Part shown: one piece after another, positions 1 through 64,000 of the stretch
Layout of the letters: each line of letters starts with the position of its first letter
Numbering within the stretch: the stretch's first letter is position 1
DNA from: Candidatus Cloacimonadales bacterium
GTDB lineage: Bacteria > Cloacimonadota > Cloacimonadia > Cloacimonadales > DAONDQ01
Assembly (NCBI GenBank): GCA_963662275.1
Contig: OY759316.1
Span: forward strand, 640,001 to 704,000
DNA length: 64,000 nucleotides
Reading direction: 5' to 3'
Translations under genes and position numbers: made by a program
Notes under the pieces: generated by a model
Seen by the model: the letters and a program-made list of their open reading frames with translations, nothing else
What the model was told of the DNA's origin: nothing
The model's database searches: none

Positions 1-105
1 TAATGGTGATACATCCTTCCCTTCGTTTTGCAATTCAATAGCAATCTCTTGCATTAACGTTAGCACTTGATCGATTTTCGTTTTTTCTACAGTATCATCC
101 ATCAT
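1..105 (-). CDS. 5' part of a hypothetical protein running off the window edge (MMDDTVEKTKIDQVLTLMQEIAIELQNEGKDVSPL...)
   Basis: Manual translation: 35 open codons from ATG at 105, with an AGGA-like RBS upstream. Confidence 0.55.
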   Translation of the reverse strand, partial: MMDDTVEKTKIDQVLTLMQEIAIELQNEGKDVSPL

Positions 106-170
106 AATCTAATTCCTAATATTATAAATAATTAACATTCATCATTTATTAATCAACCAAAACTTCCACA

Positions 171-384
171 CCGGAACGCCTGACCCCGTCAGGTGGCAAA
201 ACGCACCCCGTGCGTTTCCAGTATTCAGTTTATCTCACAAGCAATTTATTCGCTTTCAATATATAATGTCAAATAGTTTTTCAGCTCATAAAGTCTTCAT
301 TTCTTTTATCATAAGCAGTTGTATACCCCAGTCTCGTAGCGCACGGGGTGCGCTGTGCCACCTCACGGGGTGAGGCGTTCCGAA
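171..384. repeat. REPIN-like doublet 1 (inverted REP arms around a ~125-bp spacer)
   Basis: ggaacgcctgaccccgtcaggtggcaaaacgcaccccgtgcg (~173-213) is an imperfect inverted repeat of cgcacggggtgcgctgtgccacctcacggggtgaggcgttccg (~340-382). Confidence 0.85.
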
Positions 385-1004
385 TTTCTCAGCCAAGACC
401 ATCTCCACATTTCCGGTGTTTCAACCAATCCTGCTTTGACGGGATTCATCATGATGTAATTTATTATATTCATCATCTCCTGCTCATTCCGTACGCAATA
501 ATCAAAATACTCCCTTTGCCAAAACCTTCCACTTTTCTCCAAATGAATATTGATCTCTTTCGCTGTTCTCATTTTCAGCAAATGCATGATGTCAGAAAGT
601 GTGTGTTGCATGTGATTCTCATCCTGTAGCGGTTGAAACAGAACATGTACATGATTTGGCATAATAGTATAGCAGATCAATTGAATGTAATCATTATTCA
701 TGATTTTCAACTGGTTGTTAATAATTTCAGCAATTGGATTTTCTGATAGATTAGTTGTAGTGGTTATGCTCTTTGCCAGGAGTTCATCATAAAATCCAAA
801 CACTTTCTTTTGAATTACGTTCTTGAAATTAGAACCTTGCGTTATTGTCCTATCCAATTCAATTTGATATGAATTTAATTGATCTATGAAAGATTTAGGA
901 AGTGAGTTTGCGATACGAAATGTAACAAATAAATATCCATCTTCCGGTTGCATATGTGGAAGTCGTCGCCAATAGAACGAATGATCAATTTCCTTTTCCA
1001 ACAT
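363..1004 (-). CDS. REP-associated tyrosine transposase (RAYT / TnpA-REP, Y1 HUH nuclease)
   Basis: LFVTF N-terminal strand, IMPNHVH (HuH motif), FWQREYFDYCVRNE and NYIMMNP (catalytic Tyr) motifs; flanked by REP doublets. Confidence 0.92.
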   Translation of the reverse strand: MLEKEIDHSFYWRRLPHMQPEDGYLFVTFRIANSLPKSFIDQLNSYQIELDRTITQGSNFKNVIQKKVFGFYDELLAKSITTTTNLSENPIAEIINNQLKIMNNDYIQLICYTIMPNHVHVLFQPLQDENHMQHTLSDIMHLLKMRTAKEINIHLEKSGRFWQREYFDYCVRNEQEMMNIINYIMMNPVKAGLVETPEMWRWSWLRNSERLTP

Positions 1005-1022
1005 AAATCCCCCCTTTGTAAC

Positions 1023-1269
1023 CCGGAACGTCTGACATTCGGAACGCTTGACTTTCGGAGCGCCTCACCCCGTGAGGTGGCATAACGCACCCCGTGCGTT
1101 TCCAATCTTCAGTTTATATCACATGCAATTTATTCGCTTTCAATATGTAATGTCAAATAGTTTTTCCTTAAATAACAGTCATTCCTTCTTATCTTACAAA
1201 CATTGGCACTCAACAGTCTCTCAGCGCACGGGGTGCGCTGTGCCACCTCACGGGGTGAGGCGTTCCGAA
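1023..1269. repeat. REPIN-like doublet 2, homologous to doublet 1 including the spacer
   Basis: gcgcctcaccccgtgaggtggcataacgcaccccgtgcg (~1060-1098) inverted against cgcacggggtgcgctgtgccacctcacggggtgaggcgttccg (~1225-1267); extra ggaacg starts at ~1025 and ~1041. Confidence 0.85.
1127..1156 (-). promoter_or_regulatory. sigma70-like promoter inside the REPIN spacer, upstream of the RAYT (second copy at 243-272)
   Basis: Minus strand reads TTGACA-N18-TAAATT. Confidence 0.5.
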
Positions 1270-1583
1270 TCCCTCAGCTACTTATGTTGGGGGAATTGTG
1301 GTTTCTTCTTTCTTATTATCCATAATAATATTTTTGGTTTTGATGAGTATTATGTCAATGCTTAATTTGAGATGTATCGTTGTAACATTGAGTGGCACTC
1401 TGTTGTATGAGTGGATTGGTAATCCCCGAAATCAAGCAGAATTCGACAATGCCATTATCGAAAACAACAAATTATCAATTTATGTTACAGCAATTTGATT
1501 GTATCATATTATCTCCTGAATTTTGTAACTTTAGGAGTCTGCTCAGAGTCATTGTGATGCAATCCCAACTACTTTGCCAAAAG

Positions 1584-1712
1584 ACTATACCCATTTCAAT
1601 CCTGTTTCATACCAGTTTCATTCCTGTTTCATACCAGTTTCATTCCTGTTTCAGCAAACTGGTATGAGATTGGTATGGGATTGGTACGAACTTGGATTTA
1701 ACTTGGTATAAT
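1584..1712. repeat. Inverted arrays of degenerate 11-bp tandem repeats
   Basis: tttcataccag/tttcattcctg units followed by complementary ctggtatgaga/ttggtatggga/ttggtacgaac units. Confidence 0.7.
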
Positions 1713-2026
1713 TCATGTGGAATGATAGTGGATATGTAGTTAGACTCTGTAGAAAAAAGTCTGAGAAGAACTAACTCCCTATTGCAGAAGGTGCCAGGGA
1801 TAAGAGAACAACTAACTCTGCACTTCGGCTGCGCTCAGTGCAAGCCTAACCCCTACCTTAATAAATGAGAGGGGAACCAGAGTAGAACTCACCCTGCGAT
1901 TTGTCCTTTTTGGACGTTTTCAATAAAAATATTGACATATTAGCTTTTATCGATAAATTTCCTATTATCATAAATGCTGAGTTGCTGAACAACCCTGGTT
2001 GAGGGTTACTATGAAAGAAAATCCCA

Positions 2027-2707
2027 ATGAACCTTGGAGCAGGTATGAAAAACATCTATGTATTTATTATTATCATCTTTTTGTGTTCTATGTTATTCTC
2101 TATCGACAAGACTCATGTTTCATCGCCAAACACTTTTATCGATCAATTCCCTGATTCAGAGATATCATCCATACAAGGCGGATTAGCAGATTTTATCAGC
2201 AAAATTCCGCAGGATAGACTTTCTGATTATGGTTTCGCAAATGATGCAGAACTTGGTGTTACCAGGCTTGGGATGCCTTTCCGGTTGTATTTTATTAAAC
2301 CTGAATCCATCCTGGATTATCGGAAAAGTACGACAATCAATCAGATATTAGTAAAGACTTCCCAATGGTATTTTCCTGTTCTGGTTAATCAGGAAATACA
2401 AGCCATGCTGGTTGTTGAAGAGTCCTCCGATGGACATTTAACTCCAGTTTCCTTTGGATATGTTCCTCTTGCAAATTACCTGGATCAGGCATTCACTTCA
2501 AAGGATTGGAAAGCTTCGAATGATATAAAACTGGTTGTTGTCTACCAGGCTAAGGAGTTTTTCCTGGCAAAGCCGATAACAGAACCACAAAAACTCTATC
2601 CTTTGCAGTATGAGCAAAAAAAAGGATTGTCTCTCAACAACGATTTGGGCTACAATTTGGATAGAATTCGCCTGCAAGTTGATGCTAACATGAAGGGAGG
2701 ATTCTGA
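2027..2707 (+). CDS. Secreted hypothetical protein, possible propeptide or partner of the downstream protease (start probably 2045)
   Basis: Signal peptide MKNIYVFIIIIFLCSMLFS; stop 2 bp before the protease start, with the protease RBS (GGAGG) inside its 3' end. Confidence 0.75.
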   Translation: MNLGAGMKNIYVFIIIIFLCSMLFSIDKTHVSSPNTFIDQFPDSEISSIQGGLADFISKIPQDRLSDYGFANDAELGVTRLGMPFRLYFIKPESILDYRKSTTINQILVKTSQWYFPVLVNQEIQAMLVVEESSDGHLTPVSFGYVPLANYLDQAFTSKDWKASNDIKLVVVYQAKEFFLAKPITEPQKLYPLQYEQKKGLSLNNDLGYNLDRIRLQVDANMKGGF

Positions 2708-2709
2708 TC

Positions 2710-3762
2710 ATGAAAACAATACTTTTCAAAAAACTCAGATTTTTGTTTTTCTTTCTCACATGCAGCGCAGTCAGTTTACATAGTCTCGTTCTCAGTGTTG
2801 AACAGGTATATCAGAACCAGACTCAGTGGTGTTGGGCAGGAACATCAAAAGCAGTGCTTGATTATTATGGATTCAACTATACGCAGGAACAAATCGCACT
2901 GTATGGAACCAATGGCACAAATGATTGGAATTGGCTGTATGGGGAATCCAGCGGTCCCACACGCAGGGGAATCAATCTCATTCTGATGCATTTCGGCTCA
3001 CTTGCCACGACAAGTTATACCAGAGCCTTGACATTGAGTGAATCTACAGCAAAAATCAATGAAGTAAAGCCGTTTTTCATACGTTGGGGATGGAGTTCCG
3101 GAGGGGGACATTTCGTGGTAGGTCATGGCTTTTCCGGAAGTACATTATACCTGATGGATCCCTGGTATGGTCCAACAATCAATACATATAGTTGGGTGGT
3201 GAGCGGTAGTTCCCATACCTGGACACATAGCCTGACTCTTGTGAATCCACCCGCTGTTGCATTACCTAAGAATCCCGCTCCAGCAAATTCTGCTAATAGT
3301 ATATCAACAAATGCAGCTATCAGTTGGACAAATATAGATGCTGCCGAGACAGTTCAAGTGTATTTCGGTACTGAAAATCCACCCACGCACAGTGTTTATT
3401 CCGGCAGTGTCATATCCAGCCTGACCAATACCCAGATTGGCGGGCTATTATCTGCTTATTCAAATTACTACTGGAAAGTGAACGCCACCAGGGGTTCATA
3501 TTCATATGACGGAACAGTTTGGTCGTTTCAGACCCTTTTACCTTCTCTTCCCGATGTTACAGAAATCAATGTGAATCGGACTGGAGATTTGGTAAGTATG
3601 ACTTGGAATCCTGTAACAGGTGCTAATTTCTATCGGATTTATGTAGCAGATGAACCAGATCCCGCAAGCTGGGGAAGTCCTATCGCAACGGTGAATACTA
3701 ACCGGTATAGCGAAACCAGTGCGGTAAAGAAATTCTATCTGGTAGTTGCTTCGAGTGAATGA
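2710..3762 (+). CDS. Secreted papain-like cysteine peptidase (C39/C70-like) with C-terminal FN3-like modules
   Basis: Signal peptide; YQNQTQWCWA (Gln, Cys), GGHFVV (His), MDPW (Asp). Confidence 0.8.
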   Translation: MKTILFKKLRFLFFFLTCSAVSLHSLVLSVEQVYQNQTQWCWAGTSKAVLDYYGFNYTQEQIALYGTNGTNDWNWLYGESSGPTRRGINLILMHFGSLATTSYTRALTLSESTAKINEVKPFFIRWGWSSGGGHFVVGHGFSGSTLYLMDPWYGPTINTYSWVVSGSSHTWTHSLTLVNPPAVALPKNPAPANSANSISTNAAISWTNIDAAETVQVYFGTENPPTHSVYSGSVISSLTNTQIGGLLSAYSNYYWKVNATRGSYSYDGTVWSFQTLLPSLPDVTEINVNRTGDLVSMTWNPVTGANFYRIYVADEPDPASWGSPIATVNTNRYSETSAVKKFYLVVASSE

Positions 3763-3868
3763 CAGCGTACAGCGTACAGCGTACAGGGTACAGGGAACAG
3801 GGAGGCTAGAGGTTTCTTTTTTGGCATCTTTTATACAAAATGCTCAATTGCAAATTATAGGGGAGAAT

Positions 3869-4306
3869 ATGGAACAGGATGTATTTATCAGGATTATGAA
3901 ATCAAAATATGAAATGAAAATCTTTGTAGCAGGTGAATTAATCAATACTTTCCAGGTAGGAATCGGAGAGAATATCGGTGATAAGGAAATTGCCGGTGAT
4001 AAACGCACACCGGAAGGTCTTTTCAAAGTTGTCAGTATCGAAGATTCATCGAGTTGGACACATGATTTCGCAGATGGGAAAGGAACGATCAAAAATGCCT
4101 ATGGACCATGGTTCATTCGTTTGAGTACATCGGCATTGGAGACTATTTCAGGCAAGACTTGGATAGGGATTGGGATTCATGGAACACATGATCCGAATAG
4201 CATTGGCACTCTTTGCACAGAGGGATGCATTCGCTTGAATAACGCTGATTTATTGAAACTGGTACAGGTCGTTGGTGTAGGTTCGAAAGTGGAGATATAT
4301 TATTAA
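3869..4306 (+). CDS. L,D-transpeptidase (YkuD family)
   Basis: GDKRTPEG, IGIHGT and TEGCIRL motifs; ATG at 3869 follows GGGAG. Confidence 0.88.
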   Translation: MEQDVFIRIMKSKYEMKIFVAGELINTFQVGIGENIGDKEIAGDKRTPEGLFKVVSIEDSSSWTHDFADGKGTIKNAYGPWFIRLSTSALETISGKTWIGIGIHGTHDPNSIGTLCTEGCIRLNNADLLKLVQVVGVGSKVEIYY

Positions 4307-4342
4307 AGAAGAGGAGGATAGTGTGCTGCTCTGTGTATAGAT

Positions 4343-5598
4343 AGATATTCAGTAGGATCGGAATCCTACTCCACGTTTTAGTCAGAAATTCAGTAGGATT
4401 GGAATCCTACTCCACGTTTTAGTCAGATATCCAGTAGGATTGGAATCCTACTCCACGTTTGGACAGATATTCAGTAGGATTGGAATCCTACTCCACGTTT
4501 TAGTCAGATATCCAGTAGGATTGGAATCCTACTCCACGTTTGGACAGATATTCAGTAGGATTGGAATCCTACTCCACGTTTTAGTCAGATATCCAGTAGG
4601 ATTGGAATCCTACTCCACGTTTGGACAGATATTCAGTAGGATTGGAATCCTACTCCACGTTTGGACAGATATTCAGTAGGATCGGAATCCTACTCCACGT
4701 TTTAGTCAGATATCCAGTAGGATCGGAATCCTACTCCACCCTTTGTTTTAGTCAGATATCCAGTAGGATTGGAATCCTACTCCACGTTTTAGTCAGATAT
4801 TCAGTAGGATTGGAATCCTACTCCACGTTTAGTCAAATATTCAGTAGGATCGGAATCCTACTCCACGTTTGGACAGATATTCAGTAGGATTGGAATCCTA
4901 CTCCACGTTTTAGTCAGATATCCAGTAGGATTGGAATCCTACTCCACGTTTGGACAGATATTCAGTAGGATTGGAATCCTACTCCATGTTTTAGTCAGAT
5001 ATCCAGTAGGATTGGAATCCTACTCCACGTTTAGATAGATATTCAGTAGGATCGGAATCCTACTCCACGTTTTAGTCAGATATCCAGTAGGATTGGAATC
5101 CTACTCCACGTTTGGACAGATATTCAGTAGGATTGGAATCCTACTCCACGTTTTAGTCAGATATCCAGTAGGATCGGAATCCTACTCCACCCTTTGTTTT
5201 AGTCAGATATCCAGTAGGATCGGAATCCTACTCCACGTTTGGACAGATATTCAGTAGGATTGGAATCCTACTCCATGTTTTAGTCAGATATCCAGTAGGA
5301 TTGGAATCCTACTCCACGTTTAGATAGATATTCAGTAGGATCGGAATCCTACTCCACGTTTTAGTCAGATATCCAGTAGGATCGGAATCCTACTCCACGT
5401 TTTAGTCAGATATCCAGTAGGATTGGAATCCTACTCCACGTTTGGACAGATATTCAGTAGGATTGGAATCCTACTCCACGTTTTAGTCAGATATTCAGTA
5501 GGATTGGAATCTTACTCCACGTTTTAGTCAGATATCCAGTAGGATTGGAATCCTACTTTTTAGTCAGATATCCAGTAGGATCGGAATCCTACTCCACG
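4343..5598. repeat. Tandem array of 31 palindromic REP-like units of mostly 40/41 bp
   Basis: Unit AGATATYCAGTAGGATYGGAATCCTACTCCACGTTT(TAGTC/GGAC); 31 AGTAGGA cores counted from 4351 to 5574. Confidence 0.95.
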
Positions 5599-5605
5599 TG
5601 CTAGG

Positions 5606-7351
5606 TTATTTTGCTTTCTTCTCGATTTTAGCCCACGTATCTTTTAAGGTAACGATTCGATTATAAATTGCTTTTCCAGGCGTTGAATCCTTATCTTTGA
5701 TAAAATAACCTTGTCTCATGAATTGAAATCTTTCCCCTATCTCGGCAGTACCAATACATGGTTCAGCAAGAGCTGTATCGATCGTCACAAGAGAATCAGG
5801 ATTGAGATAGTCTTTGTGTGTTTTACCTGGTGGTGTTTCCATGGGATTGGGTATTGTAAACAACTGATCATATTGCCTTAATTGCACAGGAACGGCATCA
5901 TATGCAGAAACCCAATGCAATGTTCCTCTCACTTTTCTTTCATCAGGGGTATAACCACCACGCGATTCGGGATCATATGTACAATGTAGTTCAGTGATTA
6001 TTCCGGTATCTGCATCTTTGATCACTTTCACACAAGTGATGTAATATGTATGTTTCAGGCGCACTTCTGCACCTGGAGCAAGACGAAACCATTTATGAGG
6101 TGCATCTTCCTTGAAATCATCCCTTTCAATATATATGTTCTTAGAGAATTTGATCTTTCTTTTACCTGCATTTAAATCTTCAGCATTATTATCTGCTTCA
6201 AATTCTTCCACCAAATCCTCAGGATAATTATCAATCACAACTTTCAGCGGATCAATGACTACCATTGCTCTGTTGGCATGAAGATTGAGATCTTCACGTA
6301 CACAGAATTGCAGTAATTCGTAATCGACAATACTGCTGGCTTTCGCTACCCCGATACGTTCACAAAGATCACGTATGGATTCAGGTGTAAAACCACGGCG
6401 ACGTAATCCAGCAATAGTCGGCATACGTGGATCATCCCAGCCATTCACAATTCCGCTTTCCACAAGCTCACGCAGGATACGCTTGCTCATGACAGTATAA
6501 GTCAGGTTTAATCGTGCAAATTCAATTTGTCGCGGATGGCATGGTACAAGCAATTGATCCAGGAACCAATCATAAAGAGGTCTGTGATCTTCAAACTCTA
6601 AAGTACAAATAGAATGTGTAATTCCTTCGATAGCATCAGAAATACAATGTGTATAATCATACATTGGATAGATCAGCCAGTCATTTCCGGTTCGATGATG
6701 ATGTGCTCTTTTAATGCGATAGATCACAGGATCACGCATATTCACATTGGGAGAAGACATATCTATCTTTGCACGTAGCGATTTTGTACCTTCCTCAAAT
6801 TCTCCGGCTCTCATTCTCCTGAACAAATCTAAGTTCTCTTCGATGGAACGCTCTCGACAGGGGCTATTTGTACCTGGAACAGTCAGAGTGCCACGATATG
6901 TACGCATTTCTTCCTGGTTCAGATCACATACGAATGCTTTTCCATCTTTGATTAGCATTTCAGCATATGCATATAGTTGTTCATAGTAATCAGAAGCATA
7001 AAAGAGTTTGTCTTTCCAGTCAAACCCTAGCCAGCGAACATCATCCATAATAGAATCAACATATTCCACATCTTCAGCACTGGGATTAGTATCATCAAAA
7101 CGTAAATGACAAATACCCAGATAATCCCTGGCTAATCCAAAGTTCAGACAAATCGATTTGGCATGACCAATATGCAGATAACCATTAGGTTCTGGAGGAA
7201 AACGAGTCACAATACTTTTGTGTTTTCCTGACTTCAAATCTTCATCGATAATGAAACGAATAAAATTGGAAACAGGATCTTTTTCTTTCCCATCCAATTC
7301 CGCATTGGTGATTTCATTCTTTATTAGTTCAGTCATTTTTATATCCTTCAA
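5606..7351 (-). CDS. glnS: Glutamine--tRNA ligase
   Basis: [26 protein letters not shown] and FRLAPG motifs. Confidence 0.96.
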
Positions 7352-7380
7352 AGGAAATTTTGATTAATGCTGCGAGGGCA

Positions 7381-7992
7381 TTAAAAATTAGCAAATGCCT
7401 CTCTTTTCTTGACTCTAATTCTTTTCGGGGGTTTTGCAACAAAAGAACCGAGTATCACTCCCATAACTAATGACCACAAAGCAGCTAAACCAATCTGGTA
7501 GATTTGTGGTAATATAAAAGTAATTGTATGAGCTGGGATCCAGAACCAGATTAAAGTTAACATCGCAGAATCTAAATTGCTCCAGTTCTTGTTAAAAAGG
7601 AACATATTATCCAGGATACGATGTAAAATAACCAGGAATAAACCAAATTGAAGGTTCATACATACTGATTTGGCAAAGGCATTTAAAAAGATAGATTCTT
7701 TAAAAGCCAAAGGTAATAAGGAATTTGGCTGATGATAAACAAGTGCATCAACAAAACCTTCTGTTCCTACAAAAGCGTATTTGATACATACCGCTAAAAT
7801 AGACCAGGAGATCATTTTCCAAATTGTAGCATTGGAACTAAAAGGATAATAGATCTTCTTTTTTGCAACCCAACGAGCGATGATTTCACCAAATGTTCCT
7901 AATACAGCGAATTGCAGCATTGCTGACCCAATCGGATAAGTAGTCACTAATTGAATATACCAGTTCATTAAATCTCCTAAATAAGTCTTCAA
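7381..7992 (-). CDS. Membrane protein, Mpv17/PMP22-like (start may be 7968)
   Basis: Several TM segments; FWIPAHTITF motif. Confidence 0.65.
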   Translation of the reverse strand: MKTYLGDLMNWYIQLVTTYPIGSAMLQFAVLGTFGEIIARWVAKKKIYYPFSSNATIWKMISWSILAVCIKYAFVGTEGFVDALVYHQPNSLLPLAFKESIFLNAFAKSVCMNLQFGLFLVILHRILDNMFLFNKNWSNLDSAMLTLIWFWIPAHTITFILPQIYQIGLAALWSLVMGVILGSFVAKPPKRIRVKKREAFANF

Positions 7993-8162
7993 ATTCTAAT
8001 TGATAAATTGACTTAGTTTAGTAAAGAATTATTTTAAAGACATGGAGATAAGTTGAATATTGATTTACTGGGCATAGTGAATCATCAAAAAAAAATTGAA
8101 TAAACTTCCATTGCGTTTTTTTTCCACACATAACTGAGTATACTTTCAAAAAGGAGTTGATT

Positions 8163-10484
8163 ATGGAAGATCAGGTAAATAGAATTCCGCGGACATTGGC
8201 GGTCATGCAGCAGAACCATGTTGTGATGTTCCCCTACCTGCTAATTCCCATGGTAGTAACGGACGAAGTAACAAAAAAAGTTGTGGATTATGCATTATCC
8301 AATGATAAATCTCTTGCTGTCTTCCTGGAAAAGACCGGGTCTGATGAAAATAAGCCTGAATTAGAAGAAATTGGTACATCAGCAACCATCCTAAGGATGT
8401 TACGAAACCAGGATGGTTCTATCAGTTTATTATTACAAGGGACGTCACGCATTCGATACGAAAGAATCGTTCAACAGGAACCATTCACTATGGTAGAAGT
8501 GGAATTGATACCGGAATCTGTGGAAGAAACACCGGAAATCTTTGCTCTACGTAAGATCGCTGTTGAATTATTGGAACAAATCGTACCTGATAATAATGCA
8601 CTTAGTCGAGAATTAATAGATGGCTTACAAAATATTAAACAATCCGGAAGAATTGCGGATATCATAACCGGGAATACTGATTTGAAATTATCAGATAAAC
8701 AGACAATCTTAGCAACTACAGATATAGAATCACGATTTGAAAAACTGAATCGCTTCCTGGCAGATCAAGTAAAGCAGGTTAGACTGGAAAACAGTATTCG
8801 GAATAATATCCAGTTAGAAATGACCGAAGATCAGCGTAAATACTATCTCCGTGAACAATTGGAAGCCATTCGTCGGGAATTGGGAGAAAAAGATGAAGTC
8901 AGCCGGGAAATTGATTCTTGGAAACAGAAAATTGAAGATAACCACTTACCTGATTATGTTTTGCAGGTGGCACAAGAAGAATTGAGCCGTCTTGCCTCTA
9001 TGCAGCCAGCTTCCAGTGAATATAGCGTGATTCGCAACTATCTGGAGTGGATTGTTGGATTACCCTGGGAGATTTATAGCAAAGATAGATTAGATTTGAA
9101 AAGAATTGAGCATATTTTATCGCATGATCATTATGGCTTGGAAAAACCGAAAGAACGTTTCCTGGAATATATTGCAGTGAAAAAGCTAAAAGGTGAACTG
9201 AAAGGTCCAATTCTCTGCTTCGTTGGACCTCCCGGAGTTGGGAAAACTTCTATCGGGAAATCGATTGCTCGAGCATTAGATCGGAAATTTGTAAGACTAT
9301 CACTTGGTGGTATTCATGATGAAGCTGAAATTAGAGGACATCGGCGAACATATATTGGTGCTCTTCCCGGTAAGATCATTAACGAAATCAAGCGCTGCGG
9401 AACTGCTAATCCGGTTTTCATGCTGGATGAAATTGATAAACTTGGACATGATTTTCGTGGTGATCCAGCCTCAGCATTGTTGGAAGTACTGGATCCGGAA
9501 CAGAATAATTCCTTTATCGATCATTATATAAATCTTCCGTTCAATTTATCTGAAGTGATGTTTATCACGACAGCTAATTCCTTGGATACAATTCCAGCAG
9601 CATTGCGAGATCGTATGGAGATTATTGAGTTCTCCAGCTATATTGAAGAAGAAAAAATTGAAATTGCCAAGCATTATTTAATACCGAAGGAAATTGAAAA
9701 TAATGGATTGGCAGCATATCATGTTACGATGCAGAAATCTGCACTGCAGGAAATCATTCGCTTTTATGTAAGAGAAGCTGGTGTCAGAAATCTGCAGCGT
9801 GTAATCGGAACAGTGTTTCGTAAAATTGCTAAAGAAGTGGCAACGGGTAATGAATTTCCCAAAAAAATAACGAGTCATGAAATAAAAAACTACTTGGGTG
9901 TTAGAATATATTCTCAAGAGATTGCCAGCCATAAACCGGAAATTGGTGTCACAACAGGTTTGGCTTGGACTGCTTATGGGGGTGAAATCCTTTTTTGTGA
10001 AGCCATCTGGATGCCTGGAAATGGTCAAATCACTATGACAGGTTTATTGGGCGAAGTAATGCAGGAATCTGCACGTATTGCCTTAAGTTATCTGAAGTCA
10101 AATTATAAGAAATATAAGATTAAACCTGAGTCTTTTGGAGAACACAACATCCATATTCATCTCCCTGCTGGAGCAGTTCCGAAGGATGGACCTTCCGCAG
10201 GAGTTACACTGACAACTTCCCTCGCTTCACTTTTCATGCAAAAGAAAGTAAATCCGAACATTGCTATGACTGGTGAAATCACCCTCCTGGGAAAAGTATT
10301 GCCTATTGGTGGGCTCCGTGAAAAAATACTGGCTGCGAAGCGTGCCGGTATCAATACTGTAATTATTCCCGAAGCGAATCGTAATTCACTCACTGAAGTA
10401 CCGGAAAATGTACTGTCTGATATGGAATTCTTTTACGTCAGGGATATCTCCGAGATTATCTCCATGGTATTACTAAAAGATTGA
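8163..10484 (+). CDS. lon: ATP-dependent Lon protease
   Basis: LON N-domain, GPPGVGKT Walker A, LDEIDK and PKDGPSAG catalytic Ser; AAGGAG RBS before ATG 8163. Confidence 0.97.
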   Translation: MEDQVNRIPRTLAVMQQNHVVMFPYLLIPMVVTDEVTKKVVDYALSNDKSLAVFLEKTGSDENKPELEEIGTSATILRMLRNQDGSISLLLQGTSRIRYERIVQQEPFTMVEVELIPESVEETPEIFALRKIAVELLEQIVPDNNALSRELIDGLQNIKQSGRIADIITGNTDLKLSDKQTILATTDIESRFEKLNRFLADQVKQVRLENSIRNNIQLEMTEDQRKYYLREQLEAIRRELGEKDEVSREIDSWKQKIEDNHLPDYVLQVAQEELSRLASMQPASSEYSVIRNYLEWIVGLPWEIYSKDRLDLKRIEHILSHDHYGLEKPKERFLEYIAVKKLKGELKGPILCFVGPPGVGKTSIGKSIARALDRKFVRLSLGGIHDEAEIRGHRRTYIGALPGKIINEIKRCGTANPVFMLDEIDKLGHDFRGDPASALLEVLDPEQNNSFIDHYINLPFNLSEVMFITTANSLDTIPAALRDRMEIIEFSSYIEEEKIEIAKHYLIPKEIENNGLAAYHVTMQKSALQEIIRFYVREAGVRNLQRVIGTVFRKIAKEVATGNEFPKKITSHEIKNYLGVRIYSQEIASHKPEIGVTTGLAWTAYGGEILFCEAIWMPGNGQITMTGLLGEVMQESARIALSYLKSNYKKYKIKPESFGEHNIHIHLPAGAVPKDGPSAGVTLTTSLASLFMQKKVNPNIAMTGEITLLGKVLPIGGLREKILAAKRAGINTVIIPEANRNSLTEVPENVLSDMEFFYVRDISEIISMVLLKD

Positions 10485-10552
10485 CGTTTCGAATGGGATT
10501 CATTGAGTTGAATCTTATTTCTCAATAAATAAATTGTTCCCATGGGTGGTGT

Positions 10553-11983
10553 ATGGATCATTATCAATCAATTAATATCCTGATTAATGTAGCTGAATCC
10601 TATATGCCTAAAGCTGAATATGTATTCAAGACCTATTGTCATATATTAAAGCTGAATCCCAAATTTCATTATGGAACAACTTTTGAGAAAGTACATATCT
10701 ATTACGGAATTGACAATGGAAATACCTACCCCCTGAGAATTCATTACAACCCTGAAGTGGCTAAATTTTACCAGAAAAAAGAGATCTATGCTTCTGAAAA
10801 AGTCAATTTCGTAAATTACAAAGGTGAATTTATCCCATTTATTTTCTCTCTCCCTGGTCAAATCTTTGCTTTCAATGATAGTCATGGTTTGATTCGTAAG
10901 GATATCATTGCTTCCGGTTTTTATTTTCTTTCCTGCTGGAGAGAACACGTCATCGGAAACCAGGCAAGTGACCGTTTTGACTTTAATAGGAGCGTTCAGA
11001 AGTACTGGGATTTCACCGAAACACCCGTAGTGGATGTCTACTGTGAATTGCTTCAAAAAATGCTGGAGCTTTTCCTGGTTGAATTCATGCGCATCACCAC
11101 CTGGCATGATGATAAACGCTTTGCCGTATCCATCTCTCATGATGTTGATTACTGGGATTTCTGGACTAAGGAACATAGAAGCTTTGTCTTACGCTATAAT
11201 CTCAAACGAATCTTCAAACAACCGTTAAATGCCATTTATAAGGCTTTTTCACATACTATTGATAAACAACTTACCAGTGATCCATACAAGAGAATGAAAC
11301 ATCTTGTGAAAAAAGAAGAACAAAGAGGAGTTATTCCTACCTATTTTCTCCTGACGAAATCAGATTTCAAAGATACAAGAATGAATTATTTTGGAAATCC
11401 TGATTACCGTAAAGATATCAATAATTTGTTGGGAAAATGTGATATTGCCTTACATGGAAGCCCGGAATCAGCTTTTCATGAGAATATTCTTCAAAAGGAA
11501 TGGGATTCCATCAAAAGCGGTGGATACGATGCCATCGGTTACAGAGCACACACTCTTTCCTTTCATTATCAACAAACTTTCACTATCTTAGAAAAACTTG
11601 GAATTTGCTATGATGCTACTTTAGGATACTGGGAACATATCGGTTTTCGTGCCGGGGTAAGCTTTCCCTTCTACCCATTTAATATAGCAGAAAACAGACC
11701 CTTTAGAGTTCTTGAGATACCACTCATTGTTATGGATACAACCTTGCTATCTACAAAGGCAATGAATTTAACTACGATCCAGGCATTTCGCCGGATTAAA
11801 AGGTTAATTCATCGGGCTAATCTATTTAAATCACATATATCGATCCTCTGGCATAACACAACCTTCGATCCAGTTGACTTTCCAGGCTGGGGTCCATTGT
11901 ATTGGAAAATTATCAGGGAAGTAAAACACCAGGGTGGCTGGATATGTTCACTCAGACAAGTTTATGAATATTGGATAAAATAA
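10553..11983 (+). CDS. Polysaccharide deacetylase-like protein
   Basis: SHDVD, LHGS, YDATLGY..GFRAG..FP, EIPL..MD and LWHN motifs. Confidence 0.8.
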   Translation: MDHYQSINILINVAESYMPKAEYVFKTYCHILKLNPKFHYGTTFEKVHIYYGIDNGNTYPLRIHYNPEVAKFYQKKEIYASEKVNFVNYKGEFIPFIFSLPGQIFAFNDSHGLIRKDIIASGFYFLSCWREHVIGNQASDRFDFNRSVQKYWDFTETPVVDVYCELLQKMLELFLVEFMRITTWHDDKRFAVSISHDVDYWDFWTKEHRSFVLRYNLKRIFKQPLNAIYKAFSHTIDKQLTSDPYKRMKHLVKKEEQRGVIPTYFLLTKSDFKDTRMNYFGNPDYRKDINNLLGKCDIALHGSPESAFHENILQKEWDSIKSGGYDAIGYRAHTLSFHYQQTFTILEKLGICYDATLGYWEHIGFRAGVSFPFYPFNIAENRPFRVLEIPLIVMDTTLLSTKAMNLTTIQAFRRIKRLIHRANLFKSHISILWHNTTFDPVDFPGWGPLYWKIIREVKHQGGWICSLRQVYEYWIK

Positions 11984-11989
11984 TCACTT

Positions 11990-14251
11990 TTGGAGGAAAG
12001 AATGCTATTGAGTGACAATGCACTCAAAGTGCTTGAAAAACGGTATTATCGAAAAGATGAGGAAGGAAAGTTATTAGAAGACTGGACTGCTATGATTACC
12101 AGGATTGCTCTGAATATCTCTGCCCAGGAACCTGATAAAGCAGACAGGTATTTCAAACTCCTTGATTCCGGTTATTTTCTTCCTAATTCCCCTACTTTAA
12201 TGAATGCTGGTAATGATCTTCAGCAGCTTTCTGCTTGTTTTGTGCTTCCTATTGAAGATAGTATGGACAGTATCTTTGAAACCATCAAGAATGCTGCCCT
12301 TATCCATAAAAGTGGTGGTGGAACAGGTTTCAGCTTTAGCAGGCTACGTGAATCAGATGCCCGTGTTAGATCAACCAACGGTGTGTCAAGTGGTCCTATT
12401 TCATTTCTCAACGTTTTTAATGCTGCAACTCATGCTGTGAAACAAGGAGGTACACGACGGGGAGCTAATATGGCTATCCTCGATGTGAATCACCCCCAGA
12501 TCATGGAATTCATCACATGCAAGGAAAATACAAACGAACTGACGAACTTTAACCTCAGTGTTGGAGTTACTGATCGATTTATGCTGGCAGTTCACCAGGA
12601 TGAAGATTTCGAACTGATATCTCCTAATACGGGAAATGTCATTAAAGTTGTGAAAGCTGCTGATATATTCTCACTAATGGTTGAAATGGCGCATAAGAAT
12701 GGTGAACCGGGTATTATCTTCCTGGATCGGATCAATGAATTCAACCCAACACCCAAACTTGGCAGGATGGAATCAACCAACCCCTGCGGGGAACAGCCAT
12801 TACTACCGAATGAGGCATGTAATCTTGGTTCTATTAACTTAGCAAATCTTTACACAGATAATCAATTTCAGTGGCAAACCTTGAAAAACGTTGTTGAAGA
12901 TAGTGTTGAATTCCTGGATGATGTGATTTCCAGATCGAAATTTCCTCTTCCTCAAATTGAAGCTATGGTGAAAGGGAATCGAAAGATAGGTTTGGGTATT
13001 ATGGGATGGGCAGATCTGCTTTTCATGATGAACATACCATATCAGAGCGATGAAGCAGTTCTCCTGGCTGAAAAAGTGATGGAATTTATTGATTTCCATG
13101 CCAAGCACAAATCAATGGAATTAGCCATTAAATATGGAAGGTTTCCAAACTTTGAAGGCAGCATATATAGCGAAGGAACTCTTCAGCGCACACCATATGA
13201 ACTCGATTGGCAAGCCCTGGTCAAAGACATCCGGAAAAACGGTTTACGTAATGCCACGGTTACCACAATTGCTCCAACAGGTACCATCAGTATGATTCTC
13301 GATGCATCCAGCGGTATTGAACCCCAGTTTTCTCTTGTTTATGTAAAGCAGGTGATGGATGGAGAAAAGCTGTTATACATCAATCAATACTTCGAAAAGG
13401 CAATGAAAGATGCAGGTCTCTTCAGTCTTGAACTGATGGAAAAAGTATCTGAATGTGGAAGCCTTCATGATATCCCTGAAATACCTGAAGAAATTAAAAA
13501 TGTATTTGTCACTGCCCATGATATTTCCCCTGAATGGCATATCATGATGCAGGCAGCCTTCCAGAAATTTACTGATAATGCTGTTTCAAAAACAATTAAT
13601 TTCAGTCGTGATGCAACAAAAGAAGATATTCATATGGCATTTGAATTAGCCTATGAATCCCATTGCAAGGGTGTCACTGTGTATCGAGATGGAAGTCGGG
13701 AAAACCAGGTGCTGAATATTGGCTCTTCCATAAAGGATGAAAAACATCCCGATTCAAAGATCGGACCACGTCATAGACCCGATGTAACTTTTGGTATTAC
13801 CCAGCGGGTGGAAACCGGTTGCGGACATTCCTATGTGACGATAAATCGCGATGATGAAGGTGCTTGCGAAGTATTCATTCAAATGGGAAAAGTTGGTGGT
13901 TGCGCTTCTGCACAATTGGAAGCTATTGCCCGTTTATGTTCATTGGCACTGAGATCACGCATTCAAATTGATTCTATCATTCGACAATTGAAGGGAATAC
14001 GTTGTCCTTCTCCCATGTGGAGCAAGGGAAATATGATCACTTCCTGTGCTGATGCCGTTGCTCAAGCATTAGAAACTTTTAGTCATTCGAATCAGACTGG
14101 AGATTTATATATCAAGAATATCACGACCGGAACTTACCAGGAATACAGTCAGAAAGGAAACATGAGCGGTACATGTCCTGAATGCGGTAGTGCGGTTGAA
14201 CATAGTGAAGGGTGTATGAAATGCTTGAGTTGTGGCTGGTCAAAATGCTAG
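11990..14251 (+). CDS. nrdJ: Class II (adenosylcobalamin-dependent) ribonucleotide reductase with TSCPD/Zn-ribbon tail (start probably 12002)
   Basis: PNSPTLMNAG, TNPCGEQPL, CNLGS and TIAPTGTIS motifs; C-terminal CPECG..CLSCGWSKC; no small subunit adjacent. Confidence 0.93.
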   Translation: MEERMLLSDNALKVLEKRYYRKDEEGKLLEDWTAMITRIALNISAQEPDKADRYFKLLDSGYFLPNSPTLMNAGNDLQQLSACFVLPIEDSMDSIFETIKNAALIHKSGGGTGFSFSRLRESDARVRSTNGVSSGPISFLNVFNAATHAVKQGGTRRGANMAILDVNHPQIMEFITCKENTNELTNFNLSVGVTDRFMLAVHQDEDFELISPNTGNVIKVVKAADIFSLMVEMAHKNGEPGIIFLDRINEFNPTPKLGRMESTNPCGEQPLLPNEACNLGSINLANLYTDNQFQWQTLKNVVEDSVEFLDDVISRSKFPLPQIEAMVKGNRKIGLGIMGWADLLFMMNIPYQSDEAVLLAEKVMEFIDFHAKHKSMELAIKYGRFPNFEGSIYSEGTLQRTPYELDWQALVKDIRKNGLRNATVTTIAPTGTISMILDASSGIEPQFSLVYVKQVMDGEKLLYINQYFEKAMKDAGLFSLELMEKVSECGSLHDIPEIPEEIKNVFVTAHDISPEWHIMMQAAFQKFTDNAVSKTINFSRDATKEDIHMAFELAYESHCKGVTVYRDGSRENQVLNIGSSIKDEKHPDSKIGPRHRPDVTFGITQRVETGCGHSYVTINRDDEGACEVFIQMGKVGGCASAQLEAIARLCSLALRSRIQIDSIIRQLKGIRCPSPMWSKGNMITSCADAVAQALETFSHSNQTGDLYIKNITTGTYQEYSQKGNMSGTCPECGSAVEHSEGCMKCLSCGWSKC

Positions 14252-14252
14252 C

Positions 14253-14420
14253 GTAGCTCCGGGTTTAGCCGGTTGTACTATTGTCGCGCCGTCTTCAGTC
14301 GGTCGTTCTTGTAGCTCCGGGTTCAACCGGTTGTACTATTGTCGCGCCGTCTTCAGTCGGTCGTTCTTGTAGCTCCGGGTTTAGCCGGTTGTACTATCGT
14401 TGCGCCGTCTTTAGCCGGTT
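14253..14420. repeat. Three tandem 58-bp units, each with two GTAG/GTCG-led REP-like hairpins
   Basis: gtagctccgggtttagccggttgtactattgtcgcgccgtcttcagtcggtcgttctt starting at 14253, 14311 and 14369. Confidence 0.9.
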
Positions 14421-14454
14421 ATTCTGAATCAATACATGTCAAATAGGAGGAAAT

Positions 14455-16608
14455 ATGCAGCCTGGCAGTTTGGGTAATTTCTTTCATAAAAAATACAAAA
14501 GCTGGTACATTAATCTATTAATAGCACTTGTATTAAGCTTGATTATTCTCTTTTTTCAAAAAACCTCTTTCTTCCAGGATTTTGAATCCAAGACCCTCGA
14601 CTATCGTTTTCGTCTTTTTCCAATAGCAAATCGAACTGACCCGAATGTTGTGATGATAGCCATCGATGACAACAGCCTGCGTGATATGCGTCAGAACCGT
14701 GTTGTCTGGCCTTGGGCACGAGATATGTACGCTGCTGTTGTGAACTATCTTGGCAGCCAGGGAGCAAAAGCTATCATTTTTGATATGCAATTCTATGAAC
14801 CGGATTATGACAGGGCGGATGTAAGTTCTGAAGTTCTAGACCAGGAATTTGCTCAGTCCATCCTTGAGAACCAGCGCGTTGTCCTGGGTATGCAACTGGT
14901 TCCTGATGCCACTTCTATTCCTTCCGAATTATCCAGGTTTGCTTCTCTGAAACCATCTGTGCTTCTTCCTTCCACAACACGTTACAAGGGAGTATTAGCA
15001 CCGTTGCCTCAGTTTATGAATAGTGCTGCGAAAGTTGGTATCATCAATATCGAACCTGATAAAGATGGAGTTATCAGACGTGTGCCGTTTTTGTATCAAT
15101 TCGGAAATAAATACTATCCTCAAATCAGTTATAGCACTTGGTTATTGAACAACCAGGCTGAAAATACCCAATTACATAATTTACCCTTTGATAAAGTAGG
15201 AAACTACCTGATAAACTGGTACGGTCCCGCCGGAGTTAATGGTGTTTTCAAATACTTGCGCTTCACTTCAGTACTTCAATCCGCATCTGCTAACGCTGTT
15301 GGTTTACCTCCTCAAATACCGAACGGTTATTTTAAGGATAAATATGTGATCATTGGTGCTACTGCTGGTGGATTAATGGATTTGAAGATCAGTCCTTATA
15401 CACAGATCATGCCGGGAATGGAAATCTGGGGAACGATACTGAGTAATTTATTGAATCATGACTTCATTCATATTATCCCTTCATGGTTTAATTTTGTCCT
15501 TTTATTGCTAGTTTCCTTCCTTGTGATGATATCATTTTGTCATATCGGCAATAAATGGAATCAGCTAGTTTTGCTGTTGCTGCTGATGTTCATTGTGGCA
15601 TCCAATTTTATCTTGTGGTCAAATGGGAGATATTTACTGAACCTGGTAAGTCCTCTACTGGCTTTTTTTATGGCTTATTTCTATATTCTTGCTATCAGTT
15701 ATCTGATGGAAGGACGGAATAAAAGGGAGATTCGTAAGATCTTTTCCCGTTATCTGCATCCTGACGTTGTGGAGAAACTTGTTGAAAATCCAGATCTTGT
15801 GCAGATGGGAGGTGAAGAAATCGACGCTACCATCCTGTTTTCCGATATCTATAATTTCACTACTCTATCCGAAAAGACAACACCCCAAGAGTTGGTACGT
15901 ACATTGAATGAATATTTCAGTCATTTCACTAACTCGATTTTAGATTTTCATGGTTTATTGGATAAATATACGGGAGATGGTTTGATGGCTCTCTGGGGTG
16001 TACCGATTCCCAGGAAAGATCATGCTTTACTGGCATGCCAGGCAGCTCTTGCCCATAGAGTATACAGCTTGGAACTATTAAGAACAAAACCTGAACTGAC
16101 TGCTGCTGAAAACCTGCATCTATTTACGCGAGTAGGTGTTAATTCAGGTAAGATCGTTGCCGGAAATATCGGTTCTGAACGACGTATGGATTACACTGCC
16201 ATCGGTGATGCCGTGAATCTCTCCGCCCGTTTGGAAGGTGTGAATAAGATTTTTCACACGAATATCATTATCAGCGAATCGACTTATCAGCAGGTTTCTG
16301 ATCTCTTTATTTGCCGTGAATTGGATTACCTCCGTGTGAAAGGAAAGAAGGAACCTACAAGGATATTCGAACTCCTGGACGAGAAAGCCAATTCAGCAAA
16401 AATTGATTATTCCTGGATCGCAGAATACGAAAAAGCCTTGGAGCTTTACCGTAAAGGTGATTGGAAGGAAGCTATTCTCATATTCCAAGCTTTAAATGAA
16501 GGCGACTTGAAAGACCAACCCTCTCTCACGATGCGTGAACGATGCGAATATCTGATCAAGAATCCACCTGCCACCTGGGATGGAATTCTAACACTTGAGG
16601 TCAAATAA
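14455..16608 (+). CDS. CHASE2-domain membrane class III adenylate cyclase with C-terminal TPR-like tail
   Basis: IAIDD..WPW.R CHASE2 motif, three TMs, FSDIYNFT, DKYTGD and TAIGDAVNLSARLE. Confidence 0.92.
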   Translation: MQPGSLGNFFHKKYKSWYINLLIALVLSLIILFFQKTSFFQDFESKTLDYRFRLFPIANRTDPNVVMIAIDDNSLRDMRQNRVVWPWARDMYAAVVNYLGSQGAKAIIFDMQFYEPDYDRADVSSEVLDQEFAQSILENQRVVLGMQLVPDATSIPSELSRFASLKPSVLLPSTTRYKGVLAPLPQFMNSAAKVGIINIEPDKDGVIRRVPFLYQFGNKYYPQISYSTWLLNNQAENTQLHNLPFDKVGNYLINWYGPAGVNGVFKYLRFTSVLQSASANAVGLPPQIPNGYFKDKYVIIGATAGGLMDLKISPYTQIMPGMEIWGTILSNLLNHDFIHIIPSWFNFVLLLLVSFLVMISFCHIGNKWNQLVLLLLLMFIVASNFILWSNGRYLLNLVSPLLAFFMAYFYILAISYLMEGRNKREIRKIFSRYLHPDVVEKLVENPDLVQMGGEEIDATILFSDIYNFTTLSEKTTPQELVRTLNEYFSHFTNSILDFHGLLDKYTGDGLMALWGVPIPRKDHALLACQAALAHRVYSLELLRTKPELTAAENLHLFTRVGVNSGKIVAGNIGSERRMDYTAIGDAVNLSARLEGVNKIFHTNIIISESTYQQVSDLFICRELDYLRVKGKKEPTRIFELLDEKANSAKIDYSWIAEYEKALELYRKGDWKEAILIFQALNEGDLKDQPSLTMRERCEYLIKNPPATWDGILTLEVK

Positions 16609-16613
16609 GCAAA

Positions 16614-16771
16614 AACTAATAACTAAAAACTAAAAGTTGAAGATAGTGAAGAGGGGAAAACTAAAAGTTGAACTTATTGCATTCTCCCTCTGTACCTGTA
16701 TCTTTAAGTTACTAGTTATTCACTTTTAGCTGGATTGCTGTTCTGTCACTTTTAGTTTTTAGTTATTAGTT
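16614..16771. repeat. 24-bp perfect inverted repeat built from heptamers
   Basis: aactaataactaaaaactaaaagt (16614-16637) and acttttagtttttagttattagtt (16748-16771). Confidence 0.8.
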
Positions 16772-16922
16772 ATATTTTGTTTTCTGCCGGAACGCTGTTT
16801 TCAAACGGCTATGCTCTGCCTCTTAGTCGAAGCCACATCTGACAGATATATTACCCAGGTTGGAATTAATAAATAATGAAATCGCACTTGTATAAAATTC
16901 AATGCCCCAGGAATAAAATAAT

Positions 16923-16951
16923 TTGACATCAAGTAAACACAATTGTATATT
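16923..16951 (+). promoter_or_regulatory. sigma70-like promoter followed by an RBS and a truncated 8-codon ORF at 16990
   Basis: TTGACA-N17-TATATT; AAGGAG before ATG 16990. Confidence 0.5.
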
Positions 16952-17055
16952 GTGTTCAGCTCATCTACCAAGTTGTAGAAGGAGTAACGATGCCGTTTAG
17001 AGATAAACGGTATTAGCTATTGTTGACTGTTTTGAAATTCCTTCACTCTATCTTT

Positions 17056-17183
17056 CGGACACCAGACAGCTCCCAAAACCATAGACTTCTGCCTATCATG
17101 CTCCAGGTGACAACTCTCATCACAATAGATGCTCCATTTTGTTATAATTAGATTGCATTCTAATATTAAATCCTGCAAGGATG
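17056..17183. repeat. ~125-bp direct repeat 'A', copy 1 (copy 2 at 26139-26282)
   Basis: cggacacca.cagctcccaaaaccatagacttctgcctatcatgctc...gcattctaatattaaatcctg.aaggatg shared by both copies. Confidence 0.9.
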
Positions 17184-17240
17184 AAATCCGATAGCCTTAG
17201 GCGTAAGCCTCAGGTAACCGATTACCACACATCCATTTGA

Positions 17241-19133
17241 GGAGATGTCCCGAAACTAAATGATAGAAAAATAGCAACTATTAAATATTAATCATATTAC
17301 TTGACATATTGTTATAGGGTGTATTGTTGCCTTTAAAAACTAAGCATAGAGAGAATTATGAATTTCAGAGAGCACAATCCGAATCAGGGGACACTCTATG
17401 GACTTAATATTGAAGAGAGAATACCTCCCCAGCACATGGTTCGTTATGTTAACGATGTCGTTGAGCAACTGGACTTATCTGAGCTATACACAAGATACTC
17501 TGATGAAGGTACACCTGCTTATCATCCCAAGATGATGTTGAAGATCATTGTGTATGCCTATATCAATGGTATTTATACCTGTCGGAAGATAGCTAAGGCT
17601 GTTCGGGAGAACATCAATTTTATCTGGCTGGCAGGAGAACAGGAACCTGATTTCAGAACGATCAACACCTTTGCCTGGACTAAGTGTTCTGATATTCTTA
17701 TTGATGTATTTTATCAGGTAGTACTGAAAGCATCATCATTAGGATATCTTGATCTCGACACCTGTTTTGTTGACGGGACGACGATTCACGCAAATGCCGG
17801 CAAGAATTCCTACATCTGGAAAAGCAATGCGCTTCGTTATCAGGAACTGGTCAAGACACGAGTTGAGGGATTGTTTAAAAAGATCGAGGAATATAATCAG
17901 GAAGAGCAACAGCAATATGGAACCGCTGATCTTCTTGAGCTTGGTGAGCAATTGCATGCGGTTGAATCAGAGAAAACTGCTACAGTCGCATCTGAACAGA
18001 TCAGAGATAGACTGGTCTCAGCAGAAAACAAGCTGAAAGAAGCAATGTCCCGACTACAGAAAAATCATCCGTCAGATACTCGGGCTATCAAGAAAATCAA
18101 ATCTCTTTTGCGCGAAATCTCCAAATCAAAGAGCAATGATATAACTAAGCTGGAGAAATATGAGCAACAGCTTGAGATAATTGGAGAAGGACGCAGCAGC
18201 ACATCCAAGACTGATAATGATGCCACATTTATGCGATTGAAAAATGGACAGCTGGCACCGGGTTATGTTGCCAGTATCGGAACTTCAGAGCAATTTGTCA
18301 CAGGCATTCACTTATTCAATATCCCTAAAGAAACCGTTGAATTTCCCAATCTCATGGAGCAAATGCATGATGAATTGGGACAATATCCTACCGACGTTGT
18401 TGGAGATGCTGCCTATGGCACTGCGCTGAATTTGAATTATGCTGCTGAAAAAGAGATAACAAGCTATCTCAAGACCCAGGATTATAAGAGAGATTATCGG
18501 GACTCTCTTCTGACAGGCTTTAGCTATGATGAGGAGCATGATGAGTGGGTCTGTCAATTTAATCGGAGACTGGTCAAAATCAAGGAAGAAGAGACAGAGA
18601 AGAACGGTCCGAAACGAATCGTGAAAACCTATATATGTAATGACTGCAGAGAATGTCCTCACAATAAAAAGTGTATTCCCTACAAGGATAAAACACATAA
18701 ATCACTGACCTACGATCCTCATATAGCTCCACTAAAACGTCAGACAGTCAATAATCTGCTTTCTGAAAAAGGCGACAAGCTGAGAAAGCAAAGAGGCATC
18801 GAACCGGAGGCTGTATTTGCTTTCATGAAGTGGAACAGGAAGTTTGAGAGATTTACTGTCCGTTCATTGAGAAAATGCAAGGAACAGTTATCCCTCCTCT
18901 TTTTAGGACATAATATAGGGAAAATGTTTCTGCACTTACAAAATACTGAAGGAAAAGCCTGATGAAGACTCTTCCTACCAGAATTCAAACATGAATTAGG
19001 TAAATATTACTCCGTTTTTCCTTGTCTTTGCATCGCTTTTCGGAAACTATTGAGTAATTTAGTTTGCCTGTAAAAACAATCACATATTTTACAACAGAAG
19101 AAAATAAAATCATGCTAGTTTCGGGACATCTCC
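17241..19133 (+). mobile_element. IS1182-family insertion sequence, copy 1 (1893 bp)
   Basis: Perfect 18-bp terminal IRs GGAGATGTCCCGAAACTA; contains the transposase. Confidence 0.95.
17358..18962 (+). CDS. IS1182-family DDE transposase
   Basis: YHPKMMLK, PDFRTI, VDGTTIHANA, TDNDATFM, GDAAY, Cys cluster and IEPEAVF motifs. Confidence 0.93.
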   Translation: MNFREHNPNQGTLYGLNIEERIPPQHMVRYVNDVVEQLDLSELYTRYSDEGTPAYHPKMMLKIIVYAYINGIYTCRKIAKAVRENINFIWLAGEQEPDFRTINTFAWTKCSDILIDVFYQVVLKASSLGYLDLDTCFVDGTTIHANAGKNSYIWKSNALRYQELVKTRVEGLFKKIEEYNQEEQQQYGTADLLELGEQLHAVESEKTATVASEQIRDRLVSAENKLKEAMSRLQKNHPSDTRAIKKIKSLLREISKSKSNDITKLEKYEQQLEIIGEGRSSTSKTDNDATFMRLKNGQLAPGYVASIGTSEQFVTGIHLFNIPKETVEFPNLMEQMHDELGQYPTDVVGDAAYGTALNLNYAAEKEITSYLKTQDYKRDYRDSLLTGFSYDEEHDEWVCQFNRRLVKIKEEETEKNGPKRIVKTYICNDCRECPHNKKCIPYKDKTHKSLTYDPHIAPLKRQTVNNLLSEKGDKLRKQRGIEPEAVFAFMKWNRKFERFTVRSLRKCKEQLSLLFLGHNIGKMFLHLQNTEGKA

Positions 19134-19157
19134 GACATAAATAGACTTAACTAGTTG

Positions 19158-19368
19158 TTATTTGTTATCTTTCTGATCAATTTTCGCTTTCATTAATGCT
19201 GGCAGATTGATTGTCGGTAATGTATATTTGCCGTATAGTCCAAATGAGCTCACATTCCACAAATATCCCCTTACTGAATTTATTGTGATTTGGACTGCTG
19301 AATTGATAAGACCGTTCCTTTTTTCTTCCGGGTTTTCTTCAATGATGTTCAAATCAAATCTGGAAGCT
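19158..19368 (-). pseudogene. 3' remnant of a SecB-like chaperone gene homologous to 24742-25188
   Basis: GLINSAVQITINSVRGYLWNVSSFG...KAKIDQKDNK almost matches the intact gene; the 5' part is missing. Confidence 0.85.
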
Positions 19369-19401
19369 GCTTATTACAATGAGTGTTTTTAATACATACA
19401 C

Positions 19402-19430
19402 TAATGGACGGCTGTTGCTGCCGTCCATTA
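19402..19430. terminator. Hairpin, possible terminator for the minus-strand genes upstream
   Basis: taatggacggc-tgttgct-gccgtccatta. Confidence 0.55.
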
Positions 19431-19462
19431 TGAAAGTTACTTTCTTTCTGTTCAGTTATATA

Positions 19463-19642
19463 TTAACCCTTATTTTGTAAGATAATTGGCTTTCCTTTTG
19501 TGACAAAAAGAATCCTGTCCAAAAGCCTTTGTTTCTCCAGTTGCCTTTGCTCAATGATTTGATCAGTCATTTTGATGATCATATCTTTTATCTGTTCATC
19601 AGTTAAAGATCTCTCATCACTTTGTCTGATTATCGTTTTCAT
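19463..19642 (-). CDS. Small hypothetical protein, 59 aa (MKTIIRQSDERSLTDEQIKDM...), not in the ORF track
   Basis: Manual translation; strong GGAGGA RBS directly after the upstream stop. Confidence 0.55.
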   Translation of the reverse strand: MKTIIRQSDERSLTDEQIKDMIIKMTDQIIEQRQLEKQRLLDRILFVTKGKPIILQNKG

Positions 19643-19656
19643 AATTCCTCCACATT

Positions 19657-20618
19657 CTACAAAATCGTAGGTGCTAAGACTTCGTCACAAGAAATATATC
19701 TAAATCCTTTTTTGTCAACAACTGCTAATTTAACTTGCCCGCCGACTGTTGGGATATCTTCCGTATATTTCTGAAAATCCATTTCTACTCGAAGCAGCAA
19801 GCAAGACAAATCAACTGCTTGTTGTAAACTTAATTCTCCGAGTTTTAAGATTTTTAAATCCTGTTGAATATCAGATACAGCTAGAATTTCTTCACTGATT
19901 TTGAGTAATTTCTCCTGCGATAATTCATAATCAGTAATATCCAACGTTTTGGTTATTATTGGAATAAGTTGTGGTATTAAATTCAACAATTTGAAATAAA
20001 AACCATAGAGAATACCTTCAGTGATCCCATATTGCCCATCATATACTACTGTCTGGAAATCAAGTCGTTGAATAAAACTGATTAGTTTATCATCCTCAAC
20101 TTGCATACCTGGCTGAGTATCATAAATCATGATTTGATACACTTCCGTTTTTTGAGATAATGGAGAGAAATTACTGATAATAAAAGTTGTGTAACCAACT
20201 GCATTGTTATTTGCGATGATTCTTTGATTTTCACTAATAGAAAATCTTTTAAATCAATGATTATCGTTTGTAAATCCATATTGCCGAATTGTGGATTTTG
20301 CCCGTTGATGTCTTTCTTTTCCTGTATCAATTCGGAGATTCTAATGTTGTTTATTCTTGCCGTGCCAGATGTGGTTATTGCAGTAAATTCATCATATTTA
20401 AAAAGCTTCTCTTCAAAATCTCGTGTGTGATGTGGTTTTTACTTAAAGAGATCCATAATTTCCTGTGGATCTAATGAAATTGGATTGGTTCCATTCTCTT
20501 TGTTTTACAATAAAGTGAAAAGGTCATTTTCTTCTATCACTCGAGTGAGTGATGTAACTCAAGAATCTGCTATAACTGCGAAACCATCTCTTGCTTTTAC
20601 TGTAGCTATAAATGTCAT
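19657..20618 (-). pseudogene. Disrupted proteasome-beta-like (Ntn-hydrolase) gene
   Basis: AGGAGG RBS then MTFIATVKARDGFAVIADS* (TGA at codon 20); further frame breaks; C-terminus IPTVGGQVKLAVVDKKGFRYI. Confidence 0.7.
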
Positions 20619-20778
20619 TTAATTCCTCCTTCACCGTCCCAAAATTAACTACTTATATAATACTAATCTTAAGAAAAATGTAAAGAGATTTTTACTCACT
20701 ATCTTTTCATGTAGCTCGACAAGCCCCCAAAGGTTACAAACCTTCGGGGAAAACATTATACGATCATATGGTACAATC

Positions 20779-20868
20779 GTTGGAACGCTGTTTTCAAACG
20801 GCTATGCTCTGCACTTCGGAATAGCCTAATAAATTAAGCGTTCCACCATTTGAAAATAGCGTTCCAAC
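20779..20868. repeat. GGAACGC-type REP inverted pair; the left arm is identical over 31 bp to 16789-16819
   Basis: gttggaacgctgttttcaaa / tttgaaaatagcgttccaac. Confidence 0.8.
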
Positions 20869-20874
20869 AACAAA

Positions 20875-21038
20875 TTCCCGTAGGGATGATAGATATTAAC
20901 ACTGGATTTCAATCCGGTGATATGACTGAAAATCTTCTAATTCCCATAGGGAAGAAAGATATTAACACTGGATTTCAATCCGGTGATATGAGACCCGGCA
21001 CTTTTCCTCTGAATCTCGCAGAGATGAAATCCCATAGC
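20875..21038. repeat. Tandem X-type hairpin units preceding the IS110 insertion
   Basis: agatattaacactggatttcaatccggtgatatga twice, each after an ATTCCC.TAGGGA hairpin, then aatctcgcagagatgaaatcccatagc. Confidence 0.8.
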
Positions 21039-21120
21039 TTACTATAGGAAGGTTAGAAAATTAAGGTAGAAAAACCTCCCTCGTTGATATACATAGATCA
21101 AATCAACAAAGGAGGTAACA

Positions 21121-22398
21121 ATGATTACCACATCAAAATCTAACCCAAAGAGGTTTTTTGTCAACTCAGAAATGATGCTTGTTGGCATTGATATCAGCAA
21201 GCACAAACACAGTGTGTATTTTTGTGATTTTACAGGTGAACGGAAGCGTAAGCCATTTTTTATTACAAACAATCATGATGGTTTTCAGTATCTGCTAAAA
21301 GAAGCAGAACAGCAAAAGCGTTTGTGGAATCTGAACGAGATTGTATTTGGAATGGAACCAACAGGTTCATATGTAAAGCCACTCCAGTACTTCTTGGAAG
21401 AACGCTGCTATCAAATCCAAAGCATCAACCCATTACACACTAAAAGATGGAAGGATATTGAAGATAATCATCCATCCAAGAATGATTTGAAAGACAGTAT
21501 TATCATTACCTCTCTGTTAAGAATGGGCAAGAGCATCCATCATCGGAGACCTGAAGGTGTTTTCGCGGAGTTGAACAACTATGCAGCTTATTATCACCAG
21601 TTAATCACAGATATTCGCAGGCAGAGGAACTATCTGGAAGCCTCTTATGCCTGTTACTTTCCTGAATTGAGTAACTTTTTCAAATTTAACAGTACGGGAG
21701 TAATGTATATCATGGAGTGTTTTCCTCTTCCTCAGGATATCGTAAATGCAGGATATGAGAATTTTCTGAAGATTATGAAAACAAAAAGCAAAGGGTGCAT
21801 AGCTACAGAGAAGCTTCACAGTTTATATCAGGTATCTCTAACAAGTATTGGCATGAGTCAGGGAGCGGATAGTGCGAGAGTGGTCATAAATGCGATCTAT
21901 GAGGATATCAGCTATAAACAATACCATCTCAAACAAATCAAAACAGCAATCATGACATGTGTAGATAAAATCAGTTATGGATCGTTATTGGTGACAATAC
22001 CTGGTTTGAGTAAAGTATCAGTGGGGTTAATTCTGGCGGAGACTGGAGATATCAATCAATATGGTCGATATCAGGATTTAGTCAAACTTGCCGGATTGAG
22101 TTTAAAACACAATCAATCAGGAGAATACCATGGGCAATATCATATCTCTAAGGTAGGAAGAGTAAGGTTGCGAAGGATCTTGTATATGCTTACTCTGGAA
22201 ATGATTATAAACAATCAATTAATCAATCAGATATATAATTATCAAGTAAAAAAGCGAGGTAATAACAAGGTCAAAACTATCGTTTCTTTGAGCAGTAAAT
22301 TACTGGGAATCATGTACTCAATGGTTAAATATGAAAGGTCGTTTGATCCTGAACAGCGAAAGCTATATGCAGGTTATTTAACTGAAAATAATCAGTGA
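21121..22398 (+). CDS. IS110-family DEDD recombinase/transposase
   Basis: VGIDISK, GMEPTG, KNDLKDS, IPGLS and QSG...ISKVG..LR motifs. Confidence 0.93.
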   Translation: MITTSKSNPKRFFVNSEMMLVGIDISKHKHSVYFCDFTGERKRKPFFITNNHDGFQYLLKEAEQQKRLWNLNEIVFGMEPTGSYVKPLQYFLEERCYQIQSINPLHTKRWKDIEDNHPSKNDLKDSIIITSLLRMGKSIHHRRPEGVFAELNNYAAYYHQLITDIRRQRNYLEASYACYFPELSNFFKFNSTGVMYIMECFPLPQDIVNAGYENFLKIMKTKSKGCIATEKLHSLYQVSLTSIGMSQGADSARVVINAIYEDISYKQYHLKQIKTAIMTCVDKISYGSLLVTIPGLSKVSVGLILAETGDINQYGRYQDLVKLAGLSLKHNQSGEYHGQYHISKVGRVRLRRILYMLTLEMIINNQLINQIYNYQVKKRGNNKVKTIVSLSSKLLGIMYSMVKYERSFDPEQRKLYAGYLTENNQ

Positions 22399-22439
22399 GC
22401 CAAGAAAAAAAAGTAGTCAAAAAATAATGGAGGTGTTTA

Positions 22440-22670
22440 GATTGGTTCACTCGCCGGATGATGTAGTCATTAGGCACTAAGGCTTGTTTACAAGACCTTC
22501 TACCATAGCTCATTATAGCACACCGGCGGGTATTATCTCAGATAGGATAAAGTAAGAATAGGATACCATCAGAAGGTAATCCAGTATATCAGCAAGATCG
22601 GGATGTAGAACCAAGAGAGCTTTGATAAGTAATATTCGATTTAATCATAGAATTCAGATCGAAAATCAGC
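22440..22670 (+). ncRNA. Putative bridge/seek RNA region (boundaries approximate)
   Basis: Lies in the 3' NCR of the IS110; contains ccatagc (left target flank) and tatatcagc (element right end); followed by a strong hairpin. Confidence 0.55.
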
Positions 22671-22673
22671 GTC

Positions 22674-22728
22674 TCTGGAACCCTGCAATGACGCTTCGGT
22701 ACCCTACGCGTCATTGCAGGGTTCCAGA
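22674..22728 (+). terminator. 21-bp perfect stem-loop in the IS110 3' region
   Basis: tctggaaccctgcaatgacgc / gcgtcattgcagggttccaga. Confidence 0.65.
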
Positions 22729-22825
22729 AAGCCAAGTACTATGAATATATTATAATATATAACTATCTAACTATATCAGCCTAACGTGTGAACGTCAGGT
22801 AACATATCCCCCAAACACCATTAGA

Positions 22826-24718
22826 GGAGATGTCCCGAAACTAGCATGATTTTATTTTCTTCTGTTGTAAAATATGTGATTGTTTTTACAGGCAAACTAA
22901 ATTACTCAATAGTTTCCGAAAAGCGATGCAAAGACAAGGAAAAACGGAGTAATATTTACCTAATTCATGTTTGAATTCTGGTAGGAAGAGTCTTCATCAG
23001 GCTTTTCCTTCAGTATTTTGTAAGTGCAGAAACATTTTCCCTATATTATGTCCTAAAAAGAGGAGGGATAACTGTTCCTTGCATTTTCTCAATGAACGGA
23101 CAGTAAATCTCTCAAACTTCCTGTTCCACTTCATGAAAGCAAATACAGCCTCCGGTTCGATGCCTCTTTGCTTTCTCAGCTTGTCGCCTTTTTCAGAAAG
23201 CAGATTATTGACTGTCTGACGTTTTAGTGGAGCTATATGAGGATCGTAGGTCAGTGATTTATGAGTTTTATCCTTGTAGGGAATACACTTTTTATTGTGA
23301 GGACATTCTCTGCAGTCATTACATATATAGGTTTTCACGATTCGTTTCGGACCGTTCTTCTCTGTCTCTTCTTCCTTGATTTTGACCAGTCTCCGATTAA
23401 ATTGACAGACCCACTCATCATGCTCCTCATCATAGCTGAAGCCTGTCAGAAGAGAGTCCCGATAATCTCTCTTATAATCCTGGGTCTTGAGATAGCTTGT
23501 TATCTCTTTTTCAGCAGCATAATTCAAATTCAGCGCAGTGCCATAGGCAGCATCTCCAACAACGTCGGTAGGATATTGTCCCAATTCATCATGCATTTGC
23601 TCCATGAGATTGGGAAATTCAACGGTTTCTTTAGGGATATTGAATAAGTGAATGCCTGTGACAAATTGCTCTGAAGTTCCGATACTGGCAACATAACCCG
23701 GTGCCAGCTGTCCATTTTTCAATCGCATAAATGTGGCATCATTATCAGTCTTGGATGTGCTGCTGCGTCCTTCTCCAATTATCTCAAGCTGTTGCTCATA
23801 TTTCTCCAGCTTAGTTATATCATTGCTCTTTGATTTGGAGATTTCGCGCAAAAGAGATTTGATTTTCTTGATAGCCCGAGTATCTGACGGATGATTTTTC
23901 TGTAGTCGGGACATTGCTTCTTTCAGCTTGTTTTCTGCTGAGACCAGTCTATCTCTGATCTGTTCAGATGCGACTGTAGCAGTTTTCTCTGATTCAACCG
24001 CATGCAATTGCTCACCAAGCTCAAGAAGATCAGCGGTTCCATATTGCTGTTGCTCTTCCTGATTATATTCCTCGATCTTTTTAAACAATCCCTCAACTCG
24101 TGTCTTGACCAGTTCCTGATAACGAAGCGCATTGCTTTTCCAGATGTAGGAATTCTTGCCGGCATTTGCGTGAATCGTCGTCCCGTCAACAAAACAGGTG
24201 TCGAGATCAAGATATCCTAATGATGATGCTTTCAGTACTACCTGATAAAATACATCAATAAGAATATCAGAACACTTAGTCCAGGCAAAGGTGTTGATCG
24301 TTCTGAAATCAGGTTCCTGTTCTCCTGCCAGCCAGATAAAATTGATGTTCTCCCGAACAGCCTTAGCTATCTTCCGACAGGTATAAATACCATTGATATA
24401 GGCATACACAATGATCTTCAACATCATCTTGGGATGATAAGCAGGTGTACCTTCATCAGAGTATCTTGTGTATAGCTCAGATAAGTCCAGTTGCTCAACG
24501 ACATCGTTAACATAACGAACCATGTGCTGGGGAGGTATTCTCTCTTCAATATTAAGTCCATAGAGTGTCCCCTGATTCGGATTGTGCTCTCTGAAATTCA
24601 TAATTCTCTCTATGCTTAGTTTTTAAAGGCAACAATACACCCTATAACAATATGTCAAGTAATATGATTAATATTTAATAGTTGCTATTTTTCTATCATT
24701 TAGTTTCGGGACATCTCC
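22826..24718 (-). mobile_element. IS1182-family insertion sequence, copy 2 (inverted, near-identical to copy 1)
   Basis: Same 18-bp IRs, same 1893-bp length and identical protein. Confidence 0.95.
22997..24601 (-). CDS. IS1182-family DDE transposase
   Basis: Translation identical to 17358-18962. Confidence 0.93.
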   Translation of the reverse strand: MNFREHNPNQGTLYGLNIEERIPPQHMVRYVNDVVEQLDLSELYTRYSDEGTPAYHPKMMLKIIVYAYINGIYTCRKIAKAVRENINFIWLAGEQEPDFRTINTFAWTKCSDILIDVFYQVVLKASSLGYLDLDTCFVDGTTIHANAGKNSYIWKSNALRYQELVKTRVEGLFKKIEEYNQEEQQQYGTADLLELGEQLHAVESEKTATVASEQIRDRLVSAENKLKEAMSRLQKNHPSDTRAIKKIKSLLREISKSKSNDITKLEKYEQQLEIIGEGRSSTSKTDNDATFMRLKNGQLAPGYVASIGTSEQFVTGIHLFNIPKETVEFPNLMEQMHDELGQYPTDVVGDAAYGTALNLNYAAEKEITSYLKTQDYKRDYRDSLLTGFSYDEEHDEWVCQFNRRLVKIKEEETEKNGPKRIVKTYICNDCRECPHNKKCIPYKDKTHKSLTYDPHIAPLKRQTVNNLLSEKGDKLRKQRGIEPEAVFAFMKWNRKFERFTVRSLRKCKEQLSLLFLGHNIGKMFLHLQNTEGKA

Positions 24719-24741
24719 GACATAAATAGCTTAATTTGTTC

Positions 24742-25188
24742 TTATTTGTTATCTTTCTGATCAATCTTCGCTTTCATTAAGGCTGGTAAATTAATTGTTG
24801 GTAATGTATATCTGCCATAAATTCCAAATGAGCTCACATTCCACAAGTAGCCCCGTACTGAATTCAATGTGATTTGAACTGCTGAATTGATTAGACCACT
24901 TTTTTGTTCAGGATTCTCATCAATAATATTCAAATCAAAACGTGAAACAGCCTTTATAGCAACGGAATATCCTGGAAGTTTTTCTTTTATGCAATTCACT
25001 TTTATTCCTATCACAATTCTGAATTCATTCGATTCCTTATTTTGGAACAGGTCAAAATCAATATCCAATGGAAGGTCTTTCAAAGCTTGAGATGATTTGA
25101 GAGCTTTCTCAACAGGAAAGATGGATTCAAGGTTACACGTAAGAACGACAAAGTCCTTTAACTCTAATTCAGATCGTAGAATATCCAT
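24742..25188 (-). CDS. SecB-like chaperone of a toxin-antitoxin-chaperone (TAC) module
   Basis: ~150 aa, beta-rich; C-terminal ...VRGYLWNVSS.....YTLPTINL resembles the SecB R..I...T......LP.IN motif; third gene of a TA operon. Confidence 0.75.
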   Translation of the reverse strand: MDILRSELELKDFVVLTCNLESIFPVEKALKSSQALKDLPLDIDFDLFQNKESNEFRIVIGIKVNCIKEKLPGYSVAIKAVSRFDLNIIDENPEQKSGLINSAVQITLNSVRGYLWNVSSFGIYGRYTLPTINLPALMKAKIDQKDNK

Positions 25189-25191
25189 GAA

Positions 25192-25662
25192 TTACCCCTG
25201 CCCATTAAAGATGACAGTACGTTTTGACAATTTTTTGAATTTATATTGGTCACTCGGTTCTACTACTTCTGCAACTTTATCCATTTGTTTCCATAGATTA
25301 TCATTAACGGGCTTCATGTCACAGAATGTAGAATACAAAGGAGGATTGATCTTGATAAATACATTTAGATTCAGTTTCTTTTTCAGAGTAGCTAAAGTTT
25401 CCAAGTTAATGATCTTGTTGCAACTGAATAGCTGGCTAATATAGGATTTTGAAACTCCTAATTTTTCTGCAAGGTCGTTCCTGTTCATGTTGTTTTCTTT
25501 GAGATAGAAATCAATCTGTTCCATAATAATAGAATTCATGATCATTGTTTCAACTTCGATTTGTTCTTCCAAGTTAGAAGTATCAATCAGATTTGCCAGC
25601 TTATTTTGCAGTTCTATATTTTTACCATGTGATTTCATAATCGTACTCCGCAATTGAACCAA
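25192..25662 (-). CDS. HigA-like XRE HTH antitoxin with C-terminal extension (putative ChAD); start probably 25638
   Basis: MNRNDLAEKLGVSKSYISQLF HTH plus a ~50-aa tail; overlaps the toxin gene. Confidence 0.8.
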   Translation of the reverse strand: MVQLRSTIMKSHGKNIELQNKLANLIDTSNLEEQIEVETMIMNSIIMEQIDFYLKENNMNRNDLAEKLGVSKSYISQLFSCNKIINLETLATLKKKLNLNVFIKINPPLYSTFCDMKPVNDNLWKQMDKVAEVVEPSDQYKFKKLSKRTVIFNGQG

Positions 25663-26047
25663 GTATGTTTTTCAGTTTCTTATCCACGTCTTCCGATTTT
25701 TTATGATAACCGAAAGCCATTATCACTTTCTTTTGTGTTTGTGCCGGATTGAAGAATTCTCTGCAATAAATTCTGAAATTCTGACCTTTACCGGTTTTGA
25801 ACTTCATAGCATAAATTCCCTTTGTTTTTCCTGATATACTCTCATCACCATAAAAATCATCATTATATGATTTAACACCCTTCAAAACCCAGTATAGTAT
25901 CATTTGAAACCTTGTCATATATTGAGTGATTATTGACAAAATCTCCTCAGAATTCTCTATATCCATATATACTCTTACCCGGGTATCTGCAATCTGATGC
26001 TCTCTGCGATAAGAATCTAAGTTAACTTCTGTGTAACTACGTTCCAT
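25622..26047 (-). CDS. RelE/HigB-like toxin
   Basis: GIYAMKFK...NFRIYC...KVIMAFGYHKKS matches the RelE/Gp49 pattern; toxin-before-antitoxin order. Confidence 0.72.
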   Translation of the reverse strand: MERSYTEVNLDSYRREHQIADTRVRVYMDIENSEEILSIITQYMTRFQMILYWVLKGVKSYNDDFYGDESISGKTKGIYAMKFKTGKGQNFRIYCREFFNPAQTQKKVIMAFGYHKKSEDVDKKLKNILGSIAEYDYEITW

Positions 26048-26049
26048 AA

Positions 26050-26067
26050 GTTAACCCATAGGTAAAC
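26050..26067. promoter_or_regulatory. Imperfect palindrome next to a -35 box, candidate antitoxin operator
   Basis: gttaacccataggtaaac (14/18 self-complementary); TTGACG just upstream on the minus strand. Confidence 0.45.
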
Positions 26068-26138
26068 TCGTCAAGCAATAATTTAACTGACATTCTTCCC
26101 TCCTGCAAATTAAAATATATATTCATTCATTTCATATA

Positions 26139-26355
26139 CGGACACCAGGCAGCTCCCAAAACCATAGACTTCTGCCTATCATGCTCTAAATGACATGACT
26201 CATCACAATAGATGTTGTAGATCATAGATGCTCCATTTTCAAATAATTAGAATGCATTCTAATATTAAATCCTGTAAGGATGGCAGAAGATAACCCATAG
26301 CGTGAGCTATGGGTGGCGAAATCCCAAGACCCTTAGAACCCCGCCAGGGGTGACA
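26139..26355. repeat. Repeat A copy 2 followed by an intact X site (26268-26355)
   Basis: aatcctgtaaggatg-N-aacccatagcgtgagctatggg-N-ttaga-accccgccaggggt-gaca. Confidence 0.85.
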
Positions 26356-26369
26356 GAAACCAATCATCA

Positions 26370-27311
26370 TCAAGGATAAATACCTAATCTAACACATTCT
26401 TCAGGACTTGGAACCATACACATATCAATCTGTGAAATCTTGTTATTCATGATCTTGATAAGCATGGTTGCTGATAAATAAATTTTTGTGCCTTGTGCAA
26501 TGACCAAACAATAATCATTTTCTCCACCATGACGAGCCAATTCAGCAAAAACATGAGTTGTACTTTTTCTAATCGCTTCAAATTTATGAGATAGATAATC
26601 TACAAATGTTACTTTACTATGCATTTCATCAAAAACCCATTGCGATGTATATCTTATGTCCTCAGCTAAATACGGTTGAAGTACTGAAATATCCAAGTTA
26701 TTGAATGACTTTGCAACAATGATACATGCGTCTATTAGGCTTAAACTCGAGTTATTGCTGGCTGTTCTTTTTAATTTACAATCACCTGTCGTACCCATAT
26801 AGAATTTCTTCCCTGTTTCTCTTTCCCGATAAACTGCAACTGAATCATCAGTCCCAATGAATTCGAACTTCTTTACGAACTTATCATTTTCACAAAAAGT
26901 ATAATTATGACTTAGTGAATTCTCAAAGACCCATCCATCTGGTGTAAAAACACGTTTTTCTTTGGTATTTTTCATAATACATGCCGATATTCTTTTATCT
27001 GGATCACCTTCCCAATTAATATGTCCAAATTCTGCCCAATCACAACTAATTGTAAAACCGCGCTGCTGATCGACTACTGCCATATCAATCGTTTTCCCAT
27101 CCCTTTGAAAGACTAATCCTTTGCTTTCCAAGAAATGAACATATTTTTCAATAAACTCAGGTGACATAAATCCAACTCTTGCTATTTCTGAATCGCAACA
27201 GAGTGTTTGATTAGGAACATCTGTTTTAAACTGTTCCCATCCTCCAGGATATTGAATCTGAATCACTTCAAGTTTGATTATTAAAGATATTCCCTCAATT
27301 AAGACAGCCAT
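26370..27311 (-). CDS. Hypothetical two-domain protein, C-terminal part SnoaL/NTF2-like
   Basis: 313-aa ORF with GGGAG RBS; FNNLDISVLQPYLAEDIRYTSQW pattern. Confidence 0.7.
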   Translation of the reverse strand: MAVLIEGISLIIKLEVIQIQYPGGWEQFKTDVPNQTLCCDSEIARVGFMSPEFIEKYVHFLESKGLVFQRDGKTIDMAVVDQQRGFTISCDWAEFGHINWEGDPDKRISACIMKNTKEKRVFTPDGWVFENSLSHNYTFCENDKFVKKFEFIGTDDSVAVYRERETGKKFYMGTTGDCKLKRTASNNSSLSLIDACIIVAKSFNNLDISVLQPYLAEDIRYTSQWVFDEMHSKVTFVDYLSHKFEAIRKSTTHVFAELARHGGENDYCLVIAQGTKIYLSATMLIKIMNNKISQIDMCMVPSPEECVRLGIYP

Positions 27312-27367
27312 AATTCTCCCCTATATTATTAATCACTTCTTAAAATGAATAATGTCACTGATTCTAA

Positions 27368-30300
27368 TCATCTGTATAAATCTTCTTTTTTTATCCACCA
27401 AGCTTTTTTAGTCCTGGCATATTTGTAGCCAGGCTTTTGGACAGTGCTCCAATGTAATGTTGCTGAATCCCATTCCCTAATTTCATCTGTACTTAATTCC
27501 TGCGGGAATAACTCTAATTGTGAATTTTGTTCTATCAATTTCTTTAGTGGTTTCTTCTTTTCAGGTTCAGGTTCTATTTTTGGTTTATTGGGTTGGTCTG
27601 GTTTTGGAAGAATTGTATCTATTTCCCCATCCTTTTTCTCAGAAGCAGAAGTCGATGGCATAGCTATAGCTTCGTATTGTTCAAGCATTTCCCATAGTGG
27701 TTTTAATGCCTCAATTCGATTTGAATAATATTCTGCACCTCTGACTCTGAAGAAATTCCACCCACACCTTTCCAGAACCTTCTGTCGCATCAAGTCATCC
27801 ATAAATCGTTCAGCATCATGAAATTTGTCGCCATCACACTCTATCGCTATCTTAGTACCATCCTTTAAAAGCACAACTAAATCAATTCTATATCTTCCCT
27901 TGGCTACTTCATATTGAGGTATAACATTATAACCACTATCAACAATATCATTATATACGTCTACTTCAAACCAGCTTTCATAAGGTTGGGGTTGGTTTCC
28001 ATGTTGGCGTGGTACGTTTTTTGTTTCCATAATTTGCTTAGGACGATAATTAAGGAAATGATCAAGTAGCTTATATCGTAAATCATTTGCATTACTCAAA
28101 TCTTCTAACATGACAGAATGAAATAACCAAACTTGGTCTTTTGCTCGACTCATAGCAACATTAAATCTTCTCTCATCATTAGCACCAGTCAATGCAGATC
28201 TCTGATGATTGTGAGCAGTCACCAAACTCAAAAACATGATATCTCGTTCATCTCCCTGAAAACTTGCTGAATTACCACAAATGATCTTTCTTGCGTTAAA
28301 TTCATTTTCCCCTAATTTGCTAATTAATAATCTTTCGATAATCGAAGCTTGTGCGCTCCCCTGTAAAGCTATTACTCCAAATGTTTTTTCGTTATACTCT
28401 GGTTTACTTATTAGTTCTAACATTTTGTTAGCAATACTTTCAGCTTCAACTTTATTTACAATATTCTGACCCTCTCCTTCTTTGTTCCCTGTTTGACAGA
28501 ACTCTGTCATCAGAGGTGGAAGCCTGTTTTCCGAATATTGTCTGAGTGGATAGAGCCCTTTTTTCTCTGGTGAATAAAAGTGCTTATTTGAAAACTCGAT
28601 TATCTCAGGCATACATCTGAAATGTTCCCTCAATACAGTCATACCGTTACATACTACTTTAGCAAAATCGAACAGACTATACTCGATTCCAAATAATTGG
28701 CTTCGAGGAATATCATGTAAATGTTTTACAATGAATGGATCCATTTGATTTTGATTGATACCAACATACTCAGGATTTGTTTGTTTATCGTCACCAACAA
28801 TGATGATATTTTTTGAAATATAAAGCAGGAAAATAGCATCGGCTCCTAATTGACTTGCTTCATCAATTATCACAAAATCATACATTCCCTGCATAGGTGT
28901 TATCGCTTCTGTTACTTTATATAAGGGCATGATCCAACATGGAATTGAATCTTTGCAGTCTTCCATTTCTTTTTGAGCTTGTTTTCTAAATTTTATAGCC
29001 CTTGGACCTCTTCCTGTCTTCCCTATTTTCGCAACAGCTAAAACCCATGCTGATAAATGCTTTCTCAGTTGAGGATTGCTATTCAAACTTTCGAGCACAT
29101 GAAGCCATGCTTTATTTGAGGACAGTTGTGTAATCAATCTTTCTTCCTTAAGATCGAATTCGTTAATTTCATTCGTGAGTTTTTCTTCTATATCGTCTTT
29201 CATAAGCTCTGAAATCATGCTATATGCATGCTTAAAACAGATTGCGCTGTTTAATGATCCTAAATTCTTTGATTCAAAAGTGCCTGACAATATATCTTGA
29301 ACTAATCTCGGGAATGATTGTTTTAATAAATCTTGTAGCTTAATAAAATTATGGTAAGCAATACTCTCATGATTTAGAGTATCAATTTGAGAAAGATGAT
29401 CTGCATAATTTTCACAAACAATATCAGTAAGGTCTTTAATTAAATCCTTTGCTAATGGATGATTTCTTTCATTGGACAAGTACTTGATTGCGAGTTCATA
29501 ATTTCTCTTATATTCCTTTTCAAAAGAAAGCAATCTGCTATGATCAACATAATTGATTGTTTCGTTGATCTTAGCAGTATTCAAATTACCAAAATCCAGA
29601 GCTATGAATGGTTCAATGCGTGATTTCAAATCGTAGGCTGTTTTGAATAGATTCAATAGATTTGATAATTCCTGATTTAATTGAATATATGATTGAATTG
29701 TTTTTGAATATGATTTATCGCTTTTATCGAAGGGATTTGACCAAAGAATATTCAGTTCTGCAATATCCTGCTTAATTCTCAAATCTTCAAGAACAGTTTT
29801 GAATTCTGAAACTGTGTCACATTGACTTCCGTTCACTATTACAGCTTCAATAAAATATAATCTTTCTTTGATATCCTTAGAGAGTAAGTGTTTCTTTAAT
29901 TTGTATATCATCCCAGACAACTTGTTGCCTAAGTTTTGAAAATTAAGCAATGCGAGAGCATCAGCTTTTAACTGGGTTATATCTTTATGATTAGGATAAG
30001 TAATTATGTAATCTCTTTCGAATTCAAGCAATCTCTGTATAGGATGTTCATTGATCAAACTATTTGTTTTCGAGACCCTTTCGCTCCAGTGACCAAGATT
30101 TTTTGGGTAATCATTGATAATTTCAGATTTTAATATGAAAGCAATCCTTTCAATATTGATAAAGACTTCTTTAAGGTCTGATAGGTGATTGAGTAACTGT
30201 TCGTAATCATTGCTTTCAATTATTACATCTCTTGCTTTCCCTTGATATTTTTCTTTTAACGCATTCTGTATTTCACAATATTCCATAAGATTTCTTGCAG

Positions 30301-32119
30301 AAGGCAGCTTTTCTTTCAAGGGGATTCTCAATTCAAATGCTCTACAATCCAAGTTACTGTAATACTTGTGAAGAGAAAACAACTCTTCAATATTCGGTAT
30401 GTAACTGATGTATTTGATATCAGTAATGTCATCGTGGAACCAAGAAAAAATGGATTTATCGTTTTCTAATCTTTCTGCAATATCAATTAACTTTCCCTGG
30501 TAATTACTATTGATAATCTGATTCCGAGTCGATTGTTCTTTAACACTCAGCCATTTATTAGTTGTTTCCGCTTTCTTTTCATTATTATCAGTTAATTTAG
30601 AAGAAAGCTGAGCAATTAGTTTTTTACTTTCTCCAATATTTGCATCAGCAATTTTAGCGTTAATTTCATTCACGCTTGCTTCAAGTTCTTTTACTGATGA
30701 AGAATCTCCGCTTAACAGATTGACTGTCAGACTCTGAAACTCTGGAGGTAACTTATCTTTCAGTACTTCTAAGGCTCTTTTCGTATAAGCAGTCACAAGG
30801 ACTTTTTTCCCATTTGCCAACAAATGACAGATGAGATTAGCTATCGTGTGTGACTTTCCCGTCCCGGGAGGACCTTGAACAAGAACTTTATTGTTCATTC
30901 TTGTTTTTTTAACGATTTCAATTTGCTCATTATTGTATTTTTTAGGGAAATATATAGTATTATCACTCTCTATAAAATGCGTGTTTTCTATACGATCTGG
31001 ATTATCAGGATCATCTTTCGCCTGGTCATCAGTGATAATGTCATTTAGAGAAGGTATATCTATGTTATCAGGAGACGAACTAATTTGAGAAATGATATTA
31101 GCATACATAGCAGTAAAACTTCTTGTATCTCGTTTCCTCATAAGCAGTGCAGGAGCGAAATATACAGTTGGTTCAACTGGTATTACCTTGGGTTTGGCTT
31201 GTTCATTCTTAAATTGACAATCAGCTCTTAATCTTTCGGAAAAAAACTGAATTGTATTGGTAAATTGATTATCAAAGATATCATCAGTTAGTTTTTCATC
31301 ATCAATATGTTGTTTTGTAACATTCTCAGCATCAACGATCGTATTACTGTCGAATTGTGTTGGTAAATCAATAATTGCATCTGTTTCTATCTGGAGTTTA
31401 CCATCAGGACTTGAAGTGACGCAAATATATGTTTCGTTATTTGAAAAATCGAAAGTAACTTCTGCCTTTAAAGTAAATAAATGCCTGCATATTCTTGGCG
31501 TATCATTATTCTCATGAAATGCCAAAAGACCGATACCAAATACTAATTCGAATTCTTCACCGAATTGTTGTACTTTATTGAAAATACTAAAAAACCTTTT
31601 GTAAATTTCACTTTGAAGATCAAACTCACTTTGAAGTTTATTGTATTGGGCACAAACTTCTTTATATGCCCTTCTATCTAACGATAATTGATTGTTAAGA
31701 TATTTCTGAAATTCTGCTACCACTTCCGGTTTTTCCGTTATATTAATCAAAATCCCATCATCTTCAATATTCTGTTTTAAAAATGGTATTTTACTCTCGT
31801 CAATAAGACTTGCAGAATCAATCCATTGAGTAAGGGTTGAACTCAATTTTGGATATGATGGTCGTTGAGGCTCATTTCTGGGTTTGTTTATCTTCAATAA
31901 ATAGTCAGAATCAGAATCATAGTTTGGAAAAGTAAAACAATCAAAAATTTCGACAATGGGAATGTCTGATAACCAAATAATCTCTGGATATTGGGTCTGT
32001 GCATTTTCAATATCCCTTACCGGTTTACTCCTTAATTTTGAAAACTCAAGCAAGTAATTGAATATCTGTAAGTATTTTGCCTTGTTATCATTTCTATCAG
32101 CATTATCAAACCGTTTCAT
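27368..32119 (-). CDS. Upf1-like SF1 helicase fused to a C-terminal Vsr/DUF559-like restriction-fold nuclease
   Basis: QGPPGTGKS, IIDEASQ, VGDDKQ, EHFRC, FQGDERD and RFNVAMSRAK; then ESWFE..YRIDLV..IAIECDG..FH..RQKVLERCGW. Confidence 0.9.
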   Translation of the reverse strand: MKRFDNADRNDNKAKYLQIFNYLLEFSKLRSKPVRDIENAQTQYPEIIWLSDIPIVEIFDCFTFPNYDSDSDYLLKINKPRNEPQRPSYPKLSSTLTQWIDSASLIDESKIPFLKQNIEDDGILINITEKPEVVAEFQKYLNNQLSLDRRAYKEVCAQYNKLQSEFDLQSEIYKRFFSIFNKVQQFGEEFELVFGIGLLAFHENNDTPRICRHLFTLKAEVTFDFSNNETYICVTSSPDGKLQIETDAIIDLPTQFDSNTIVDAENVTKQHIDDEKLTDDIFDNQFTNTIQFFSERLRADCQFKNEQAKPKVIPVEPTVYFAPALLMRKRDTRSFTAMYANIISQISSSPDNIDIPSLNDIITDDQAKDDPDNPDRIENTHFIESDNTIYFPKKYNNEQIEIVKKTRMNNKVLVQGPPGTGKSHTIANLICHLLANGKKVLVTAYTKRALEVLKDKLPPEFQSLTVNLLSGDSSSVKELEASVNEINAKIADANIGESKKLIAQLSSKLTDNNEKKAETTNKWLSVKEQSTRNQIINSNYQGKLIDIAERLENDKSIFSWFHDDITDIKYISYIPNIEELFSLHKYYSNLDCRAFELRIPLKEKLPSARNLMEYCEIQNALKEKYQGKARDVIIESNDYEQLLNHLSDLKEVFINIERIAFILKSEIINDYPKNLGHWSERVSKTNSLINEHPIQRLLEFERDYIITYPNHKDITQLKADALALLNFQNLGNKLSGMIYKLKKHLLSKDIKERLYFIEAVIVNGSQCDTVSEFKTVLEDLRIKQDIAELNILWSNPFDKSDKSYSKTIQSYIQLNQELSNLLNLFKTAYDLKSRIEPFIALDFGNLNTAKINETINYVDHSRLLSFEKEYKRNYELAIKYLSNERNHPLAKDLIKDLTDIVCENYADHLSQIDTLNHESIAYHNFIKLQDLLKQSFPRLVQDILSGTFESKNLGSLNSAICFKHAYSMISELMKDDIEEKLTNEINEFDLKEERLITQLSSNKAWLHVLESLNSNPQLRKHLSAWVLAVAKIGKTGRGPRAIKFRKQAQKEMEDCKDSIPCWIMPLYKVTEAITPMQGMYDFVIIDEASQLGADAIFLLYISKNIIIVGDDKQTNPEYVGINQNQMDPFIVKHLHDIPRSQLFGIEYSLFDFAKVVCNGMTVLREHFRCMPEIIEFSNKHFYSPEKKGLYPLRQYSENRLPPLMTEFCQTGNKEGEGQNIVNKVEAESIANKMLELISKPEYNEKTFGVIALQGSAQASIIERLLISKLGENEFNARKIICGNSASFQGDERDIMFLSLVTAHNHQRSALTGANDERRFNVAMSRAKDQVWLFHSVMLEDLSNANDLRYKLLDHFLNYRPKQIMETKNVPRQHGNQPQPYESWFEVDVYNDIVDSGYNVIPQYEVAKGRYRIDLVVLLKDGTKIAIECDGDKFHDAERFMDDLMRQKVLERCGWNFFRVRGAEYYSNRIEALKPLWEMLEQYEAIAMPSTSASEKKDGEIDTILPKPDQPNKPKIEPEPEKKKPLKKLIEQNSQLELFPQELSTDEIREWDSATLHWSTVQKPGYKYARTKKAWWIKKEDLYR

Positions 32120-32652
32120 AAGGATCTCCTAAATGAAAGGACAACTTTGAACCAGAGGACATATATAATTCTCAATCCTTGAGAACCATTATGACTCCTT
32201 TTATATAATTATATATTTATACATAAATGACTAAGCGCAAGGTTTCTAATAATGTTGAATAACTGAAATGAGAGTATATATGTCAACAGAAATTGATATT
32301 GCTAATACTCTATGAATCCTTTGTCAAAAATATTATACCAATTAATATTGCTTTCTATTTTGAATTTAAAAGAATCGCGATTTATCTGTAAATTAAAGAG
32401 ATATAGCTCTGGAGCAGATTCGGGTCTTTTTCTATTTTACTTTCTATCTTATTTTCATGAAAGCACAAAAAAAACTTTATAATTAGTTTGACAGGAATTG
32501 GCAGTCTATTTTAACGTCTGCTTATTATTAAAAGAGCAGAAGGAAGTTGCAGCTTCCCCCTGCTTGATAAAACGAAAATGCGTGTAACATGGTCGTTTTT
32601 GTATTTCAAATGGCTAAATCAAATCGTTTTGTCAAGTAGTTTGTTCCGAAGT

Positions 32653-34298
32653 CTCACATCCCCCCGTTTTTCAAACCAGGTATTTTTAGCTGCTGATTAT
32701 CCAGCCATTTTCCTGCAAAAGGATTGAGCCTGTACCTTGTCACGGTGGCAAAACACATCTCTATCAGCATTGACAGACGATAATACACAAAGTCATATAT
32801 CTGCTTCCACTGTTTATTTGAGTATTTCATAAGATTTGGGAAGGCATCTAAAAATACGCCAGCATACTTTTTCAGAGAATACAGGTAGCACATAGCTAGC
32901 AGAAGCAGCTGGTTCATGTTTTTCAGACGGGTATATGATTTCAGTTGTATCTTTTCCCAACCATATTCCTGCTTGATATGGCGATGGACCTCTTCGATTT
33001 TCCAGCGTATGCGATACATCCGCAAAACCTTCTCCATGATAGCATTTTCCGTCAGATAAGGTTGTGTCGGAAAGTCGCAGATGAAATAGAAATATCCCTG
33101 TCTGCCACTAGCATCGGGACTGAACTGTGCAACAATAAGCCAGGCATCTGTAGTATCAGGGTATTTTACAGGGTAAGGATTCAAACGCAGCTTCACCCGC
33201 GTTAAACCACATTTTATCTGTTGTCCTGATTCTTGCAGATTGAATGTATGATCGAGTTTCACTGTCTTTGCCACTGCCATGAAGTTCTGTTCGCAGCCAT
33301 CCATGATAAGACTTCTTTCACCTGTTGATCTGATGATATAGCTTAGTCCATGTTCATGCAGAAAGCTGAATAGATTTCGGTTGTCAAAGCCACGGTCGAA
33401 AATAGTTACTCCACGGTTACCACTTGCAAGAATAATCCCCACTAGCCGGTCTTCCATGATCTGAGAGACGCTATCCAGTTCCATGTTTCGGGCTATCAGG
33501 TCTGAACTGATGGGTTTTATCTCATAGCCTGTACTGCCTGCCTGATAGGCAATTATATTCAGCAATGCATAGCCCTGCTGATCATGACTGCCGGTGCTGC
33601 CATCACGCACCTTCTGCAATCCCTCCATCTTTTTGGCTTTGGTTTTTACGATATCACTTTCATCAACTATGATGCCTGTCTCATCATCAAAACCCTGGCA
33701 CTGATGCCTAATTATTTCCGCTTGCAGCTTATCTCCTAAGGGCTTCTTATTCAAATGTCGGGTGAAACGTTCGCAGAGCTTTTTAACCGTGATTGGTTCA
33801 TTTAGCTGTTTCGCTATTTGGAGCATAATTACAGATTTACTTTTCAGTATCCCTAAGCAGATATCCTGTATGAACTTATACACAGGTAGAGATTGCGTTT
33901 CTCTAAAATTATTCAGAAATTGTAACAATTTTACTTGCAAGGTTTCTCTGGTTTTGATTTGCTTCTTATTAATCATGGGTGTCTCCTTCTTAGGTTTGGT
34001 TTAGTGCTTGAACAAAAGATCGGAGACACTTTTTTTGTACAGTTTTATTATGGACATTCTATATAGTTATCTTATTTTCTCACATAATTTTATAAGTTTT
34101 ATTAAAATACCTGCTTTTTGCTTTTACCGTGAAAACACAACTCTTCTGTTTACCGTAAATTACAAATTGCACTAGTTTCTGTTTAGGAGTTTTGACCAAC
34201 CAGTGATGTTAAACAGATTTTCAAAGTCGGCAAAACGTTTGACTGTTACTATAAACGCTTCTAAACTAATTGTTAAGAAAATTACGGGGGGATGCCTG
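32653..34298 (-). mobile_element. IS4-superfamily insertion sequence with a 14-bp target duplication
   Basis: Ends c-tca-catccccccgt and acggggggatg-cct-g; direct repeat gtttgttccgaagt at 32639-32652 and 34299-34312. Confidence 0.9.
32654..33976 (-). CDS. IS4-type DDE transposase
   Basis: VDESD, FDRGFD and YRIRWKIEEVHRHIK (YREK motif). Confidence 0.9.
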   Translation of the reverse strand: MINKKQIKTRETLQVKLLQFLNNFRETQSLPVYKFIQDICLGILKSKSVIMLQIAKQLNEPITVKKLCERFTRHLNKKPLGDKLQAEIIRHQCQGFDDETGIIVDESDIVKTKAKKMEGLQKVRDGSTGSHDQQGYALLNIIAYQAGSTGYEIKPISSDLIARNMELDSVSQIMEDRLVGIILASGNRGVTIFDRGFDNRNLFSFLHEHGLSYIIRSTGERSLIMDGCEQNFMAVAKTVKLDHTFNLQESGQQIKCGLTRVKLRLNPYPVKYPDTTDAWLIVAQFSPDASGRQGYFYFICDFPTQPYLTENAIMEKVLRMYRIRWKIEEVHRHIKQEYGWEKIQLKSYTRLKNMNQLLLLAMCYLYSLKKYAGVFLDAFPNLMKYSNKQWKQIYDFVYYRLSMLIEMCFATVTRYRLNPFAGKWLDNQQLKIPGLKNGGM

Positions 34299-34438
34299 GT
34301 TTGTTCCGAAGTGTACTTCTGTCCTGCAAAGGATGGTGAAAGAATTATTATTTAGTGTAACCCTTTAGCAAAACGGAATACTTCTATCTTGTAATTGATA
34401 ATTCATCGCTCGAAAGAGCTTAAAAAAGGAGAAAGACC

Positions 34439-34603
34439 ATGGATAAATGGGAATTCTACAAGGATAAAAATGTTGAATGGAGATGGAAATGTACAGCTCC
34501 AAATGGCAAAGAAGTAGGTGCTTCTACTGAAGGTTATAAAAACCGTTCGGATTGTGAAGCAAATGCCAGACGTTTTGGATATCCAGGCAATCTTAAACGC
34601 TAA
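34439..34603 (+). CDS. DUF1508/YegP-like small protein, 54 aa (MDKWEFYKDKNVEWRWKCTAPNGKEVGASTEGYKNRSDCEANARRFGYPGNLKR), not in the ORF track
   Basis: Manual translation; E.YKD...EWRW...A.NG..VG.S.EGY motif; AGGAG RBS. Confidence 0.85.
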   Translation: MDKWEFYKDKNVEWRWKCTAPNGKEVGASTEGYKNRSDCEANARRFGYPGNLKR

Positions 34604-34640
34604 CTTAAATGTCAGTTAAATCAACTGACATTACAAACTG

Positions 34641-34670
34641 AAAACCTCTATTGCAAAAAATAGAGGTTTT
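34641..34670 (+). terminator. Intrinsic terminator
   Basis: aaaacctctatt-gcaaaa-aatagaggtttt. Confidence 0.65.
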
Positions 34671-34712
34671 CTATTTTACTAAAATCTTTAATGTAAATTT
34701 GTTCAATTATCG

Positions 34713-34804
34713 TGTCACCCCTTGCAGGGTTCAAATCGATTGCGTATTTATATGTTTCCCATAGCTCACGCTATGGGCTAGCGGAGTTGCATCCTTCCAG
34801 GATT
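34713..34804 (-). repeat. Intact X site in reverse orientation
   Basis: Reverse complement reads aatcctggaaggatg...agcccatagcgtgagctatggg...tttga-accctgcaaggggt-gaca. Confidence 0.85.
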
Positions 34805-34948
34805 GGCAGAAGCTTCCAGCTAACAGCGTACAGCTTACAGTTTCAGAGCAGAACTAGCTCATCCGTCACTTCGTGCCACCTTCCCTTTACAAATGGGAAG
34901 GAAAAATACCTTCAGAAGAGAAAGTCTCAAATAAAATTAAGTAAGTTT

Positions 34949-34989
34949 CATCTAGGGATCATCTAGGGATCATCTAGGGATCATCTAGA
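34949..34989. repeat. 11-bp tandem repeat catctagggat (three full copies plus a partial)
   Basis: Directly visible. Confidence 0.8.
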
Positions 34990-35195
34990 CTTTCTTAGAT
35001 TTTCTTAGGTAGATACTTTCATCGAAGCTTTTTTCTTCATTTATTATCTTCTAAGAGACTTAGTAAACCTTTATTATTGATACTATAGAAGCTACACCTG
35101 CTGCTCTGTTTTTTTTCTGTAAACTTCTGCCAGTAATCTTTCTTGACACCGATTCAACGATATGTAATATTTATTCACCTTGTTTAGGAGGAAAT

Positions 35196-36431
35196 ATGCG
35201 CAGGTTCTGGATAACGATTTTCATACTTACAATCATCAGCTTAGTTTTTTCTACCGAAACGAAACTTACAGTTAAAAGAGAGAATTCAGTTCTTCGGGCA
35301 GCCCAGGGCTCCTATGCTCAAATTATCAAGAAACTCCCGATCGGTACATCTTTGGATTTGCTTGAATCTGATGACCCCTGGCTAAAAGTACAAGCCGGAA
35401 GTTCAGAAGGTTATGTCACGACCTCTATTATTACAGCTAAACCGCAGCGGAATAACGTTTTTGCTCAAATGGCAACGCAGCAGACAGGTACAACTGTATC
35501 CCGATATGGCATGTCTGCCGGTGTGAAGGGATTCGGAGAACGGTTCACAAAGGTTTTCAAAGGTGATCCTTCCTTCCTGGATTTGGCAATGACTTATCAA
35601 TTGGATGCAAGACAATACGAGAAATTTCGTAAAGATACATACAAAAGCGTTAGCATCAGAAAAATAAGAAAGTCGAATCCTTTGCCCGATAGGATAGATG
35701 TTGATTACTATACAGACGCTGAAACCGGATTTGGACTTGGCTTAGCTTCAGCCATTGCTTCGCAGGGCTTGTATAGAAATGAGCAGGTGATGCAATATGT
35801 GAATAATGTCGGAAACTTGGTTGTCGATGCCAGTGATGTTCCCGATGTTCAATTCAGATTCTTTGTCCTGGATATTCCTGCAGCAAATTCCTATGCCTGC
35901 CCGGGAGGAATCATTTTTATTACCAAAGGCATGTTGAAATATATTCGAAGCGAGGCTGAACTCGCTTGTATCCTGGGGCATGAAATCGCTCATGTCTCAC
36001 GCTTACATGGTGTGCAGGAAATTGCCAAGAGAAAGAACCAGATTGGTTCAGAAGAGGCATTTGCAGAACTCGATAAGGAATTACCACCTGAATCGGATCC
36101 TGAATTGGCAAAAACAGAGCAGGAACTGGAAGACGAATCTTTCAATATTTTTGAATATCTCATCCAGGGACGTTTAACGAAATATGAAGAAGAAGCTGAT
36201 AAACTTGGTCTTCTCTTTACCGCCAGGGCAGGTTATGACCCTCATGCGATACTGAACCTGCTTGAGCGGTTGGTTACTAACCCTATTCCCTCAAATAATG
36301 ATCACTATACTACTGAGAATCTACGAAATAGAATCGGTTGGATCACAAAGGATTTGGAGAAACATAATTATCCTGATAATCTCCTTCGTTTTCCGGATAG
36401 ATCAAATCAATATCTTTCTTCGTTGAAGTAG
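35196..36431 (+). CDS. Secreted M48-family metallopeptidase with N-terminal SH3 domain
   Basis: Signal peptide; WLKV..GYV SH3-like segment; NSYACPGG.IFIT.G, ELA.ILGHEIAHV, E.EAD and AGYDP. Confidence 0.9.
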   Translation: MRRFWITIFILTIISLVFSTETKLTVKRENSVLRAAQGSYAQIIKKLPIGTSLDLLESDDPWLKVQAGSSEGYVTTSIITAKPQRNNVFAQMATQQTGTTVSRYGMSAGVKGFGERFTKVFKGDPSFLDLAMTYQLDARQYEKFRKDTYKSVSIRKIRKSNPLPDRIDVDYYTDAETGFGLGLASAIASQGLYRNEQVMQYVNNVGNLVVDASDVPDVQFRFFVLDIPAANSYACPGGIIFITKGMLKYIRSEAELACILGHEIAHVSRLHGVQEIAKRKNQIGSEEAFAELDKELPPESDPELAKTEQELEDESFNIFEYLIQGRLTKYEEEADKLGLLFTARAGYDPHAILNLLERLVTNPIPSNNDHYTTENLRNRIGWITKDLEKHNYPDNLLRFPDRSNQYLSSLK

Positions 36432-36555
36432 TGAATAGTGGGGTGGTGTTCCCCCAGAATGCTTATAAATTAGCATTTACTTCATAACAAATTTCTGCTT
36501 CTATTGAAATCGGATTATACTTTTTATTATTAACAACGATAAAATAGGAGATAGC

Positions 36556-36900
36556 ATGAAAATCACACAATGGACATTACTCTGTGTTTTACTCTTCAGC
36601 ATTGTTTCCGCATTTGCAAACCCACCCAGCGCACTATCTGCAAATTTCGACCAGGAAAAAAGCCTGCTGACCTTCACTTTTACGCATGAATCAAAAGATC
36701 CGAACGCTCATTTTATATCTGATGTAAGTATCCGTTTGAATAAGACAGAGATTATTCACCAGACCTTAAGTAAACAAGATAAAGCAAATGGTGGAAGCCT
36801 GATCTATAAGATCATCGACGTACAACCAGGGGACAAGATCGAGATGACTCTAAAATGCAATAAGTTCGGTAAGCAGACATTTTTCCTGGATATCAAATAA
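36556..36900 (+). CDS. Small secreted beta-sandwich hypothetical protein
   Basis: Signal peptide; AGGAG RBS. Confidence 0.7.
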   Translation: MKITQWTLLCVLLFSIVSAFANPPSALSANFDQEKSLLTFTFTHESKDPNAHFISDVSIRLNKTEIIHQTLSKQDKANGGSLIYKIIDVQPGDKIEMTLKCNKFGKQTFFLDIK

Positions 36901-37169
36901 AAGCAGGTATAAAGAAGCTTCCAACTACCTGTTCATTCTGCTTCTATTTTCCGGTATTTCTCGTATAAGGATTTGAGCCAAAAGGATTGTCGTCAGAACT
37001 TGATGTATCTATTGGCATTTCAAAACAAACCCATGATGCCTTTGCCTTTGGTTTCAAGTATAATACCTGGAGTCATCAATTTACTTTGTCCGGATTGATA
37101 AAGATATTGACATTCCTACCTTCATTTGAAAAAAAAGATGTTATTGTTTAGTTCAAAATGAGGTTTTGC

Positions 37170-37598
37170 ATGGAAGATATCTCTTACAAAATAAGTGAAG
37201 TTTTCAATGAAGATGTTTTTCAGGAAATTGTAAATATCTGGCATAAGACTGGGGTGGGAAATCCTGCTCGTGGTGACAATTATGAAGTAGTGCAGCGAAC
37301 TATAGAGCAGGGTGGAAAAATACTTACATTATTGGAAAATGATACTATCATAGGTACGGTATGGCTAACTCATGACTTCCGCAGACTTTATCTTCATCAT
37401 ATGGCTATTCATCCTGACTGGCAAGGGAAAAAGCTTGCTCATTTCCTCTTGGAATCATCTTTAGATTATGCTCATAAACTAGGCTACCAGGCAAAACTGG
37501 AAGTCGATCGAAATAATCTACCCGCGAAGCATCTCTATAAAAAATACGGTTTCAAGGAACTGGGTGATTTTCTGGTTCTGATTAAAAGAGATGTTTGA
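37170..37598 (+). CDS. GNAT acetyltransferase (start 37158 or 37170)
   Basis: IHPDWQGKKLA and N..A..LYKKYGF motifs. Confidence 0.88.
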   Translation: MEDISYKISEVFNEDVFQEIVNIWHKTGVGNPARGDNYEVVQRTIEQGGKILTLLENDTIIGTVWLTHDFRRLYLHHMAIHPDWQGKKLAHFLLESSLDYAHKLGYQAKLEVDRNNLPAKHLYKKYGFKELGDFLVLIKRDV

Positions 37599-37649
37599 AG
37601 AAGGTGACAGGTTTCAGGTGCCAGGTACCAGTTTCAGAGAAGAATAGGA

Positions 37650-37761
37650 ATTCAGTAGGATCGGCATCCTACATAAAATCATGTAGGGATAGACCCATGT
37701 GTCTATCCAAGTGAATAATCATTTATTTTAGAAGAGGATAGACACATGGGTCTATCCCTAC
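37650..37761. repeat. Single copy of the array palindrome plus a GTAG-REP inverted doublet
   Basis: attcagtaggatcggcatcctac; gtagggatagacccatgtgtctatcc (37683-37708) with ggatagacacatgggtctatccctac (37736-37761). Confidence 0.85.
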
Positions 37762-37780
37762 TGAAGCAAGGGGAAAACAA

Positions 37781-38890
37781 ATGCACATTTTTTACTCACC
37801 AGTCAAGGTTTTGTACAGTCCGGATGGGCATATAGAAGGAAAAGAGATGATTACTACCCTCGGGAAGAAAGCGCTTATTGTAACAGGAGCTTCCTCAGCA
37901 GATCGATCAGGAGCATTATCTGATATTATCTCCATCCTGGATGTATTTCAAACTCATTTTGACATTTTTGACCGTGTAACTCCTAATCCTGAATTCTTGA
38001 TGATTGACCAGGGAGCTGAGTTCTGTCGCACCAAAGCATGTGACTTTGTGATAGGTATTGGAGGCGGAAGTGTCATCGACACAGCAAAGGCAATTGCGGG
38101 AGCAGTAGCGAATGATTTGCATGGTGATGATATTTGTGATGTTTCCTTGATCCGAGGTGCCCTTCCTATCGTGGCTGTCCCAACAACCGCAGGATCAGGT
38201 TCTTGTGTTACTCAATTCAGCGTCTTAACAAACAGGTTATCAAGAAAAAAAGCTGGTTTTGGTTCAGATTATTATTTTCCTAGATTTGCCATCCTGGATC
38301 CCATGTATACATTAACTATGTCAAGTACGGTCACAAGGGATACAGCAGTTGATGCCTTAAGCCATCTCCTGGAAGGAATATATTCCAATAAGAGAAATCC
38401 TCTCCTTTATCCACTTATCTATAAAGGAATTGAACTTATCTATAATCATCTCATTCATGCCCTTCGAATGCCCGACGATCTTGAATACAGGGACGCTCTG
38501 ATGAGAGCAGCTTATTATGGAGGATTGGTCATTTCTCAAACCAGCACGACTCTCCAACATTCTATCGGGTACCCTTTAACGACAGCGTATGGTATTTCAC
38601 ATGGTTTGGCTAACGGTATCGTAATGCAAAGTGTGATGGATCTATATTATCCTGTATTACAGCATGAACTCACTGATCTTTTTGATTATCTGCAGATTTC
38701 CCGAAATCAATTTTATGAATGGTTGAAGTTATTGAATTTATCTTTTGATGCTGAAATCGCAGATGACTTCGTTATGGAAAAAATAACGGAAGTCATGAAC
38801 AGTAGAAATATGGCTAATAATCCGCTTTCTGTGAGTACTGAGGATGTTAGGAAAATCTATCATTCTCTCAGTCATACAGATCCTTACTAA
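37781..38890 (+). CDS. Iron-containing alcohol dehydrogenase family protein
   Basis: [25 protein letters not shown] and H...HG metal ligands. Confidence 0.9.
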
Positions 38891-39360
38891 TTGTATTCTT
38901 GACCTTATCGATTACATTTTATACCATGATCGTAGGTTATGATTATTGATGTTTCTCTACTGAAGAGATGCAATACTAAATGATTTCTTCGAAAGAGATA
39001 CAATGCGGTTTGGGACGGGAAAATGGACGAAGTGCTTCCCCACTTCCCAATAGGTGTGTTTCTTTTCAGCTTTCCTAATGGGAGTGTAATTCATCCCTTA
39101 GCAGAGAATCAAACTCTCCCGGCTATATTTCGACTCCGCTCAGTAACCGCACCCTCCCTTTATCTGAAGGGAGGAATGAATACCAACTAAAAGCTTCTAT
39201 CAATAGAATAAGCAGAACATGGCAAATAATGCAACAACCACCGAAATTAATTCGACGTTCGAAACTACAAGCTAACAGCTTCTGCCATGTCCTCATTCAT
39301 TAACTTTGACAGAAATCCGCTTCCAAATAACTTGGTATCAAATAGAAATAGAAGGATTTA

Positions 39361-41220
39361 ATGAAATTTAACGAAATGCATCTACCCCCTGCCATTTTAA
39401 AAGCAGCAACCGACTTGAACTACGAAACACCCACACCTGTACAGCAGGAAGCCATTCCCTGGCTACTGGAAAATGATACCGATATGATAGCCCTTTCCCA
39501 AACTGGAACTGGTAAAACTGCTGCCTTTGGATTTCCAATATTAACTAAGACCGACAGCGATAGATTGGTTGTACAAACCCTTATCCTTTGCCCAACTCGC
39601 GAACTTTGTATGCAGATTACAAGAGATTTTGAAAGCTATGCGAAGTATCTGCCGGCTATCCGGATCTGTGCCGTATATGGCGGAGCATCCATCATTACCC
39701 AAAAAGATCAATTGCGTAGAGGTGTTCAAATTGTTGTTGGAACACCCGGACGAGTCTTTGATATGCTTCGTCAGAAAGTTCTGAAACTTGATAACGTGAA
39801 AACACTTATCCTGGATGAAGCTGATGAAATGCTAAATATGGGCTTCAAAGAAGAAATATTCAGTATTATGAGCCATACTCCTGATGAAAAGCAGACTGTT
39901 CTCTTTTCTGCTACTATGCCAAAGGATGTGATAGAATTAGCTAACACATTCATGGATAAGCCATTCCGTATCAGTGTTGGCAGTCAGGATCAAGGCGCAG
40001 ACAATATTGAACATTACTACTATAAAGTACAAGCCAAAGATAAATACAAAGCTCTCAAGCGAATCGTCGATATCAGCCCCAAGATATATGGGATTGTCTT
40101 TTGCCGGACTCGTAATGAGACACAGGAAATAGCCACAAAATTGCAAGCTGACGGTTACAATGCAGATGCACTTCATGGTGACCTATCCCAGGCACAGCGT
40201 GATTTGGTCATGAGTCGTTTTCGCAGCAAATATCTTCAGATATTAGTTGCTACGGATGTAGCTGCAAGAGGATTGGACGTGGATGATCTTACCCATATTA
40301 TCAACTATGAAGCACCGATGGAATCAGATATTTATATCCATCGTTCAGGAAGAACCGGACGTGCTGGGAAAAGCGGTGTTTCTGTCACAATCATCCATAG
40401 CAGGGAAATGAATCAACTGAAAGCGATGGAAAAAAGACTCGGCAGGGAAATCATTCTTGCTCATGTTCCCACCGGTAGAGATATTTGCGAAAAGCAACTC
40501 TATAATCTGATTGAAACGATGGAAAACATACAAGTGGATGATAAGCTAATCGATCCAATGATGGAGAATATCTATGAGAAACTTAGCACCTTAAGTCGTG
40601 AGGAGTTAATCAAGCGTTTCGTTTCAGTAGAATTCAATCGTTTCATAAACTACTATAAAGATGCCACTGATCTTGATCTGGCACCTGAATCTTTTTCTCA
40701 TAAAGACAAACAGAACATAGTTTTCTGTACTTTCAAACTGAATATCGGCTATCGTGAAAACCTTACCAAACGTGAATTGATCAAATTTATCAATCGTATG
40801 AGAATAGCACATGGTATTGAAATTGGCAATATCAGTATCGGTGCAGAGGATACAATTGTAGAGCTTGACTCGCATTATAGCCAACAACTTCTCAAAGAAA
40901 TGAATATCTCTAAGTATTATGGCACTCCTATTAAAGCGAATATTATGGATAAAAAAACAAGCAGCCCTGCAAGACAATACTCTGACAGGAAACCAAGTAA
41001 TCCAGAAAGACAATATTCGGATAAGAGATCTGATAATCCTGAACGAAAATATACTGAAAGAAAATCGGGCAAACCTGATGGACAATATTATGGAAGGAAA
41101 CCTGGCAATTCTGACAGACAATCGTCTGAAAGAAAACCAAATTCCTCTGAAAAACAAAATACAGAAAAGAAACAGAACAATCCTGATAGACCAAGAAAAA
41201 AGCCAGACCGTAATTCCTAA
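39361..41220 (+). CDS. DEAD-box RNA helicase with DbpA-type RNA-binding domain and repetitive basic tail
   Basis: TGTGKT, PTREL, DEAD, SAT, ARGLD and HRSGRTGRAG motifs. Confidence 0.95.
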   Translation: MKFNEMHLPPAILKAATDLNYETPTPVQQEAIPWLLENDTDMIALSQTGTGKTAAFGFPILTKTDSDRLVVQTLILCPTRELCMQITRDFESYAKYLPAIRICAVYGGASIITQKDQLRRGVQIVVGTPGRVFDMLRQKVLKLDNVKTLILDEADEMLNMGFKEEIFSIMSHTPDEKQTVLFSATMPKDVIELANTFMDKPFRISVGSQDQGADNIEHYYYKVQAKDKYKALKRIVDISPKIYGIVFCRTRNETQEIATKLQADGYNADALHGDLSQAQRDLVMSRFRSKYLQILVATDVAARGLDVDDLTHIINYEAPMESDIYIHRSGRTGRAGKSGVSVTIIHSREMNQLKAMEKRLGREIILAHVPTGRDICEKQLYNLIETMENIQVDDKLIDPMMENIYEKLSTLSREELIKRFVSVEFNRFINYYKDATDLDLAPESFSHKDKQNIVFCTFKLNIGYRENLTKRELIKFINRMRIAHGIEIGNISIGAEDTIVELDSHYSQQLLKEMNISKYYGTPIKANIMDKKTSSPARQYSDRKPSNPERQYSDKRSDNPERKYTERKSGKPDGQYYGRKPGNSDRQSSERKPNSSEKQNTEKKQNNPDRPRKKPDRNS

Positions 41221-41223
41221 TTT

Positions 41224-41258
41224 ACTGTAGAGACGCCCAACTTGGGCGTCTCTACAGT
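41224..41258. repeat. GTAG-REP perfect palindrome, likely also acting as terminator
   Basis: actgtagagacgcccaa-c-ttgggcgtctctacagt. Confidence 0.8.
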
Positions 41259-41425
41259 TAATGCAGTATTTCGCCATTTGTAAAGACACCCATATAAACT
41301 CCTATATGAAGATTATCTATTTTATCTTGTTTATTAAACTTATTTTCATACAAACAGATAATTTATAATTTGGCTAAAGTGTGTATTATGCTATCATATT
41401 ATTAGCAAAAAATACTGGAGGTAGT

Positions 41426-44400
41426 ATGAAGCTTATTAGTTTACTCTCTTTTATTTGCATATTGTTCTTAAATGCAAATCTTTTTGCACTTCCTGGACAA
41501 GTAACAAAACCTATCTGGAATATTGAAACAGATGTCGTAAGCTGGACTGCAGTTAGTGGAGCTTTAGATTACTCTGCTCAATTGTATAAAAACGGTTCTG
41601 CTTTCGGTGCAGAAGTAACTGGCATTGCAAGTCTAACTTATGATTTCCATGCAACTCTTCTTGCAGATGGCACACCCTCAAGCAACAACAATAAGTACAC
41701 AGTTAAAGTAAGAGCTCGAGATAATAGCGGTTACGGAGCTTATTCTGTGTTATCGCTGAATAACGTGAAAGGACTCTCAAGTATCATAGTGAAAGGGCTG
41801 AATGGAGATGACAATAATGACGGTTATCCCATTTGGAATACAGGGAACTTGCACACTGCATTTTCCTTCTCTCCGGCAACATTAACTTATACTGCCACTC
41901 TCAGGCATGAATTACGCGGTCTTTTTATTTATTTTCCTAATCATTCAGTTGCCAATACAAATAATCCAGTTGAAATTACCAATACTTTTAATTTGAGTAC
42001 AGTCGTTTTATCAACCCGAACCCTCTCCGATTCTGCTTATACAGACCTGGAAATGGCAAGACATGCCAGTACGGATGAAAAGAATGTTATCACCATCGTC
42101 GTAAATAAAAACAATACAGGTTTCGAAAGAACCTACACTTTGAATTTCCGACGCAGAATGGGTTGCGCTGTTGGATCAATGGCTCAGTTACTGCCTGCTT
42201 CAACGGCAAGTCCATTGTATAGCATCACTGGAAATACGCAATACAGTTCCGCCTTGACAGGTAGTAACGTATCCTTTACTCCTGGAACTGATACCCCCTC
42301 ACTTGTAAATGGTGACACTACTCCCACATACACAGCACTTAACTGGTATGTCCAGGCAGAAACAGGAACTGCATATTTCGATACCAATGGTCTTTTGCAT
42401 CCTTTGAGCAATGGAACATTTAAAGTGAGAGCCAAAACTACAGACGGAACCAATCTGAATAGAGTTTCAAAATACAGCTACAATATTACTGGTATGTCTG
42501 GTTGGCCTGCACATTTAGGCAAATTGGTTATTTGCGATGCTAATATATTGACTGATACGTTGACTATCAACCCCGCATTCAAAGCTGACCTGCCAAATAG
42601 TACCATTTTTAGTGTTACTGTAGCAGCAGGGACTAGCAGTATTTGTGTTTCATCCATGGTACCTACAGATTGTTCTTTCTCCATAAATAACGATTTAGTA
42701 GCAAATAACAGTGATGTCGTGATTAAGCTAAAAAAAGGCATCAATACTTTAAATCTCAGAGTAATCAAAAATTCAGGAACGGCAAGATATTATACGCTGG
42801 TAGTAACAAGAGAAGCTAATGCCAGGCTTCAATATGGAATACAGACAGTGTCTAATAGCTATCCCTATCTTTCTGCTCCGAATGGAACACAATTTGGCTT
42901 GGATACAGCAACGCACAAGGATAGAATGACTGTTGAAGCCTGGGTAAAATGGTCAGTTACTCCCCCAAGTGATGCGATATATCAATGGGCAAATATCGTT
43001 ACAATTGACAGAGCATACCAAAGTGATATAGGTCAGTTCTGGCTACAGCATGATGTAACGAATACTAAATTTGAATTTGCTCTAAGAACTACAACAGGTA
43101 GGAATTTTGTTCAGTCACGTACACAACCACTGAAAGATACATGGTATCATATTGCTGGTGTTTACACAGGCAGTTACATCAAACTTTTTGTGAATGGTGT
43201 TGAAGAAGCGAGTGCATCTCGTACTGGGGATATCAATCCTATCACTAACGTTGCTCCGAATCCTGATCGTCTTTGGATTGGACGCAGTCCGAGCACTGGA
43301 ACAAATAACCCGGGAACTCGTATTTTTGTAGGCAATATCCGTGGTGTTGCTCTTTGGATGGGGCAGTATAAAGATACCGGACAGATTGCTGATGACTACA
43401 TGGATGGAGTTACGAATGAAACAAATGTTCCTGATGAAGCTCCTTTACCGAATTTTTTCTGGCTGTTGAATGAAACATCAGGATCCAGTGGAACTTCTGT
43501 TTTGCCGACTTTTGGGGCAGTTAATCTGACAATGCAGAGTTTAACAAATGCAGCATTCACAAATGGTGGATCACTGAACGATAATAATGGTTCTATCTTT
43601 TTGTATAGACCAATAAGAATGGATTTGCGCAATGTCGATACATCCCAGTCTGCTATTTTAGTTGATGCCGGTGGCTATGACAGCAATGCTAAGTATATCC
43701 TTCCAAGCTCTTTAACGAGTCCCACTTATTATAAAGTCTGGAATCATATTACGGGAACATATCAACAACCTACTTCTATTGATGCCAGTAATGGTGTGCC
43801 ATTTTATCATAATCCATCGACAACAGCAGGCAGATTCTGGATACCCATAATTCCGGGTGGGAACTCGACTGTTGATGCAACTTTTGTTGATGCATTAACA
43901 GCAAATTATGCAGCTTATCACACACAAATACCCTGCAGTACTCCTACAGCAATGATAGCGGGAAATACATTCGATATTACAGGTTACATCATAGGTAATA
44001 CTCGATATCCTACTACAAATAAATATGTGGTATTGGGGTATAATCAGACAGTTGATGGTAATCTGATTTCTGCAACTTCAACAGATATTGCTACAAATAG
44101 AGCTCAATTCAAATTGGCATCTGATCAAGTAATAAAGCGGATTGAAATTCGTACTTTGGACGACATTCCAATTAAGAATATCATGAATAGTTCCGGATGG
44201 TCTACCAACATTACGTTGGACGATCAAACACTGCCCGTGGAACTTACATCCTTTACAGCAGTAATCACAGCACAGAATTATGTTACGTTGGATTGGACAA
44301 CACAATCAGAAACAGGAGTTCTAGGCTATCGAGTTTATCGTAATACAAGTGGAAATTTCGATAGCGCAACTATGGTAAGTCCTCTCATTGAAGCCACCAA

Positions 44401-44848
44401 TACGTCACAGACAACCACTTATAGCTTTACTGATAATGAAATCACCGAAGATGGAACTTATTATTATTGGCTTCAGAACCAAGATATCGATGGTGAATTT
44501 GCTGTACATGGTCCCATATCCGTTATAGTACAGATCTCTACTCCTCCAGATATTCAACCAGTGATTCCTATCTTGACAAAACTGAATAATCCGTATCCAA
44601 ACCCATTCAATCCTGATATTACCATTGCTTATGACTTGGCAAAAGCAGAACATGTCCAAATTATGGTTTTCAACATGAAAGGACAAAAGATTTGTACTTT
44701 GCTGGATACCGATAAAGACGCAGGGCAAGCGAGAATAACCTGGAACGGGAAAAATGACAATGGAAATAGCTTAGCTTCAGGTATTTATTATGTACATATG
44801 ACGGCTGGAAAATATCAGGCTACTCAGAAAGTAGTATTGCTGAAATAG
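41426..44848 (+). CDS. Large secreted protein: cadherin/Ig-like beta-sandwiches, LamG/concanavalin-like domain, C-terminal T9SS-like/FlgD sorting domain
   Basis: GGAGG RBS and signal peptide at 41426; MTVEAWVK..WYHIAGVY..LFVNG; LPVELTSFTA; PYPNPFNP...LASGIY..QKVVLLK. Confidence 0.85.
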   Translation: MKLISLLSFICILFLNANLFALPGQVTKPIWNIETDVVSWTAVSGALDYSAQLYKNGSAFGAEVTGIASLTYDFHATLLADGTPSSNNNKYTVKVRARDNSGYGAYSVLSLNNVKGLSSIIVKGLNGDDNNDGYPIWNTGNLHTAFSFSPATLTYTATLRHELRGLFIYFPNHSVANTNNPVEITNTFNLSTVVLSTRTLSDSAYTDLEMARHASTDEKNVITIVVNKNNTGFERTYTLNFRRRMGCAVGSMAQLLPASTASPLYSITGNTQYSSALTGSNVSFTPGTDTPSLVNGDTTPTYTALNWYVQAETGTAYFDTNGLLHPLSNGTFKVRAKTTDGTNLNRVSKYSYNITGMSGWPAHLGKLVICDANILTDTLTINPAFKADLPNSTIFSVTVAAGTSSICVSSMVPTDCSFSINNDLVANNSDVVIKLKKGINTLNLRVIKNSGTARYYTLVVTREANARLQYGIQTVSNSYPYLSAPNGTQFGLDTATHKDRMTVEAWVKWSVTPPSDAIYQWANIVTIDRAYQSDIGQFWLQHDVTNTKFEFALRTTTGRNFVQSRTQPLKDTWYHIAGVYTGSYIKLFVNGVEEASASRTGDINPITNVAPNPDRLWIGRSPSTGTNNPGTRIFVGNIRGVALWMGQYKDTGQIADDYMDGVTNETNVPDEAPLPNFFWLLNETSGSSGTSVLPTFGAVNLTMQSLTNAAFTNGGSLNDNNGSIFLYRPIRMDLRNVDTSQSAILVDAGGYDSNAKYILPSSLTSPTYYKVWNHITGTYQQPTSIDASNGVPFYHNPSTTAGRFWIPIIPGGNSTVDATFVDALTANYAAYHTQIPCSTPTAMIAGNTFDITGYIIGNTRYPTTNKYVVLGYNQTVDGNLISATSTDIATNRAQFKLASDQVIKRIEIRTLDDIPIKNIMNSSGWSTNITLDDQTLPVELTSFTAVITAQNYVTLDWTTQSETGVLGYRVYRNTSGNFDSATMVSPLIEATNTSQTTTYSFTDNEITEDGTYYYWLQNQDIDGEFAVHGPISVIVQISTPPDIQPVIPILTKLNNPYPNPFNPDITIAYDLAKAEHVQIMVFNMKGQKICTLLDTDKDAGQARITWNGKNDNGNSLASGIYYVHMTAGKYQATQKVVLLK

Positions 44849-44863
44849 ATAATCAATTCTCAT

Positions 44864-44899
44864 AAGATGCTATCTGATTCCAGATAGCATCTTTTTTTT
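44864..44899 (+). terminator. Intrinsic terminator
   Basis: aagatgctatctg-attc-cagatagcatctt followed by a T run. Confidence 0.75.
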
Positions 44900-44942
44900 G
44901 TATTTGATAAAAAAAAGACCGCTTTCGCGGTCTCATAAACAA

Positions 44943-45018
44943 TGGTGGAGCATAGCAGGATCGAACTGCTGACCTCTTGACTGCCAGTCAAGCGCTCTCC
45001 CAGCTGAGCTAATGCCCC
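44943..45018 (-). tRNA. tRNA-Ala(GGC)
   Basis: GGGGCATTAGCTCAGCTGGGAGAGCGCTTGACTGGCAGTCAAGAGGTCAGCAGTTCGATCCTGCTATGCTCCACCA: 76 nt, G3:U70 pair, encoded CCA. Confidence 0.97.
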
Positions 45019-45076
45019 ACAGATAGGGGTAAATTCGAAGGGAGAGGTGAAGATGTCAAGGAGATTTTCGACACGT

Positions 45077-48000
45077 TTATTTTCGAGAACTAATTTCTTG
45101 TAAAGTTTCCTCTATCAGCTTGTCTGTCAACTCCATGAAACCCTTAGCAGAACAAGAAGTAAAGAGTTCCATAGCTTTGTGTAACTTGGGTATAGCATCG
45201 GAGAATTTGTCTTGTACAAAATCCAGTAAGGCATAGTTGTAGTAGAAGCGTCCCAAACCATCAATATCACCTGTTTCTTCCAATAATGGTACTTGTTTCA
45301 GATAATAGGATTCCGCAAGGGCATAGTCTTCCTCTGATTTCGCCACATTTGCCAGGTTTCCATAAGTATGGGCAATGGCTTCATTGTCCTTCAGCTTTTG
45401 CTGCAGTTCAAGGTTCATAAGATAGATTTCCTTTGCCTTGGCATTATTGCCTGTTTGATAATATACATCACCTATGGCGTCATAAGCATAGGAAACACCA
45501 GTTGAATCTCCAATGAGCTGAGACATTTCCAGAGACTGCTGGAAGTAAGTGAGAGCTATATCTTTTTTTTCTAAGTAATAATAGGCTTCCCCAATATTAT
45601 ACAGCGTTGTCTCTTCCTGCTGCCGGTTACCAGTTAGCTTTGTAAAGATCAGGCTTTTTTCATAACAGGCAATCGCTTTATTAAATTTGGCTTCATTCCG
45701 ATAGATTGTTCCCATATCCATAATCACCTTACTATATCCGTTCCTATCCCCTGTTTTCTCTGCCAGACGTAAGGCACGTCTGTAGAAGGACATGCATTTC
45801 TGTCTTTCTCCTTTTCGAAAATGAATGATACCAAAACTGCTGAGTGCCGTTCGTTTAGCTATATTGTCCTTTATTTTTAATCCTGAGCGATATACTGTTT
45901 CGTAGTACTGTATGGCATCCTGGTATCGGGATTGGTTGAGATAGTATTGTCCTATCACTGACCCAAGCCTAACCAAATTATGATGATCCTGTTCTGTAAC
46001 AAATTCCTCGTACATATGAAGTGCCCTTTCTTCGAATTGCTCTGCAAAATTCATGGATTGGAGAGCATCCAGGTAAACAAATTCAAACCAATTAGCATAG
46101 GGCTGGGTAGTGATCTTTACTGTCATCGACTCAACGAATTGCTTGAGTTCTATATAGTTTGCCTGGATATCCAAAATCTTGGCACGCAGGTAAATCCATT
46201 TATCCCTTGTCTGATCTGATAATTCAGTAGTAGAATCAATAGTTTCAAATTGTGTCACAGCTTCGTTCGTATTACCTTTAAAAAGAAGGCATTCTACAAG
46301 GGCTAGGCGTAGTTCAGTCTGTGTTTGGATATCCTGTGTGACTTTGAGTGCCATTTCATAAAAGTAGATACTTTCTCCAAAATTACTCAGACTGAAGTTC
46401 TTTTCTGCAGCCAAACGACAATATTCACAAGTCTTCTCAATCTCTTCAGCTAATTGATTATGACTGGCGAGAAGTTCATAATAGGGATAGAGATCAGCAG
46501 CATATTTTTGTTCATAAAAAGCAGCAATTCTACCATGTAATGAACGTTTCTCGCTCATCAGGATAATGCGGTAAATGGCGTCGCGCATAAGATGATTACT
46601 GAAAGCATATTCCACTTTGGGATCAAAGGATTTCTGATCGATGATACGGTCGGAACTTAAGTGATTCAGGATGGCATATATTTCCTGATGAAGTATTTGC
46701 TGGTTAATAATGATATAATCATCGAGAGTAAAAGCCTTCCCGATAATTGATGCGATTTTTAGAACTTCCTGAGCTTCCTGATCCAAAGATTCAAACTGAT
46801 TCACAAACAAATTCTCTATGGTCTGTGGAATCAATCCCTGCCGTTCAAGGGAAAGAAGTGCATCTTCTGTCAATAAATCCTGTTTGTAGTTGAAATGTTG
46901 CTTAATCACTTTACACATTTCTACAACAAATAACGGATTACCCTGTGTGATTTTGAATAGATGAGCAATAGCATCCTGGCTCACATTGGGAAGATTCGCC
47001 TGGATCATGGCTCCCACACCACGCTGGCTCAAGTTCTTTAGTTCAAGAAGAAAATGACGATAATTGTTTAGAAATTCAAGATTTTCATTGAAACGGGTCG
47101 TAACTGTAACGCAGCAATTGTCTGCCAGAATGAGTGGTATCAGCTTCAGCAAAATAGCTTTCGAACTGCCATCAATCCAATGCATATTATCAATTAAAAG
47201 AAGATCGACACCTTTCAGTGTTTCAGCAAGGAGTTGTGCCATATTGGCGAAGAGAAGCTGAGTTTCCTTTAGGAGACTTTCATCAGGATTATCATGAACC
47301 TGTTTGGAAGCAGAGAGATATCTCTGTAGCAGATGAAAGTCAATAGCAAGTCCTTTTACCTTACAATAGCTTTCCAACTGGGAATATTCCTTTGCCAGGT
47401 TCGTTAGAAATAACCGTCTTTGTAAAATCTTGAAAAACAACTGCATTTGACCGTTTTGATCAAATTCATCAAGAACAATCAATTCAATGCATTTTCCTGC
47501 TTCATTGAAATGGTCCATGATTCGATATGAGAGGAAAGATTTTCCGGCACCAGGATCACCTGAAAGAGCAGCTATTTCCAGTTTTTTTTGTTCAAAACCA
47601 TGGAGAATAGTGTCTACTTCCTTTTCATAAGCAACCAGTCTTTGTTCTTTAAATTGATGGTTAAACGCCACCCAGTTCTCTGGTAATTCTCGTAGAAGTT
47701 TGTAAATCCGGATGGGAATTTTAATCCCTTTCACTGTCGATGTTTTTAGAAATAGCGTTTCGAAACGGGAGACTATTTTCGGTAGGATTTCTTCTGAAAA
47801 AGCGATTTCACCATATTCGACAGTAGACATTAGGCGCACAGCAGTATTGACAGCATCACCAATTATTCCGTATTCATAACGCAGATCACTCCCTAAAATA
47901 CCTGCGTAGATATTACTATAAGTAATACCTATCCTAAGCTGAATGGCATCATTATGGATTTGAAGAATACGATAACTGCAAATAAAAGCACGTTCGATAT

Positions 48001-48898
48001 CATCGAAATGAATTAGTGGAATACCAAAATTTAATATAATCAGATATCCTTTATCAGTGAAATCGATCTTATTGATCGTACCATCCAACTCATAGACACA
48101 ACGCTGTAGTTCACGATAGAACATATGATATGCATCTACGGGAATAGTACTATCATCATTTTTCGGTTTCAGCCCGATAAAGATTACAGCAGCATTTCTT
48201 AACTCAGCTTGAGATGACTGAGCTTTCAGTTTTGTTTGCACAGATTTAGGAAGAAAATATTCTCCAATATGTAAATTGACATGCGATACCTCTTGTTCAG
48301 CGATAACAATTGGAGTCATATCAGAAGAGTGTGATTTGAAATTCTCTGGAAACAATATTTGTCCGGCAATTGCCTTCTCACCCAGGAGAAACGATTCTTG
48401 CAAAGAATCTCCTGTAAAGTAATAATCAAGATGGAAAGCAGGATCACCAACAATGCAGGCATTAATTGCACCATAGGATACCCCACCATGAAAAGAAATT
48501 GTAAAGCCATAATTCTGTTGGAAAGTAGGATTTATTCTGTCTAAGGCAATAAGCATATCTTTTACGCAAGAATCAATTTGCGAAAGTACAGCATCACGTT
48601 TTCCACAAAATATTGCTACAATCGAATCACCACCAAATTTAATGACATCTCCTCCGAACATAGTGATACAATTTACCATTTCATTAAAATAGGTATGCAG
48701 AACTTCGGTGATGATCTCAACTCCATAATGCCCTTTTGAACTGACCTTTTCTGTAATCTTAGTAAAAGAACTTACATCAGTGAAAATAATACCCATTTCT
48801 TCTGTACGTACAATGGGATATTGAGATGAACGTGATAATTGAATACCTTTGACCATATCCACGATGTAATTCGGAAGCAAAGAAACTTGGTGCGGCAT
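45077..48898 (-). CDS. Tandem class III cyclase domains + P-loop (STAND-like) ATPase + TPR repeats
   Basis: FTDVSSFT/KFGGD, INKIDFTDKG/GDAVNTAVRL, GDPGAGKS, DNMHWID, GNPLF, and C-terminal TPRs. Confidence 0.9.
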   Translation of the reverse strand: MPHQVSLLPNYIVDMVKGIQLSRSSQYPIVRTEEMGIIFTDVSSFTKITEKVSSKGHYGVEIITEVLHTYFNEMVNCITMFGGDVIKFGGDSIVAIFCGKRDAVLSQIDSCVKDMLIALDRINPTFQQNYGFTISFHGGVSYGAINACIVGDPAFHLDYYFTGDSLQESFLLGEKAIAGQILFPENFKSHSSDMTPIVIAEQEVSHVNLHIGEYFLPKSVQTKLKAQSSQAELRNAAVIFIGLKPKNDDSTIPVDAYHMFYRELQRCVYELDGTINKIDFTDKGYLIILNFGIPLIHFDDIERAFICSYRILQIHNDAIQLRIGITYSNIYAGILGSDLRYEYGIIGDAVNTAVRLMSTVEYGEIAFSEEILPKIVSRFETLFLKTSTVKGIKIPIRIYKLLRELPENWVAFNHQFKEQRLVAYEKEVDTILHGFEQKKLEIAALSGDPGAGKSFLSYRIMDHFNEAGKCIELIVLDEFDQNGQMQLFFKILQRRLFLTNLAKEYSQLESYCKVKGLAIDFHLLQRYLSASKQVHDNPDESLLKETQLLFANMAQLLAETLKGVDLLLIDNMHWIDGSSKAILLKLIPLILADNCCVTVTTRFNENLEFLNNYRHFLLELKNLSQRGVGAMIQANLPNVSQDAIAHLFKITQGNPLFVVEMCKVIKQHFNYKQDLLTEDALLSLERQGLIPQTIENLFVNQFESLDQEAQEVLKIASIIGKAFTLDDYIIINQQILHQEIYAILNHLSSDRIIDQKSFDPKVEYAFSNHLMRDAIYRIILMSEKRSLHGRIAAFYEQKYAADLYPYYELLASHNQLAEEIEKTCEYCRLAAEKNFSLSNFGESIYFYEMALKVTQDIQTQTELRLALVECLLFKGNTNEAVTQFETIDSTTELSDQTRDKWIYLRAKILDIQANYIELKQFVESMTVKITTQPYANWFEFVYLDALQSMNFAEQFEERALHMYEEFVTEQDHHNLVRLGSVIGQYYLNQSRYQDAIQYYETVYRSGLKIKDNIAKRTALSSFGIIHFRKGERQKCMSFYRRALRLAEKTGDRNGYSKVIMDMGTIYRNEAKFNKAIACYEKSLIFTKLTGNRQQEETTLYNIGEAYYYLEKKDIALTYFQQSLEMSQLIGDSTGVSYAYDAIGDVYYQTGNNAKAKEIYLMNLELQQKLKDNEAIAHTYGNLANVAKSEEDYALAESYYLKQVPLLEETGDIDGLGRFYYNYALLDFVQDKFSDAIPKLHKAMELFTSCSAKGFMELTDKLIEETLQEISSRK

Positions 48899-48920
48899 GA
48901 TTTTTCCTTATAAGCAAGAT

Positions 48921-48944
48921 AAAGGGCGACCTGAGTCGCCCTTT
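48921..48944 (-). terminator. Hairpin after the giant surface-protein gene
   Basis: aaagggcgac-ctga-gtcgcccttt. Confidence 0.6.
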
Positions 48945-48955
48945 TATCGGTTATT

Positions 48956-51900
48956 TTACTTTCGTTCTAAAGGTTTTGTTAACGATTGCTCTTCTTTTTG
49001 CCAAGACTTTCTACGGTGTGAATTTACAAATTGTTGCATCTGGATTCGTGTACCAACAAAGCCTATGACAAAGTAATATTGTTGAGCATCCTGGTCCAGA
49101 GCGTTTAAATGTGTATAATGAGTTAAACCTTCCGTTGATGCCAGGAACTCAAATGGTACATTAGGATCATTTGCATGATAAATCAGATAGAAATTAACAG
49201 TTACATCATTACCTTGCAAATCATGTGTAACCGGACTCCAACTCAGTTCCAGGCTATTATTCTGCCTGATGACATGCATGTTCTGCGGAGCTGAAAGCGC
49301 TGCATTCTGAATAACAATATAGTTGACCTGGACAATGGAATCAACTAAAGTACTCGTCTGAACACGCAATTTAATAGTATAGAATCCCTGTACAGCAAAA
49401 GTATGAGAAGGATTCATTTCATAGGAGTCCCAACTTCCGTTATTATCAAAATCCCAGGCATAAGCGGAAAGCGCAGGATCATGTCCTAGGCAGACACTGG
49501 TGAATTGAATCACTTCTCCAATAGTTTCAAAGCGCTTATCTGCTATGAAGCCTGCTTTATGCAAATAAGGTATAGCTCCCTGGTCTGCTAATGTTCCATC
49601 TTCATCTTTTTTCTCATGGAGACCGCCAGCATCAATACAGGGGCTATCCAATGTCAGATTGAAATCATCTGCGAGAGGATTCCTGAAAAGAGGATTGGTG
49701 TTTATGTTACCAATTCCCTCGTATAAACCACCAGAAAAGCTGATATCATTGTAATCAGCAGCCAACCGTGAGCCTGTTTTCTCAACAGGTTGTGGATTAG
49801 GTACATCATTCCAGCAGATATTTTGTACAAAACGTAACTCTGAACCGACCAGTTTGAGTGCGTGGCTATATTGGTTTATAGTATTATTGCGGATGGTCAG
49901 ACTGTCAGCAGCATTAATTGAGATAGCCCAATTGGCTGTTCCCGGATTACTTGAATAAAAACTACTATTCAAATAAAGCTGGTTATGATCCACTATAGGA
50001 AGTGCAGCCGAACCAATGATCTCGATGCCCATCGTGCAATTCTTGATCGTATTTCCTGTGATACGCATGCGATTGCTATCAGGAATCTTGATACCGGTAC
50101 CGTAGTTCTCGAACCAACAATTTTTGACCAATCCCTGGCGGGAATCCAGCAATATCAGACCAATTCCGGTATTTCTATTACTATTACTACTGTTACGAAT
50201 ACGCAGATTGCTGAGTGTTGGAGCTGCTGTTGCTGCTCGACTGGTGTTAGCGAATTGTATACCAACAGCATAACCATCTATGGAATCATTCACGATAAAC
50301 ACTTTATCCATATTATCCAAATACATCCCAAATGTTCCCACAAGTCTGCTGTTGGAACTGTTTCGGATTCTAAGATTTGATAACGACTGTGTCCCCGTAC
50401 CTGCCCTATCTAATTGGCGAAGGTAGCGAATTCCGATAACATATCCGTCAATGTCACAGAGGTTAACTTTTGCATCTACTGATCCCTGGAACAACATACC
50501 AATCGTATCTGTTCGATTAGAATTACTGCTGTTCCGAATTCGCAGATTACTTAATGTGGGTGTGCTTGTTGCTGCCCGATTTGTCTCTTCGATCACAACT
50601 CCGTTATTGAATCCGGTAATGGAATCATTATCAACAATCACTTCTGGTAGCCCACTCAAGTATATTCCGGTTTTGCCGGTACTTCTTGAATTACTGCTGT
50701 TCCGAATTCGAAGGTTAGATAAGGATGGTGTCGTTCTTTGTATGGGAGCGGAACCAGAATAATAGATTCCGAACATCACTTCTTCAATTACTGAATTTGT
50801 TATCTGGGCTATAATGTTACCTGTTAATACAATTCCGTAGTTATCTGTTCGGTTGGAATTACTGCTATTTCGAATACGAAGATTGGACATTGAAGGTGTT
50901 GCCGTCCCACGTGCCTGATTCACAATTTCAATGCCTTTCAGGCAGTTGCCAATACTGTCATTCTCAATGATTACATTTGCCATGTTTTCCAGATAAATAC
51001 CCGTATTATTGGTACGATTCGAATTACTGCTATTACGAATTCGCAGATTGGAAAGGGAAGGAGTTGTTCTCCCCCCAGCCTGGTTTCCGCGTTGGTACTT
51101 AATACCGTAATCGTAATTTTCAATCACCAAGCTATCCAATTTAGCATCAATATCACCATTTAATAGTACGCCTATCGCATCTGTCCGACCTGAATTGCTG
51201 CTATTACGAATCCGTAAATTGGATAATGAAGGCGTAGTGGTTGCACGTGTCCCAAGATTTTCAATCACAATACCTTGGTTATAGTTATTAATTATCAGAT
51301 TAGTCAGATGGGGTGAACCACCACCAGTCACAAGGATGGCTGCACCAGTGGGAGTAGTGAGAGTGGAGTCGATTTCAATAGTACAACTGTCGACTTCAAT
51401 ATCAGAACCTTCAATCAGAATAGGTTGCAGAGCATTAAAAATAAAGCAGTCATTCAATTGGCTTTCATCAGAACCTGTTCCGAAAACAAGTCCTCCCCAA
51501 CTACCACCCTCGAGTGTACCAAATGAAACACTATCAGCCGAAAGGTTTCCATTTACAACAAAGGTGGAATCTGCCAGGAAGTTGACAACAACACCTGATT
51601 GGATTGTTAAAGAATCTGTAGAAGATATATCCAATCCACCCATAATATAGAATGGTGAACCTGTTGTTTCCCAGTCACCAGATACAATATCCGTGTTGGA
51701 AATACCTGTTCCCTGGGCAATTACATGAACTGCCACGTCTTGAATGACAATTTCACGGTATAGAGTATCTTCAACCGCTACCTGTAAATTCTCCACAAAA
51801 TCACTATCAGAAGTTGTAGATAAATTAACGATCGTACCCTCAACTGAAGAGATCAGATTGACTGTTGGCAAAACACTAACTCTTTGCGTTGACCAGTCTG

Positions 51901-54900
51901 TTCCGCTGATATAGGGACGAACATTAAAACTGTAAGATGCATTTTTATTGAAATATATCGTTGAAGGAAGGCTGAGCGTCAGGACATCATTGACATTCGT
52001 AACTGTGACTTCCACAACGAAAGTAGCATAACTGCTGGTTCCATAATTATCCCTTGCGATGAATCTGATATTTTCTGTTCCCCACCAGTTGGCTTCAGGA
52101 TGCAATGTCACACTTCCTTCTTCAATATCCACGAGAATATTTTCAGCACCGGATATTGAGAATGATAGTGGATCCCCATCAGGGTCATTGAAGATTTCAT
52201 ATAGATGGAGACTATAATCTTCTGTATCCTCAGCAAAAGTTATATTTGTAGGAGGAGAAGTAATAATTATTGGAGGATCATTTACAGGAAGGACATGCAG
52301 CAAAAAGGATTGTGACACAGTACTGCGAACTCCATCATCTGCCGTTACCCTGATGGAATCTGTGCCATTCCAGTTGGGAGCAGGAGTGATTGTATATAGA
52401 CTATCATGACCTTGAATATCATAATTATCACTCACCGAGAAATTATAGGTTAACACTTGTCCATTAGGGTCAGTGAATGCTCCTGCCAAATTCAGTATAT
52501 AGGGAGTATCTTCGTTAATAGTCAAATCAGCAATCTGATGACTAATAACTGGAGGAGTGTTTGTAGCATGAATATATTCGTTTTTGGTTGTCGTTGTCTG
52601 GTACGAGAGAGTATCAGTACCGGATACGGATGAGTATCTAACTGTAAGACCAACATCATAAGTTCCAATTCCCTGGTAAACATGAACAGGATTCTGTAAT
52701 TTAGATGTGTTACCATCACCGAATGTCCAATCCCAGGAATTAATATTTGCCCCTGGTTCATCTACATATGACTGATCTGTAAAACTGACAGTCAAAGGAG
52801 CTCCACCGGTTGTTTGGGATGCAGTGAATTCTGCTTTGAATGACTGCCGGTTCAAATGTAAGGTTACAGGGATAGTTCTGATTGGGTTAAAACTATCATT
52901 CGTCGTTAAAGTGATAACTCCATTATATACTCCAGGCGTATTATAGGTGTTGAAATAGTAACAACAATTAGTACTAGAGCCAGCCCCCACTTTAATGTCG
53001 GCTGTCCCAAGATAATAGATACCCAAGTTGCACGTCAAAAAGGTAGTATTGCTTGATTCAACATGTATTGCAAGAGAATCAGCCCCAGTATTCGTAATAA
53101 CAAAAGAACCTACGATGGAAGTGGGGCTATTAGCTGCTTCTGCAGTATAATCAATACTATCAATTGATACAATAGCGACTGGTATATCCAAAAGCTGAAT
53201 TTGAAGATTATAATCACCAAAATCATTTGGCAGACCGGTTCTTGATTCTCTCTTTATCTGTCGTGCAGGTCTATCAATCTTTAAGTAGTAATAGCCGGAA
53301 CGACCCAAAACAGATGTGCGAATCAGTGGTTGAAGATCTCCTGCTGAGTTATCATCAGTTGCTATCAAATCTGCTGAGTTCACTTCAGTTTGTACCATTG
53401 GATATGGACCGTATAGGGAAGCTTGCAAATCAATCGGAATATATTCAGCACATTCAGTTTTAATTTCCAGCATATAAGAAGATAGTTCCGATCCAACATA
53501 GAACATATAATAATCTACATCGTAACCGGGAAACATGTTTGCATGGCGGCTTAAAGCTGGTATTTCCACGTTGGTTGCATATCCGGCAGTCTCATTATAA
53601 TCGCAAGACTGGGGAGTAAATAGAACTGTCTCTGTAGGTACTGATTCTGTTGTCCCATATAAAGCTTTCACCCAATAACTGGCTGGTTCATGTACACGAT
53701 CTCGATAATGGAGTGAATCCATTTCCATAATCATTTCTGGAGTTTGTGTTCCAAATTGACGATAGAGACGATATGCATCCGGTACAGAGGAATAAGGTGC
53801 GTTCCAGGAGATGTTCACATAACCTATTGCCGTAAAATCATCTGCGCATTGTAAGTAGCTGGGGGGTTGAATGGGAACAAAGAAAGTATATGTAGCCTGC
53901 TCAATTGTACTGCTTGTCCAATCGGCTTTATAAGCGATCGCCTTGATAGTTTGGTTAGAACTCACAAAGATAGGAACGGAATATAAATTCCCATTGGAAG
54001 GACTCGGATCAGAACCATCAGTTGTGTACATTACTGTTGCATCAGAAGGTATGGGTGAATTGATTGCCACATACTGTTCTGTCGAATAAGAGCCTTCTGG
54101 TGGACTAAACACGGGTGTGTTAAAAGCAACCTGACCAGTGATGATATAACCAGCCGAAGCAATATCACTATTAGACCATCCTAGTTTAGTGGCTATTGCT
54201 TTGATAATCATGTTTGTGTTTAATGGAATATAGATTGGAATTACATAAAGTGGAGAATCGGAATTCGGATCTGTACCATCAATGGTATAATGTATCTCTG
54301 CCCCAGATGTTGTAAAACTCATTGATACAGTCTGCGCATTCGTATAAATTCCTGGAGGAGGCATAAACTGGGGAGAAGATACAACGAAATTATAAGTAGC
54401 CGTCGTGACAGCAGACGAATTCCAGTCTGTTTTGTATGCAATAGCATTGATTGTTTGGTTTCCATCAACAGGAATAACCCCTGTGTATAATATTCCATTT
54501 GTTTCTGTAGGAGTTGTCCCATCTATTGTGTAACGAATATATGCATCCGTTGTAGCGGAATAGATCGTTACAGACTGTGGTTCATTATATGTGCCTGGCA
54601 TAGGTGAAAATTCAGGTGCTGCCACTTGTTGAGGGATAGGTCCGGGTGTGAATGTATGTGTTCCCAAATCGGTAAAAGTATCGATAGGATAAACAATCCA
54701 CTGGGAATTATCCGCATTTGTTCCGGCAGAAGCTGCCCAATCTGTGGTTGGACTAATAACTGTTGGTTTTCTTACTATTGTGTGATTTAGCATAGCTCCA
54801 ATAGTACCAGCGACATCCCATCCGGCCACTCCTGGATCAGTTCCCTGCAAACCAATTGTATCAATCAGGAAACCATTCTTGAAAAGACCAACTGCATCAT

Positions 54901-57688
54901 TACCATTAAAATAAGTAATCGTGCTGGTCGTATCTGCTTGTGCTAAAATAGTGGCATTCGCAGTGACGTTCGCAATCACAAACGTTTCATTATGTGCCAG
55001 GGTACGAGTGGATATCAGGCTAGTACTCCATGCTCCACCGTTAGCAGCGAGTTTGATTGTGTATTGACTCAAATTGACAGGTGCTCCTGTTCCATTGAAA
55101 ATTTCAACAGCTTTGTTATTGCTGCTTCCTTCAATATATTCTGAAAAGAACAGATCGGAAGCCACGGTGCTACTGCCGGATAATGTTGTGAATTGCCATG
55201 TTGAATTATCTATGGCATCTCCCAGGCTATTATATGGAACCACCTTCCAGTAGTAAACCTGGGAATTATTCAATGGAGAGGTAAGTGTGTATGATGTGTA
55301 ATTTCCATTGTCAAATCCATTAATCAGGTTCGAAGGCGGATAATCAGTTCCCAGGTAGAACTTATACCCATTTTGAGTATCAGATGCATTCCAATTAAAA
55401 GTGGTCGTTAAACTCACATCCAAAGCATTATTCAGCGGACTCACATAACTAACCGCCGAGGGTGGAGAAGAGATAACAAATCCAGTAACATATAAGCTTG
55501 CTTGTGAAGCTCCTGTACTGTTATGAGTTATGTACCCATAACATGAATCAGCCATAACACCAGAAAGACGCACATACACAAGTCCGTCATATGCTGAATC
55601 TAAAGATAATAAAGTACTATATGTACCATCTGCTGTAGTACAAATTTCGTAACCATGGGGAGCCATTACCTCTATTGATGTTGAAAGATCGATACCCGTG
55701 ACATGGTAGCTTTGCGGACTGGATGGTGCTCCAATAGTTGATGTAAAACTTGTTAACGAACCAGTGACATCAATGAACGGATTAAGAACTCCCGGGGTGA
55801 AGGTATGAGAACCTAAATTCGATATATAATCAATGGGATATACAACCCATTGCGAATTATTGGCAGTTGTTCCCGCAGAGACAGTCCAATTGGTTGTCGG
55901 TCTGGAAATACTGGCTTTCCTAATGAGTGTATGATTGAGAGTAGCATCTGGAGTTCCGGCTACAGTCCAGCCTGAACCAGCACCTGGATCAATACCCTGT
56001 ACACCTATTGCATCAATTAACAAACCATTCTTGAACAATCCAATGGCATCATTTCCATTGAAATAAGTGATTACACTAATCGTATCCGCCTGTGCTAAAA
56101 TAGCAGCAGTTGCTCCAGCATCTGCAATGATAAAAACATCATTGTTAGGCAGTATACGGTGAGTTGTAATATCGGGTGACCATGCTCCGCCATTCGAGGC
56201 AAGCCTGAAAGAATATTGACTTAGATCAACAGAAGCACCAGTACCATTAAAAATCTCAATTGCTCTGTTATTACTGGTACCTTCAATATATTCAGAAATA
56301 AAGAGATCTGAAGCTATAGTTGCTGGATCCGGCATGGTAGTAAAATCCCAAATCGGACAGAATTGCGCTGATTCAACTGACTGGTTGGGAATTAATTGCC
56401 AGTAATACTTTGTATTGTATGATAAGGTAGGCAAATAATCGTAGGAGAGAGATGAACCGTTAAGATAAGCATCGTTCACAATATTGGTTGGGGGGTTGTC
56501 TGTACCGACATACAGATAATAACTCATTAAATATGTTGGCTCCCCAACTTGCCAGTTTAAAGTTGTATTGATACTGACTCCGGTGGCATGGTTCTCAGGA
56601 GTCGCCCCTGGTGTTGAGAATGACCAAATAGGGCAATCAGTAGCATCTCCGTATGAATTGTAAGGTACAATTTGCCAGTAATATGTCATCCCAACGGCTA
56701 TTGGCTGCATCGTATTGTAGGATGTAGTACTACCGAGATCATATGCATAATGAAGATTCGTGGGTGGATAATCTGTGCCGTAATTAAGCTTGTATCCAGT
56801 TGCCATAAGAGATATATCCCAATTTAGCGAAGTGGATAAACCCACATCGGATTGTAAATCCATTGGGCTTGTGGGTGTCGTTGCTGAAGGAGGAAAGCCT
56901 ATAGGTGGAGAATCTTCTGTAATAAACTCCCAAACTGGGCAATCCACGGCATCCCCGGATGTATTGTAGGGAATGACTTGCCAATAGCATGTTTCGTGAT
57001 AACCCAATGTTGGAATATATAAGATCGTATTCGACATACCATCAACCAACGAGAATGACGTTGGAGGATAAGATGTTCCATAGTATACCTTATACCCCGT
57101 TGGGTCAGTATAATCAGGACTTGATGTATAAGTCCAACTCAATGAGCTTGATGATATCGGAACACCGGTTGCAAAATTAGGAGGATTGGGAGAATTTGCC
57201 ATATAAGGTTTCGGATTCACAGACGTGCCAAGGGGAGGAACTTCTTGGGCTGGTTCAAGAATATTGATAGTTGTAGTTCCTGCGGGAATCACATAATCCC
57301 ATTGTGTTGTTTGTTCCGGAAATTCATCAGTCTTGGTGACAGTAATTCTTAATGTCTGTCCTTCTGCCCAGGGAGTGGTAAAAGTGCTTAGCTGAACAAA
57401 TACTGCAACATAATCGTCAGGAGCATCACCTAATTTAGTGAGACGTATGTTATTATACGAATCTGTATTGGTATCAAGCCCTTCTCCTGTTGTTTCCAGG
57501 ATATCAGCTTGTATCCTGTAATTTGAATAGGATGTGTTACCGGAATTTGTAACAAGTGTACGAATATCTATTCCATTTTGAGCAACTACTTTCTGGTAAT
57601 ATGTTCTCGGATTACCGGTGGCATAACTTGAGACTACAAGAAGAAGTAAGAATAATGACAAAACTAATATTTTTTTCATAATGATCAT
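48956..57688 (-). CDS. Giant (2910-aa) secreted surface protein: FN3-like repeats, two lamin-tail domains, three Fn3-associated/CHB_HEX_C-like repeats, PKD, cadherin-like repeats, beta-helix
   Basis: Signal peptide; DLF.SEYIEG.SNN.A.EIFNGTG twice; YT.DG..P three times; WTFGDG and WDFDN PKD motifs; SPCIDAG. Confidence 0.88.
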   Translation of the reverse strand: MIIMKKILVLSLFLLLLVVSSYATGNPRTYYQKVVAQNGIDIRTLVTNSGNTSYSNYRIQADILETTGEGLDTNTDSYNNIRLTKLGDAPDDYVAVFVQLSTFTTPWAEGQTLRITVTKTDEFPEQTTQWDYVIPAGTTTINILEPAQEVPPLGTSVNPKPYMANSPNPPNFATGVPISSSSLSWTYTSSPDYTDPTGYKVYYGTSYPPTSFSLVDGMSNTILYIPTLGYHETCYWQVIPYNTSGDAVDCPVWEFITEDSPPIGFPPSATTPTSPMDLQSDVGLSTSLNWDISLMATGYKLNYGTDYPPTNLHYAYDLGSTTSYNTMQPIAVGMTYYWQIVPYNSYGDATDCPIWSFSTPGATPENHATGVSINTTLNWQVGEPTYLMSYYLYVGTDNPPTNIVNDAYLNGSSLSYDYLPTLSYNTKYYWQLIPNQSVESAQFCPIWDFTTMPDPATIASDLFISEYIEGTSNNRAIEIFNGTGASVDLSQYSFRLASNGGAWSPDITTHRILPNNDVFIIADAGATAAILAQADTISVITYFNGNDAIGLFKNGLLIDAIGVQGIDPGAGSGWTVAGTPDATLNHTLIRKASISRPTTNWTVSAGTTANNSQWVVYPIDYISNLGSHTFTPGVLNPFIDVTGSLTSFTSTIGAPSSPQSYHVTGIDLSTSIEVMAPHGYEICTTADGTYSTLLSLDSAYDGLVYVRLSGVMADSCYGYITHNSTGASQASLYVTGFVISSPPSAVSYVSPLNNALDVSLTTTFNWNASDTQNGYKFYLGTDYPPSNLINGFDNGNYTSYTLTSPLNNSQVYYWKVVPYNSLGDAIDNSTWQFTTLSGSSTVASDLFFSEYIEGSSNNKAVEIFNGTGAPVNLSQYTIKLAANGGAWSTSLISTRTLAHNETFVIANVTANATILAQADTTSTITYFNGNDAVGLFKNGFLIDTIGLQGTDPGVAGWDVAGTIGAMLNHTIVRKPTVISPTTDWAASAGTNADNSQWIVYPIDTFTDLGTHTFTPGPIPQQVAAPEFSPMPGTYNEPQSVTIYSATTDAYIRYTIDGTTPTETNGILYTGVIPVDGNQTINAIAYKTDWNSSAVTTATYNFVVSSPQFMPPPGIYTNAQTVSMSFTTSGAEIHYTIDGTDPNSDSPLYVIPIYIPLNTNMIIKAIATKLGWSNSDIASAGYIITGQVAFNTPVFSPPEGSYSTEQYVAINSPIPSDATVMYTTDGSDPSPSNGNLYSVPIFVSSNQTIKAIAYKADWTSSTIEQATYTFFVPIQPPSYLQCADDFTAIGYVNISWNAPYSSVPDAYRLYRQFGTQTPEMIMEMDSLHYRDRVHEPASYWVKALYGTTESVPTETVLFTPQSCDYNETAGYATNVEIPALSRHANMFPGYDVDYYMFYVGSELSSYMLEIKTECAEYIPIDLQASLYGPYPMVQTEVNSADLIATDDNSAGDLQPLIRTSVLGRSGYYYLKIDRPARQIKRESRTGLPNDFGDYNLQIQLLDIPVAIVSIDSIDYTAEAANSPTSIVGSFVITNTGADSLAIHVESSNTTFLTCNLGIYYLGTADIKVGAGSSTNCCYYFNTYNTPGVYNGVITLTTNDSFNPIRTIPVTLHLNRQSFKAEFTASQTTGGAPLTVSFTDQSYVDEPGANINSWDWTFGDGNTSKLQNPVHVYQGIGTYDVGLTVRYSSVSGTDTLSYQTTTTKNEYIHATNTPPVISHQIADLTINEDTPYILNLAGAFTDPNGQVLTYNFSVSDNYDIQGHDSLYTITPAPNWNGTDSIRVTADDGVRSTVSQSFLLHVLPVNDPPIIITSPPTNITFAEDTEDYSLHLYEIFNDPDGDPLSFSISGAENILVDIEEGSVTLHPEANWWGTENIRFIARDNYGTSSYATFVVEVTVTNVNDVLTLSLPSTIYFNKNASYSFNVRPYISGTDWSTQRVSVLPTVNLISSVEGTIVNLSTTSDSDFVENLQVAVEDTLYREIVIQDVAVHVIAQGTGISNTDIVSGDWETTGSPFYIMGGLDISSTDSLTIQSGVVVNFLADSTFVVNGNLSADSVSFGTLEGGSWGGLVFGTGSDESQLNDCFIFNALQPILIEGSDIEVDSCTIEIDSTLTTPTGAAILVTGGGSPHLTNLIINNYNQGIVIENLGTRATTTPSLSNLRIRNSSNSGRTDAIGVLLNGDIDAKLDSLVIENYDYGIKYQRGNQAGGRTTPSLSNLRIRNSSNSNRTNNTGIYLENMANVIIENDSIGNCLKGIEIVNQARGTATPSMSNLRIRNSSNSNRTDNYGIVLTGNIIAQITNSVIEEVMFGIYYSGSAPIQRTTPSLSNLRIRNSSNSRSTGKTGIYLSGLPEVIVDNDSITGFNNGVVIEETNRAATSTPTLSNLRIRNSSNSNRTDTIGMLFQGSVDAKVNLCDIDGYVIGIRYLRQLDRAGTGTQSLSNLRIRNSSNSRLVGTFGMYLDNMDKVFIVNDSIDGYAVGIQFANTSRAATAAPTLSNLRIRNSSNSNRNTGIGLILLDSRQGLVKNCWFENYGTGIKIPDSNRMRITGNTIKNCTMGIEIIGSAALPIVDHNQLYLNSSFYSSNPGTANWAISINAADSLTIRNNTINQYSHALKLVGSELRFVQNICWNDVPNPQPVEKTGSRLAADYNDISFSGGLYEGIGNINTNPLFRNPLADDFNLTLDSPCIDAGGLHEKKDEDGTLADQGAIPYLHKAGFIADKRFETIGEVIQFTSVCLGHDPALSAYAWDFDNNGSWDSYEMNPSHTFAVQGFYTIKLRVQTSTLVDSIVQVNYIVIQNAALSAPQNMHVIRQNNSLELSWSPVTHDLQGNDVTVNFYLIYHANDPNVPFEFLASTEGLTHYTHLNALDQDAQQYYFVIGFVGTRIQMQQFVNSHRRKSWQKEEQSLTKPLERK

Positions 57689-57693
57689 CTCCC

Positions 57694-58719
57694 TTATTTC
57701 GAAGCTTTGGAAGATTTCGTAGCATTTGAAGAACTTCTAGTAACTGGCCATGTATTACTAATAGTGGCATTGACAAACAAAGGCATTCCAACTGTTACGC
57801 TAAAATCTCCGTCATAAAAACCACCAAGATTGGTCGCGGTTACCCAGTTTTGCATTGAAGGATCCCACTTGCTTACTTGATCAACATTTCCTATTGAAGC
57901 AGCCACTTGACTTGCCAAAGATAGTCCAGTGAGATTCAATGGAATCATCACCGTGTTCAAACCTTCAAGTAAGGAGTAGGAAATTGGAGTTAATGGAATA
58001 TCGCCAGTGCTATAAAAATCGAATGACGCAAGTGCATTAATCATTAATGGCATACCGGGAGATAAAGTAAATTCATTATCCCACATATCCCCTAAATAAA
58101 CAGAAGCAATCCAACTTGCAGATGGAGAATCCCAATAAGCTATCATATCAACCAAACCTGGGTAAGCAGCAGAAATACTACTTACCGATGTAAGACCACT
58201 ATCCATTGGCAAGGCAATAAAATTGAGACCTGGTGTAATTACATATTGCATGGAGTAGTACAATGGCGGAATGTTCTGCGTAGGACTTGTGATAGTGATT
58301 TGAGCTGTTCCGGTTGGAATCACATAATCCCATGATGTGGATTGATTAGGTATAATATTTGTCATTGTGACAGTAATTCTCAAAGTCTGACCGGCATGCC
58401 AAGCGGTCGTAAAAGTTCCAAGCTGGCAGAATACTGCTGCATAATAAGGAGTTGTTGTACCATTGCCTGCCTTATATAAACGAAGAGAAGAAGTGGCTGT
58501 TCCTGTGGCAGTACTCAGTACTTCACCGGTTGTTTCCACAATATCTGCCGTAACTGTGTAATTAGAAGCTGTAGAGCTAGTAACAGTTGATGAAACCAAT
58601 GTCAGGATGTCAACCGTGGGGCTAACGACCTTCTGATAATATGCTCTTGGAGTACCTGCTGCTTGCAGTACAGCAATAAGAAGTAAACAAAAAAATAACA
58701 AAAGCAATGACCTTTTCAT
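57694..58719 (-). CDS. Secreted protein sharing its N-terminal domain with the giant protein, followed by two internal repeats
   Basis: Signal peptide; GLN...P...WD...W...GMPL..NA twice; GGAGG RBS. Confidence 0.8.
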   Translation of the reverse strand: MKRSLLLLFFCLLLIAVLQAAGTPRAYYQKVVSPTVDILTLVSSTVTSSTASNYTVTADIVETTGEVLSTATGTATSSLRLYKAGNGTTTPYYAAVFCQLGTFTTAWHAGQTLRITVTMTNIIPNQSTSWDYVIPTGTAQITITSPTQNIPPLYYSMQYVITPGLNFIALPMDSGLTSVSSISAAYPGLVDMIAYWDSPSASWIASVYLGDMWDNEFTLSPGMPLMINALASFDFYSTGDIPLTPISYSLLEGLNTVMIPLNLTGLSLASQVAASIGNVDQVSKWDPSMQNWVTATNLGGFYDGDFSVTVGMPLFVNATISNTWPVTRSSSNATKSSKASK

Positions 58720-59181
58720 TAAAAACCTCCCTCGAGACTATGTATTTTTGATTGTAAAATCTAATAAAACACCGAAGAAAAGAATGACAAATGATGAGTG
58801 ATGAGTCAAGAACAATTTCAATTTTATAGCTAGAAACATAAGATTTTTTTTACTTTCTTCTTTATAGTACCTTCGCTTAACACATGTCTTATTGAATATT
58901 TGCCGATTATATCTGCATTGTAGCGAGTTTTGTACAATAATATATTAATTAGATTTATATCATCTTTTTTTTGTTCTGAAATAAACAATCGAACCCATCT
59001 GCCTTATCACTTACTTCTTTCATCTCAGCTCTTGCATACTTCATTTTACATAATAAATGCAACACTCATGAAGTATTCATACAGTATCTATAAAGCATCC
59101 TTTGGAAGAAAATGGAATTTGTATTGATTTTAATTTGAACTTGCTTATTTTGAGAATTTTATAATTTACCTAATTGTGCTT

Positions 59182-60315
59182 TCAAAGTTCAACAAGTATC
59201 CGTAATTTAATGAAAAGCTTAAACAATGGATCGGTAAATGAATAAACTGCTCCATTTTTTTGTAGGATTTCAGATTCTAATAGTTTGTTAATAGCTCTTT
59301 GGGTAGTAGAAGTAGCACTCAAATGGTATTTATTTTGAAAATCAAGAGTAAAGGGATTGGTGTTTTCCTGTGATATGGCACATATTACTTTCTGCTGATA
59401 ATTACTTAGTCCTTCCCATATTTGATAGAAATAATCCTGCAAGTTATCCAAAATGTTCTGACAGGCTACATCTAATATCTCAGTGCTTGGTAAGATATCA
59501 CTACCCTGCACTAATAGCCAAACCTCTGATGCTAGGAATTGTACATAATTTGGGATATTGTCCACTCGAAGGATAATTTCCTCTGCATTGGATTTAGATA
59601 ATGAAACCTCAGTTGATCGAAAACGTTCAATCAGGAAATCACACATGAACTCAGGATTGATCTTATGTAACTGCATAATTTTACCAAAGCGATAAAAAGA
59701 GCTTTCTGGTTTATTAAATAAATTCAACAACAAATGGTGCTTACTGCCGGAAAAGATATAAGAAGTGTTTTTATGAAACTGAATGACTGATCGAAGTAAA
59801 TTATCAAATCTATCTCCATTTAATTTGGTAATTTCCTGAAATTCATCAAACACAACAAGCCATTTGCTTTTTTTATCCAGTATCTCAGTCAGATTCAACG
59901 TATCTTCCAAAGTCTGTGATATATCAGAGCCTGGCATCACATTAATGGACAAAACCGGATTCCCAGTTAAATCAAATGAAATACTTGGTACTATACCACG
60001 AATCAGAGAGCTGATCTTCTTCAATAAAGATGGTATAGGCTTTTTATATTCTTTGAAAATAGCCTTTGTACATAGTTCAATAAAGTCCAATTTGGAGGAA
60101 ACACGGTAAAAATCGATATATATTGTATGATATCCTTGTTTTTTCAATTCCTGCGATGCTTTGAATAGAATAGATGTTTTTCCATACCTTCGAGGTGAAT
60201 ACAGGACAAAATTATTCTGATTGAGGACGTTATCCCTAATTTCAACAAGCTCTTGCTTCCTGTCAGTAAAATACGGTTCTTGGACAACTTTGCCATATTG
60301 AAATGGATTCTGCAT
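59182..60315 (-). CDS. Archaeal-ATPase-like AAA protein with C-terminal winged helix
   Basis: NPFQYG..FTDR..E, SPRRYGKTS, FDEFQ and DPLF motifs. Confidence 0.85.
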   Translation of the reverse strand: MQNPFQYGKVVQEPYFTDRKQELVEIRDNVLNQNNFVLYSPRRYGKTSILFKASQELKKQGYHTIYIDFYRVSSKLDFIELCTKAIFKEYKKPIPSLLKKISSLIRGIVPSISFDLTGNPVLSINVMPGSDISQTLEDTLNLTEILDKKSKWLVVFDEFQEITKLNGDRFDNLLRSVIQFHKNTSYIFSGSKHHLLLNLFNKPESSFYRFGKIMQLHKINPEFMCDFLIERFRSTEVSLSKSNAEEIILRVDNIPNYVQFLASEVWLLVQGSDILPSTEILDVACQNILDNLQDYFYQIWEGLSNYQQKVICAISQENTNPFTLDFQNKYHLSATSTTQRAINKLLESEILQKNGAVYSFTDPLFKLFIKLRILVEL

Positions 60316-60568
60316 CTCTTACCCCTTATTAAATTAACATAGTACAAAATATAATAAGGAATAGGAAACTGACAAGTTATTTTACGCATAAATAGATAAT
60401 TATTTTTACGCTTATATGCGTAACGCATGTTTGCGTAATTACCTAATACCTAATACCTGGAATCTTCTTCAATATTGCATCGCAAAGAATGCGACCTATC
60501 CACCGATGAGGAATCAGCGCTCCAGTTCTTCTCTGCAATTCTTGTCTGCAATTTTTAATTTTTAACTT

Positions 60569-61330
60569 TTAATTTTTAATTCTGCCCAGCAGCCTGAGCA
60601 GTCCGTCGAGAATTGTATAAGGATGTGGAGGACAGCCTGGTACAAAGAGATCAACAGGCAGTAAATCACTAACTCCACTATTTGTTTGCTCTAAATCTGA
60701 ATAGATACCACCTGAAATAGCACAAGCTCCTACCACAATCACTATCTTGGGAGAAGCAACAGCATCATACGTTTTCATGAGGGCTTGTTCCATATTCCTG
60801 GTAACCGGACCAGTGATCAGTAGACCATCTGCATGTCGCGGAGAAGCGACGAATTGAATGCCAAAACGTCCTAAATCAAAGACGAGAGTATTGAGAACAT
60901 TAGTATCAGCTTCGCAGGCATTGCACCCGCCTGCACTTACCTGGCGTAATTTCATCGAACGTCCAAATAGCCTTCTCGTATGCTCTTCCAGAGCTTTCGC
61001 AATGGGATACTCTTCACCTGAAAGAAGCAATGAGTTCCTATCATTTACAGCAAGCTGATATTCTTTGTTAAAATCAATACAGGATGCAGGACAGCCTTCA
61101 ACACATTTATGGCAAAATATACATTTACCCAAATCGATTGTCAGTTTTTGCTCTATTTTTGACAGAGCTTGTGTCGGACAGATATCGATGCATACCTGGC
61201 AATTCTTTTGACACTTACTGGGATCAAAGACTGGTCTGCCACTGAACTTCTCAGGCAATACGGGTTCTTTCCCAGGGAAGGAAGAAGTACGGTAGCCTTG
61301 TTTGAGGCGGGTTTTTAAGATATTATACAT
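60569..61330 (-). CDS. Ehr/hydrogenase-4 small subunit: 2x[4Fe-4S] ferredoxin fused to a NuoB/HyfI-like domain
   Basis: Two CxxCxxxCP clusters; GGCNACE, SPRHAD, GACA and PGCPP. Confidence 0.9.
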   Translation of the reverse strand: MYNILKTRLKQGYRTSSFPGKEPVLPEKFSGRPVFDPSKCQKNCQVCIDICPTQALSKIEQKLTIDLGKCIFCHKCVEGCPASCIDFNKEYQLAVNDRNSLLLSGEEYPIAKALEEHTRRLFGRSMKLRQVSAGGCNACEADTNVLNTLVFDLGRFGIQFVASPRHADGLLITGPVTRNMEQALMKTYDAVASPKIVIVVGACAISGGIYSDLEQTNSGVSDLLPVDLFVPGCPPHPYTILDGLLRLLGRIKN

Positions 61331-61409
61331 ATGAACAGCTCCGTTGGGATTCCCATCAGGAAATCCACCTACTAGTCATGGATGTATTTAGAATATTCTT
61401 CAACGGAGA

Positions 61410-61512
61410 AGAAATAGCAAGAACGGCGTCTTGCTTTACCGGACGAAGAATAGCAAGAACGGCGTCTTGCTTTACCGGACGAAGAATAGCAAGAACGGCG
61501 TCTTGCTTTACA
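61410..61512. repeat. Three tandem 36-bp palindromic REP-like units inside the operon
   Basis: aatagcaagaacggcgtcttgctttac three times; core AGCAAGA-N6-TCTTGCT. Confidence 0.9.
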
Positions 61513-61519
61513 ACAATAA

Positions 61520-63034
61520 TCATAAGTCATGTCCGCAATAGGATAAATTAAAGCTTTTATTACAGAGAGGAAAGTCTGATATTTGCTGATTACGAAGGGA
61601 TAAAGCCAATCCAAACCAGTTATGGAATGAAGGATCGGTTACCTTGTAGTGTTTCAGATTACCAATGGAATCCGTCAAAGCAACATGGCAAATCTCTCCT
61701 CGCCAGCCTTCCACCATGGAGACTGAGATCATATTCGGCTTCGAAGAACCAATGATATTCATAATTGGTTCTGCTATTAATGCATCCAGGGCATGTTGAA
61801 TGAAAAGGATGGAATATTGTATTTCAAACCAGCGCATACTTGCCCTGGCATATACATCTCCACTTTGCATCGTGACTGTTGGAGATTCCAAAGACATATA
61901 GGCACCCCAGGGAAATTCAGTGCGAATATCGCAATTCACGTTACTAGCTCGAGCTGCTACCCCAACAAGACCAATATTGACAGCATCTTCCGTTGAAACC
62001 GTTCCTGTTCCTTCAAAACGAGCCATGACTGTCGGCGTATCCCATAACAGGTTGATCGCATCTTTGACATCATCATAAATTATATTCAACCGAGTCTTTA
62101 GCTCATTGATAATTTCTAAAGACATATCATACCGTACACCACCAGGTTGAATCAGATTTCTTCCAAACCGGTTTCCACACAGCATGGCAGTCAGGTTCAG
62201 AAAATCTCCACGCAAGCGTCCGCAATATGATGCAGTTGGTAGAAAGCCCACATCGTTAGCTAATGCTCCCAGATCACCTGTATGGTTAGCCAATCTTTCC
62301 AATTCAAGAGCTATCGCCCTGATCAAGTTTGCCCGATGTGTAGGCATTGATCCGCTTAAAGCCTCCATATTCATGGAATAAGCAGTCGAATGACCTATTG
62401 TTGTATCTCCTGCCAATGTTTCCATGAAATGAATAGAACGCAGATTCGGAGTTGCCAGTAATGCCTGTTCAATTCCCCTATGCTGATAACCAAGTTCGAT
62501 TTCCAGGTGTTTGACTATCTCGCCATAACACTGGAAGCGGAAGTGTCCCGGTTCAATGATTCCGGCATGCACGGGACCCACAGCTACTTCATGGATTTCT
62601 TCACCTTCCACCTTGAAATAATCAGTAACACCTGGTTCAATATTATCCATTTCACTTCGATTCCAGGCATCATGTCCTTTTCTGTATGATTGATGAAAAC
62701 GGATAGGTTTAAGCCAGGGATGTCCTTCAGGAAGAACCCCCCATTGTTCGGCTATTTCCCTTTCAAACCAATGTACTTGGGGAAGGTCTTTCGTGAGAGA
62801 CGGATATGAATCTTTGACTCTAGTGCGGTATATCTCCAGATTACCTAAAGGAAAATTAGCCAGAACTGAGATCAGTACTATTTCATCCCTTTCAGGCATA
62901 CCGAAGAATGATGATACTCGTGATCCTTTGTTTACAACTTCAATCATAATCTGACGAAAATCATGCATTGATAATTCTGGAACTTCAGAATAGGGAATTG
63001 CCTGCCCATTATACAAATGAGGATGATTCTTCAA
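61520..63034 (-). CDS. HyfG/HycE-like large subunit (NuoC+NuoD fusion) lacking Ni-binding cysteines (Ehr type)
   Basis: WFEREI, GPVHAGIIEPGHFRF, ELERLANH, EGWRGE and SDFPLCNKSFNLSY; no CxxC L1/L2 motifs. Confidence 0.9.
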   Translation of the reverse strand: MKNHPHLYNGQAIPYSEVPELSMHDFRQIMIEVVNKGSRVSSFFGMPERDEIVLISVLANFPLGNLEIYRTRVKDSYPSLTKDLPQVHWFEREIAEQWGVLPEGHPWLKPIRFHQSYRKGHDAWNRSEMDNIEPGVTDYFKVEGEEIHEVAVGPVHAGIIEPGHFRFQCYGEIVKHLEIELGYQHRGIEQALLATPNLRSIHFMETLAGDTTIGHSTAYSMNMEALSGSMPTHRANLIRAIALELERLANHTGDLGALANDVGFLPTASYCGRLRGDFLNLTAMLCGNRFGRNLIQPGGVRYDMSLEIINELKTRLNIIYDDVKDAINLLWDTPTVMARFEGTGTVSTEDAVNIGLVGVAARASNVNCDIRTEFPWGAYMSLESPTVTMQSGDVYARASMRWFEIQYSILFIQHALDALIAEPIMNIIGSSKPNMISVSMVEGWRGEICHVALTDSIGNLKHYKVTDPSFHNWFGLALSLRNQQISDFPLCNKSFNLSYCGHDL

Positions 63035-64000
63035 TTCATGCCTCCTTCAAAGAGAAGTGCTGCTTTGCGAATCATTTCATCCAACCAGCTAGGAACCCAA
63101 AGACCCATATTTAATGCCAGGATTGCAAGTAAAATCACGGGAACGATCATCACCCAAGTTTCCCGTCTTCTTCTCATGGATGCTTTTCCAAATACCATTG
63201 GCAATATCACATTCGTCATGCCGATAAATGCTAATATAAGAAAAACACTGAAAAGAATGCTGACAAGCCAGAGATGCTGACCAATACCCGCTCTCAATAT
63301 GGTGAATTCACTGATGAAAATACCAAAAGGTGGTGAACCTACAATTGCCAAATAGCCTACAAGCCAAAGAATAGCAGTGACTGGCATGACTTTGCTCAAT
63401 CCTTTCACATTAGCTGCTATCTTTGTATGAAACTTGGAATGAATATTACCGGCTGTCATAAAAAGTATTACTTTTACAATCGAGTGATTGATCATCTGCA
63501 GCAGTGCTCCGAACACACCCAATCCACCAATTCCTATACCCAAGGTCAATATCCCCATATGTTCAACACTGGAGTATGCCAACATACGTTTATAATCAGT
63601 CTGTCCAAGTAAAAAGACACTTGCCGTCCCGATTGAAACCAAACCAAATAACAAGAGAAGGCTTTGTCCAAAAGAAGCAATCCCGGCAGCATAGAATACT
63701 TGTTGAATGCGTAGTATCCCCAGGAATGCACAGTTCAACAGTGTTCCTGATAATAGTGCAGATATAGGTGAAGGTGCTTCGCTATGTGCATCAGGAAGCC
63801 AGGTATGCATTGGAGCTAAACCCATCTTTGTTCCGTAGCCTACAAGCATGAAAATCAATGCAAGTTCCAGCCATTTATGATTGAGAACTGATGCATTCTG
63901 CAGCAATGACAATAGTGTTATATCCTTTACTCCGGGAGGTAGCGATAAACCGATAAAGAAAATTCCTATCAAGGCTATAGCAATTCCGACGGAGCAAAGA
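63031..64000 (-). CDS. HyfF/NuoL-like proton-translocating membrane subunit (5' end outside the window)
   Basis: GYGTKMGLAPMHTWLPDAHSEAP and KRMLAYSSVEH motifs. Confidence 0.9.
   Translation of the reverse strand, partial: LCSVGIAIALIGIFFIGLSLPPGVKDITLLSLLQNASVLNHKWLELALIFMLVGYGTKMGLAPMHTWLPDAHSEAPSPISALLSGTLLNCAFLGILRIQQVFYAAGIASFGQSLLLLFGLVSIGTASVFLLGQTDYKRMLAYSSVEHMGILTLGIGIGGLGVFGALLQMINHSIVKVILFMTAGNIHSKFHTKIAANVKGLSKVMPVTAILWLVGYLAIVGSPPFGIFISEFTILRAGIGQHLWLVSILFSVFLILAFIGMTNVILPMVFGKASMRRRRETWVMIVPVILLAILALNMGLWVPSWLDEMIRKAALLFEGGMN

What the first reader, a model, noticed from the sequence alone, without database searches (positions are those of the whole stretch)
17056..34804. Cassette-like island: co-oriented cargo genes each followed by a conserved multi-hairpin 'X' site
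Seen: an ~88-bp element with the layout small hairpin (ATCCTGnAAGGAT)-G-~9 nt-A(A/G)C-larger hairpin-~20 nt-TTWGA-14-nt hairpin-GACA. It occurs at 17169-17240+19134, 21012-21038+22781-22825+24719 and 26268-26355, reversed at 34713-34804, with tandem partial units at 20875-20991. The three forward copies end ~15-20 bp from the stop codon of a minus-strand cargo gene (secB remnant, secB, 26370 ORF). All non-IS cargo from 19.1 to 32.1 kb is on the same strand and includes TA and helicase-nuclease genes. Copies vary in sequence but conserve structure and spacing. Known: integron attC arrays have this gene+hairpin logic, and HUH Y1 enzymes act on ssDNA hairpins. Inference: an integron-like cassette array built on REP-type rather than attC sites, possibly mobilised by a Y1/RAYT enzyme. 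No integrase and no RYYYAAC/GTTRRRY attC cores were seen in X.
Basis: partly seen in the sequence, partly recalled or inferred. Interest (0 to 1): 0.9.

Follow-up and report, generated by a model that had tools for sequence, protein, structure and literature searches.

The report
Transposase-linked repeats, not gene cassettes
The hairpin 'X' sites are copies of a genome-wide DNA repeat that normally brackets a small single-strand transposase gene, not integron-like cassette sites, although in this genome they oddly tend to point into anti-phage gene islands.

Summary
X is real but is not a cassette site. It is a ~90-bp three-hairpin repeat with about 60 copies in the genome; its first two hairpins match Rfam Acido-Lenti-1. 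Inward-facing X pairs bracket short IS200-like Y1 genes of subclass 1.2 here, across the phylum (16 of 29 loci against 2 of 30 for other RAYTs) and in other phyla (46 of 80). This resembles the published TIRtrons and REPINs. The fixed distance to a stop codon does not generalise (3 of 27 other copies here, 1 of 65 in relatives), cargo homologs elsewhere mostly lack X, and no integron integrase or attC core was found. The region is an 18.6-kb defence island inserted between normally adjacent cyclase and M48 genes. X1 is a hybrid of X3 and X2, the joint of an old duplication; IS1182 replaced hairpin 3 in X1 and X2, and IS110 split X2. Unexplained: in this genome X points into restriction-modification islands (12 against 2 of 29 ends), but not in five relatives, and another repeat family does likewise. 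Earlier scan notes reported REP-like repeats and the REP-targeting intron in this genome.

The parts
14455..16608 (+). CHASE2-adenylate cyclase, left core flank; abuts the M48 gene in relatives
   Evidence: Pfam; adjacency in L021, L023, L032
16789..16814 (+). copy of a second dispersed repeat family ('r16800'), also at 20782-20807
17020..17168 (-). 5' remnant of a PDC-M04A-like candidate defence gene (the label DUF3800 is recalled); 91% identical to 26139-26267
   Evidence: PADLOC E 9e-14
17169..17240 (+). X1, hairpins 1-2 and spacer; hybrid: hairpin 1 like X3, rest like X2; its GACA lies at 19134-19137
17241..19133 (+). IS1182-family element standing in place of X1 hairpin 3, no target duplication
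   Evidence: NF033551 over cut-off
19158..19373 (-). 3' remnant of the SecB-like gene, 86% identical to the tail of the intact copy
19657..20620 (-). broken hypothetical gene (stops and frame changes), no family hit
20875..20991 (+). two tandem hairpin1-hairpin2 units of a sister subfamily (42 clusters in the genome; arrays next to the Y1 gene at C1:3137171)
21012..24722 (+). X2, split by IS110 at the ATAGC foot of hairpin 2 and with hairpin 3 replaced by IS1182; GACA at 24719-24722
21034..22784 (+). IS110-family element (6 genome copies)
   Evidence: NF033542 over cut-off
22826..24718 (-). second IS1182 copy, in place of X2 hairpin 3
24742..26047 (-). toxin-antitoxin-chaperone-like module: putative toxin (25622-26047), HTH protein (25192-25662), SecB-like protein (24742-25188); a 73%-identical copy lies at C1:1839990-1841364 without an adjacent X
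   Evidence: HTH_3; PF02556 in 6 of 16 homologs; PD-T4-9_C weak; toxin: only a 0.89 Gp49 lead
26139..26267 (-). second, shorter PDC-M04A-like remnant
26268..26355 (+). X3, complete three-hairpin copy; Acido-Lenti-1 on the minus strand at 26268-26313
26370..27311 (-). 313-aa ORF of no known family; homologs in 5 of 231 other genomes of the phylum
27368..32119 (-). SF1 helicase-nuclease (AAA_11/12 + MTES_1575), candidate defence protein
   Evidence: PDC-S37 E 1e-65
32653..34298 (-). IS4-like element with ordinary 11-14 bp target duplications (10 copies), not X-targeted
34439..34603 (+). small DUF1508 gene
34713..34804 (-). X4, complete copy, GACA end facing into the island
34805..35030 (.). mosaic of other dispersed repeat families, including the CATCTAG tandem family 'r34950'
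35196..36431 (+). SH3-M48 peptidase, right core flank

Best explanation
X is the repeat unit of a REP/TIR-type family that belongs to short IS200-like Y1 (HUH) enzymes of subclass 1.2, and the window shows a defence island that has collected such repeats and the elements that target them. SHOWN: X has a covarying three-hairpin structure, about 60 dispersed copies, inward-facing pairs around subclass-1.2 Y1 genes in many phyla, adjacent inverted doublets in relatives, and presence/absence at orthologous intergenic sites without change of the flanking genes. SHOWN: 16609-35195 lies between genes that abut in relatives; X1 is a chimera of X3 (hairpin 1 and left flank) and X2 (rest and right flank); IS1182, IS110 and a group II intron insert at fixed points of X. 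INFERRED: the Y1 enzyme binds the ssDNA hairpins and spreads X in trans, as RAYTs do REPs. INFERRED: the X2-[secB-HTH-toxin-remnant]-X3 block was once duplicated or circularised by recombination between X2 and X3 at the foot of hairpin 1, leaving X1 as the joint, and then eroded by deletions. INFERRED: the lean of X towards defence islands arises because repeat-rich intergenic patches and foreign DNA accumulate at the same places, some cargo splitting X doublets, and not through a dedicated cassette machine.
For: Structure. Copy number. Y1 link: inward pair around C1:440460-440897 and arrays beside C1:1450970-1451413; motifs DH[IV]H / WQ / Y--Q--HH match subclass 1.2 of Quentin et al. (PMC6006769); X at 16 of 29 such loci against 2 of 30 class-2 RAYT loci (p = 5e-5); cross-phylum 46 of 80 loci, 23 with both nearest copies facing inward; Rfam's own model 15 of 40 against 0 of 20. 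Doublets: 8 of 34 clusters in G001, 5 of 32 in G039, 3 of 5 in G040. Gain/loss alone: G001 has X between dGTPase and prfB homologs and at L137, where the G000 orthologs have no X hit within 2.5 kb. Empty site. Chimera: hairpin-1 region 22/23 identical to X3 against 13/23 to X2; linker-to-spacer 69% to X2 against 52% to X3. Targets: IS1182 0 of 19 with a duplication of 3 bp or more, and by eye 9 of 19 lack the small hairpin of an X-family unit, as described for IS1272 (PMC5678879); intron 4 of 6 full copies in X-family units, 2 in sister repeats.
Against: The polarity in G000 is strong (12 of 29 X ends have a restriction/helicase/methylase marker within 10 kb on the GACA side, 2 on the other side, discordant 10:0, p = 0.002; random intergenic 7.2%) and a passive model does not predict it well. 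Five X copies abut an intact partner repeat at the GACA end, so there the cargo did not split a doublet. Two homologous RM islands at different sites share X, and their homology ends about 10 bp outside it. No enzyme activity was tested. 13 of 29 and 34 of 80 subclass-1.2 loci had no hit with my model.
Confidence: 0.72

Rival explanations
1. X works as a polar capture site or mobilisable end: the Y1 enzyme cuts near the GACA end and joins incoming single-stranded DNA, or moves X-cargo-X units in trans, so defence islands are built between inward-facing X copies, as the Y1 gene itself is.
For: Inward X pairs bracket four islands of 8-23 kb, including this one, against one outward pair under 30 kb; 8 of 25 marker clusters have X facing in or inside, none facing only away; GACA-side DNA has lower GC (paired p = 0.011) and more atypical hexamers than random intergenic flanks (p = 0.007), the other side does not; G001 copies face Gabija, Cas9 and a type II RM; the X1 crossover falls at the foot of hairpin 1.
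Against: No polarity in five other genomes: 1 against 1 of 74 one-strand clusters (two of the genomes are fragmented, and only two marker families were used). Repeat family r34950 shows the same lean (9 against 1 of 43). The left border of this island lies outside X1. GACA-to-gene distances range from 3 to over 1000 bp. 17 of 25 marker clusters have no X. X at the adk and lpxA borders is not conserved (2 weak hits in 29 loci and 0 in 29).
Confidence: 0.15
2. One reading: an integron-like array in which each gene plus its downstream X is an excisable cassette.
For: Three co-oriented gene-X junctions at 14-20 nt; the X1 chimera is what a circle junction of the X2-X3 block would look like; X is targeted by an IS110 and a hairpin-seeking intron, as attC sites are (recalled).
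Against: Distance rule absent elsewhere (3 of 27; 1 of 65); homologs of the cargo lack X (26 of 27 and 5 of 5), as does the second TAC-like copy in the same genome; two of the three junctions are duplicates; the helicase, the 19657 gene and DUF1508 have no X behind them; no IntI, no attC cores.
Confidence: 0.05
3. X is chiefly a structured RNA or 3'-UTR element (Acido-Lenti-1 as an sRNA) selected behind genes.
For: Rfam lists RF01687 as sRNA; the Acido-Lenti-1 strand is the sense strand of the three upstream cargo genes here; covariation is real.
Against: No bias to gene ends (stop on the GACA side in 16 of 30 and 29 of 65); inverted pairs round Y1 genes and adjacent doublets fit a DNA repeat; both strands fold alike.
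Confidence: 0.08

Closest known systems
TIRtrons / TIRYT with GGGGWSAS-type TIRs (Di Nocera et al. 2013, PMC3733652; section 16 and passages read, Figure 9 not visible)
   Same: Tyrosine transposase gene flanked by inverted repeats that also form dimers and clusters elsewhere; X ends in GGGGTGAC-like letters (exact GGGGWSAS in 6 of 30 ends, within one mismatch in 17 of 30).
   Different: I could not see the published TIR sequences or the protein alignment, so identity is not shown; the passages read do not mention Acido-Lenti-1, islands or targeting by other elements.
TnpA-Y1 subclass 1.2 (Quentin et al. 2018, PMC6006769; passages and Table 1 read)
   Same: DH[IV]H, WQ, Y--Q--HH motifs, about 148 aa, low copy number, 34-51% identity between copies in a genome.
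   Different: That table lists 'REP: no' for 1.2; here 46 of 80 cross-phylum loci carry X-type repeats. Bertels et al. 2017 (10.1101/119735, passages) noted an IS200 'Group 3' with abundant flanking 16-mers, which may be the same enzymes (not tested).
Rfam RF01687 Acido-Lenti-1 (Weinberg et al. 2010, PMC2864571; supplement tables and alignment excerpts seen)
   Same: Matches the reverse strand of hairpins 1-2 of X above gathering and flanks subclass-1.2 genes in 15 of 40 loci.
   Different: [quoted passage not shown]
REPIN-RAYT and REPtron/BIME systems (PMC3116915, PMC3333891; passages read)
   Same: Inverted doublets, tandem arrays, singlets as remnants, a Y1 gene flanked by its repeats.
   Different: No GTAG-tagged single palindrome; three hairpins; the enzyme scores as IS200-like (NF033573) rather than as RAYT (NF047646).
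IS1272 stem-loop-replacing transposition (PMC5678879; passages read)
   Same: IS1182-family element without target duplication that stands in place of a hairpin.
   Different: Targets here are 13-14-bp hairpins of a dispersed repeat; empty sites are inferred from paralogous repeats, not from strain pairs.
Integron attC cassette arrays (features recalled)
   Same: Locally: co-oriented accessory genes with a hairpin site just behind the stop.
   Different: No IntI, no attC cores, no genome-wide link to stops, cargo homologs lack the site.

Membership tests
Integron cassette array | Integron integrase IntI | tested here: not met
   TIGR02249 best 105.8 bits against cut-off 265; none of the 14 control genomes passed either, so there was no positive control
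Integron cassette array | Paired RYYYAAC / GTTRRRY cores (consensus recalled) | tested here: not met
   0 of 30 X copies; IntegronFinder itself not available
Integron cassette array | Site directly behind each cargo gene and travelling with it | tested here: not met
   3 of 27 other copies, 1 of 65 in relatives; 1 of 27 secB and 0 of 5 ORF26370 homolog loci
Integron cassette array | Excised circular cassettes | tested here: inconclusive
   Only assembled contigs were available; no such joint; contigs drop rare variants
REP/TIR repeat of a Y1 enzyme (REPtron / TIRtron) | Many dispersed extragenic structured copies | tested here: met
REP/TIR repeat of a Y1 enzyme (REPtron / TIRtron) | Copies flank a Y1 gene in inverted orientation | tested here: met
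REP/TIR repeat of a Y1 enzyme (REPtron / TIRtron) | Inverted doublets and clusters | tested here: met
   G001 8 of 34, G039 5 of 32, G040 3 of 5 clusters; one adjacent X-X doublet in G000
REP/TIR repeat of a Y1 enzyme (REPtron / TIRtron) | Enzyme binds and cleaves the ssDNA repeat | not testable with these tools
   needs biochemistry
GGGGWSAS-type TIRs of Di Nocera 2013 | GGGGWSAS motif and identity with the Figure 9 sequences | tested here: inconclusive
   exact in 6 of 30, one mismatch in 17 of 30; relatives 4 and 21 of 68; figure and alignment not held
TnpA-Y1 subclass 1.2 (partner enzyme) | DH[IV]H, WQ, Y--Q--HH, about 148 aa | tested here: met
   28 of 29 loci; 72 of 80; no tree built
Rfam Acido-Lenti-1 | Score above gathering (37 bits) | tested here: met
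   X3 44.3 and X1 40.3 bits; X2 and X4 not listed at gathering
IS200/IS605 transposon | Near-identical multicopy elements with non-inverted ends | tested here: not met
   the three intact copies are 34-51% identical and the ends are inverted
Toxin-antitoxin-chaperone (cargo) | Toxin, HTH antitoxin and SecB-like chaperone in one operon | tested here: inconclusive
   SecB-like and HTH supported; toxin only a weak lead, no solved-structure match

The most novel reading that the evidence does not exclude
Subclass-1.2 Y1 enzymes use their Acido-Lenti-1-type repeats not only to copy the repeat but as polar sites for capturing, duplicating or moving kilobase defence loci, so that in some lineages inward-facing X pairs act as an integrase-free alternative to integrons; X1 would be a fossil joint of such an event.
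Probability: 0.13. Interest if true: 0.82.

Novelty: new member of a known kind. Interest (0 to 1): 0.36.

Why it matters
It removes a false candidate for a new cassette system. It also joins three separate entries: an Rfam 'sRNA' of unknown function, a Y1 subclass tabulated as having no REPs, and the TIRtrons. That gives Acido-Lenti-1 a testable role as the DNA substrate of a domesticated transposase and explains why mobile introns and IS elements turn up beside it. I found no paper making this link (searches: in a library that lacks most subscription journals). If the polarity towards defence islands proved mechanistic, it would bear on the open question of what domesticated Y1 enzymes do for their hosts.

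Tried and rejected
Reads: four runs, all assembled contigs; no circle or deletion at X; the listed 20812-26139 and 22799-26290 joints are explained by paralogous repeats. No RNA holder was listed, which is no evidence on expression. No close strain was found: metagenome relatives of M48 are at most 47% identical, genome relatives at most 54%, so strain-level shuffling is untested. The toxin scan of genome contigs found nothing; X had no match in plasmids. A loose structure regex was unspecific for two-hairpin forms (461 hits against 587 in the control) and specific only with hairpin 3 (11 against 0). My regex classing of IS1182 sites (12 of 19) had false positives, so I quote the by-eye count. 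No replichore bias (15 of 29). The idea that X marks conserved hot spots at adk and lpxA was rejected (different subtypes, not conserved). The class-2 RAYT at window 363-1004 is not X's partner. One literature search returned only irrelevant papers; a search for REP-joined duplications found none, so that precedent is recalled only. An own-genome search with RF01687 gave no answer, so no genome-wide Rfam count exists. For the marker test I dropped 8 of 44 markers by hand as housekeeping or unclear helicases; markers in the other genomes were not filtered. Gene calls come from my own crude ORF caller.
Full report
OBSERVATION. The four X copies are at the stated places. X3 and X4 are complete and fold into three hairpins. 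An alignment of 18 genome copies supports all three stems by compensatory change: 94% of cells paired, 12 of 18 pairs with two-sided changes, slid controls 35-47%. In X1 and X2 the third hairpin is absent: an IS1182-family element (NF033551) stands exactly between TTWGA and GACA, and an IS110 splits X2 at the foot of hairpin 2. The GACA ends lie 20, 19 and 14 nt from minus-strand stops. X1 and X3 match Rfam Acido-Lenti-1 above gathering.

THE REGION. In relatives the cyclase gene abuts the M48 gene (L021, L023, L032), and none of 17 M48 loci has an X hit. So 16609-35195 is an insertion; its non-IS parts are 33-36% GC against 41-42% for the flanks. It carries a toxin-antitoxin-chaperone-like module (SecB-like by PF02556 in 6 of 16 homologs; toxin identity weak), an unknown ORF, a helicase-nuclease with a PADLOC hit and two remnants of a PDC-M04A-like gene: a defence island. 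The phylum name Cloacimonadota comes from an earlier scan note and was not checked by me.

X IS A GENOME-WIDE REPEAT WITH A PARTNER ENZYME. There are 59 nhmmer hits (0 in the reversed genome), 60 model hits, and hits in 16 of 40 relatives. Of 15 Y1 genes in the genome, four are short IS200-like ones; one is bracketed by an inward pair of X, two more have X-family arrays beside them, and the fourth is broken. Their motifs match subclass 1.2 of Quentin et al. (PMC6006769, passages and Table 1). Across the phylum X lies at 16 of 29 such loci and 2 of 30 class-2 RAYT loci (p = 5e-5). In 80 loci from other phyla, 46 have hits and 23 have both nearest copies facing the gene. Rfam's independent model hits 15 of the first 40 of these 80 loci and 0 of 20 of the 30 control loci. 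In relatives X often forms adjacent inverted doublets, and it is present or absent between the same orthologous genes. This is REP/REPIN behaviour (PMC3116915, PMC3333891; passages). Di Nocera et al. (PMC3733652, section 16) already described tyrosine transposase genes flanked by GGGGWSAS-type inverted repeats as TIRtrons; X fits loosely, but their figure was not visible. Bertels et al. noted an IS200 group with abundant flanking 16-mers.

THE CASSETTE READING FAILS ITS OWN TESTS. A stop within 30 nt of GACA occurs at 6 of 30 ends; the 27 other than X1-X3 give 3, as expected by chance (null 8.6%, p = 0.41); relatives give 1 of 65. Homologs of secB have X in 1 of 27 loci, there as a doublet in the other orientation; ORF26370 homologs in 0 of 5; the genome's second TAC-like copy has none adjacent. 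There is no IntI over cut-off (without a positive control) and no attC core pair (0 of 30).

WHY IT LOOKS LIKE AN ARRAY. X1 shares its left flank and hairpin 1 with X3 (91%; 22 of 23 bases) and its linker, hairpin 2, spacer and right flank with X2 (69% against 52% for X3; secB tail 86%). It is the joint expected if the block between X2 and X3 was duplicated in tandem or passed through a circle, with the crossover at the foot of hairpin 1. This is one old event; whether the Y1 enzyme or ordinary recombination between repeats made it cannot be told. Gene conversion of X1's middle from another subtype would not explain both shared flanks. Later insertions aimed at X added to the look: IS1182 (0 of 19 copies with a duplication of 3 bp or more; by eye 9 of 19 replacing a small X-family hairpin), the mode described for IS1272 (PMC5678879, passages); IS110 (2 of 6 copies in X); and elsewhere a group II intron (4 of 6 full copies in X-family units).

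WHAT REMAINS UNEXPLAINED. In this genome X points into defence islands: 12 of 29 ends have a restriction, helicase or methylase marker within 10 kb on the GACA side and 2 on the other (discordant 10:0; random 7.2%; 8 of 44 markers dropped by hand). Ends of one island and two homologous islands are not independent; by cluster it is 8 of 25 with X facing in and none facing only away. Inward pairs bracket four islands, and two related RM islands at different sites stop being homologous about 10 bp outside X. Against a mechanism: five other genomes show 1 against 1 of 74 (partly fragmented, fewer marker families, though G001 copies do face Gabija, Cas9 and a type II RM); another repeat family leans the same way (9 against 1 of 43); five X copies abut an intact partner repeat at GACA; and this island's left border lies outside X1. 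I give the capture-site reading about 15%.

VERDICT. X is a new member of a known kind, the repeat of a TIRtron/REPtron-type Y1 system, and the island is an ordinary defence island decorated and partly duplicated through it. [quoted passage not shown] Unseen figures and supplements of PMC3733652, PMC6006769 and PMC2864571 may bear on that claim. Interest 0.36.

Noticed in passing
window 34945-35020 and 43 clusters in G000: A CATCTAG tandem repeat family ('r34950') lies with fixed orientation at the upstream border of several defence islands (9 against 1 of 43 for a marker within 10 kb). Its partner enzyme, if any, is unknown.
   Followed up: partly
L007 4061-5389 (C1:925060-926391) and five other copies: Group II intron with a GTACG 5' end, inserted just behind hairpin 2 on the strand opposite X; 6 of 6 full copies are in X-family or sister repeats.
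   Followed up: partly
L006/L007/L210 (C1:909-932k) and L008/L209 (C1:4014-4029k): Two homologous SNF2 ... type III res islands (about 91% identical ends, different middles) at different chromosomal sites; both have X at the res end.
   Followed up: partly
C1:931932, 1679014, 3062780, 3267380, 4013792: X is followed within 2-8 nt by an oppositely oriented repeat of family r16800, a recurrent mixed doublet.
   Followed up: partly
L006 2394-3263 (C1:907390-908262) and 12 other sites: Thirteen copies of a tyrosine recombinase gene with equal scores; at this site it lies beside a 380-aa ORF that looks like an IS91-type transposase (label recalled).
   Followed up: no
L003 (C1:3135461-3137106): An IS4-like copy sits inside an IS1182 copy just behind a subclass-1.2 Y1 gene, within the type I RM island bracketed by inward X copies.
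   Followed up: no
L004 (C1:4083540-4083884): A fourth short Y1 gene with an internal TGA stop, flanked by a different hairpin family.
   Followed up: no
window 48956-57688: A 2910-aa protein with lamin-tail, PKD, Ig and Fn3-associated domains.
   Followed up: no
L076 (G038): An X copy lies inside a type III RM operon, between a DUF1016-like gene and res.
   Followed up: no

Follow-up and report, generated by a model that had tools for sequence, protein, structure and literature searches.

Does an insertion sequence (IS) of the IS1182 family replace a short hairpin at its target instead of duplicating target sequence? The question is raised by a 64,000-nucleotide stretch of a Candidatus Cloacimonadales genome (GCA_963662275.1 OY759316.1:640001-704000; hereafter the window, with positions counted from its first base), in which an earlier note had read two IS1182 copies as each sitting where a 14-nt hairpin should be.

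Two IS1182-family copies in paralogous flanks

The window carries two copies of a 1893 bp element in inverted orientation, at 17241-19133 (+) and 22826-24718 (-), which differ at 2 of 1893 bases. The element has perfect 18-bp inverted ends, GGAGATGTCCCGAAACTA ... TAGTTTCGGGACATCTCC (17241-17258 and 19116-19133 in copy 1), and one 534-aa transposase ORF (17358-18962, +, in copy 1; 22997-24601, -, in copy 2) with the Pfam domains PF05598 (DUF772) and PF13751 (DDE_Tnp_1_6). Across residues 6-524 of 534, the transposase scores 344.7 bits against a cut-off of 270 in the curated NCBIfam model NF033551 (IS1182 family transposase), confirming the element as a member of that family. This layout also fits the family, whose members have a single transposase ORF between terminal inverted repeats and measure roughly 1.3-1.95 kb (ISfinder range).

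The junctions read catccatttga, IS, gacataaatagac for copy 1 and caccattaga, IS, gacataaatagct for copy 2, and both copies have TTWGA on one side and GACATAAATAG on the other. In public runs, contigs span the two junctions of copy 1 (17074-17267, run X1; 19107-20100, runs X1 and X3), and these junctions are therefore not an artefact of this assembly; the bridging runs may derive from the source sample. Copy 1 adjoins an X-type repeat element that ends in TTTGA (17056-17240; Acido-Lenti-1, RF01687, match at 17169-17214, -), and copy 2 adjoins a diverged X-type flank that ends in TTAGA (22778-22825), recognized from repeat comparison and sequence. These flanks are direct paralogs: 17193-17240 and 22778-22825 correspond within a 66-nt repeat that is 76% identical and takes in the IS end. 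The right flanks, which begin with GACATAAATAG (19134-19325 for copy 1; 24719-24909 for copy 2, at the 3' end of a minus-strand ORF at 24742-25188), are likewise paralogs, with 86% identity over 180 nt (19146-19325 vs. 24730-24909). The 161-aa ORF by copy 1 is not paralogous to the 148-aa ORF by copy 2, the 180-nt 3' stretch being all that they have in common.

Because the flanks are 76-86% identical whereas the IS bodies are 99.9% identical, the comparison favours two distinct insertions, both recent, into the same position of old paralogs. Alternatively, a single insertion could have been duplicated together with its flanks, the IS body then flipping via its own 18-bp inverted ends; this would explain the paralogous flanks, and the symmetry of the terminal 18 bp would make the flip traceless. 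We give that history almost no credence, since the degree of flank divergence, set against 2 differences in 1893 positions of IS, makes the flank duplication far older than the IS copies, and since the same repeat families were hit independently at unrelated loci.

Both intact X sites described in the earlier note were recovered, namely TTAGA-ACCCCGCCAGGGGT-GACA at 26333-26355 (+) and TTTGA-ACCCTGCAAGGGGT-GACA at 34713-34735 (-), a pattern with 2 matches in the window vs. 0 in 100 shuffles. At the first, an unoccupied X-type element ending in TTAGA (26139-26337; RF01687 match at 26268-26313, -) is followed by the intact 14-nt hairpin (26338-26351; -5.0 kcal/mol folded as ssDNA) and then GACA, forming an unoccupied target; the second hairpin (34718-34731, -) was identified by pattern match and ssDNA fold. 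The placement of the two copies in the hairpin's position, in opposite orientations and in diverged targets, is borne out by the junctions and the paralogous flanks.

Occupied sites and their hairpin-bearing paralogs

Twenty copies of the IS were found in the genome, 96.8-100% identical. The earlier note had taken ordinary target duplications at other copies, at unrelated sites, as an outcome that would count against it; in no copy (0/20) do the flanks match over 3 nt or more (14 copies have no match, one has 1 nt and five have 2 nt), and this absence of target-site duplication is as expected for a stem-loop-replacing mode. The IS sits exactly in the place of a hairpin, in either orientation, with no duplication, and does so repeatedly and in two genomes.

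The most direct comparisons come from three copies (c5, c9 and c16) with paralogs that match both flanks and carry a 13-nt hairpin exactly at the IS position. For c9, the left flank aligned as far as position 900 of the paralog and the right flank onwards from 914 (ungapped, 94.7% over 132 nt), with the 13 nt ACCCCGACGTGGT where the IS sits in c9. The c16 paralog reads ...ttatctttc TTCCCGATGAGAT taagagctg... (97% over 37 nt on the left, 94% over 77 nt on the right), and in two paralogs of c5, ATCCCGATGGGAT comes straight after ...agaaagaac. Comparisons by one flank, for which the background rate of a hairpin at random genome positions is 2.1%, gave the same picture. The left flank of c12 and c16 (which have an extended left flank in common and are possibly not independent on that side) has 26 unoccupied paralogs of the R1 repeat type, with a perfect hairpin exactly at the junction in 21, a one-mismatch hairpin in 4 and none in 1; for c17, a perfect hairpin was found in 11 of 15 unoccupied paralogs. 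Downstream of the single hairpin-less R1 paralog, the sequence is unrelated. Among X-type ends in the genome, at least 13 are unoccupied and carry the hairpin, 4 are occupied by the IS (c3, c4, c9 and c15) and 0 lack both.

Altogether, 12 of the 20 copies could be assigned to repeat families whose unoccupied members bear a hairpin at the IS position; neither arm of the hairpin is left in the flanks of these 12, and both IS orientations occur within each target family. No convincing hairpin-bearing paralog was found for the remaining 8 (c2, c6, c7, c10, c13, c14, c18 and c20). Copy c2 looks different, and a small palindrome still adjoins the IS in c18 and c20. Relative to replication, no orientation bias was seen (9 copies co-oriented, 11 opposed), as judged from a weak cumulative GC skew with its minimum near 4.16 Mb and maximum near 2.15 Mb.

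The earlier note itself offered an alternative, in which the IS inserted in the ordinary way at sites that never had a hairpin, duplicating 2 bp (GA). The same dinucleotide does occur on both sides (GA/GA or TC/TC) in 5 of 20 copies vs. ~1.25 by chance; however, these dinucleotides already flank unoccupied hairpins (e.g. ttaGA-hairpin-GAca and ctttc-hairpin-tcag), and the 14 copies without any matching base do not fit a duplication. Nor do the unoccupied sites, given the lack of any X-type site without both hairpin and IS and the hairpin or its one-mismatch version in 25 of 26 unoccupied R1 paralogs. We therefore regard this alternative as highly improbable. The note's main claim, that insertion removes the hairpin and generates no target duplication, holds and generalizes beyond the window, through the three both-flank paralogs here, one in a second genome (below) and the family-level comparisons.

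The note had also looked to all genomic copies and their empty alleles for a decision. The copies and their hairpin-bearing paralogs were obtained; a true empty allele, that is, the same locus in another strain, was not found, and every before/after pair consists of paralogs. No orthologous region was present in the 30 relatives searched with the left flank, one same-genus genome included, which returned short repeat matches only. The window stretch is present in 5 public runs from 2 studies, and contigs of 4 of these, possibly with the source sample among them, showed the occupied state or no bridging contig, none joining 17240 to 19134. Metagenomes scanned with a degenerate pattern that would fit either window site when empty yielded 0 matches; the 18-nt IS end, used in the same way, hit 5 loci, none with adjoining IS interior or a usable junction.

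Taken together, the sequence comparisons suggest that the two copies in the window, and no fewer than 12 of all 20 in the genome, probably arose by hairpin-replacing transposition. A two-step history, in which an ordinary insertion beside or inside the hairpin was followed by a separate deletion through slippage or repair at the palindrome, appears unlikely. Palindromes are prone to deletion, and the palindromes beside c18 and c20 could be intermediates; however, the loss is base-exact in all four both-flank comparisons (three here and one in the second genome), the register is consistent over 12 copies with no partial hairpin remnant at those sites, and the hairpin is already missing at copies that are 99.7-100% identical to each other. 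Furthermore, new insertions of IS1272 detected between two sister genomes already show replacement.

Target hairpins, Acido-Lenti-1-like repeats and a distant relative

The target hairpins are 13-14 nt long, with a 5-bp stem and a 3-4-nt loop, mostly of the form NYCCC-loop-GGGRN, and they are removed whole. Their stem sequences vary while the pairing is kept (TTCCC/GGGAA, GTCCG/CGGAC and GTCAG/CTGAC; GTTCC/GGAAC in G003, the genome of another family). Unoccupied targets, seen as paralogs in this genome and in G003, are inverted repeats with the potential to fold into a stem-loop. Such folds are weak (-2.2 to -5 kcal/mol as ssDNA), and spontaneous cruciform extrusion in duplex DNA is thus doubtful.

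The target hairpin is often the second hairpin of a repeat unit resembling the Acido-Lenti-1 RNA motif (RF01687; Weinberg et al., 2010, PMC2864571). Target repeat units match, or come close to matching, this 46-nt model with its two hairpins, a likeness of the target and not of the IS. X-type units in the window exceed its gathering cut-off of 37 bits (40.3 and 44.3 bits), with 10 matches above cut-off in the whole genome, and the window's 14-nt X-end target hairpin lies outside the model match. The R1 unit has an RF01687-like architecture with both hairpins but scores 22.9 bits, below the 37-bit cut-off. Two R1 units lie in the window (20873-20991, -), with hairpin 1, a 12-nt linker and a 13-nt hairpin 2 (~20875-20887 and ~20941-20953), and at four genomic sites outside this interval, hairpin 2 of an R1-type unit is replaced by the IS. 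In 8 copies, as judged from their flanks, the IS stands in place of the second hairpin of the RF01687 model. A generic search by structure for units of hairpin 1, linker and hairpin 2 was of no help (204 hits vs. 146 in shuffled sequence), and the conclusions on repeat units rest on sequence-family comparisons instead.

In G003, an IS with a transposase 59% identical in protein shows the same hairpin-replacing pattern. Two of its 3 copies lie directly after an R1-like unit, and the 32 distinct R1-like units in the loci examined are followed by a perfect 13-nt hairpin (29), an imperfect one (1) or the IS (2); one paralog with both flanks matching carries GTTCCTCCGGAAC at the IS position. That this relative, in another family's genome, behaves alike suggests that the mode is a family trait. 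An order-wide transposase search returned matches at E<=1e-30 in 7 of 201 genomes, this genome counted, and in all save G003 the transposase lies on contigs of just 1.7-2.6 kb, with minimal flank if any.

These units also bear on whether the hairpin could be the later arrival, either as a tiny mobile unit using IS sites or as an IS excision footprint, such that occupied sites lost nothing. The IS ends do contain GTCCCG...CGGGAC, similar to the stems of the target hairpins, and this genome is rich in very small dispersed repeats. Against this, larger repeat units in two genomes of different families contain the hairpin as a constant module, and the hairpin's stems differ yet keep their pairing, as for a maintained structure and not an IS-derived sequence. 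No unit lacks both hairpin and IS save the one R1 paralog noted above, and excision footprints should not fall in a single fixed register across ~30 units in this genome and ~58 in G003. We consider a late-arriving hairpin very unlikely, and hairpin replacement remains the preferred reading.

Mechanism and relation to known systems

Hairpin replacement as such is not new. For IS1272/TnSha1, IS1182-family elements of staphylococci, two reports describe 'IR-replacing' or 'stem-loop-replacing' transposition (RST), in which 3'-OH ends attack the 3' feet of a cruciform and the stem-loops are then removed (Wan et al., 2017, PMC5678879; Furi et al., 2016, PMC4923244). The background in the earlier note consequently stands in part: family members do target palindromes, but replacement with a cruciform-feet model was already published. 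Other IS1182 members are cited there as duplicating the loop or the whole stem-loop of palindromic targets (Siguier et al., 2015, cited in PMC5678879 and PMC4923244); the preference for palindromes is common to them and the present element, whereas here the palindrome is missing.

The present IS resembles IS1272/TnSha1 in family, in deletion of an inverted-repeat or hairpin target without duplication, in insertion in both orientations and in repeated independent hits on the same target. It differs in that IS1272 targets are 22-30 bp, varied, without consensus and often terminators, whereas those here are short, have an NYCCC/GGGRN stem and belong to dispersed repeat families; in that Furi et al. 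(PMC4923244) reported partial deletions, whereas hairpins here are removed whole; and in that replacement by IS1272 was seen between sister genomes, whereas here it is deduced from paralogs. The transposases are distant, the best plasmid-borne IS1182 relative being 36% identical, and among the matches listed those on staphylococcal plasmids are partial.

By this reading, the transposase would pick a short inverted repeat, mostly NYCCC-loop-GGGRN, and the two IS ends would be joined at the outer edges of the 13-14-nt unit, the unit being lost with no target duplication. The most likely chemistry follows the IS1272 proposal: the excised IS would use its 3'-OH ends to attack the hairpin's 3' foot on each strand, leaving the target segment as unjoined 3' flaps to be trimmed, and not as gaps whose filling gives a duplication. 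Hairpin loss would be concerted with insertion, and what is recognized may be an extruded hairpin, ssDNA or a palindromic duplex to which a symmetric dimer of the transposase binds. That the feet of an extruded cruciform are attacked, and which phosphodiester bonds are chosen, is what we infer for this element; the first of these points has the same standing in the literature.

Target deletion instead of duplication is unusual for a DDE transposase, and in the literature searched it is documented only for one staphylococcal element and its derivative. The element described here is a second, distantly related and many-copy example with a short, well-defined target unit, and a 13-14-nt hairpin with a recognizable stem offers a cleaner biochemical substrate than the longer IS1272 targets. 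For annotation, such copies can be neither delimited nor dated by means of target duplications, and precise reversion of their insertions is not possible. The abundant Acido-Lenti-1, an RNA motif without known function, is now linked to mobile-DNA biology.

A broader reading, which we offer tentatively and hold to be less probable than not, is that hairpin replacement is an old, conserved mode of a deep IS1182-family branch, here made sequence-specific, and that the Acido-Lenti-1 'RNA' is at least partly a set of DNA-level REP-like repeats, possibly spread by IS200-like Y1 transposases and serving as an IS landing pad. The transposase would then home to the NYCCC-loop-GGGRN hairpin as a likeness of its own subterminal GTCCCG/CGGGAC, the targeted hairpin being the one that closes an Acido-Lenti-1-type two-hairpin unit. 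Elements of the IS3 and IS110 families in enterobacteria and pseudomonads home to REP-type repeats and insert within or beside them, and are not known to remove the hairpin; they likewise use dispersed hairpin-forming repeats as a landing pad (a safe-haven strategy), with transposases of other families. IS200-like Y1 transposases were found beside Acido-Lenti-1-type repeats.

The IS elements and hairpin sites of the window

The window carries two copies of one IS1182-family element, copy 1 at 17241-19133 (plus strand, 1893 bp) and copy 2 at 22826-24718 (minus strand, 1893 bp), whose bodies lie in opposite orientation and differ at 2 of 1893 positions. The element ends in perfect 18-bp inverted repeats (GGAGATGTCCCGAAACTA / TAGTTTCGGGACATCTCC) and contains one ORF of 534 aa, the product of which matches the curated IS1182-family model NF033551 (344.7 bits; cut-off 270) and, in Pfam, DUF772 and DDE_Tnp_1_6. 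The flanks of the two copies are direct paralogs that are far more diverged than the IS bodies (left-flank repeat, 76% identity over 66 nt with the IS end counted in; right-flank repeat, 86% over 180 nt).

An earlier note, made from the sequence alone, had suggested that these copies replace a 14-nt hairpin without duplicating it. We re-read the flanks that it gave, ...catccatttga-IS-gacataaatag... for copy 1, both junctions of which are spanned by contigs of public runs, and ...caccattaga-IS-gacataaatag... for copy 2, and found them the same. The observation that the IS stands where the hairpin should be, and that the hairpin is absent, is real: the hairpin is present at the end of a third paralog, without an IS, of X, the repeat element at the IS left flank (X, 26139-26337; intact site TTAGA-ACCCCGCCAGGGGT-GACA, 26333-26355), and in a second intact site, TTTGA-ACCCTGCAAGGGGT-GACA (34713-34735, minus strand). 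The intact-site pattern occurs twice in the window and not once in 100 shuffles. The case for hairpin replacement is far stronger than the two window copies alone imply.

Occupied and unoccupied sites in two genomes

The source genome (G000; one contig, 4,378,784 bp) holds 20 IS copies (c1 to c20) that are 96.8-100% identical, one of them (c13) split by another element. We compared their flanks in the register of a target duplication and found no match in 14 of the 20, a 1-nt match in one, a 2-nt match (GA/GA or TC/TC) in five, and a match of 3 nt or more in none. The alternative raised at the outset, a 2-bp GA duplication at a site that never had the hairpin, is rejected, since the same dinucleotides as in the five 2-nt matches already border the hairpin in unoccupied sites and 14 copies have no match at all.

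Three occupied sites (c9, c16 and c5) have a paralog matching both flanks, and in each the IS lies exactly in place of 13 nt, with neither hairpin arm left. The left flank of c9 aligns to its paralog up to position 900 and the right flank from position 914 (94.7% over 132 nt, ungapped), leaving positions 901-913 as ACCCCGACGTGGT; the c16 paralog reads ...ttatctttc-TTCCCGATGAGAT-taagagctg...; and two paralogs of c5 have ATCCCGATGGGAT immediately 3' of ...agaaagaac, the right-hand alignment being less exact there on account of a GAA-repeat tract. No true empty allele and no observed insertion event was found in the relatives, public runs and metagenomes searched, and this is the main gap.

The flanks of most remaining copies are members of dispersed repeat families, among them the hairpin-bearing units R1, with the layout CACCGGATTGAAATCCAGTG-TTAATATCTTTC-hairpin, and R2. 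The c12/c16 left flank has 26 paralogs without an IS, and a perfect hairpin starts from the exact junction in 21 of them, a one-mismatch hairpin in four and no hairpin in one; for the c17 variant the perfect junction hairpin is found in 11 of 15 unoccupied paralogs. The background rate of such hairpin starts, taken over random genome positions, is 2.1%. Among X-type ends, at least 13 are unoccupied and carry an ACCCY-loop-RGGGT hairpin, four are occupied by the IS (c3, c4, c9 and c15), and none in this genome lacks both. Members of the R2 family account for c1, c5 and c8, and c11 occupies a position at which related units have a 13-nt hairpin, in three of four paralogs. By reading of the flanks, we assign 12 of the 20 copies to target families with a hairpin, each of which contains the IS in both orientations. 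For the other eight (c2, c6, c7, c10, c13, c14, c18 and c20) we found no convincing paralog; a small palindrome still adjoins the IS in c18 and c20, and c2 has a different appearance.

In the same order, the complete genome G003, which belongs to another family, carries a related IS in three copies (nucleotide identity 70% over the matched part, protein identity 59%) with the ends GGGGCTGTCCCGAAACTAAAA...GAGACAGCTCC, and an R1-like unit directly precedes the IS in two of the three. The R1-like pattern has 58 matches there vs. 0 for a control pattern. The loci examined hold 32 distinct R1-like units, of which 29 are followed by a perfect 13-nt hairpin (mostly GTTCCTACGGAAC), one by an imperfect hairpin and two by the IS, and one unoccupied paralog matching both flanks of an occupied site has GTTCCTCCGGAAC in the IS position. 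This IS lineage has therefore conserved hairpin replacement. Paralogs matching both flanks, repeat families and the second genome bear out the earlier proposal that insertion deletes the hairpin without duplicating the target: replacement is exact, occurs in both orientations and reuses one register in two genomes.

Target choice, probable mechanism and precedents

The 46-nt Rfam motif Acido-Lenti-1 (RF01687), which has two hairpins, is contained in X, and the R1 and R2 units resemble it. In the window, the matches at 17169-17214 and 26268-26313 (minus strand) score 40.3 and 44.3 bits (cut-off 37), and a repeat of this kind also lies at 20874-20919 (minus strand); the source genome has 10 matches above cut-off and 34 at E<=0.01. 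An R1 unit scores 22.9 bits against the same cut-off of 37 and has the same architecture. In R1, R2 and c11 the IS takes the place of the counterpart of the model's second hairpin (5-bp stem, 3-nt loop); the hairpin that it replaces at the two window sites is a separate one of 14 nt, at the far end of X. The stems struck are mostly NYCCC/GGGRN, a type rare among 5-bp-stem hairpins of the source genome (e.g. TTCCC-N3-GGGAA, 27 of 6387 with a 3-nt loop), which suggests that sequence, and not structure alone, guides target choice. At positions 7-12 of the IS's own ends stands GTCCCG...CGGGAC, a sequence apparently similar to the target stems. The R2 stem could be extended to 6 bp (C-ATCCC...GGGAT-G; units near G000:C1 756257, 758229 and 758334), and IS-occupied R2 copies keep the outer C and G, the inner 13 nt alone being missing. 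The limits of the loss may thus be set by a measured distance, and not just by where the stem has its foot.

A DDE transposase normally makes a 5'-staggered attack on the two target strands, and gap repair then yields a duplication. Here, each of the two 3'-OH ends would instead be joined to one target strand, on the 3' side of the palindrome, and the intervening 13-14 nt would be left as unjoined 3' flaps and lost. We infer that hairpin loss is concerted with insertion, and likewise which bonds the IS ends would attack and what physical form the target would take. Given such short hairpins, spontaneous cruciform extrusion seems no more likely than recognition of single-stranded DNA, or of a duplex palindrome to which a symmetric transposase dimer binds; as single-stranded DNA the target hairpins are weak (-2.2 to -5 kcal/mol).

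In Wan et al., 2017 (PMC5678879), the flap-loss model is drawn for IS1272 under the term 'replacement by structure-dependent transposition', and the comparison of two sister Staphylococcus aureus genomes yields three new IS1272 insertions, each in place of a 22-30-bp inverted-repeat structure and without duplication. Furi et al., 2016 (PMC4923244) likewise describe TnSha1/IS1272 as targeting hairpins, deleting the stem-loop sequence and making no duplication, with one target struck repeatedly and in both orientations. For the targeting of palindromes by IS1182 members, both papers refer to Siguier et al., 2015. The earlier note had such members usually described as duplicating the stem or loop, and the published IS1272 replacement goes beyond that account. 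The mechanism class is therefore not new, and the present IS is a new, distant representative of a known kind. The best plasmid-borne match to its transposase has 36% identity, placing it, on protein similarity, far from the plasmid-borne relatives found, and full-text searches, which took in the main text of open-access articles, gave no report of hairpin replacement for non-staphylococcal IS1182 members. While IS1272 targets span 22-30 bp, those described here span 13-14 nt; the local features are short, sequence-defined hairpins, removal of the whole unit, and targets within Acido-Lenti-1-like repeats.

Neighboring elements and repeat arrays

Repeat units are arrayed with a 66-68-nt period in the source genome, and the 58 R1-like units of G003 are often arrayed with an 87-88-nt period; the stems differ between the two genomes and pairing is kept. 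The c12 and c16 loci (G000:C1 2930169-2932140 and 3518607-3520545) have an extended left flank in common, and the sequence matched by the right flank of c16 lies, at the c12 locus, farther downstream by one repeat unit. A deletion between two IS copies would fit this pattern, as would a single-unit paralog. At the c13 locus (G000:C1 3133611-3137164; L075), a ~1.65-kb insert near the left end of the IS carries the gene for a DDE_Tnp_1 transposase of 440 aa; the BLAST pieces of c13 have 11 nt of the query (47-57) in common, perhaps the target duplication of the interrupting element.

Between the two window copies lies an IS110-family transposase gene (21121-22398, plus strand; NF033542, 177 bits), with R1 repeat units just upstream and, downstream, a 26-nt inverted repeat (22674-22728; 92% complementary, 3-nt spacer). 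Elsewhere in the window, three copies of a 58-nt tandem unit (14253-14426; 88-100% identical) stand just upstream of a CHASE2 and adenylate/guanylate cyclase gene (14455-16608), and a minus-strand gene at 27368-32119 encodes a protein of 1583 aa in which superfamily-1 helicase domains (AAA_11/AAA_12) are combined with a REase_MTES_1575 nuclease domain at the C terminus; the gene is followed by small minus-strand ORFs that include an HTH protein (25192-25662).

A group II intron reverse transcriptase/maturase gene (G000:C1 1449507-1450838; L076:3508-4839) lies between c9 and its unoccupied paralog and adjoins an IS200-like Y1 transposase gene. The source genome has 15 matches to such Y1 transposases, four of them strong (G000:C1 1451063-1451401, 4083540-4083884, 3137270-3137614 and 440547-440879), and Acido-Lenti-1-like or R1 units are found no more than about 100-250 nt away from three of these four, a neighborhood that presumably resembles the REP/RAYT arrangement.

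Follow-up and report, generated by a model that had tools for sequence, protein, structure and literature searches.

How does the mobile element in this window choose its place of insertion? The window is the whole 64,000-nucleotide stretch of Candidatus Cloacimonadales DNA that was analysed, and in it a recombinase gene with a long non-coding region at its 3' side lies between the two halves of an interrupted repeat (the "X" repeat). The original prediction was of an IS110/IS1111 element with guide-like matches in its 3' non-coding region, the recombinase being RNA-guided and programmed against the X family. The central part of this is supported: with a probability of roughly 85%, the insertion sequence (IS) at 21039-22780 is an intact and recently active member of the IS110 family, the right end of which most likely encodes a predicted bridge (seek) RNA of ~160-175 nt at 22442-22614.

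The element, its six copies and its recombinase

The IS is 1742 bp long and, like all features described here, is read on the forward strand. The block 21039-22780 has 6 copies in the genome at 100% identity, outside the limits of which the flanks diverge between copies, and AGC flanks both sides in 6/6, in agreement with what had been predicted for the junctions. In the window, the left AGC (21036-21038) is a copy of the core that can be assigned neither to the IS nor to the target, the right AGC is at 22778-22780, and the limits may equally be given as 21036-22777. The element begins with TTACT (21039-21043), which at the circle junction forms the right donor flank and is matched by the right donor guide, and ends with TATATCAGC (22772-22780), which is the left donor flank plus the core. 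The ends are identical in all aligned copies, with a common target motif in 6/6 flanks; site- and orientation-specific insertion, with a short sequence common to the element ends and the target, is as expected of the IS110 family.

Between a left end of 82 nt and a right end of 382 nt, both non-coding, lies the recombinase gene (21121-22398, 425 aa), which encodes a DEDD RuvC-like domain plus a PF02371 domain. The domain matches are clear (PF01548, 4e-26, 92 bits vs 29; PF02371, 9.4e-16, 58 bits vs 21), as is that to NF033542, "IS110 family RNA-guided transposase" (177.2 bits, cut-off 140), while the ISCro4 and IS621 structure chains (8wt6, 9t56) are matched weakly, at E about 1e-11 to 1e-12. 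In the alignment with ISCro4, the GID (D24), ME.T (E79), D..D (D122, D125) and QSG (S333) motifs meet their counterparts, the presence of these residues being read by alignment and their catalytic roles taken from the literature. Upstream, a left-end hairpin of putative function (21074-21116; 15-nt arms, 87% complementary) covers the Shine-Dalgarno sequence of the gene, AAGGAGGT.

A relative of 1740 bp, the G096 element, occurs in 7 copies in another genome; its recombinase is 52% identical to that of the window element, and the catalytic residues (D, E, D, D and the serine of SG) are invariant between the two proteins. A single-protein pattern recovered no close relatives from the collection of genome contigs; a pattern made from the alignment of both proteins recovered only the G096 element there, at 6 loci on one contig (L030-L035), and none in the metagenome contigs or the viral contigs. 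The DNA pattern of the RNA scaffold matched 13 loci in metagenome contigs, which by eye were G+C-rich and unrelated and were counted as false positives, and 0 loci in viral contigs. The plasmid collection gave 56 records by tblastn, all below 60% identity, the best at about 33% (Bacillaceae IS110-family genes); they are too distant for RNA alignment. In distant relatives (L020-L023; 26-31% protein identity) the 3' non-coding region has other scaffolds, and the ends of these elements are not fixable from single short contigs; comparison of L021 with L022 gives a mere hint of covariation in the right donor guide. Loose contig ends at 22295 and 22467, in the contigs of four sequencing runs, read like a G096-type element, which suggests that these runs also contain such a relative. 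A literature search for IS110 in Cloacimon- taxa found nothing relevant.

Target sites and the interrupted repeat

The two halves of the X-type repeat in the window lie at 21009-21035 (CTGAATCTCGCAGAGATGAAA + tcccat), which supplies the left target flank, and at 22781-22825 (CTAACGTgtgaACGTCAGg hairpin and tail), which supplies the right one. The repeat is genuine: the genome contains 24 occurrences of its left motif (at ≤4 mismatches), 15 of which have ATAGC at the same offset. Uninterrupted paralogues back the target as it had been reconstructed, since at copy 3 five uninterrupted tandem neighbours read gatcatAGCctgtagtgg with a single AGC, and four empty sites have ATAGCCTAATAAATTAAG, which the flanks of copies 1 and 6 resemble when joined. 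A syntenic empty site was sought for two of the six insertions in a genome of the same genus (G001; flanking genes 73-79% identical), and none was recovered.

That the recombinase is programmed against the X family proved too narrow a statement, because X-type sites hold only 2/6 insertions. The flanks of the six copies have A at -2 (6/6), T at -1 (5/6), C at +1 (5/6), T at +2 (6/6) and A at +3 (5/6), and the target is a short motif of ~9-11 bp, aTAGC-CTAAt or, more fully, (a/c)A(t/c)AGC-CT(a)(a)(t), where the hyphen outside the brackets marks the junction. This motif is present in at least 3 different repeat families. For the annotation of this genome, the element accounts for six insertions, and several local repeat families have the short motif that is sought.

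The same repeats bear on another account of the six copies, in which the copies, though recent, belong to an element that is now inert, or whose spread was due to homologous recombination or to the duplication of segments rich in repeats, the common flanks being nothing but repeat context. Several insertions do sit in repeat families or tandem arrays, and the contigs of the four sequencing runs, compared with 20400-23400, contain no joint that fits the circle junction or the empty site here. Against this, the six flanks represent at least 4 unrelated contexts, the common part of which is only the ~9-bp motif, the reading frame is uninterrupted in all 6 identical copies, and the catalytic residues align; we hold this to be the least probable of the accounts considered here.

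The predicted RNA and its guides

With regard to the proposed RNA-guided recombinase, folding of the right end gives the two-module layout of a bridge or seek RNA. The predicted RNA domain (22442-22614, 173 nt) consists of two modules, each with a stem, an internal loop and a hairpin: a target-binding module (22450-22530; outer stem 22450-22464 / 22518-22530, inner hairpin 22479-22499) and a donor-binding module (22534-22605; outer stem 22534-22543 / 22597-22605, inner hairpin 22561-22582). Of the 40 pairs in the consensus fold with the G096 relative, 33 are unchanged, 5 have changes on one side, 2 have changes on both sides and 0 are broken, so that the scaffold contains only 2 double compensatory pairs. 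The fold z-score is -6.2 for the whole non-coding region and -3.5 for the RNA domain; the G096 domain has a z-score of -1.7, with 10/200 shuffles folding as well. Rfam 15, which may hold no bridge-RNA model, gave 14 sub-threshold matches over 20500-23300 at E up to 10, with 0 reaching the gathering score. A scan for consensus promoters and terminators found 7 promoter-like sequences (7.3 expected) and 1 terminator-like sequence (1.1 expected), none convincing.

Four predicted guides occupy equivalent strands of two equivalent internal loops in this fold. In the target-binding module, the right target guide, ATTAGGC (22469-22475), is the complement of top-strand GC+CTAAT and lies 5' of the left target guide, CCATAGC (22503-22509), which is identical to the top-strand left flank plus core and so would pair with the bottom strand. 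In the donor-binding module, the right donor guide, AGTAAG (22551-22556), is the complement of C+TTACT (the last core base plus the left end), and the left donor guide, TATATCAGC (22585-22593), has the same sequence as the final 9 nt of the element. The guides overlap on the core, by GC for the target and by C for the donor. Two of these, CCATAGC and TATATCAGC, had been named beforehand in the roles given here, and the right target guide, which had been left unassigned, now has a better candidate in ATTAGGC. The fit to single sites is imperfect: copy 3 matches only 2/5 bases right of the core, the base at -1 is C in copy 2, and two perfect CATAGCCTAAT sites in the genome stand unoccupied.

Chance levels were estimated from 5000 dinucleotide-preserving shuffles of the 362-nt non-coding region. 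The longer matches are infrequent (CCATAGC in 3.1% of shuffles, TATATCAGC in 0.7%, ATTAGGC in 4.7%), and the four guides jointly, as 6-, 8-, 6- and 6-mers placed anywhere, appear in 2/5000. The caution that shorter matches might be due to chance held for the agtaa at 22628-22632 and failed for the four guides combined. This agtaa, first taken for the right donor guide, is present, but we reject it in that role because AGTAA is found in 64% of shuffles and this one falls within a 17-nt stretch missing from the G096 relative; AGTAAG at 22551-22556 replaces it.

Were target choice made by the protein alone, or by repeats at the level of DNA, the 3' matches would have arisen by coincidence or be left over from duplicated ends. 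Individually, the shorter matches are common enough for this (AGTAAG in 23% of shuffles, ATTAGG in 20%, CATAGC in 15%), and TATATCAGC could in principle be a duplicated right end. Coincidence does not readily put four matches into the equivalent strands of equivalent loops at the joint frequency given above, and the loop positions of the G096 relative have changed along with its own target and left end while the stems have stayed constant. The G096 junctions read tGTAGC-TTGCT... and ...TATATCAGC-ATAGg, and its aligned loops read CCTATGT, ATGTAGC, GGCAAG and CATATCAGC, where the window element has ATTAGGC, CCATAGC, AGTAAG and TATATCAGC. CCTATGT complements (a)CATAGG of the G096 target, the left target guide ATGTAGC stands beside tGTAGC in that target, and the right donor guide GGCAAG beside the left end TTGCT. 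The paired stretches of DNA differ between the two elements at left target -2, right target +1, +4 and +5, and left end +3, and at all of these the guide bases match (5/5, a small sample from one relative, i.e., two IS species); the only non-standard pairing at the five positions consists of two G-T wobbles in the G096 relative. The RNA scaffold has thus been kept, and the guide bases changed where target and left end differ. Since the matches are in internal loops, not in stems, and covary in a second IS species, the RNA-guided reading is supported. The family has moreover been reported to be RNA-guided by experiment (PMC11208160, PMC11187229), and targeting by protein or DNA repeats alone is in our view very improbable.

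Where the guide-bearing RNA would end is less certain. Farther 3' is a long hairpin (22674-22728; apex GACGC-TTCGGTACCCTAC-GCGTC, arms of 26 nt, 92% complementary), which contains the 21-bp stem of the original prediction as 21 contiguous pairs. The best Rfam match, to a microRNA model, falls on this hairpin and is uninformative (31 bits vs a gathering score of 100). Compared with the G096 relative, 10/23 pairs of the hairpin have changes on both sides and 0 are broken; the apex, with the palindrome GGTACC at its centre, is nearly invariant between the two IS species and is found in the genome only within the 6 IS copies. Such conservation would suit a functional RNA that is longer or differently bounded, running through 22674-22728, with the hairpin as an essential third module (serving as a 3' handle, as a signal for processing or termination, or as a loop for dimerisation), and short and long RNA forms are reported in the seekRNA paper (PMC11187229). 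On the other side, the 60 nt between RNA domain and hairpin are poorly conserved, including the 17-nt indel, a T-run 3' of the hairpin is lacking in both IS, and a DNA palindrome bound by a protein dimer would give the same conservation; the longer RNA is possible, if somewhat unlikely, and we prefer the domain at 22442-22614.

Relation to known systems

The RNA-guided mechanism of IS110-family elements was described in 2024 (Durrant et al. PMC11208160; Siddiquee et al. PMC11187229), and the element is most likely a well-supported but ordinary new example of it. By analogy with IS621 and ISEc11, we infer transcription of the RNA region, formation of a circle, and the chemistry of strand exchange. 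The element would be excised as a circle that joins its right and left ends through one AGC, giving an expected junction ...TATATCAGCTTACTATAGG... with this single AGC. In each RNA module a stem would lead into an internal loop, which surrounds a small hairpin; in the first loop ATTAGGC would complement the top strand right of the core and CCATAGC, on the 3' strand, would pair with the bottom strand on the left, and in the second AGTAAG would pair with the left end of the element (C+TTACT). The 425-aa recombinase, with its DEDD and catalytic-serine domains, would be held by the RNA on both DNAs and exchange strands at the (A)GC core, the product being a simple AGC-flanked insertion, in one orientation, at sites like cATAGC-CTAAt; CCATAGCCTAAT would then serve as a target sequence for the element.

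Of the two family names first proposed, IS110 stands (PF01548, PF02371, NF033542), whereas IS1111 is not secured, because the recombinase is 425 aa long and a search for canonical subterminal inverted repeats found none. As in the IS1111 group (ISEc11, ISPa11, ISKpn4), the left end is short, the long right end holds the RNA 3' of the recombinase gene, the guide for the top strand is 5' of that for the bottom strand, and insertion is orientation-specific, adjoins hairpin-forming repeats, and leaves junction bases common to element and target. This agrees with the description of IS1111-type seekRNAs, in which the top-strand match is 5' of the bottom-strand match and the RNA is downstream of tnp (PMC11187229), and with the bridge RNAs reported in the right end of the IS1111 group (PMC11208160). 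Unlike that group, the window element has a recombinase within the 395-455 aa reported for the IS110 subgroup, rather than the 330-350 aa of IS1111-type transposases (PMC11187229), a C-terminal motif GL-L----SG instead of GL-P----S/TG, and the extra conserved 21-bp hairpin 3' of the RNA. It also differs in its ends: the IS1111-group criterion is a near-perfect subterminal inverted repeat of 11-13 bp, extended by 7 (or 6) bp on the left and by 3 bp on the right, and the best repeat in a search of the element ends (12/14) has its right arm 2-3 nt from the end and the left one 46 nt into the element. The only inverted repeat near the ends is TATAG plus an interrupted GTTAGA, which the G096 element lacks.

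With IS621 and ISCro4, of the IS110 group, the element has in common the DEDD RuvC-like domain and the C-terminal domain with its serine, an RNA whose two internal loops each contain left and right guides overlapping on a short core, and a donor that is the junction of right and left ends. In IS621, by contrast, the RNA is in the left end, the bottom strand is bound by the 5' strand of each loop and the top strand by the 3' one, an order that is reversed here, and the core is CT, not (A)GC. ISPpu9 and ISPpu10 of Pseudomonas putida are described as IS110-family elements that target REP sequences (PMC12288879); they too lie in repetitive extragenic sequences, and ISPpu9 is reported to have a small RNA gene downstream of its transposase gene (PMC12288879), the host being of another phylum and the relation one of description only.

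More tentatively still than the longer RNA, the element and its G096 relative may form a distinct lineage of bridge recombinases, characterised by an IS110-length enzyme of ~425 aa, an IS1111-style right-end RNA in which the guide order is reversed, the lack of canonical subterminal repeats, and a conserved third module. The 21-bp hairpin with the GGTACC apex would be this module, for formation of the RNA 3' end, RNA dimerisation or loading of the recombinase.

As an ordinary example of the known mechanism, the element extends the bridge- or seek-RNA-type elements to a little-studied, mostly uncultured phylum, and it indicates that a right-end RNA and its guide order are not always coupled to a short IS1111-type enzyme and subterminal repeats. 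The two elements together are a natural example of retargeting, in which the RNA scaffold is constant and all four guide segments track different targets and ends, and as a pair they offer a ready means of testing programmability in a lineage remote from the model systems of E. coli.

The element and its insertion sites

The IS110-family element occupies 21039–22780 (1742 bp), is bordered on either side by AGC (21036–21038 and 22778–22780), and occurs in six full-length copies of 100% identity in the 4.38-Mb genome, the window copy being copy 4. It is composed of an 82-nt left end, a recombinase ORF (21121–22398, 425 aa) with a good Shine–Dalgarno sequence upstream, and a right end of 382 nt that lacks a convincing reading frame. 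The recombinase carries PF01548, the DEDD transposase domain (4e-26), and PF02371 (9.4e-16), scores 177 bits with NF033542 (NCBIfam, “IS110 family RNA-guided transposase”), above the cut-off of 140, and matches the ISCro4 and IS621 recombinases of known structure with E values of about 1e-11 to 1e-12, its GID, ME.T, D..D and QSG motifs lining up with the ISCro4/IS621 positions. The original prediction, made from the sequence alone, of an IS with a guide-like right end is borne out. A hairpin predicted in the left end (ACCTCCCTCGTTGAT/ATCAACAAAGGAGGT, 21074–21116) lies over the recombinase ribosome-binding site, which it would sequester; it may damp translation of the recombinase from read-through transcripts.

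The insertion orientation is the same in all six copies. Once oriented, their left flanks read aaatAGC, cacAGC, catAGC, catAGC, gatAGC and tatAGC, and their right flanks ctaata, ctaaag, ctgtag, ctaacg, ttaatg and ctaata; the preferred site is therefore approximately (c)ATAGC/CTAA(t), the slash marking the insertion point. Uninterrupted paralogues of the insertion sites confirm the boundaries: copy 3 sits in the final unit of a tandem array, the other five units of which read gatcatAGCctgtagtgg, with a single AGC, and copies 1 and 6 lie in a repeat with four empty members reading ATAGCCTAATAAATTAAG, one of them inside the window near 20821. Copy 2 lies within a tandem ttccacacagcctaaaggagt repeat. 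There are 26 ATAGCCTAA motifs in the genome; two perfect CATAGCCTAAT sites lack an insertion. Neither a circle nor an empty-site joint was found in contigs from four sequencing runs over the IS region, and the same-genus genome, too diverged, yielded no empty orthologous sites for the two of six insertions compared. None of the sequencing runs listed for this sequence is recorded as RNA.

The X repeat, whose halves flank the window copy (21009–21035 and 22781–22825), is also real: its left motif has 24 matches in the genome (≤4 mismatches), 15 of them with ATAGC at the same offset. The proposal that the element is programmed against this family is too narrow: only copies 3 and 4 sit in X-type sites, and the target is broader. 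The layout of X is GAATCTCG.AGAGATGAAA, three to four variable bases and ATAGC(C), followed by a variable-stem hairpin and a ..CCCCAAAC...GGGGTGACA tail; besides the window it is found at C1:1702343–1703222 in the genome and at about 20 other places. The 24 left-motif matches include the six-unit tandem array that holds copy 3. Possible identities for X are a REP-like element, a MITE or a small RNA. GAAATCCGATAGCCTTAGG at 17183–17201, with three mismatches the sole near match to the reconstructed target in the window, probably represents a further site of the X type. A second repeat family, GGCTATGC...CTTCG(G/A)AATAGCCTAATAAATTAAGCGTTCC, in which GGCTAT is able to pair with ATAGCC, has four empty members and two occupied by the same IS (window about 20800–20850, with the site at 20821; C1:1218059, 3357561 and 4123172).

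At about 20870–20995, two tandem copies of an approximately 60-bp repeat (..gatattaacactggatttcaatccggtgatatga..) show high contig depth; in Rfam the repeat resembles Acido-Lenti-1 weakly, below threshold (22.9 bits versus 37). To the right of the IS, 216 bp away, 22997–24601 (minus strand) encodes a 534-aa transposase (DDE_Tnp_1_6, DUF772, DDE_Tnp_1), probably of a high-copy IS because contigs from the four runs cover it about 30 times as deeply as the unique flank.

The predicted right-end RNA and its guides

The predicted fold of 22442–22614 comprises two similar modules, each consisting of an outer stem and a small inner hairpin with an internal loop between them. In module 1, the target module (outer stem 22450–22464/22518–22530, inner hairpin 22479–22499), the 5′ loop strand ATTAGGC (22469–22475) is the complement of GCCTAAT, made up of the final two core bases and the right flank, and the 3′ strand CCATAGC (22503–22509) is the left flank plus core. 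In module 2, the donor module (outer stem 22534–22543/22597–22605, inner hairpin 22561–22582), the 5′ strand AGTAAG (22551–22556) is the complement of CTTACT, the last core base plus the IS left end, and the 3′ strand TATATCAGC (22585–22593) equals the final nine bases of the IS. As modelled, the right end has the layout of a bridge RNA, a target loop followed by a donor loop, with left and right guides overlapping on a short core. Rfam gave no match above threshold.

When the non-coding region was shuffled 5000 times with its dinucleotides preserved, TATATCAGC occurred in 0.7% of shuffles, CCATAGC in 3.1%, ATTAGGC in 4.7% and AGTAAG in 23%; all four guides jointly (as 6/8/6/6-mers) were found in 2 of 5000. 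The agtaa at 22628, originally proposed as the right donor guide, is uninformative because it appears in 64% of shuffles, and it lies in a stretch absent from the relative described below. CCATAGC and TATATCAGC stand as first assigned, in loops, while the right donor guide is reassigned to AGTAAG and ATTAGGC is added as the right target guide.

A naturally retargeted relative

Close relatives were found in only one of 232 same-phylum genomes searched, G096, and metagenome, viral and plasmid collections supplied no additional ones. The G096 element (1740 bp, seven copies, recombinase 52% identical) has (t)GTAGC/TTGCTATATT as its left junction and TTCTATATCAGC/ATAG(g/c) as its right one. Stems and hairpins are kept in the alignment of the two right ends: among 40 consensus pairs, 33 are the same, five differ on one side, two on both, and none is broken. 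The guides, however, follow each element's own DNA. The right target guide ATTAGGC is replaced by CCTATGT, complement of (a)CATAGG; the left target guide CCATAGC by ATGTAGC, matching the relative's left flank tGTAGC; the right donor guide AGTAAG by GGCAAG, complement of CTTGC(c); and the left donor guide TATATCAGC by CATATCAGC, its own right end. Within the paired stretches the DNA differs at five positions (left target −2; right target +1, +4 and +5; left end +3), and all five are matched by the aligned guide base in this comparison of two IS species. The only non-standard pairings there are two G–T wobbles, both in the G096 relative. The matches lie in loops and covary with their targets between these two species, in favour of the original prediction, whose main interpretation is right with corrected guides and a wider target.

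The 21-bp hairpin at 22674–22728 keeps its position in the G096 relative, with both sides changed in 10 of 23 predicted pairs and none broken. Its apex, GACGC-TYCGGTACCCTMC-GCGTC, with GGTACC at the centre, is almost invariant between the elements and in this genome is confined to the six IS copies; neither element has a T-run 3′ of the hairpin. In the RNA it may serve as a 3′ handle, a dimerisation loop or a processing signal; as DNA, it may be a palindrome to which a protein binds.

Individual G096 loci vary. At L024 and L025 the right junction reads ..TATATCAAC (...CAAC) in place of ..TATATCAGC with the left junction still AGC, as expected from a target mismatch at the middle base inside the exchanged core; this is a small hint on the core. 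In L019, a 94%-identical copy with a second copy some 2.5 kb away, the left junction is aberrant (..ggttgTGCTATATT) and the GTAGC target is missing, which may reflect rearrangement between copies. In the right flanks (L024–L029), five of seven insertions lie directly 5′ of small hairpins (ATAG-NNN-loop-NNN-CTGTTG, stems varying), and the target resembles repeats of the REP type. Distant relatives in G123 (L021) and G103 (L022), with 28–29% protein identity and on short contigs that start with (c/g)AGCTTCCTG and AGCTTCTTG, carry GGAAG and AGAAG at the aligned 3′ positions, complements of CTTCC and CTTCT; from sequence, they may share the right-donor-guide logic and the AGC core.

Classification and proposed mechanism

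By every testable feature the element belongs to the broadly defined IS110 family; judged on described features, its placement in the narrower IS1111 group is not secure. The RNA location and guide order agree with that group: according to PMC11187229, in IS1111-type seekRNAs the top-strand match lies on the 5′ side of the bottom-strand match, the order seen here. It is opposite to that of IS621, whose loops each use their 5′ strand to pair with the bottom strand (PMC11208160). On the other hand, IS1111 transposases are given as 330–350 aa in PMC11187229, versus 425 aa here, and the window element lacks the IS1111 trait of an 11–13-bp subterminal inverted repeat extended by 7 bp and 3 bp; its best inverted repeat is 12/14, with the left arm 46 nt internal. 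Some IS110-type elements carry a downstream non-coding region (PMC11187229), and the element may group with these. A literature search on this phylum and IS110 returned nothing relevant.

By analogy with IS621 and ISEc11 (PMC11208160, PMC11187229), the right end would be transcribed and the element would excise as a circle, its right and left ends joined through a single AGC. The second loop of the RNA would sit on the circle junction and the first on the target, the recombinase would catalyse strand exchange inside the shared (A)GC, and the outcome would be an insertion with AGC on both sides. The system is of moderate interest as a naturally retargeted pair of elements, and also for its unusual blend of IS110-like and IS1111-like traits together with a conserved hairpin.
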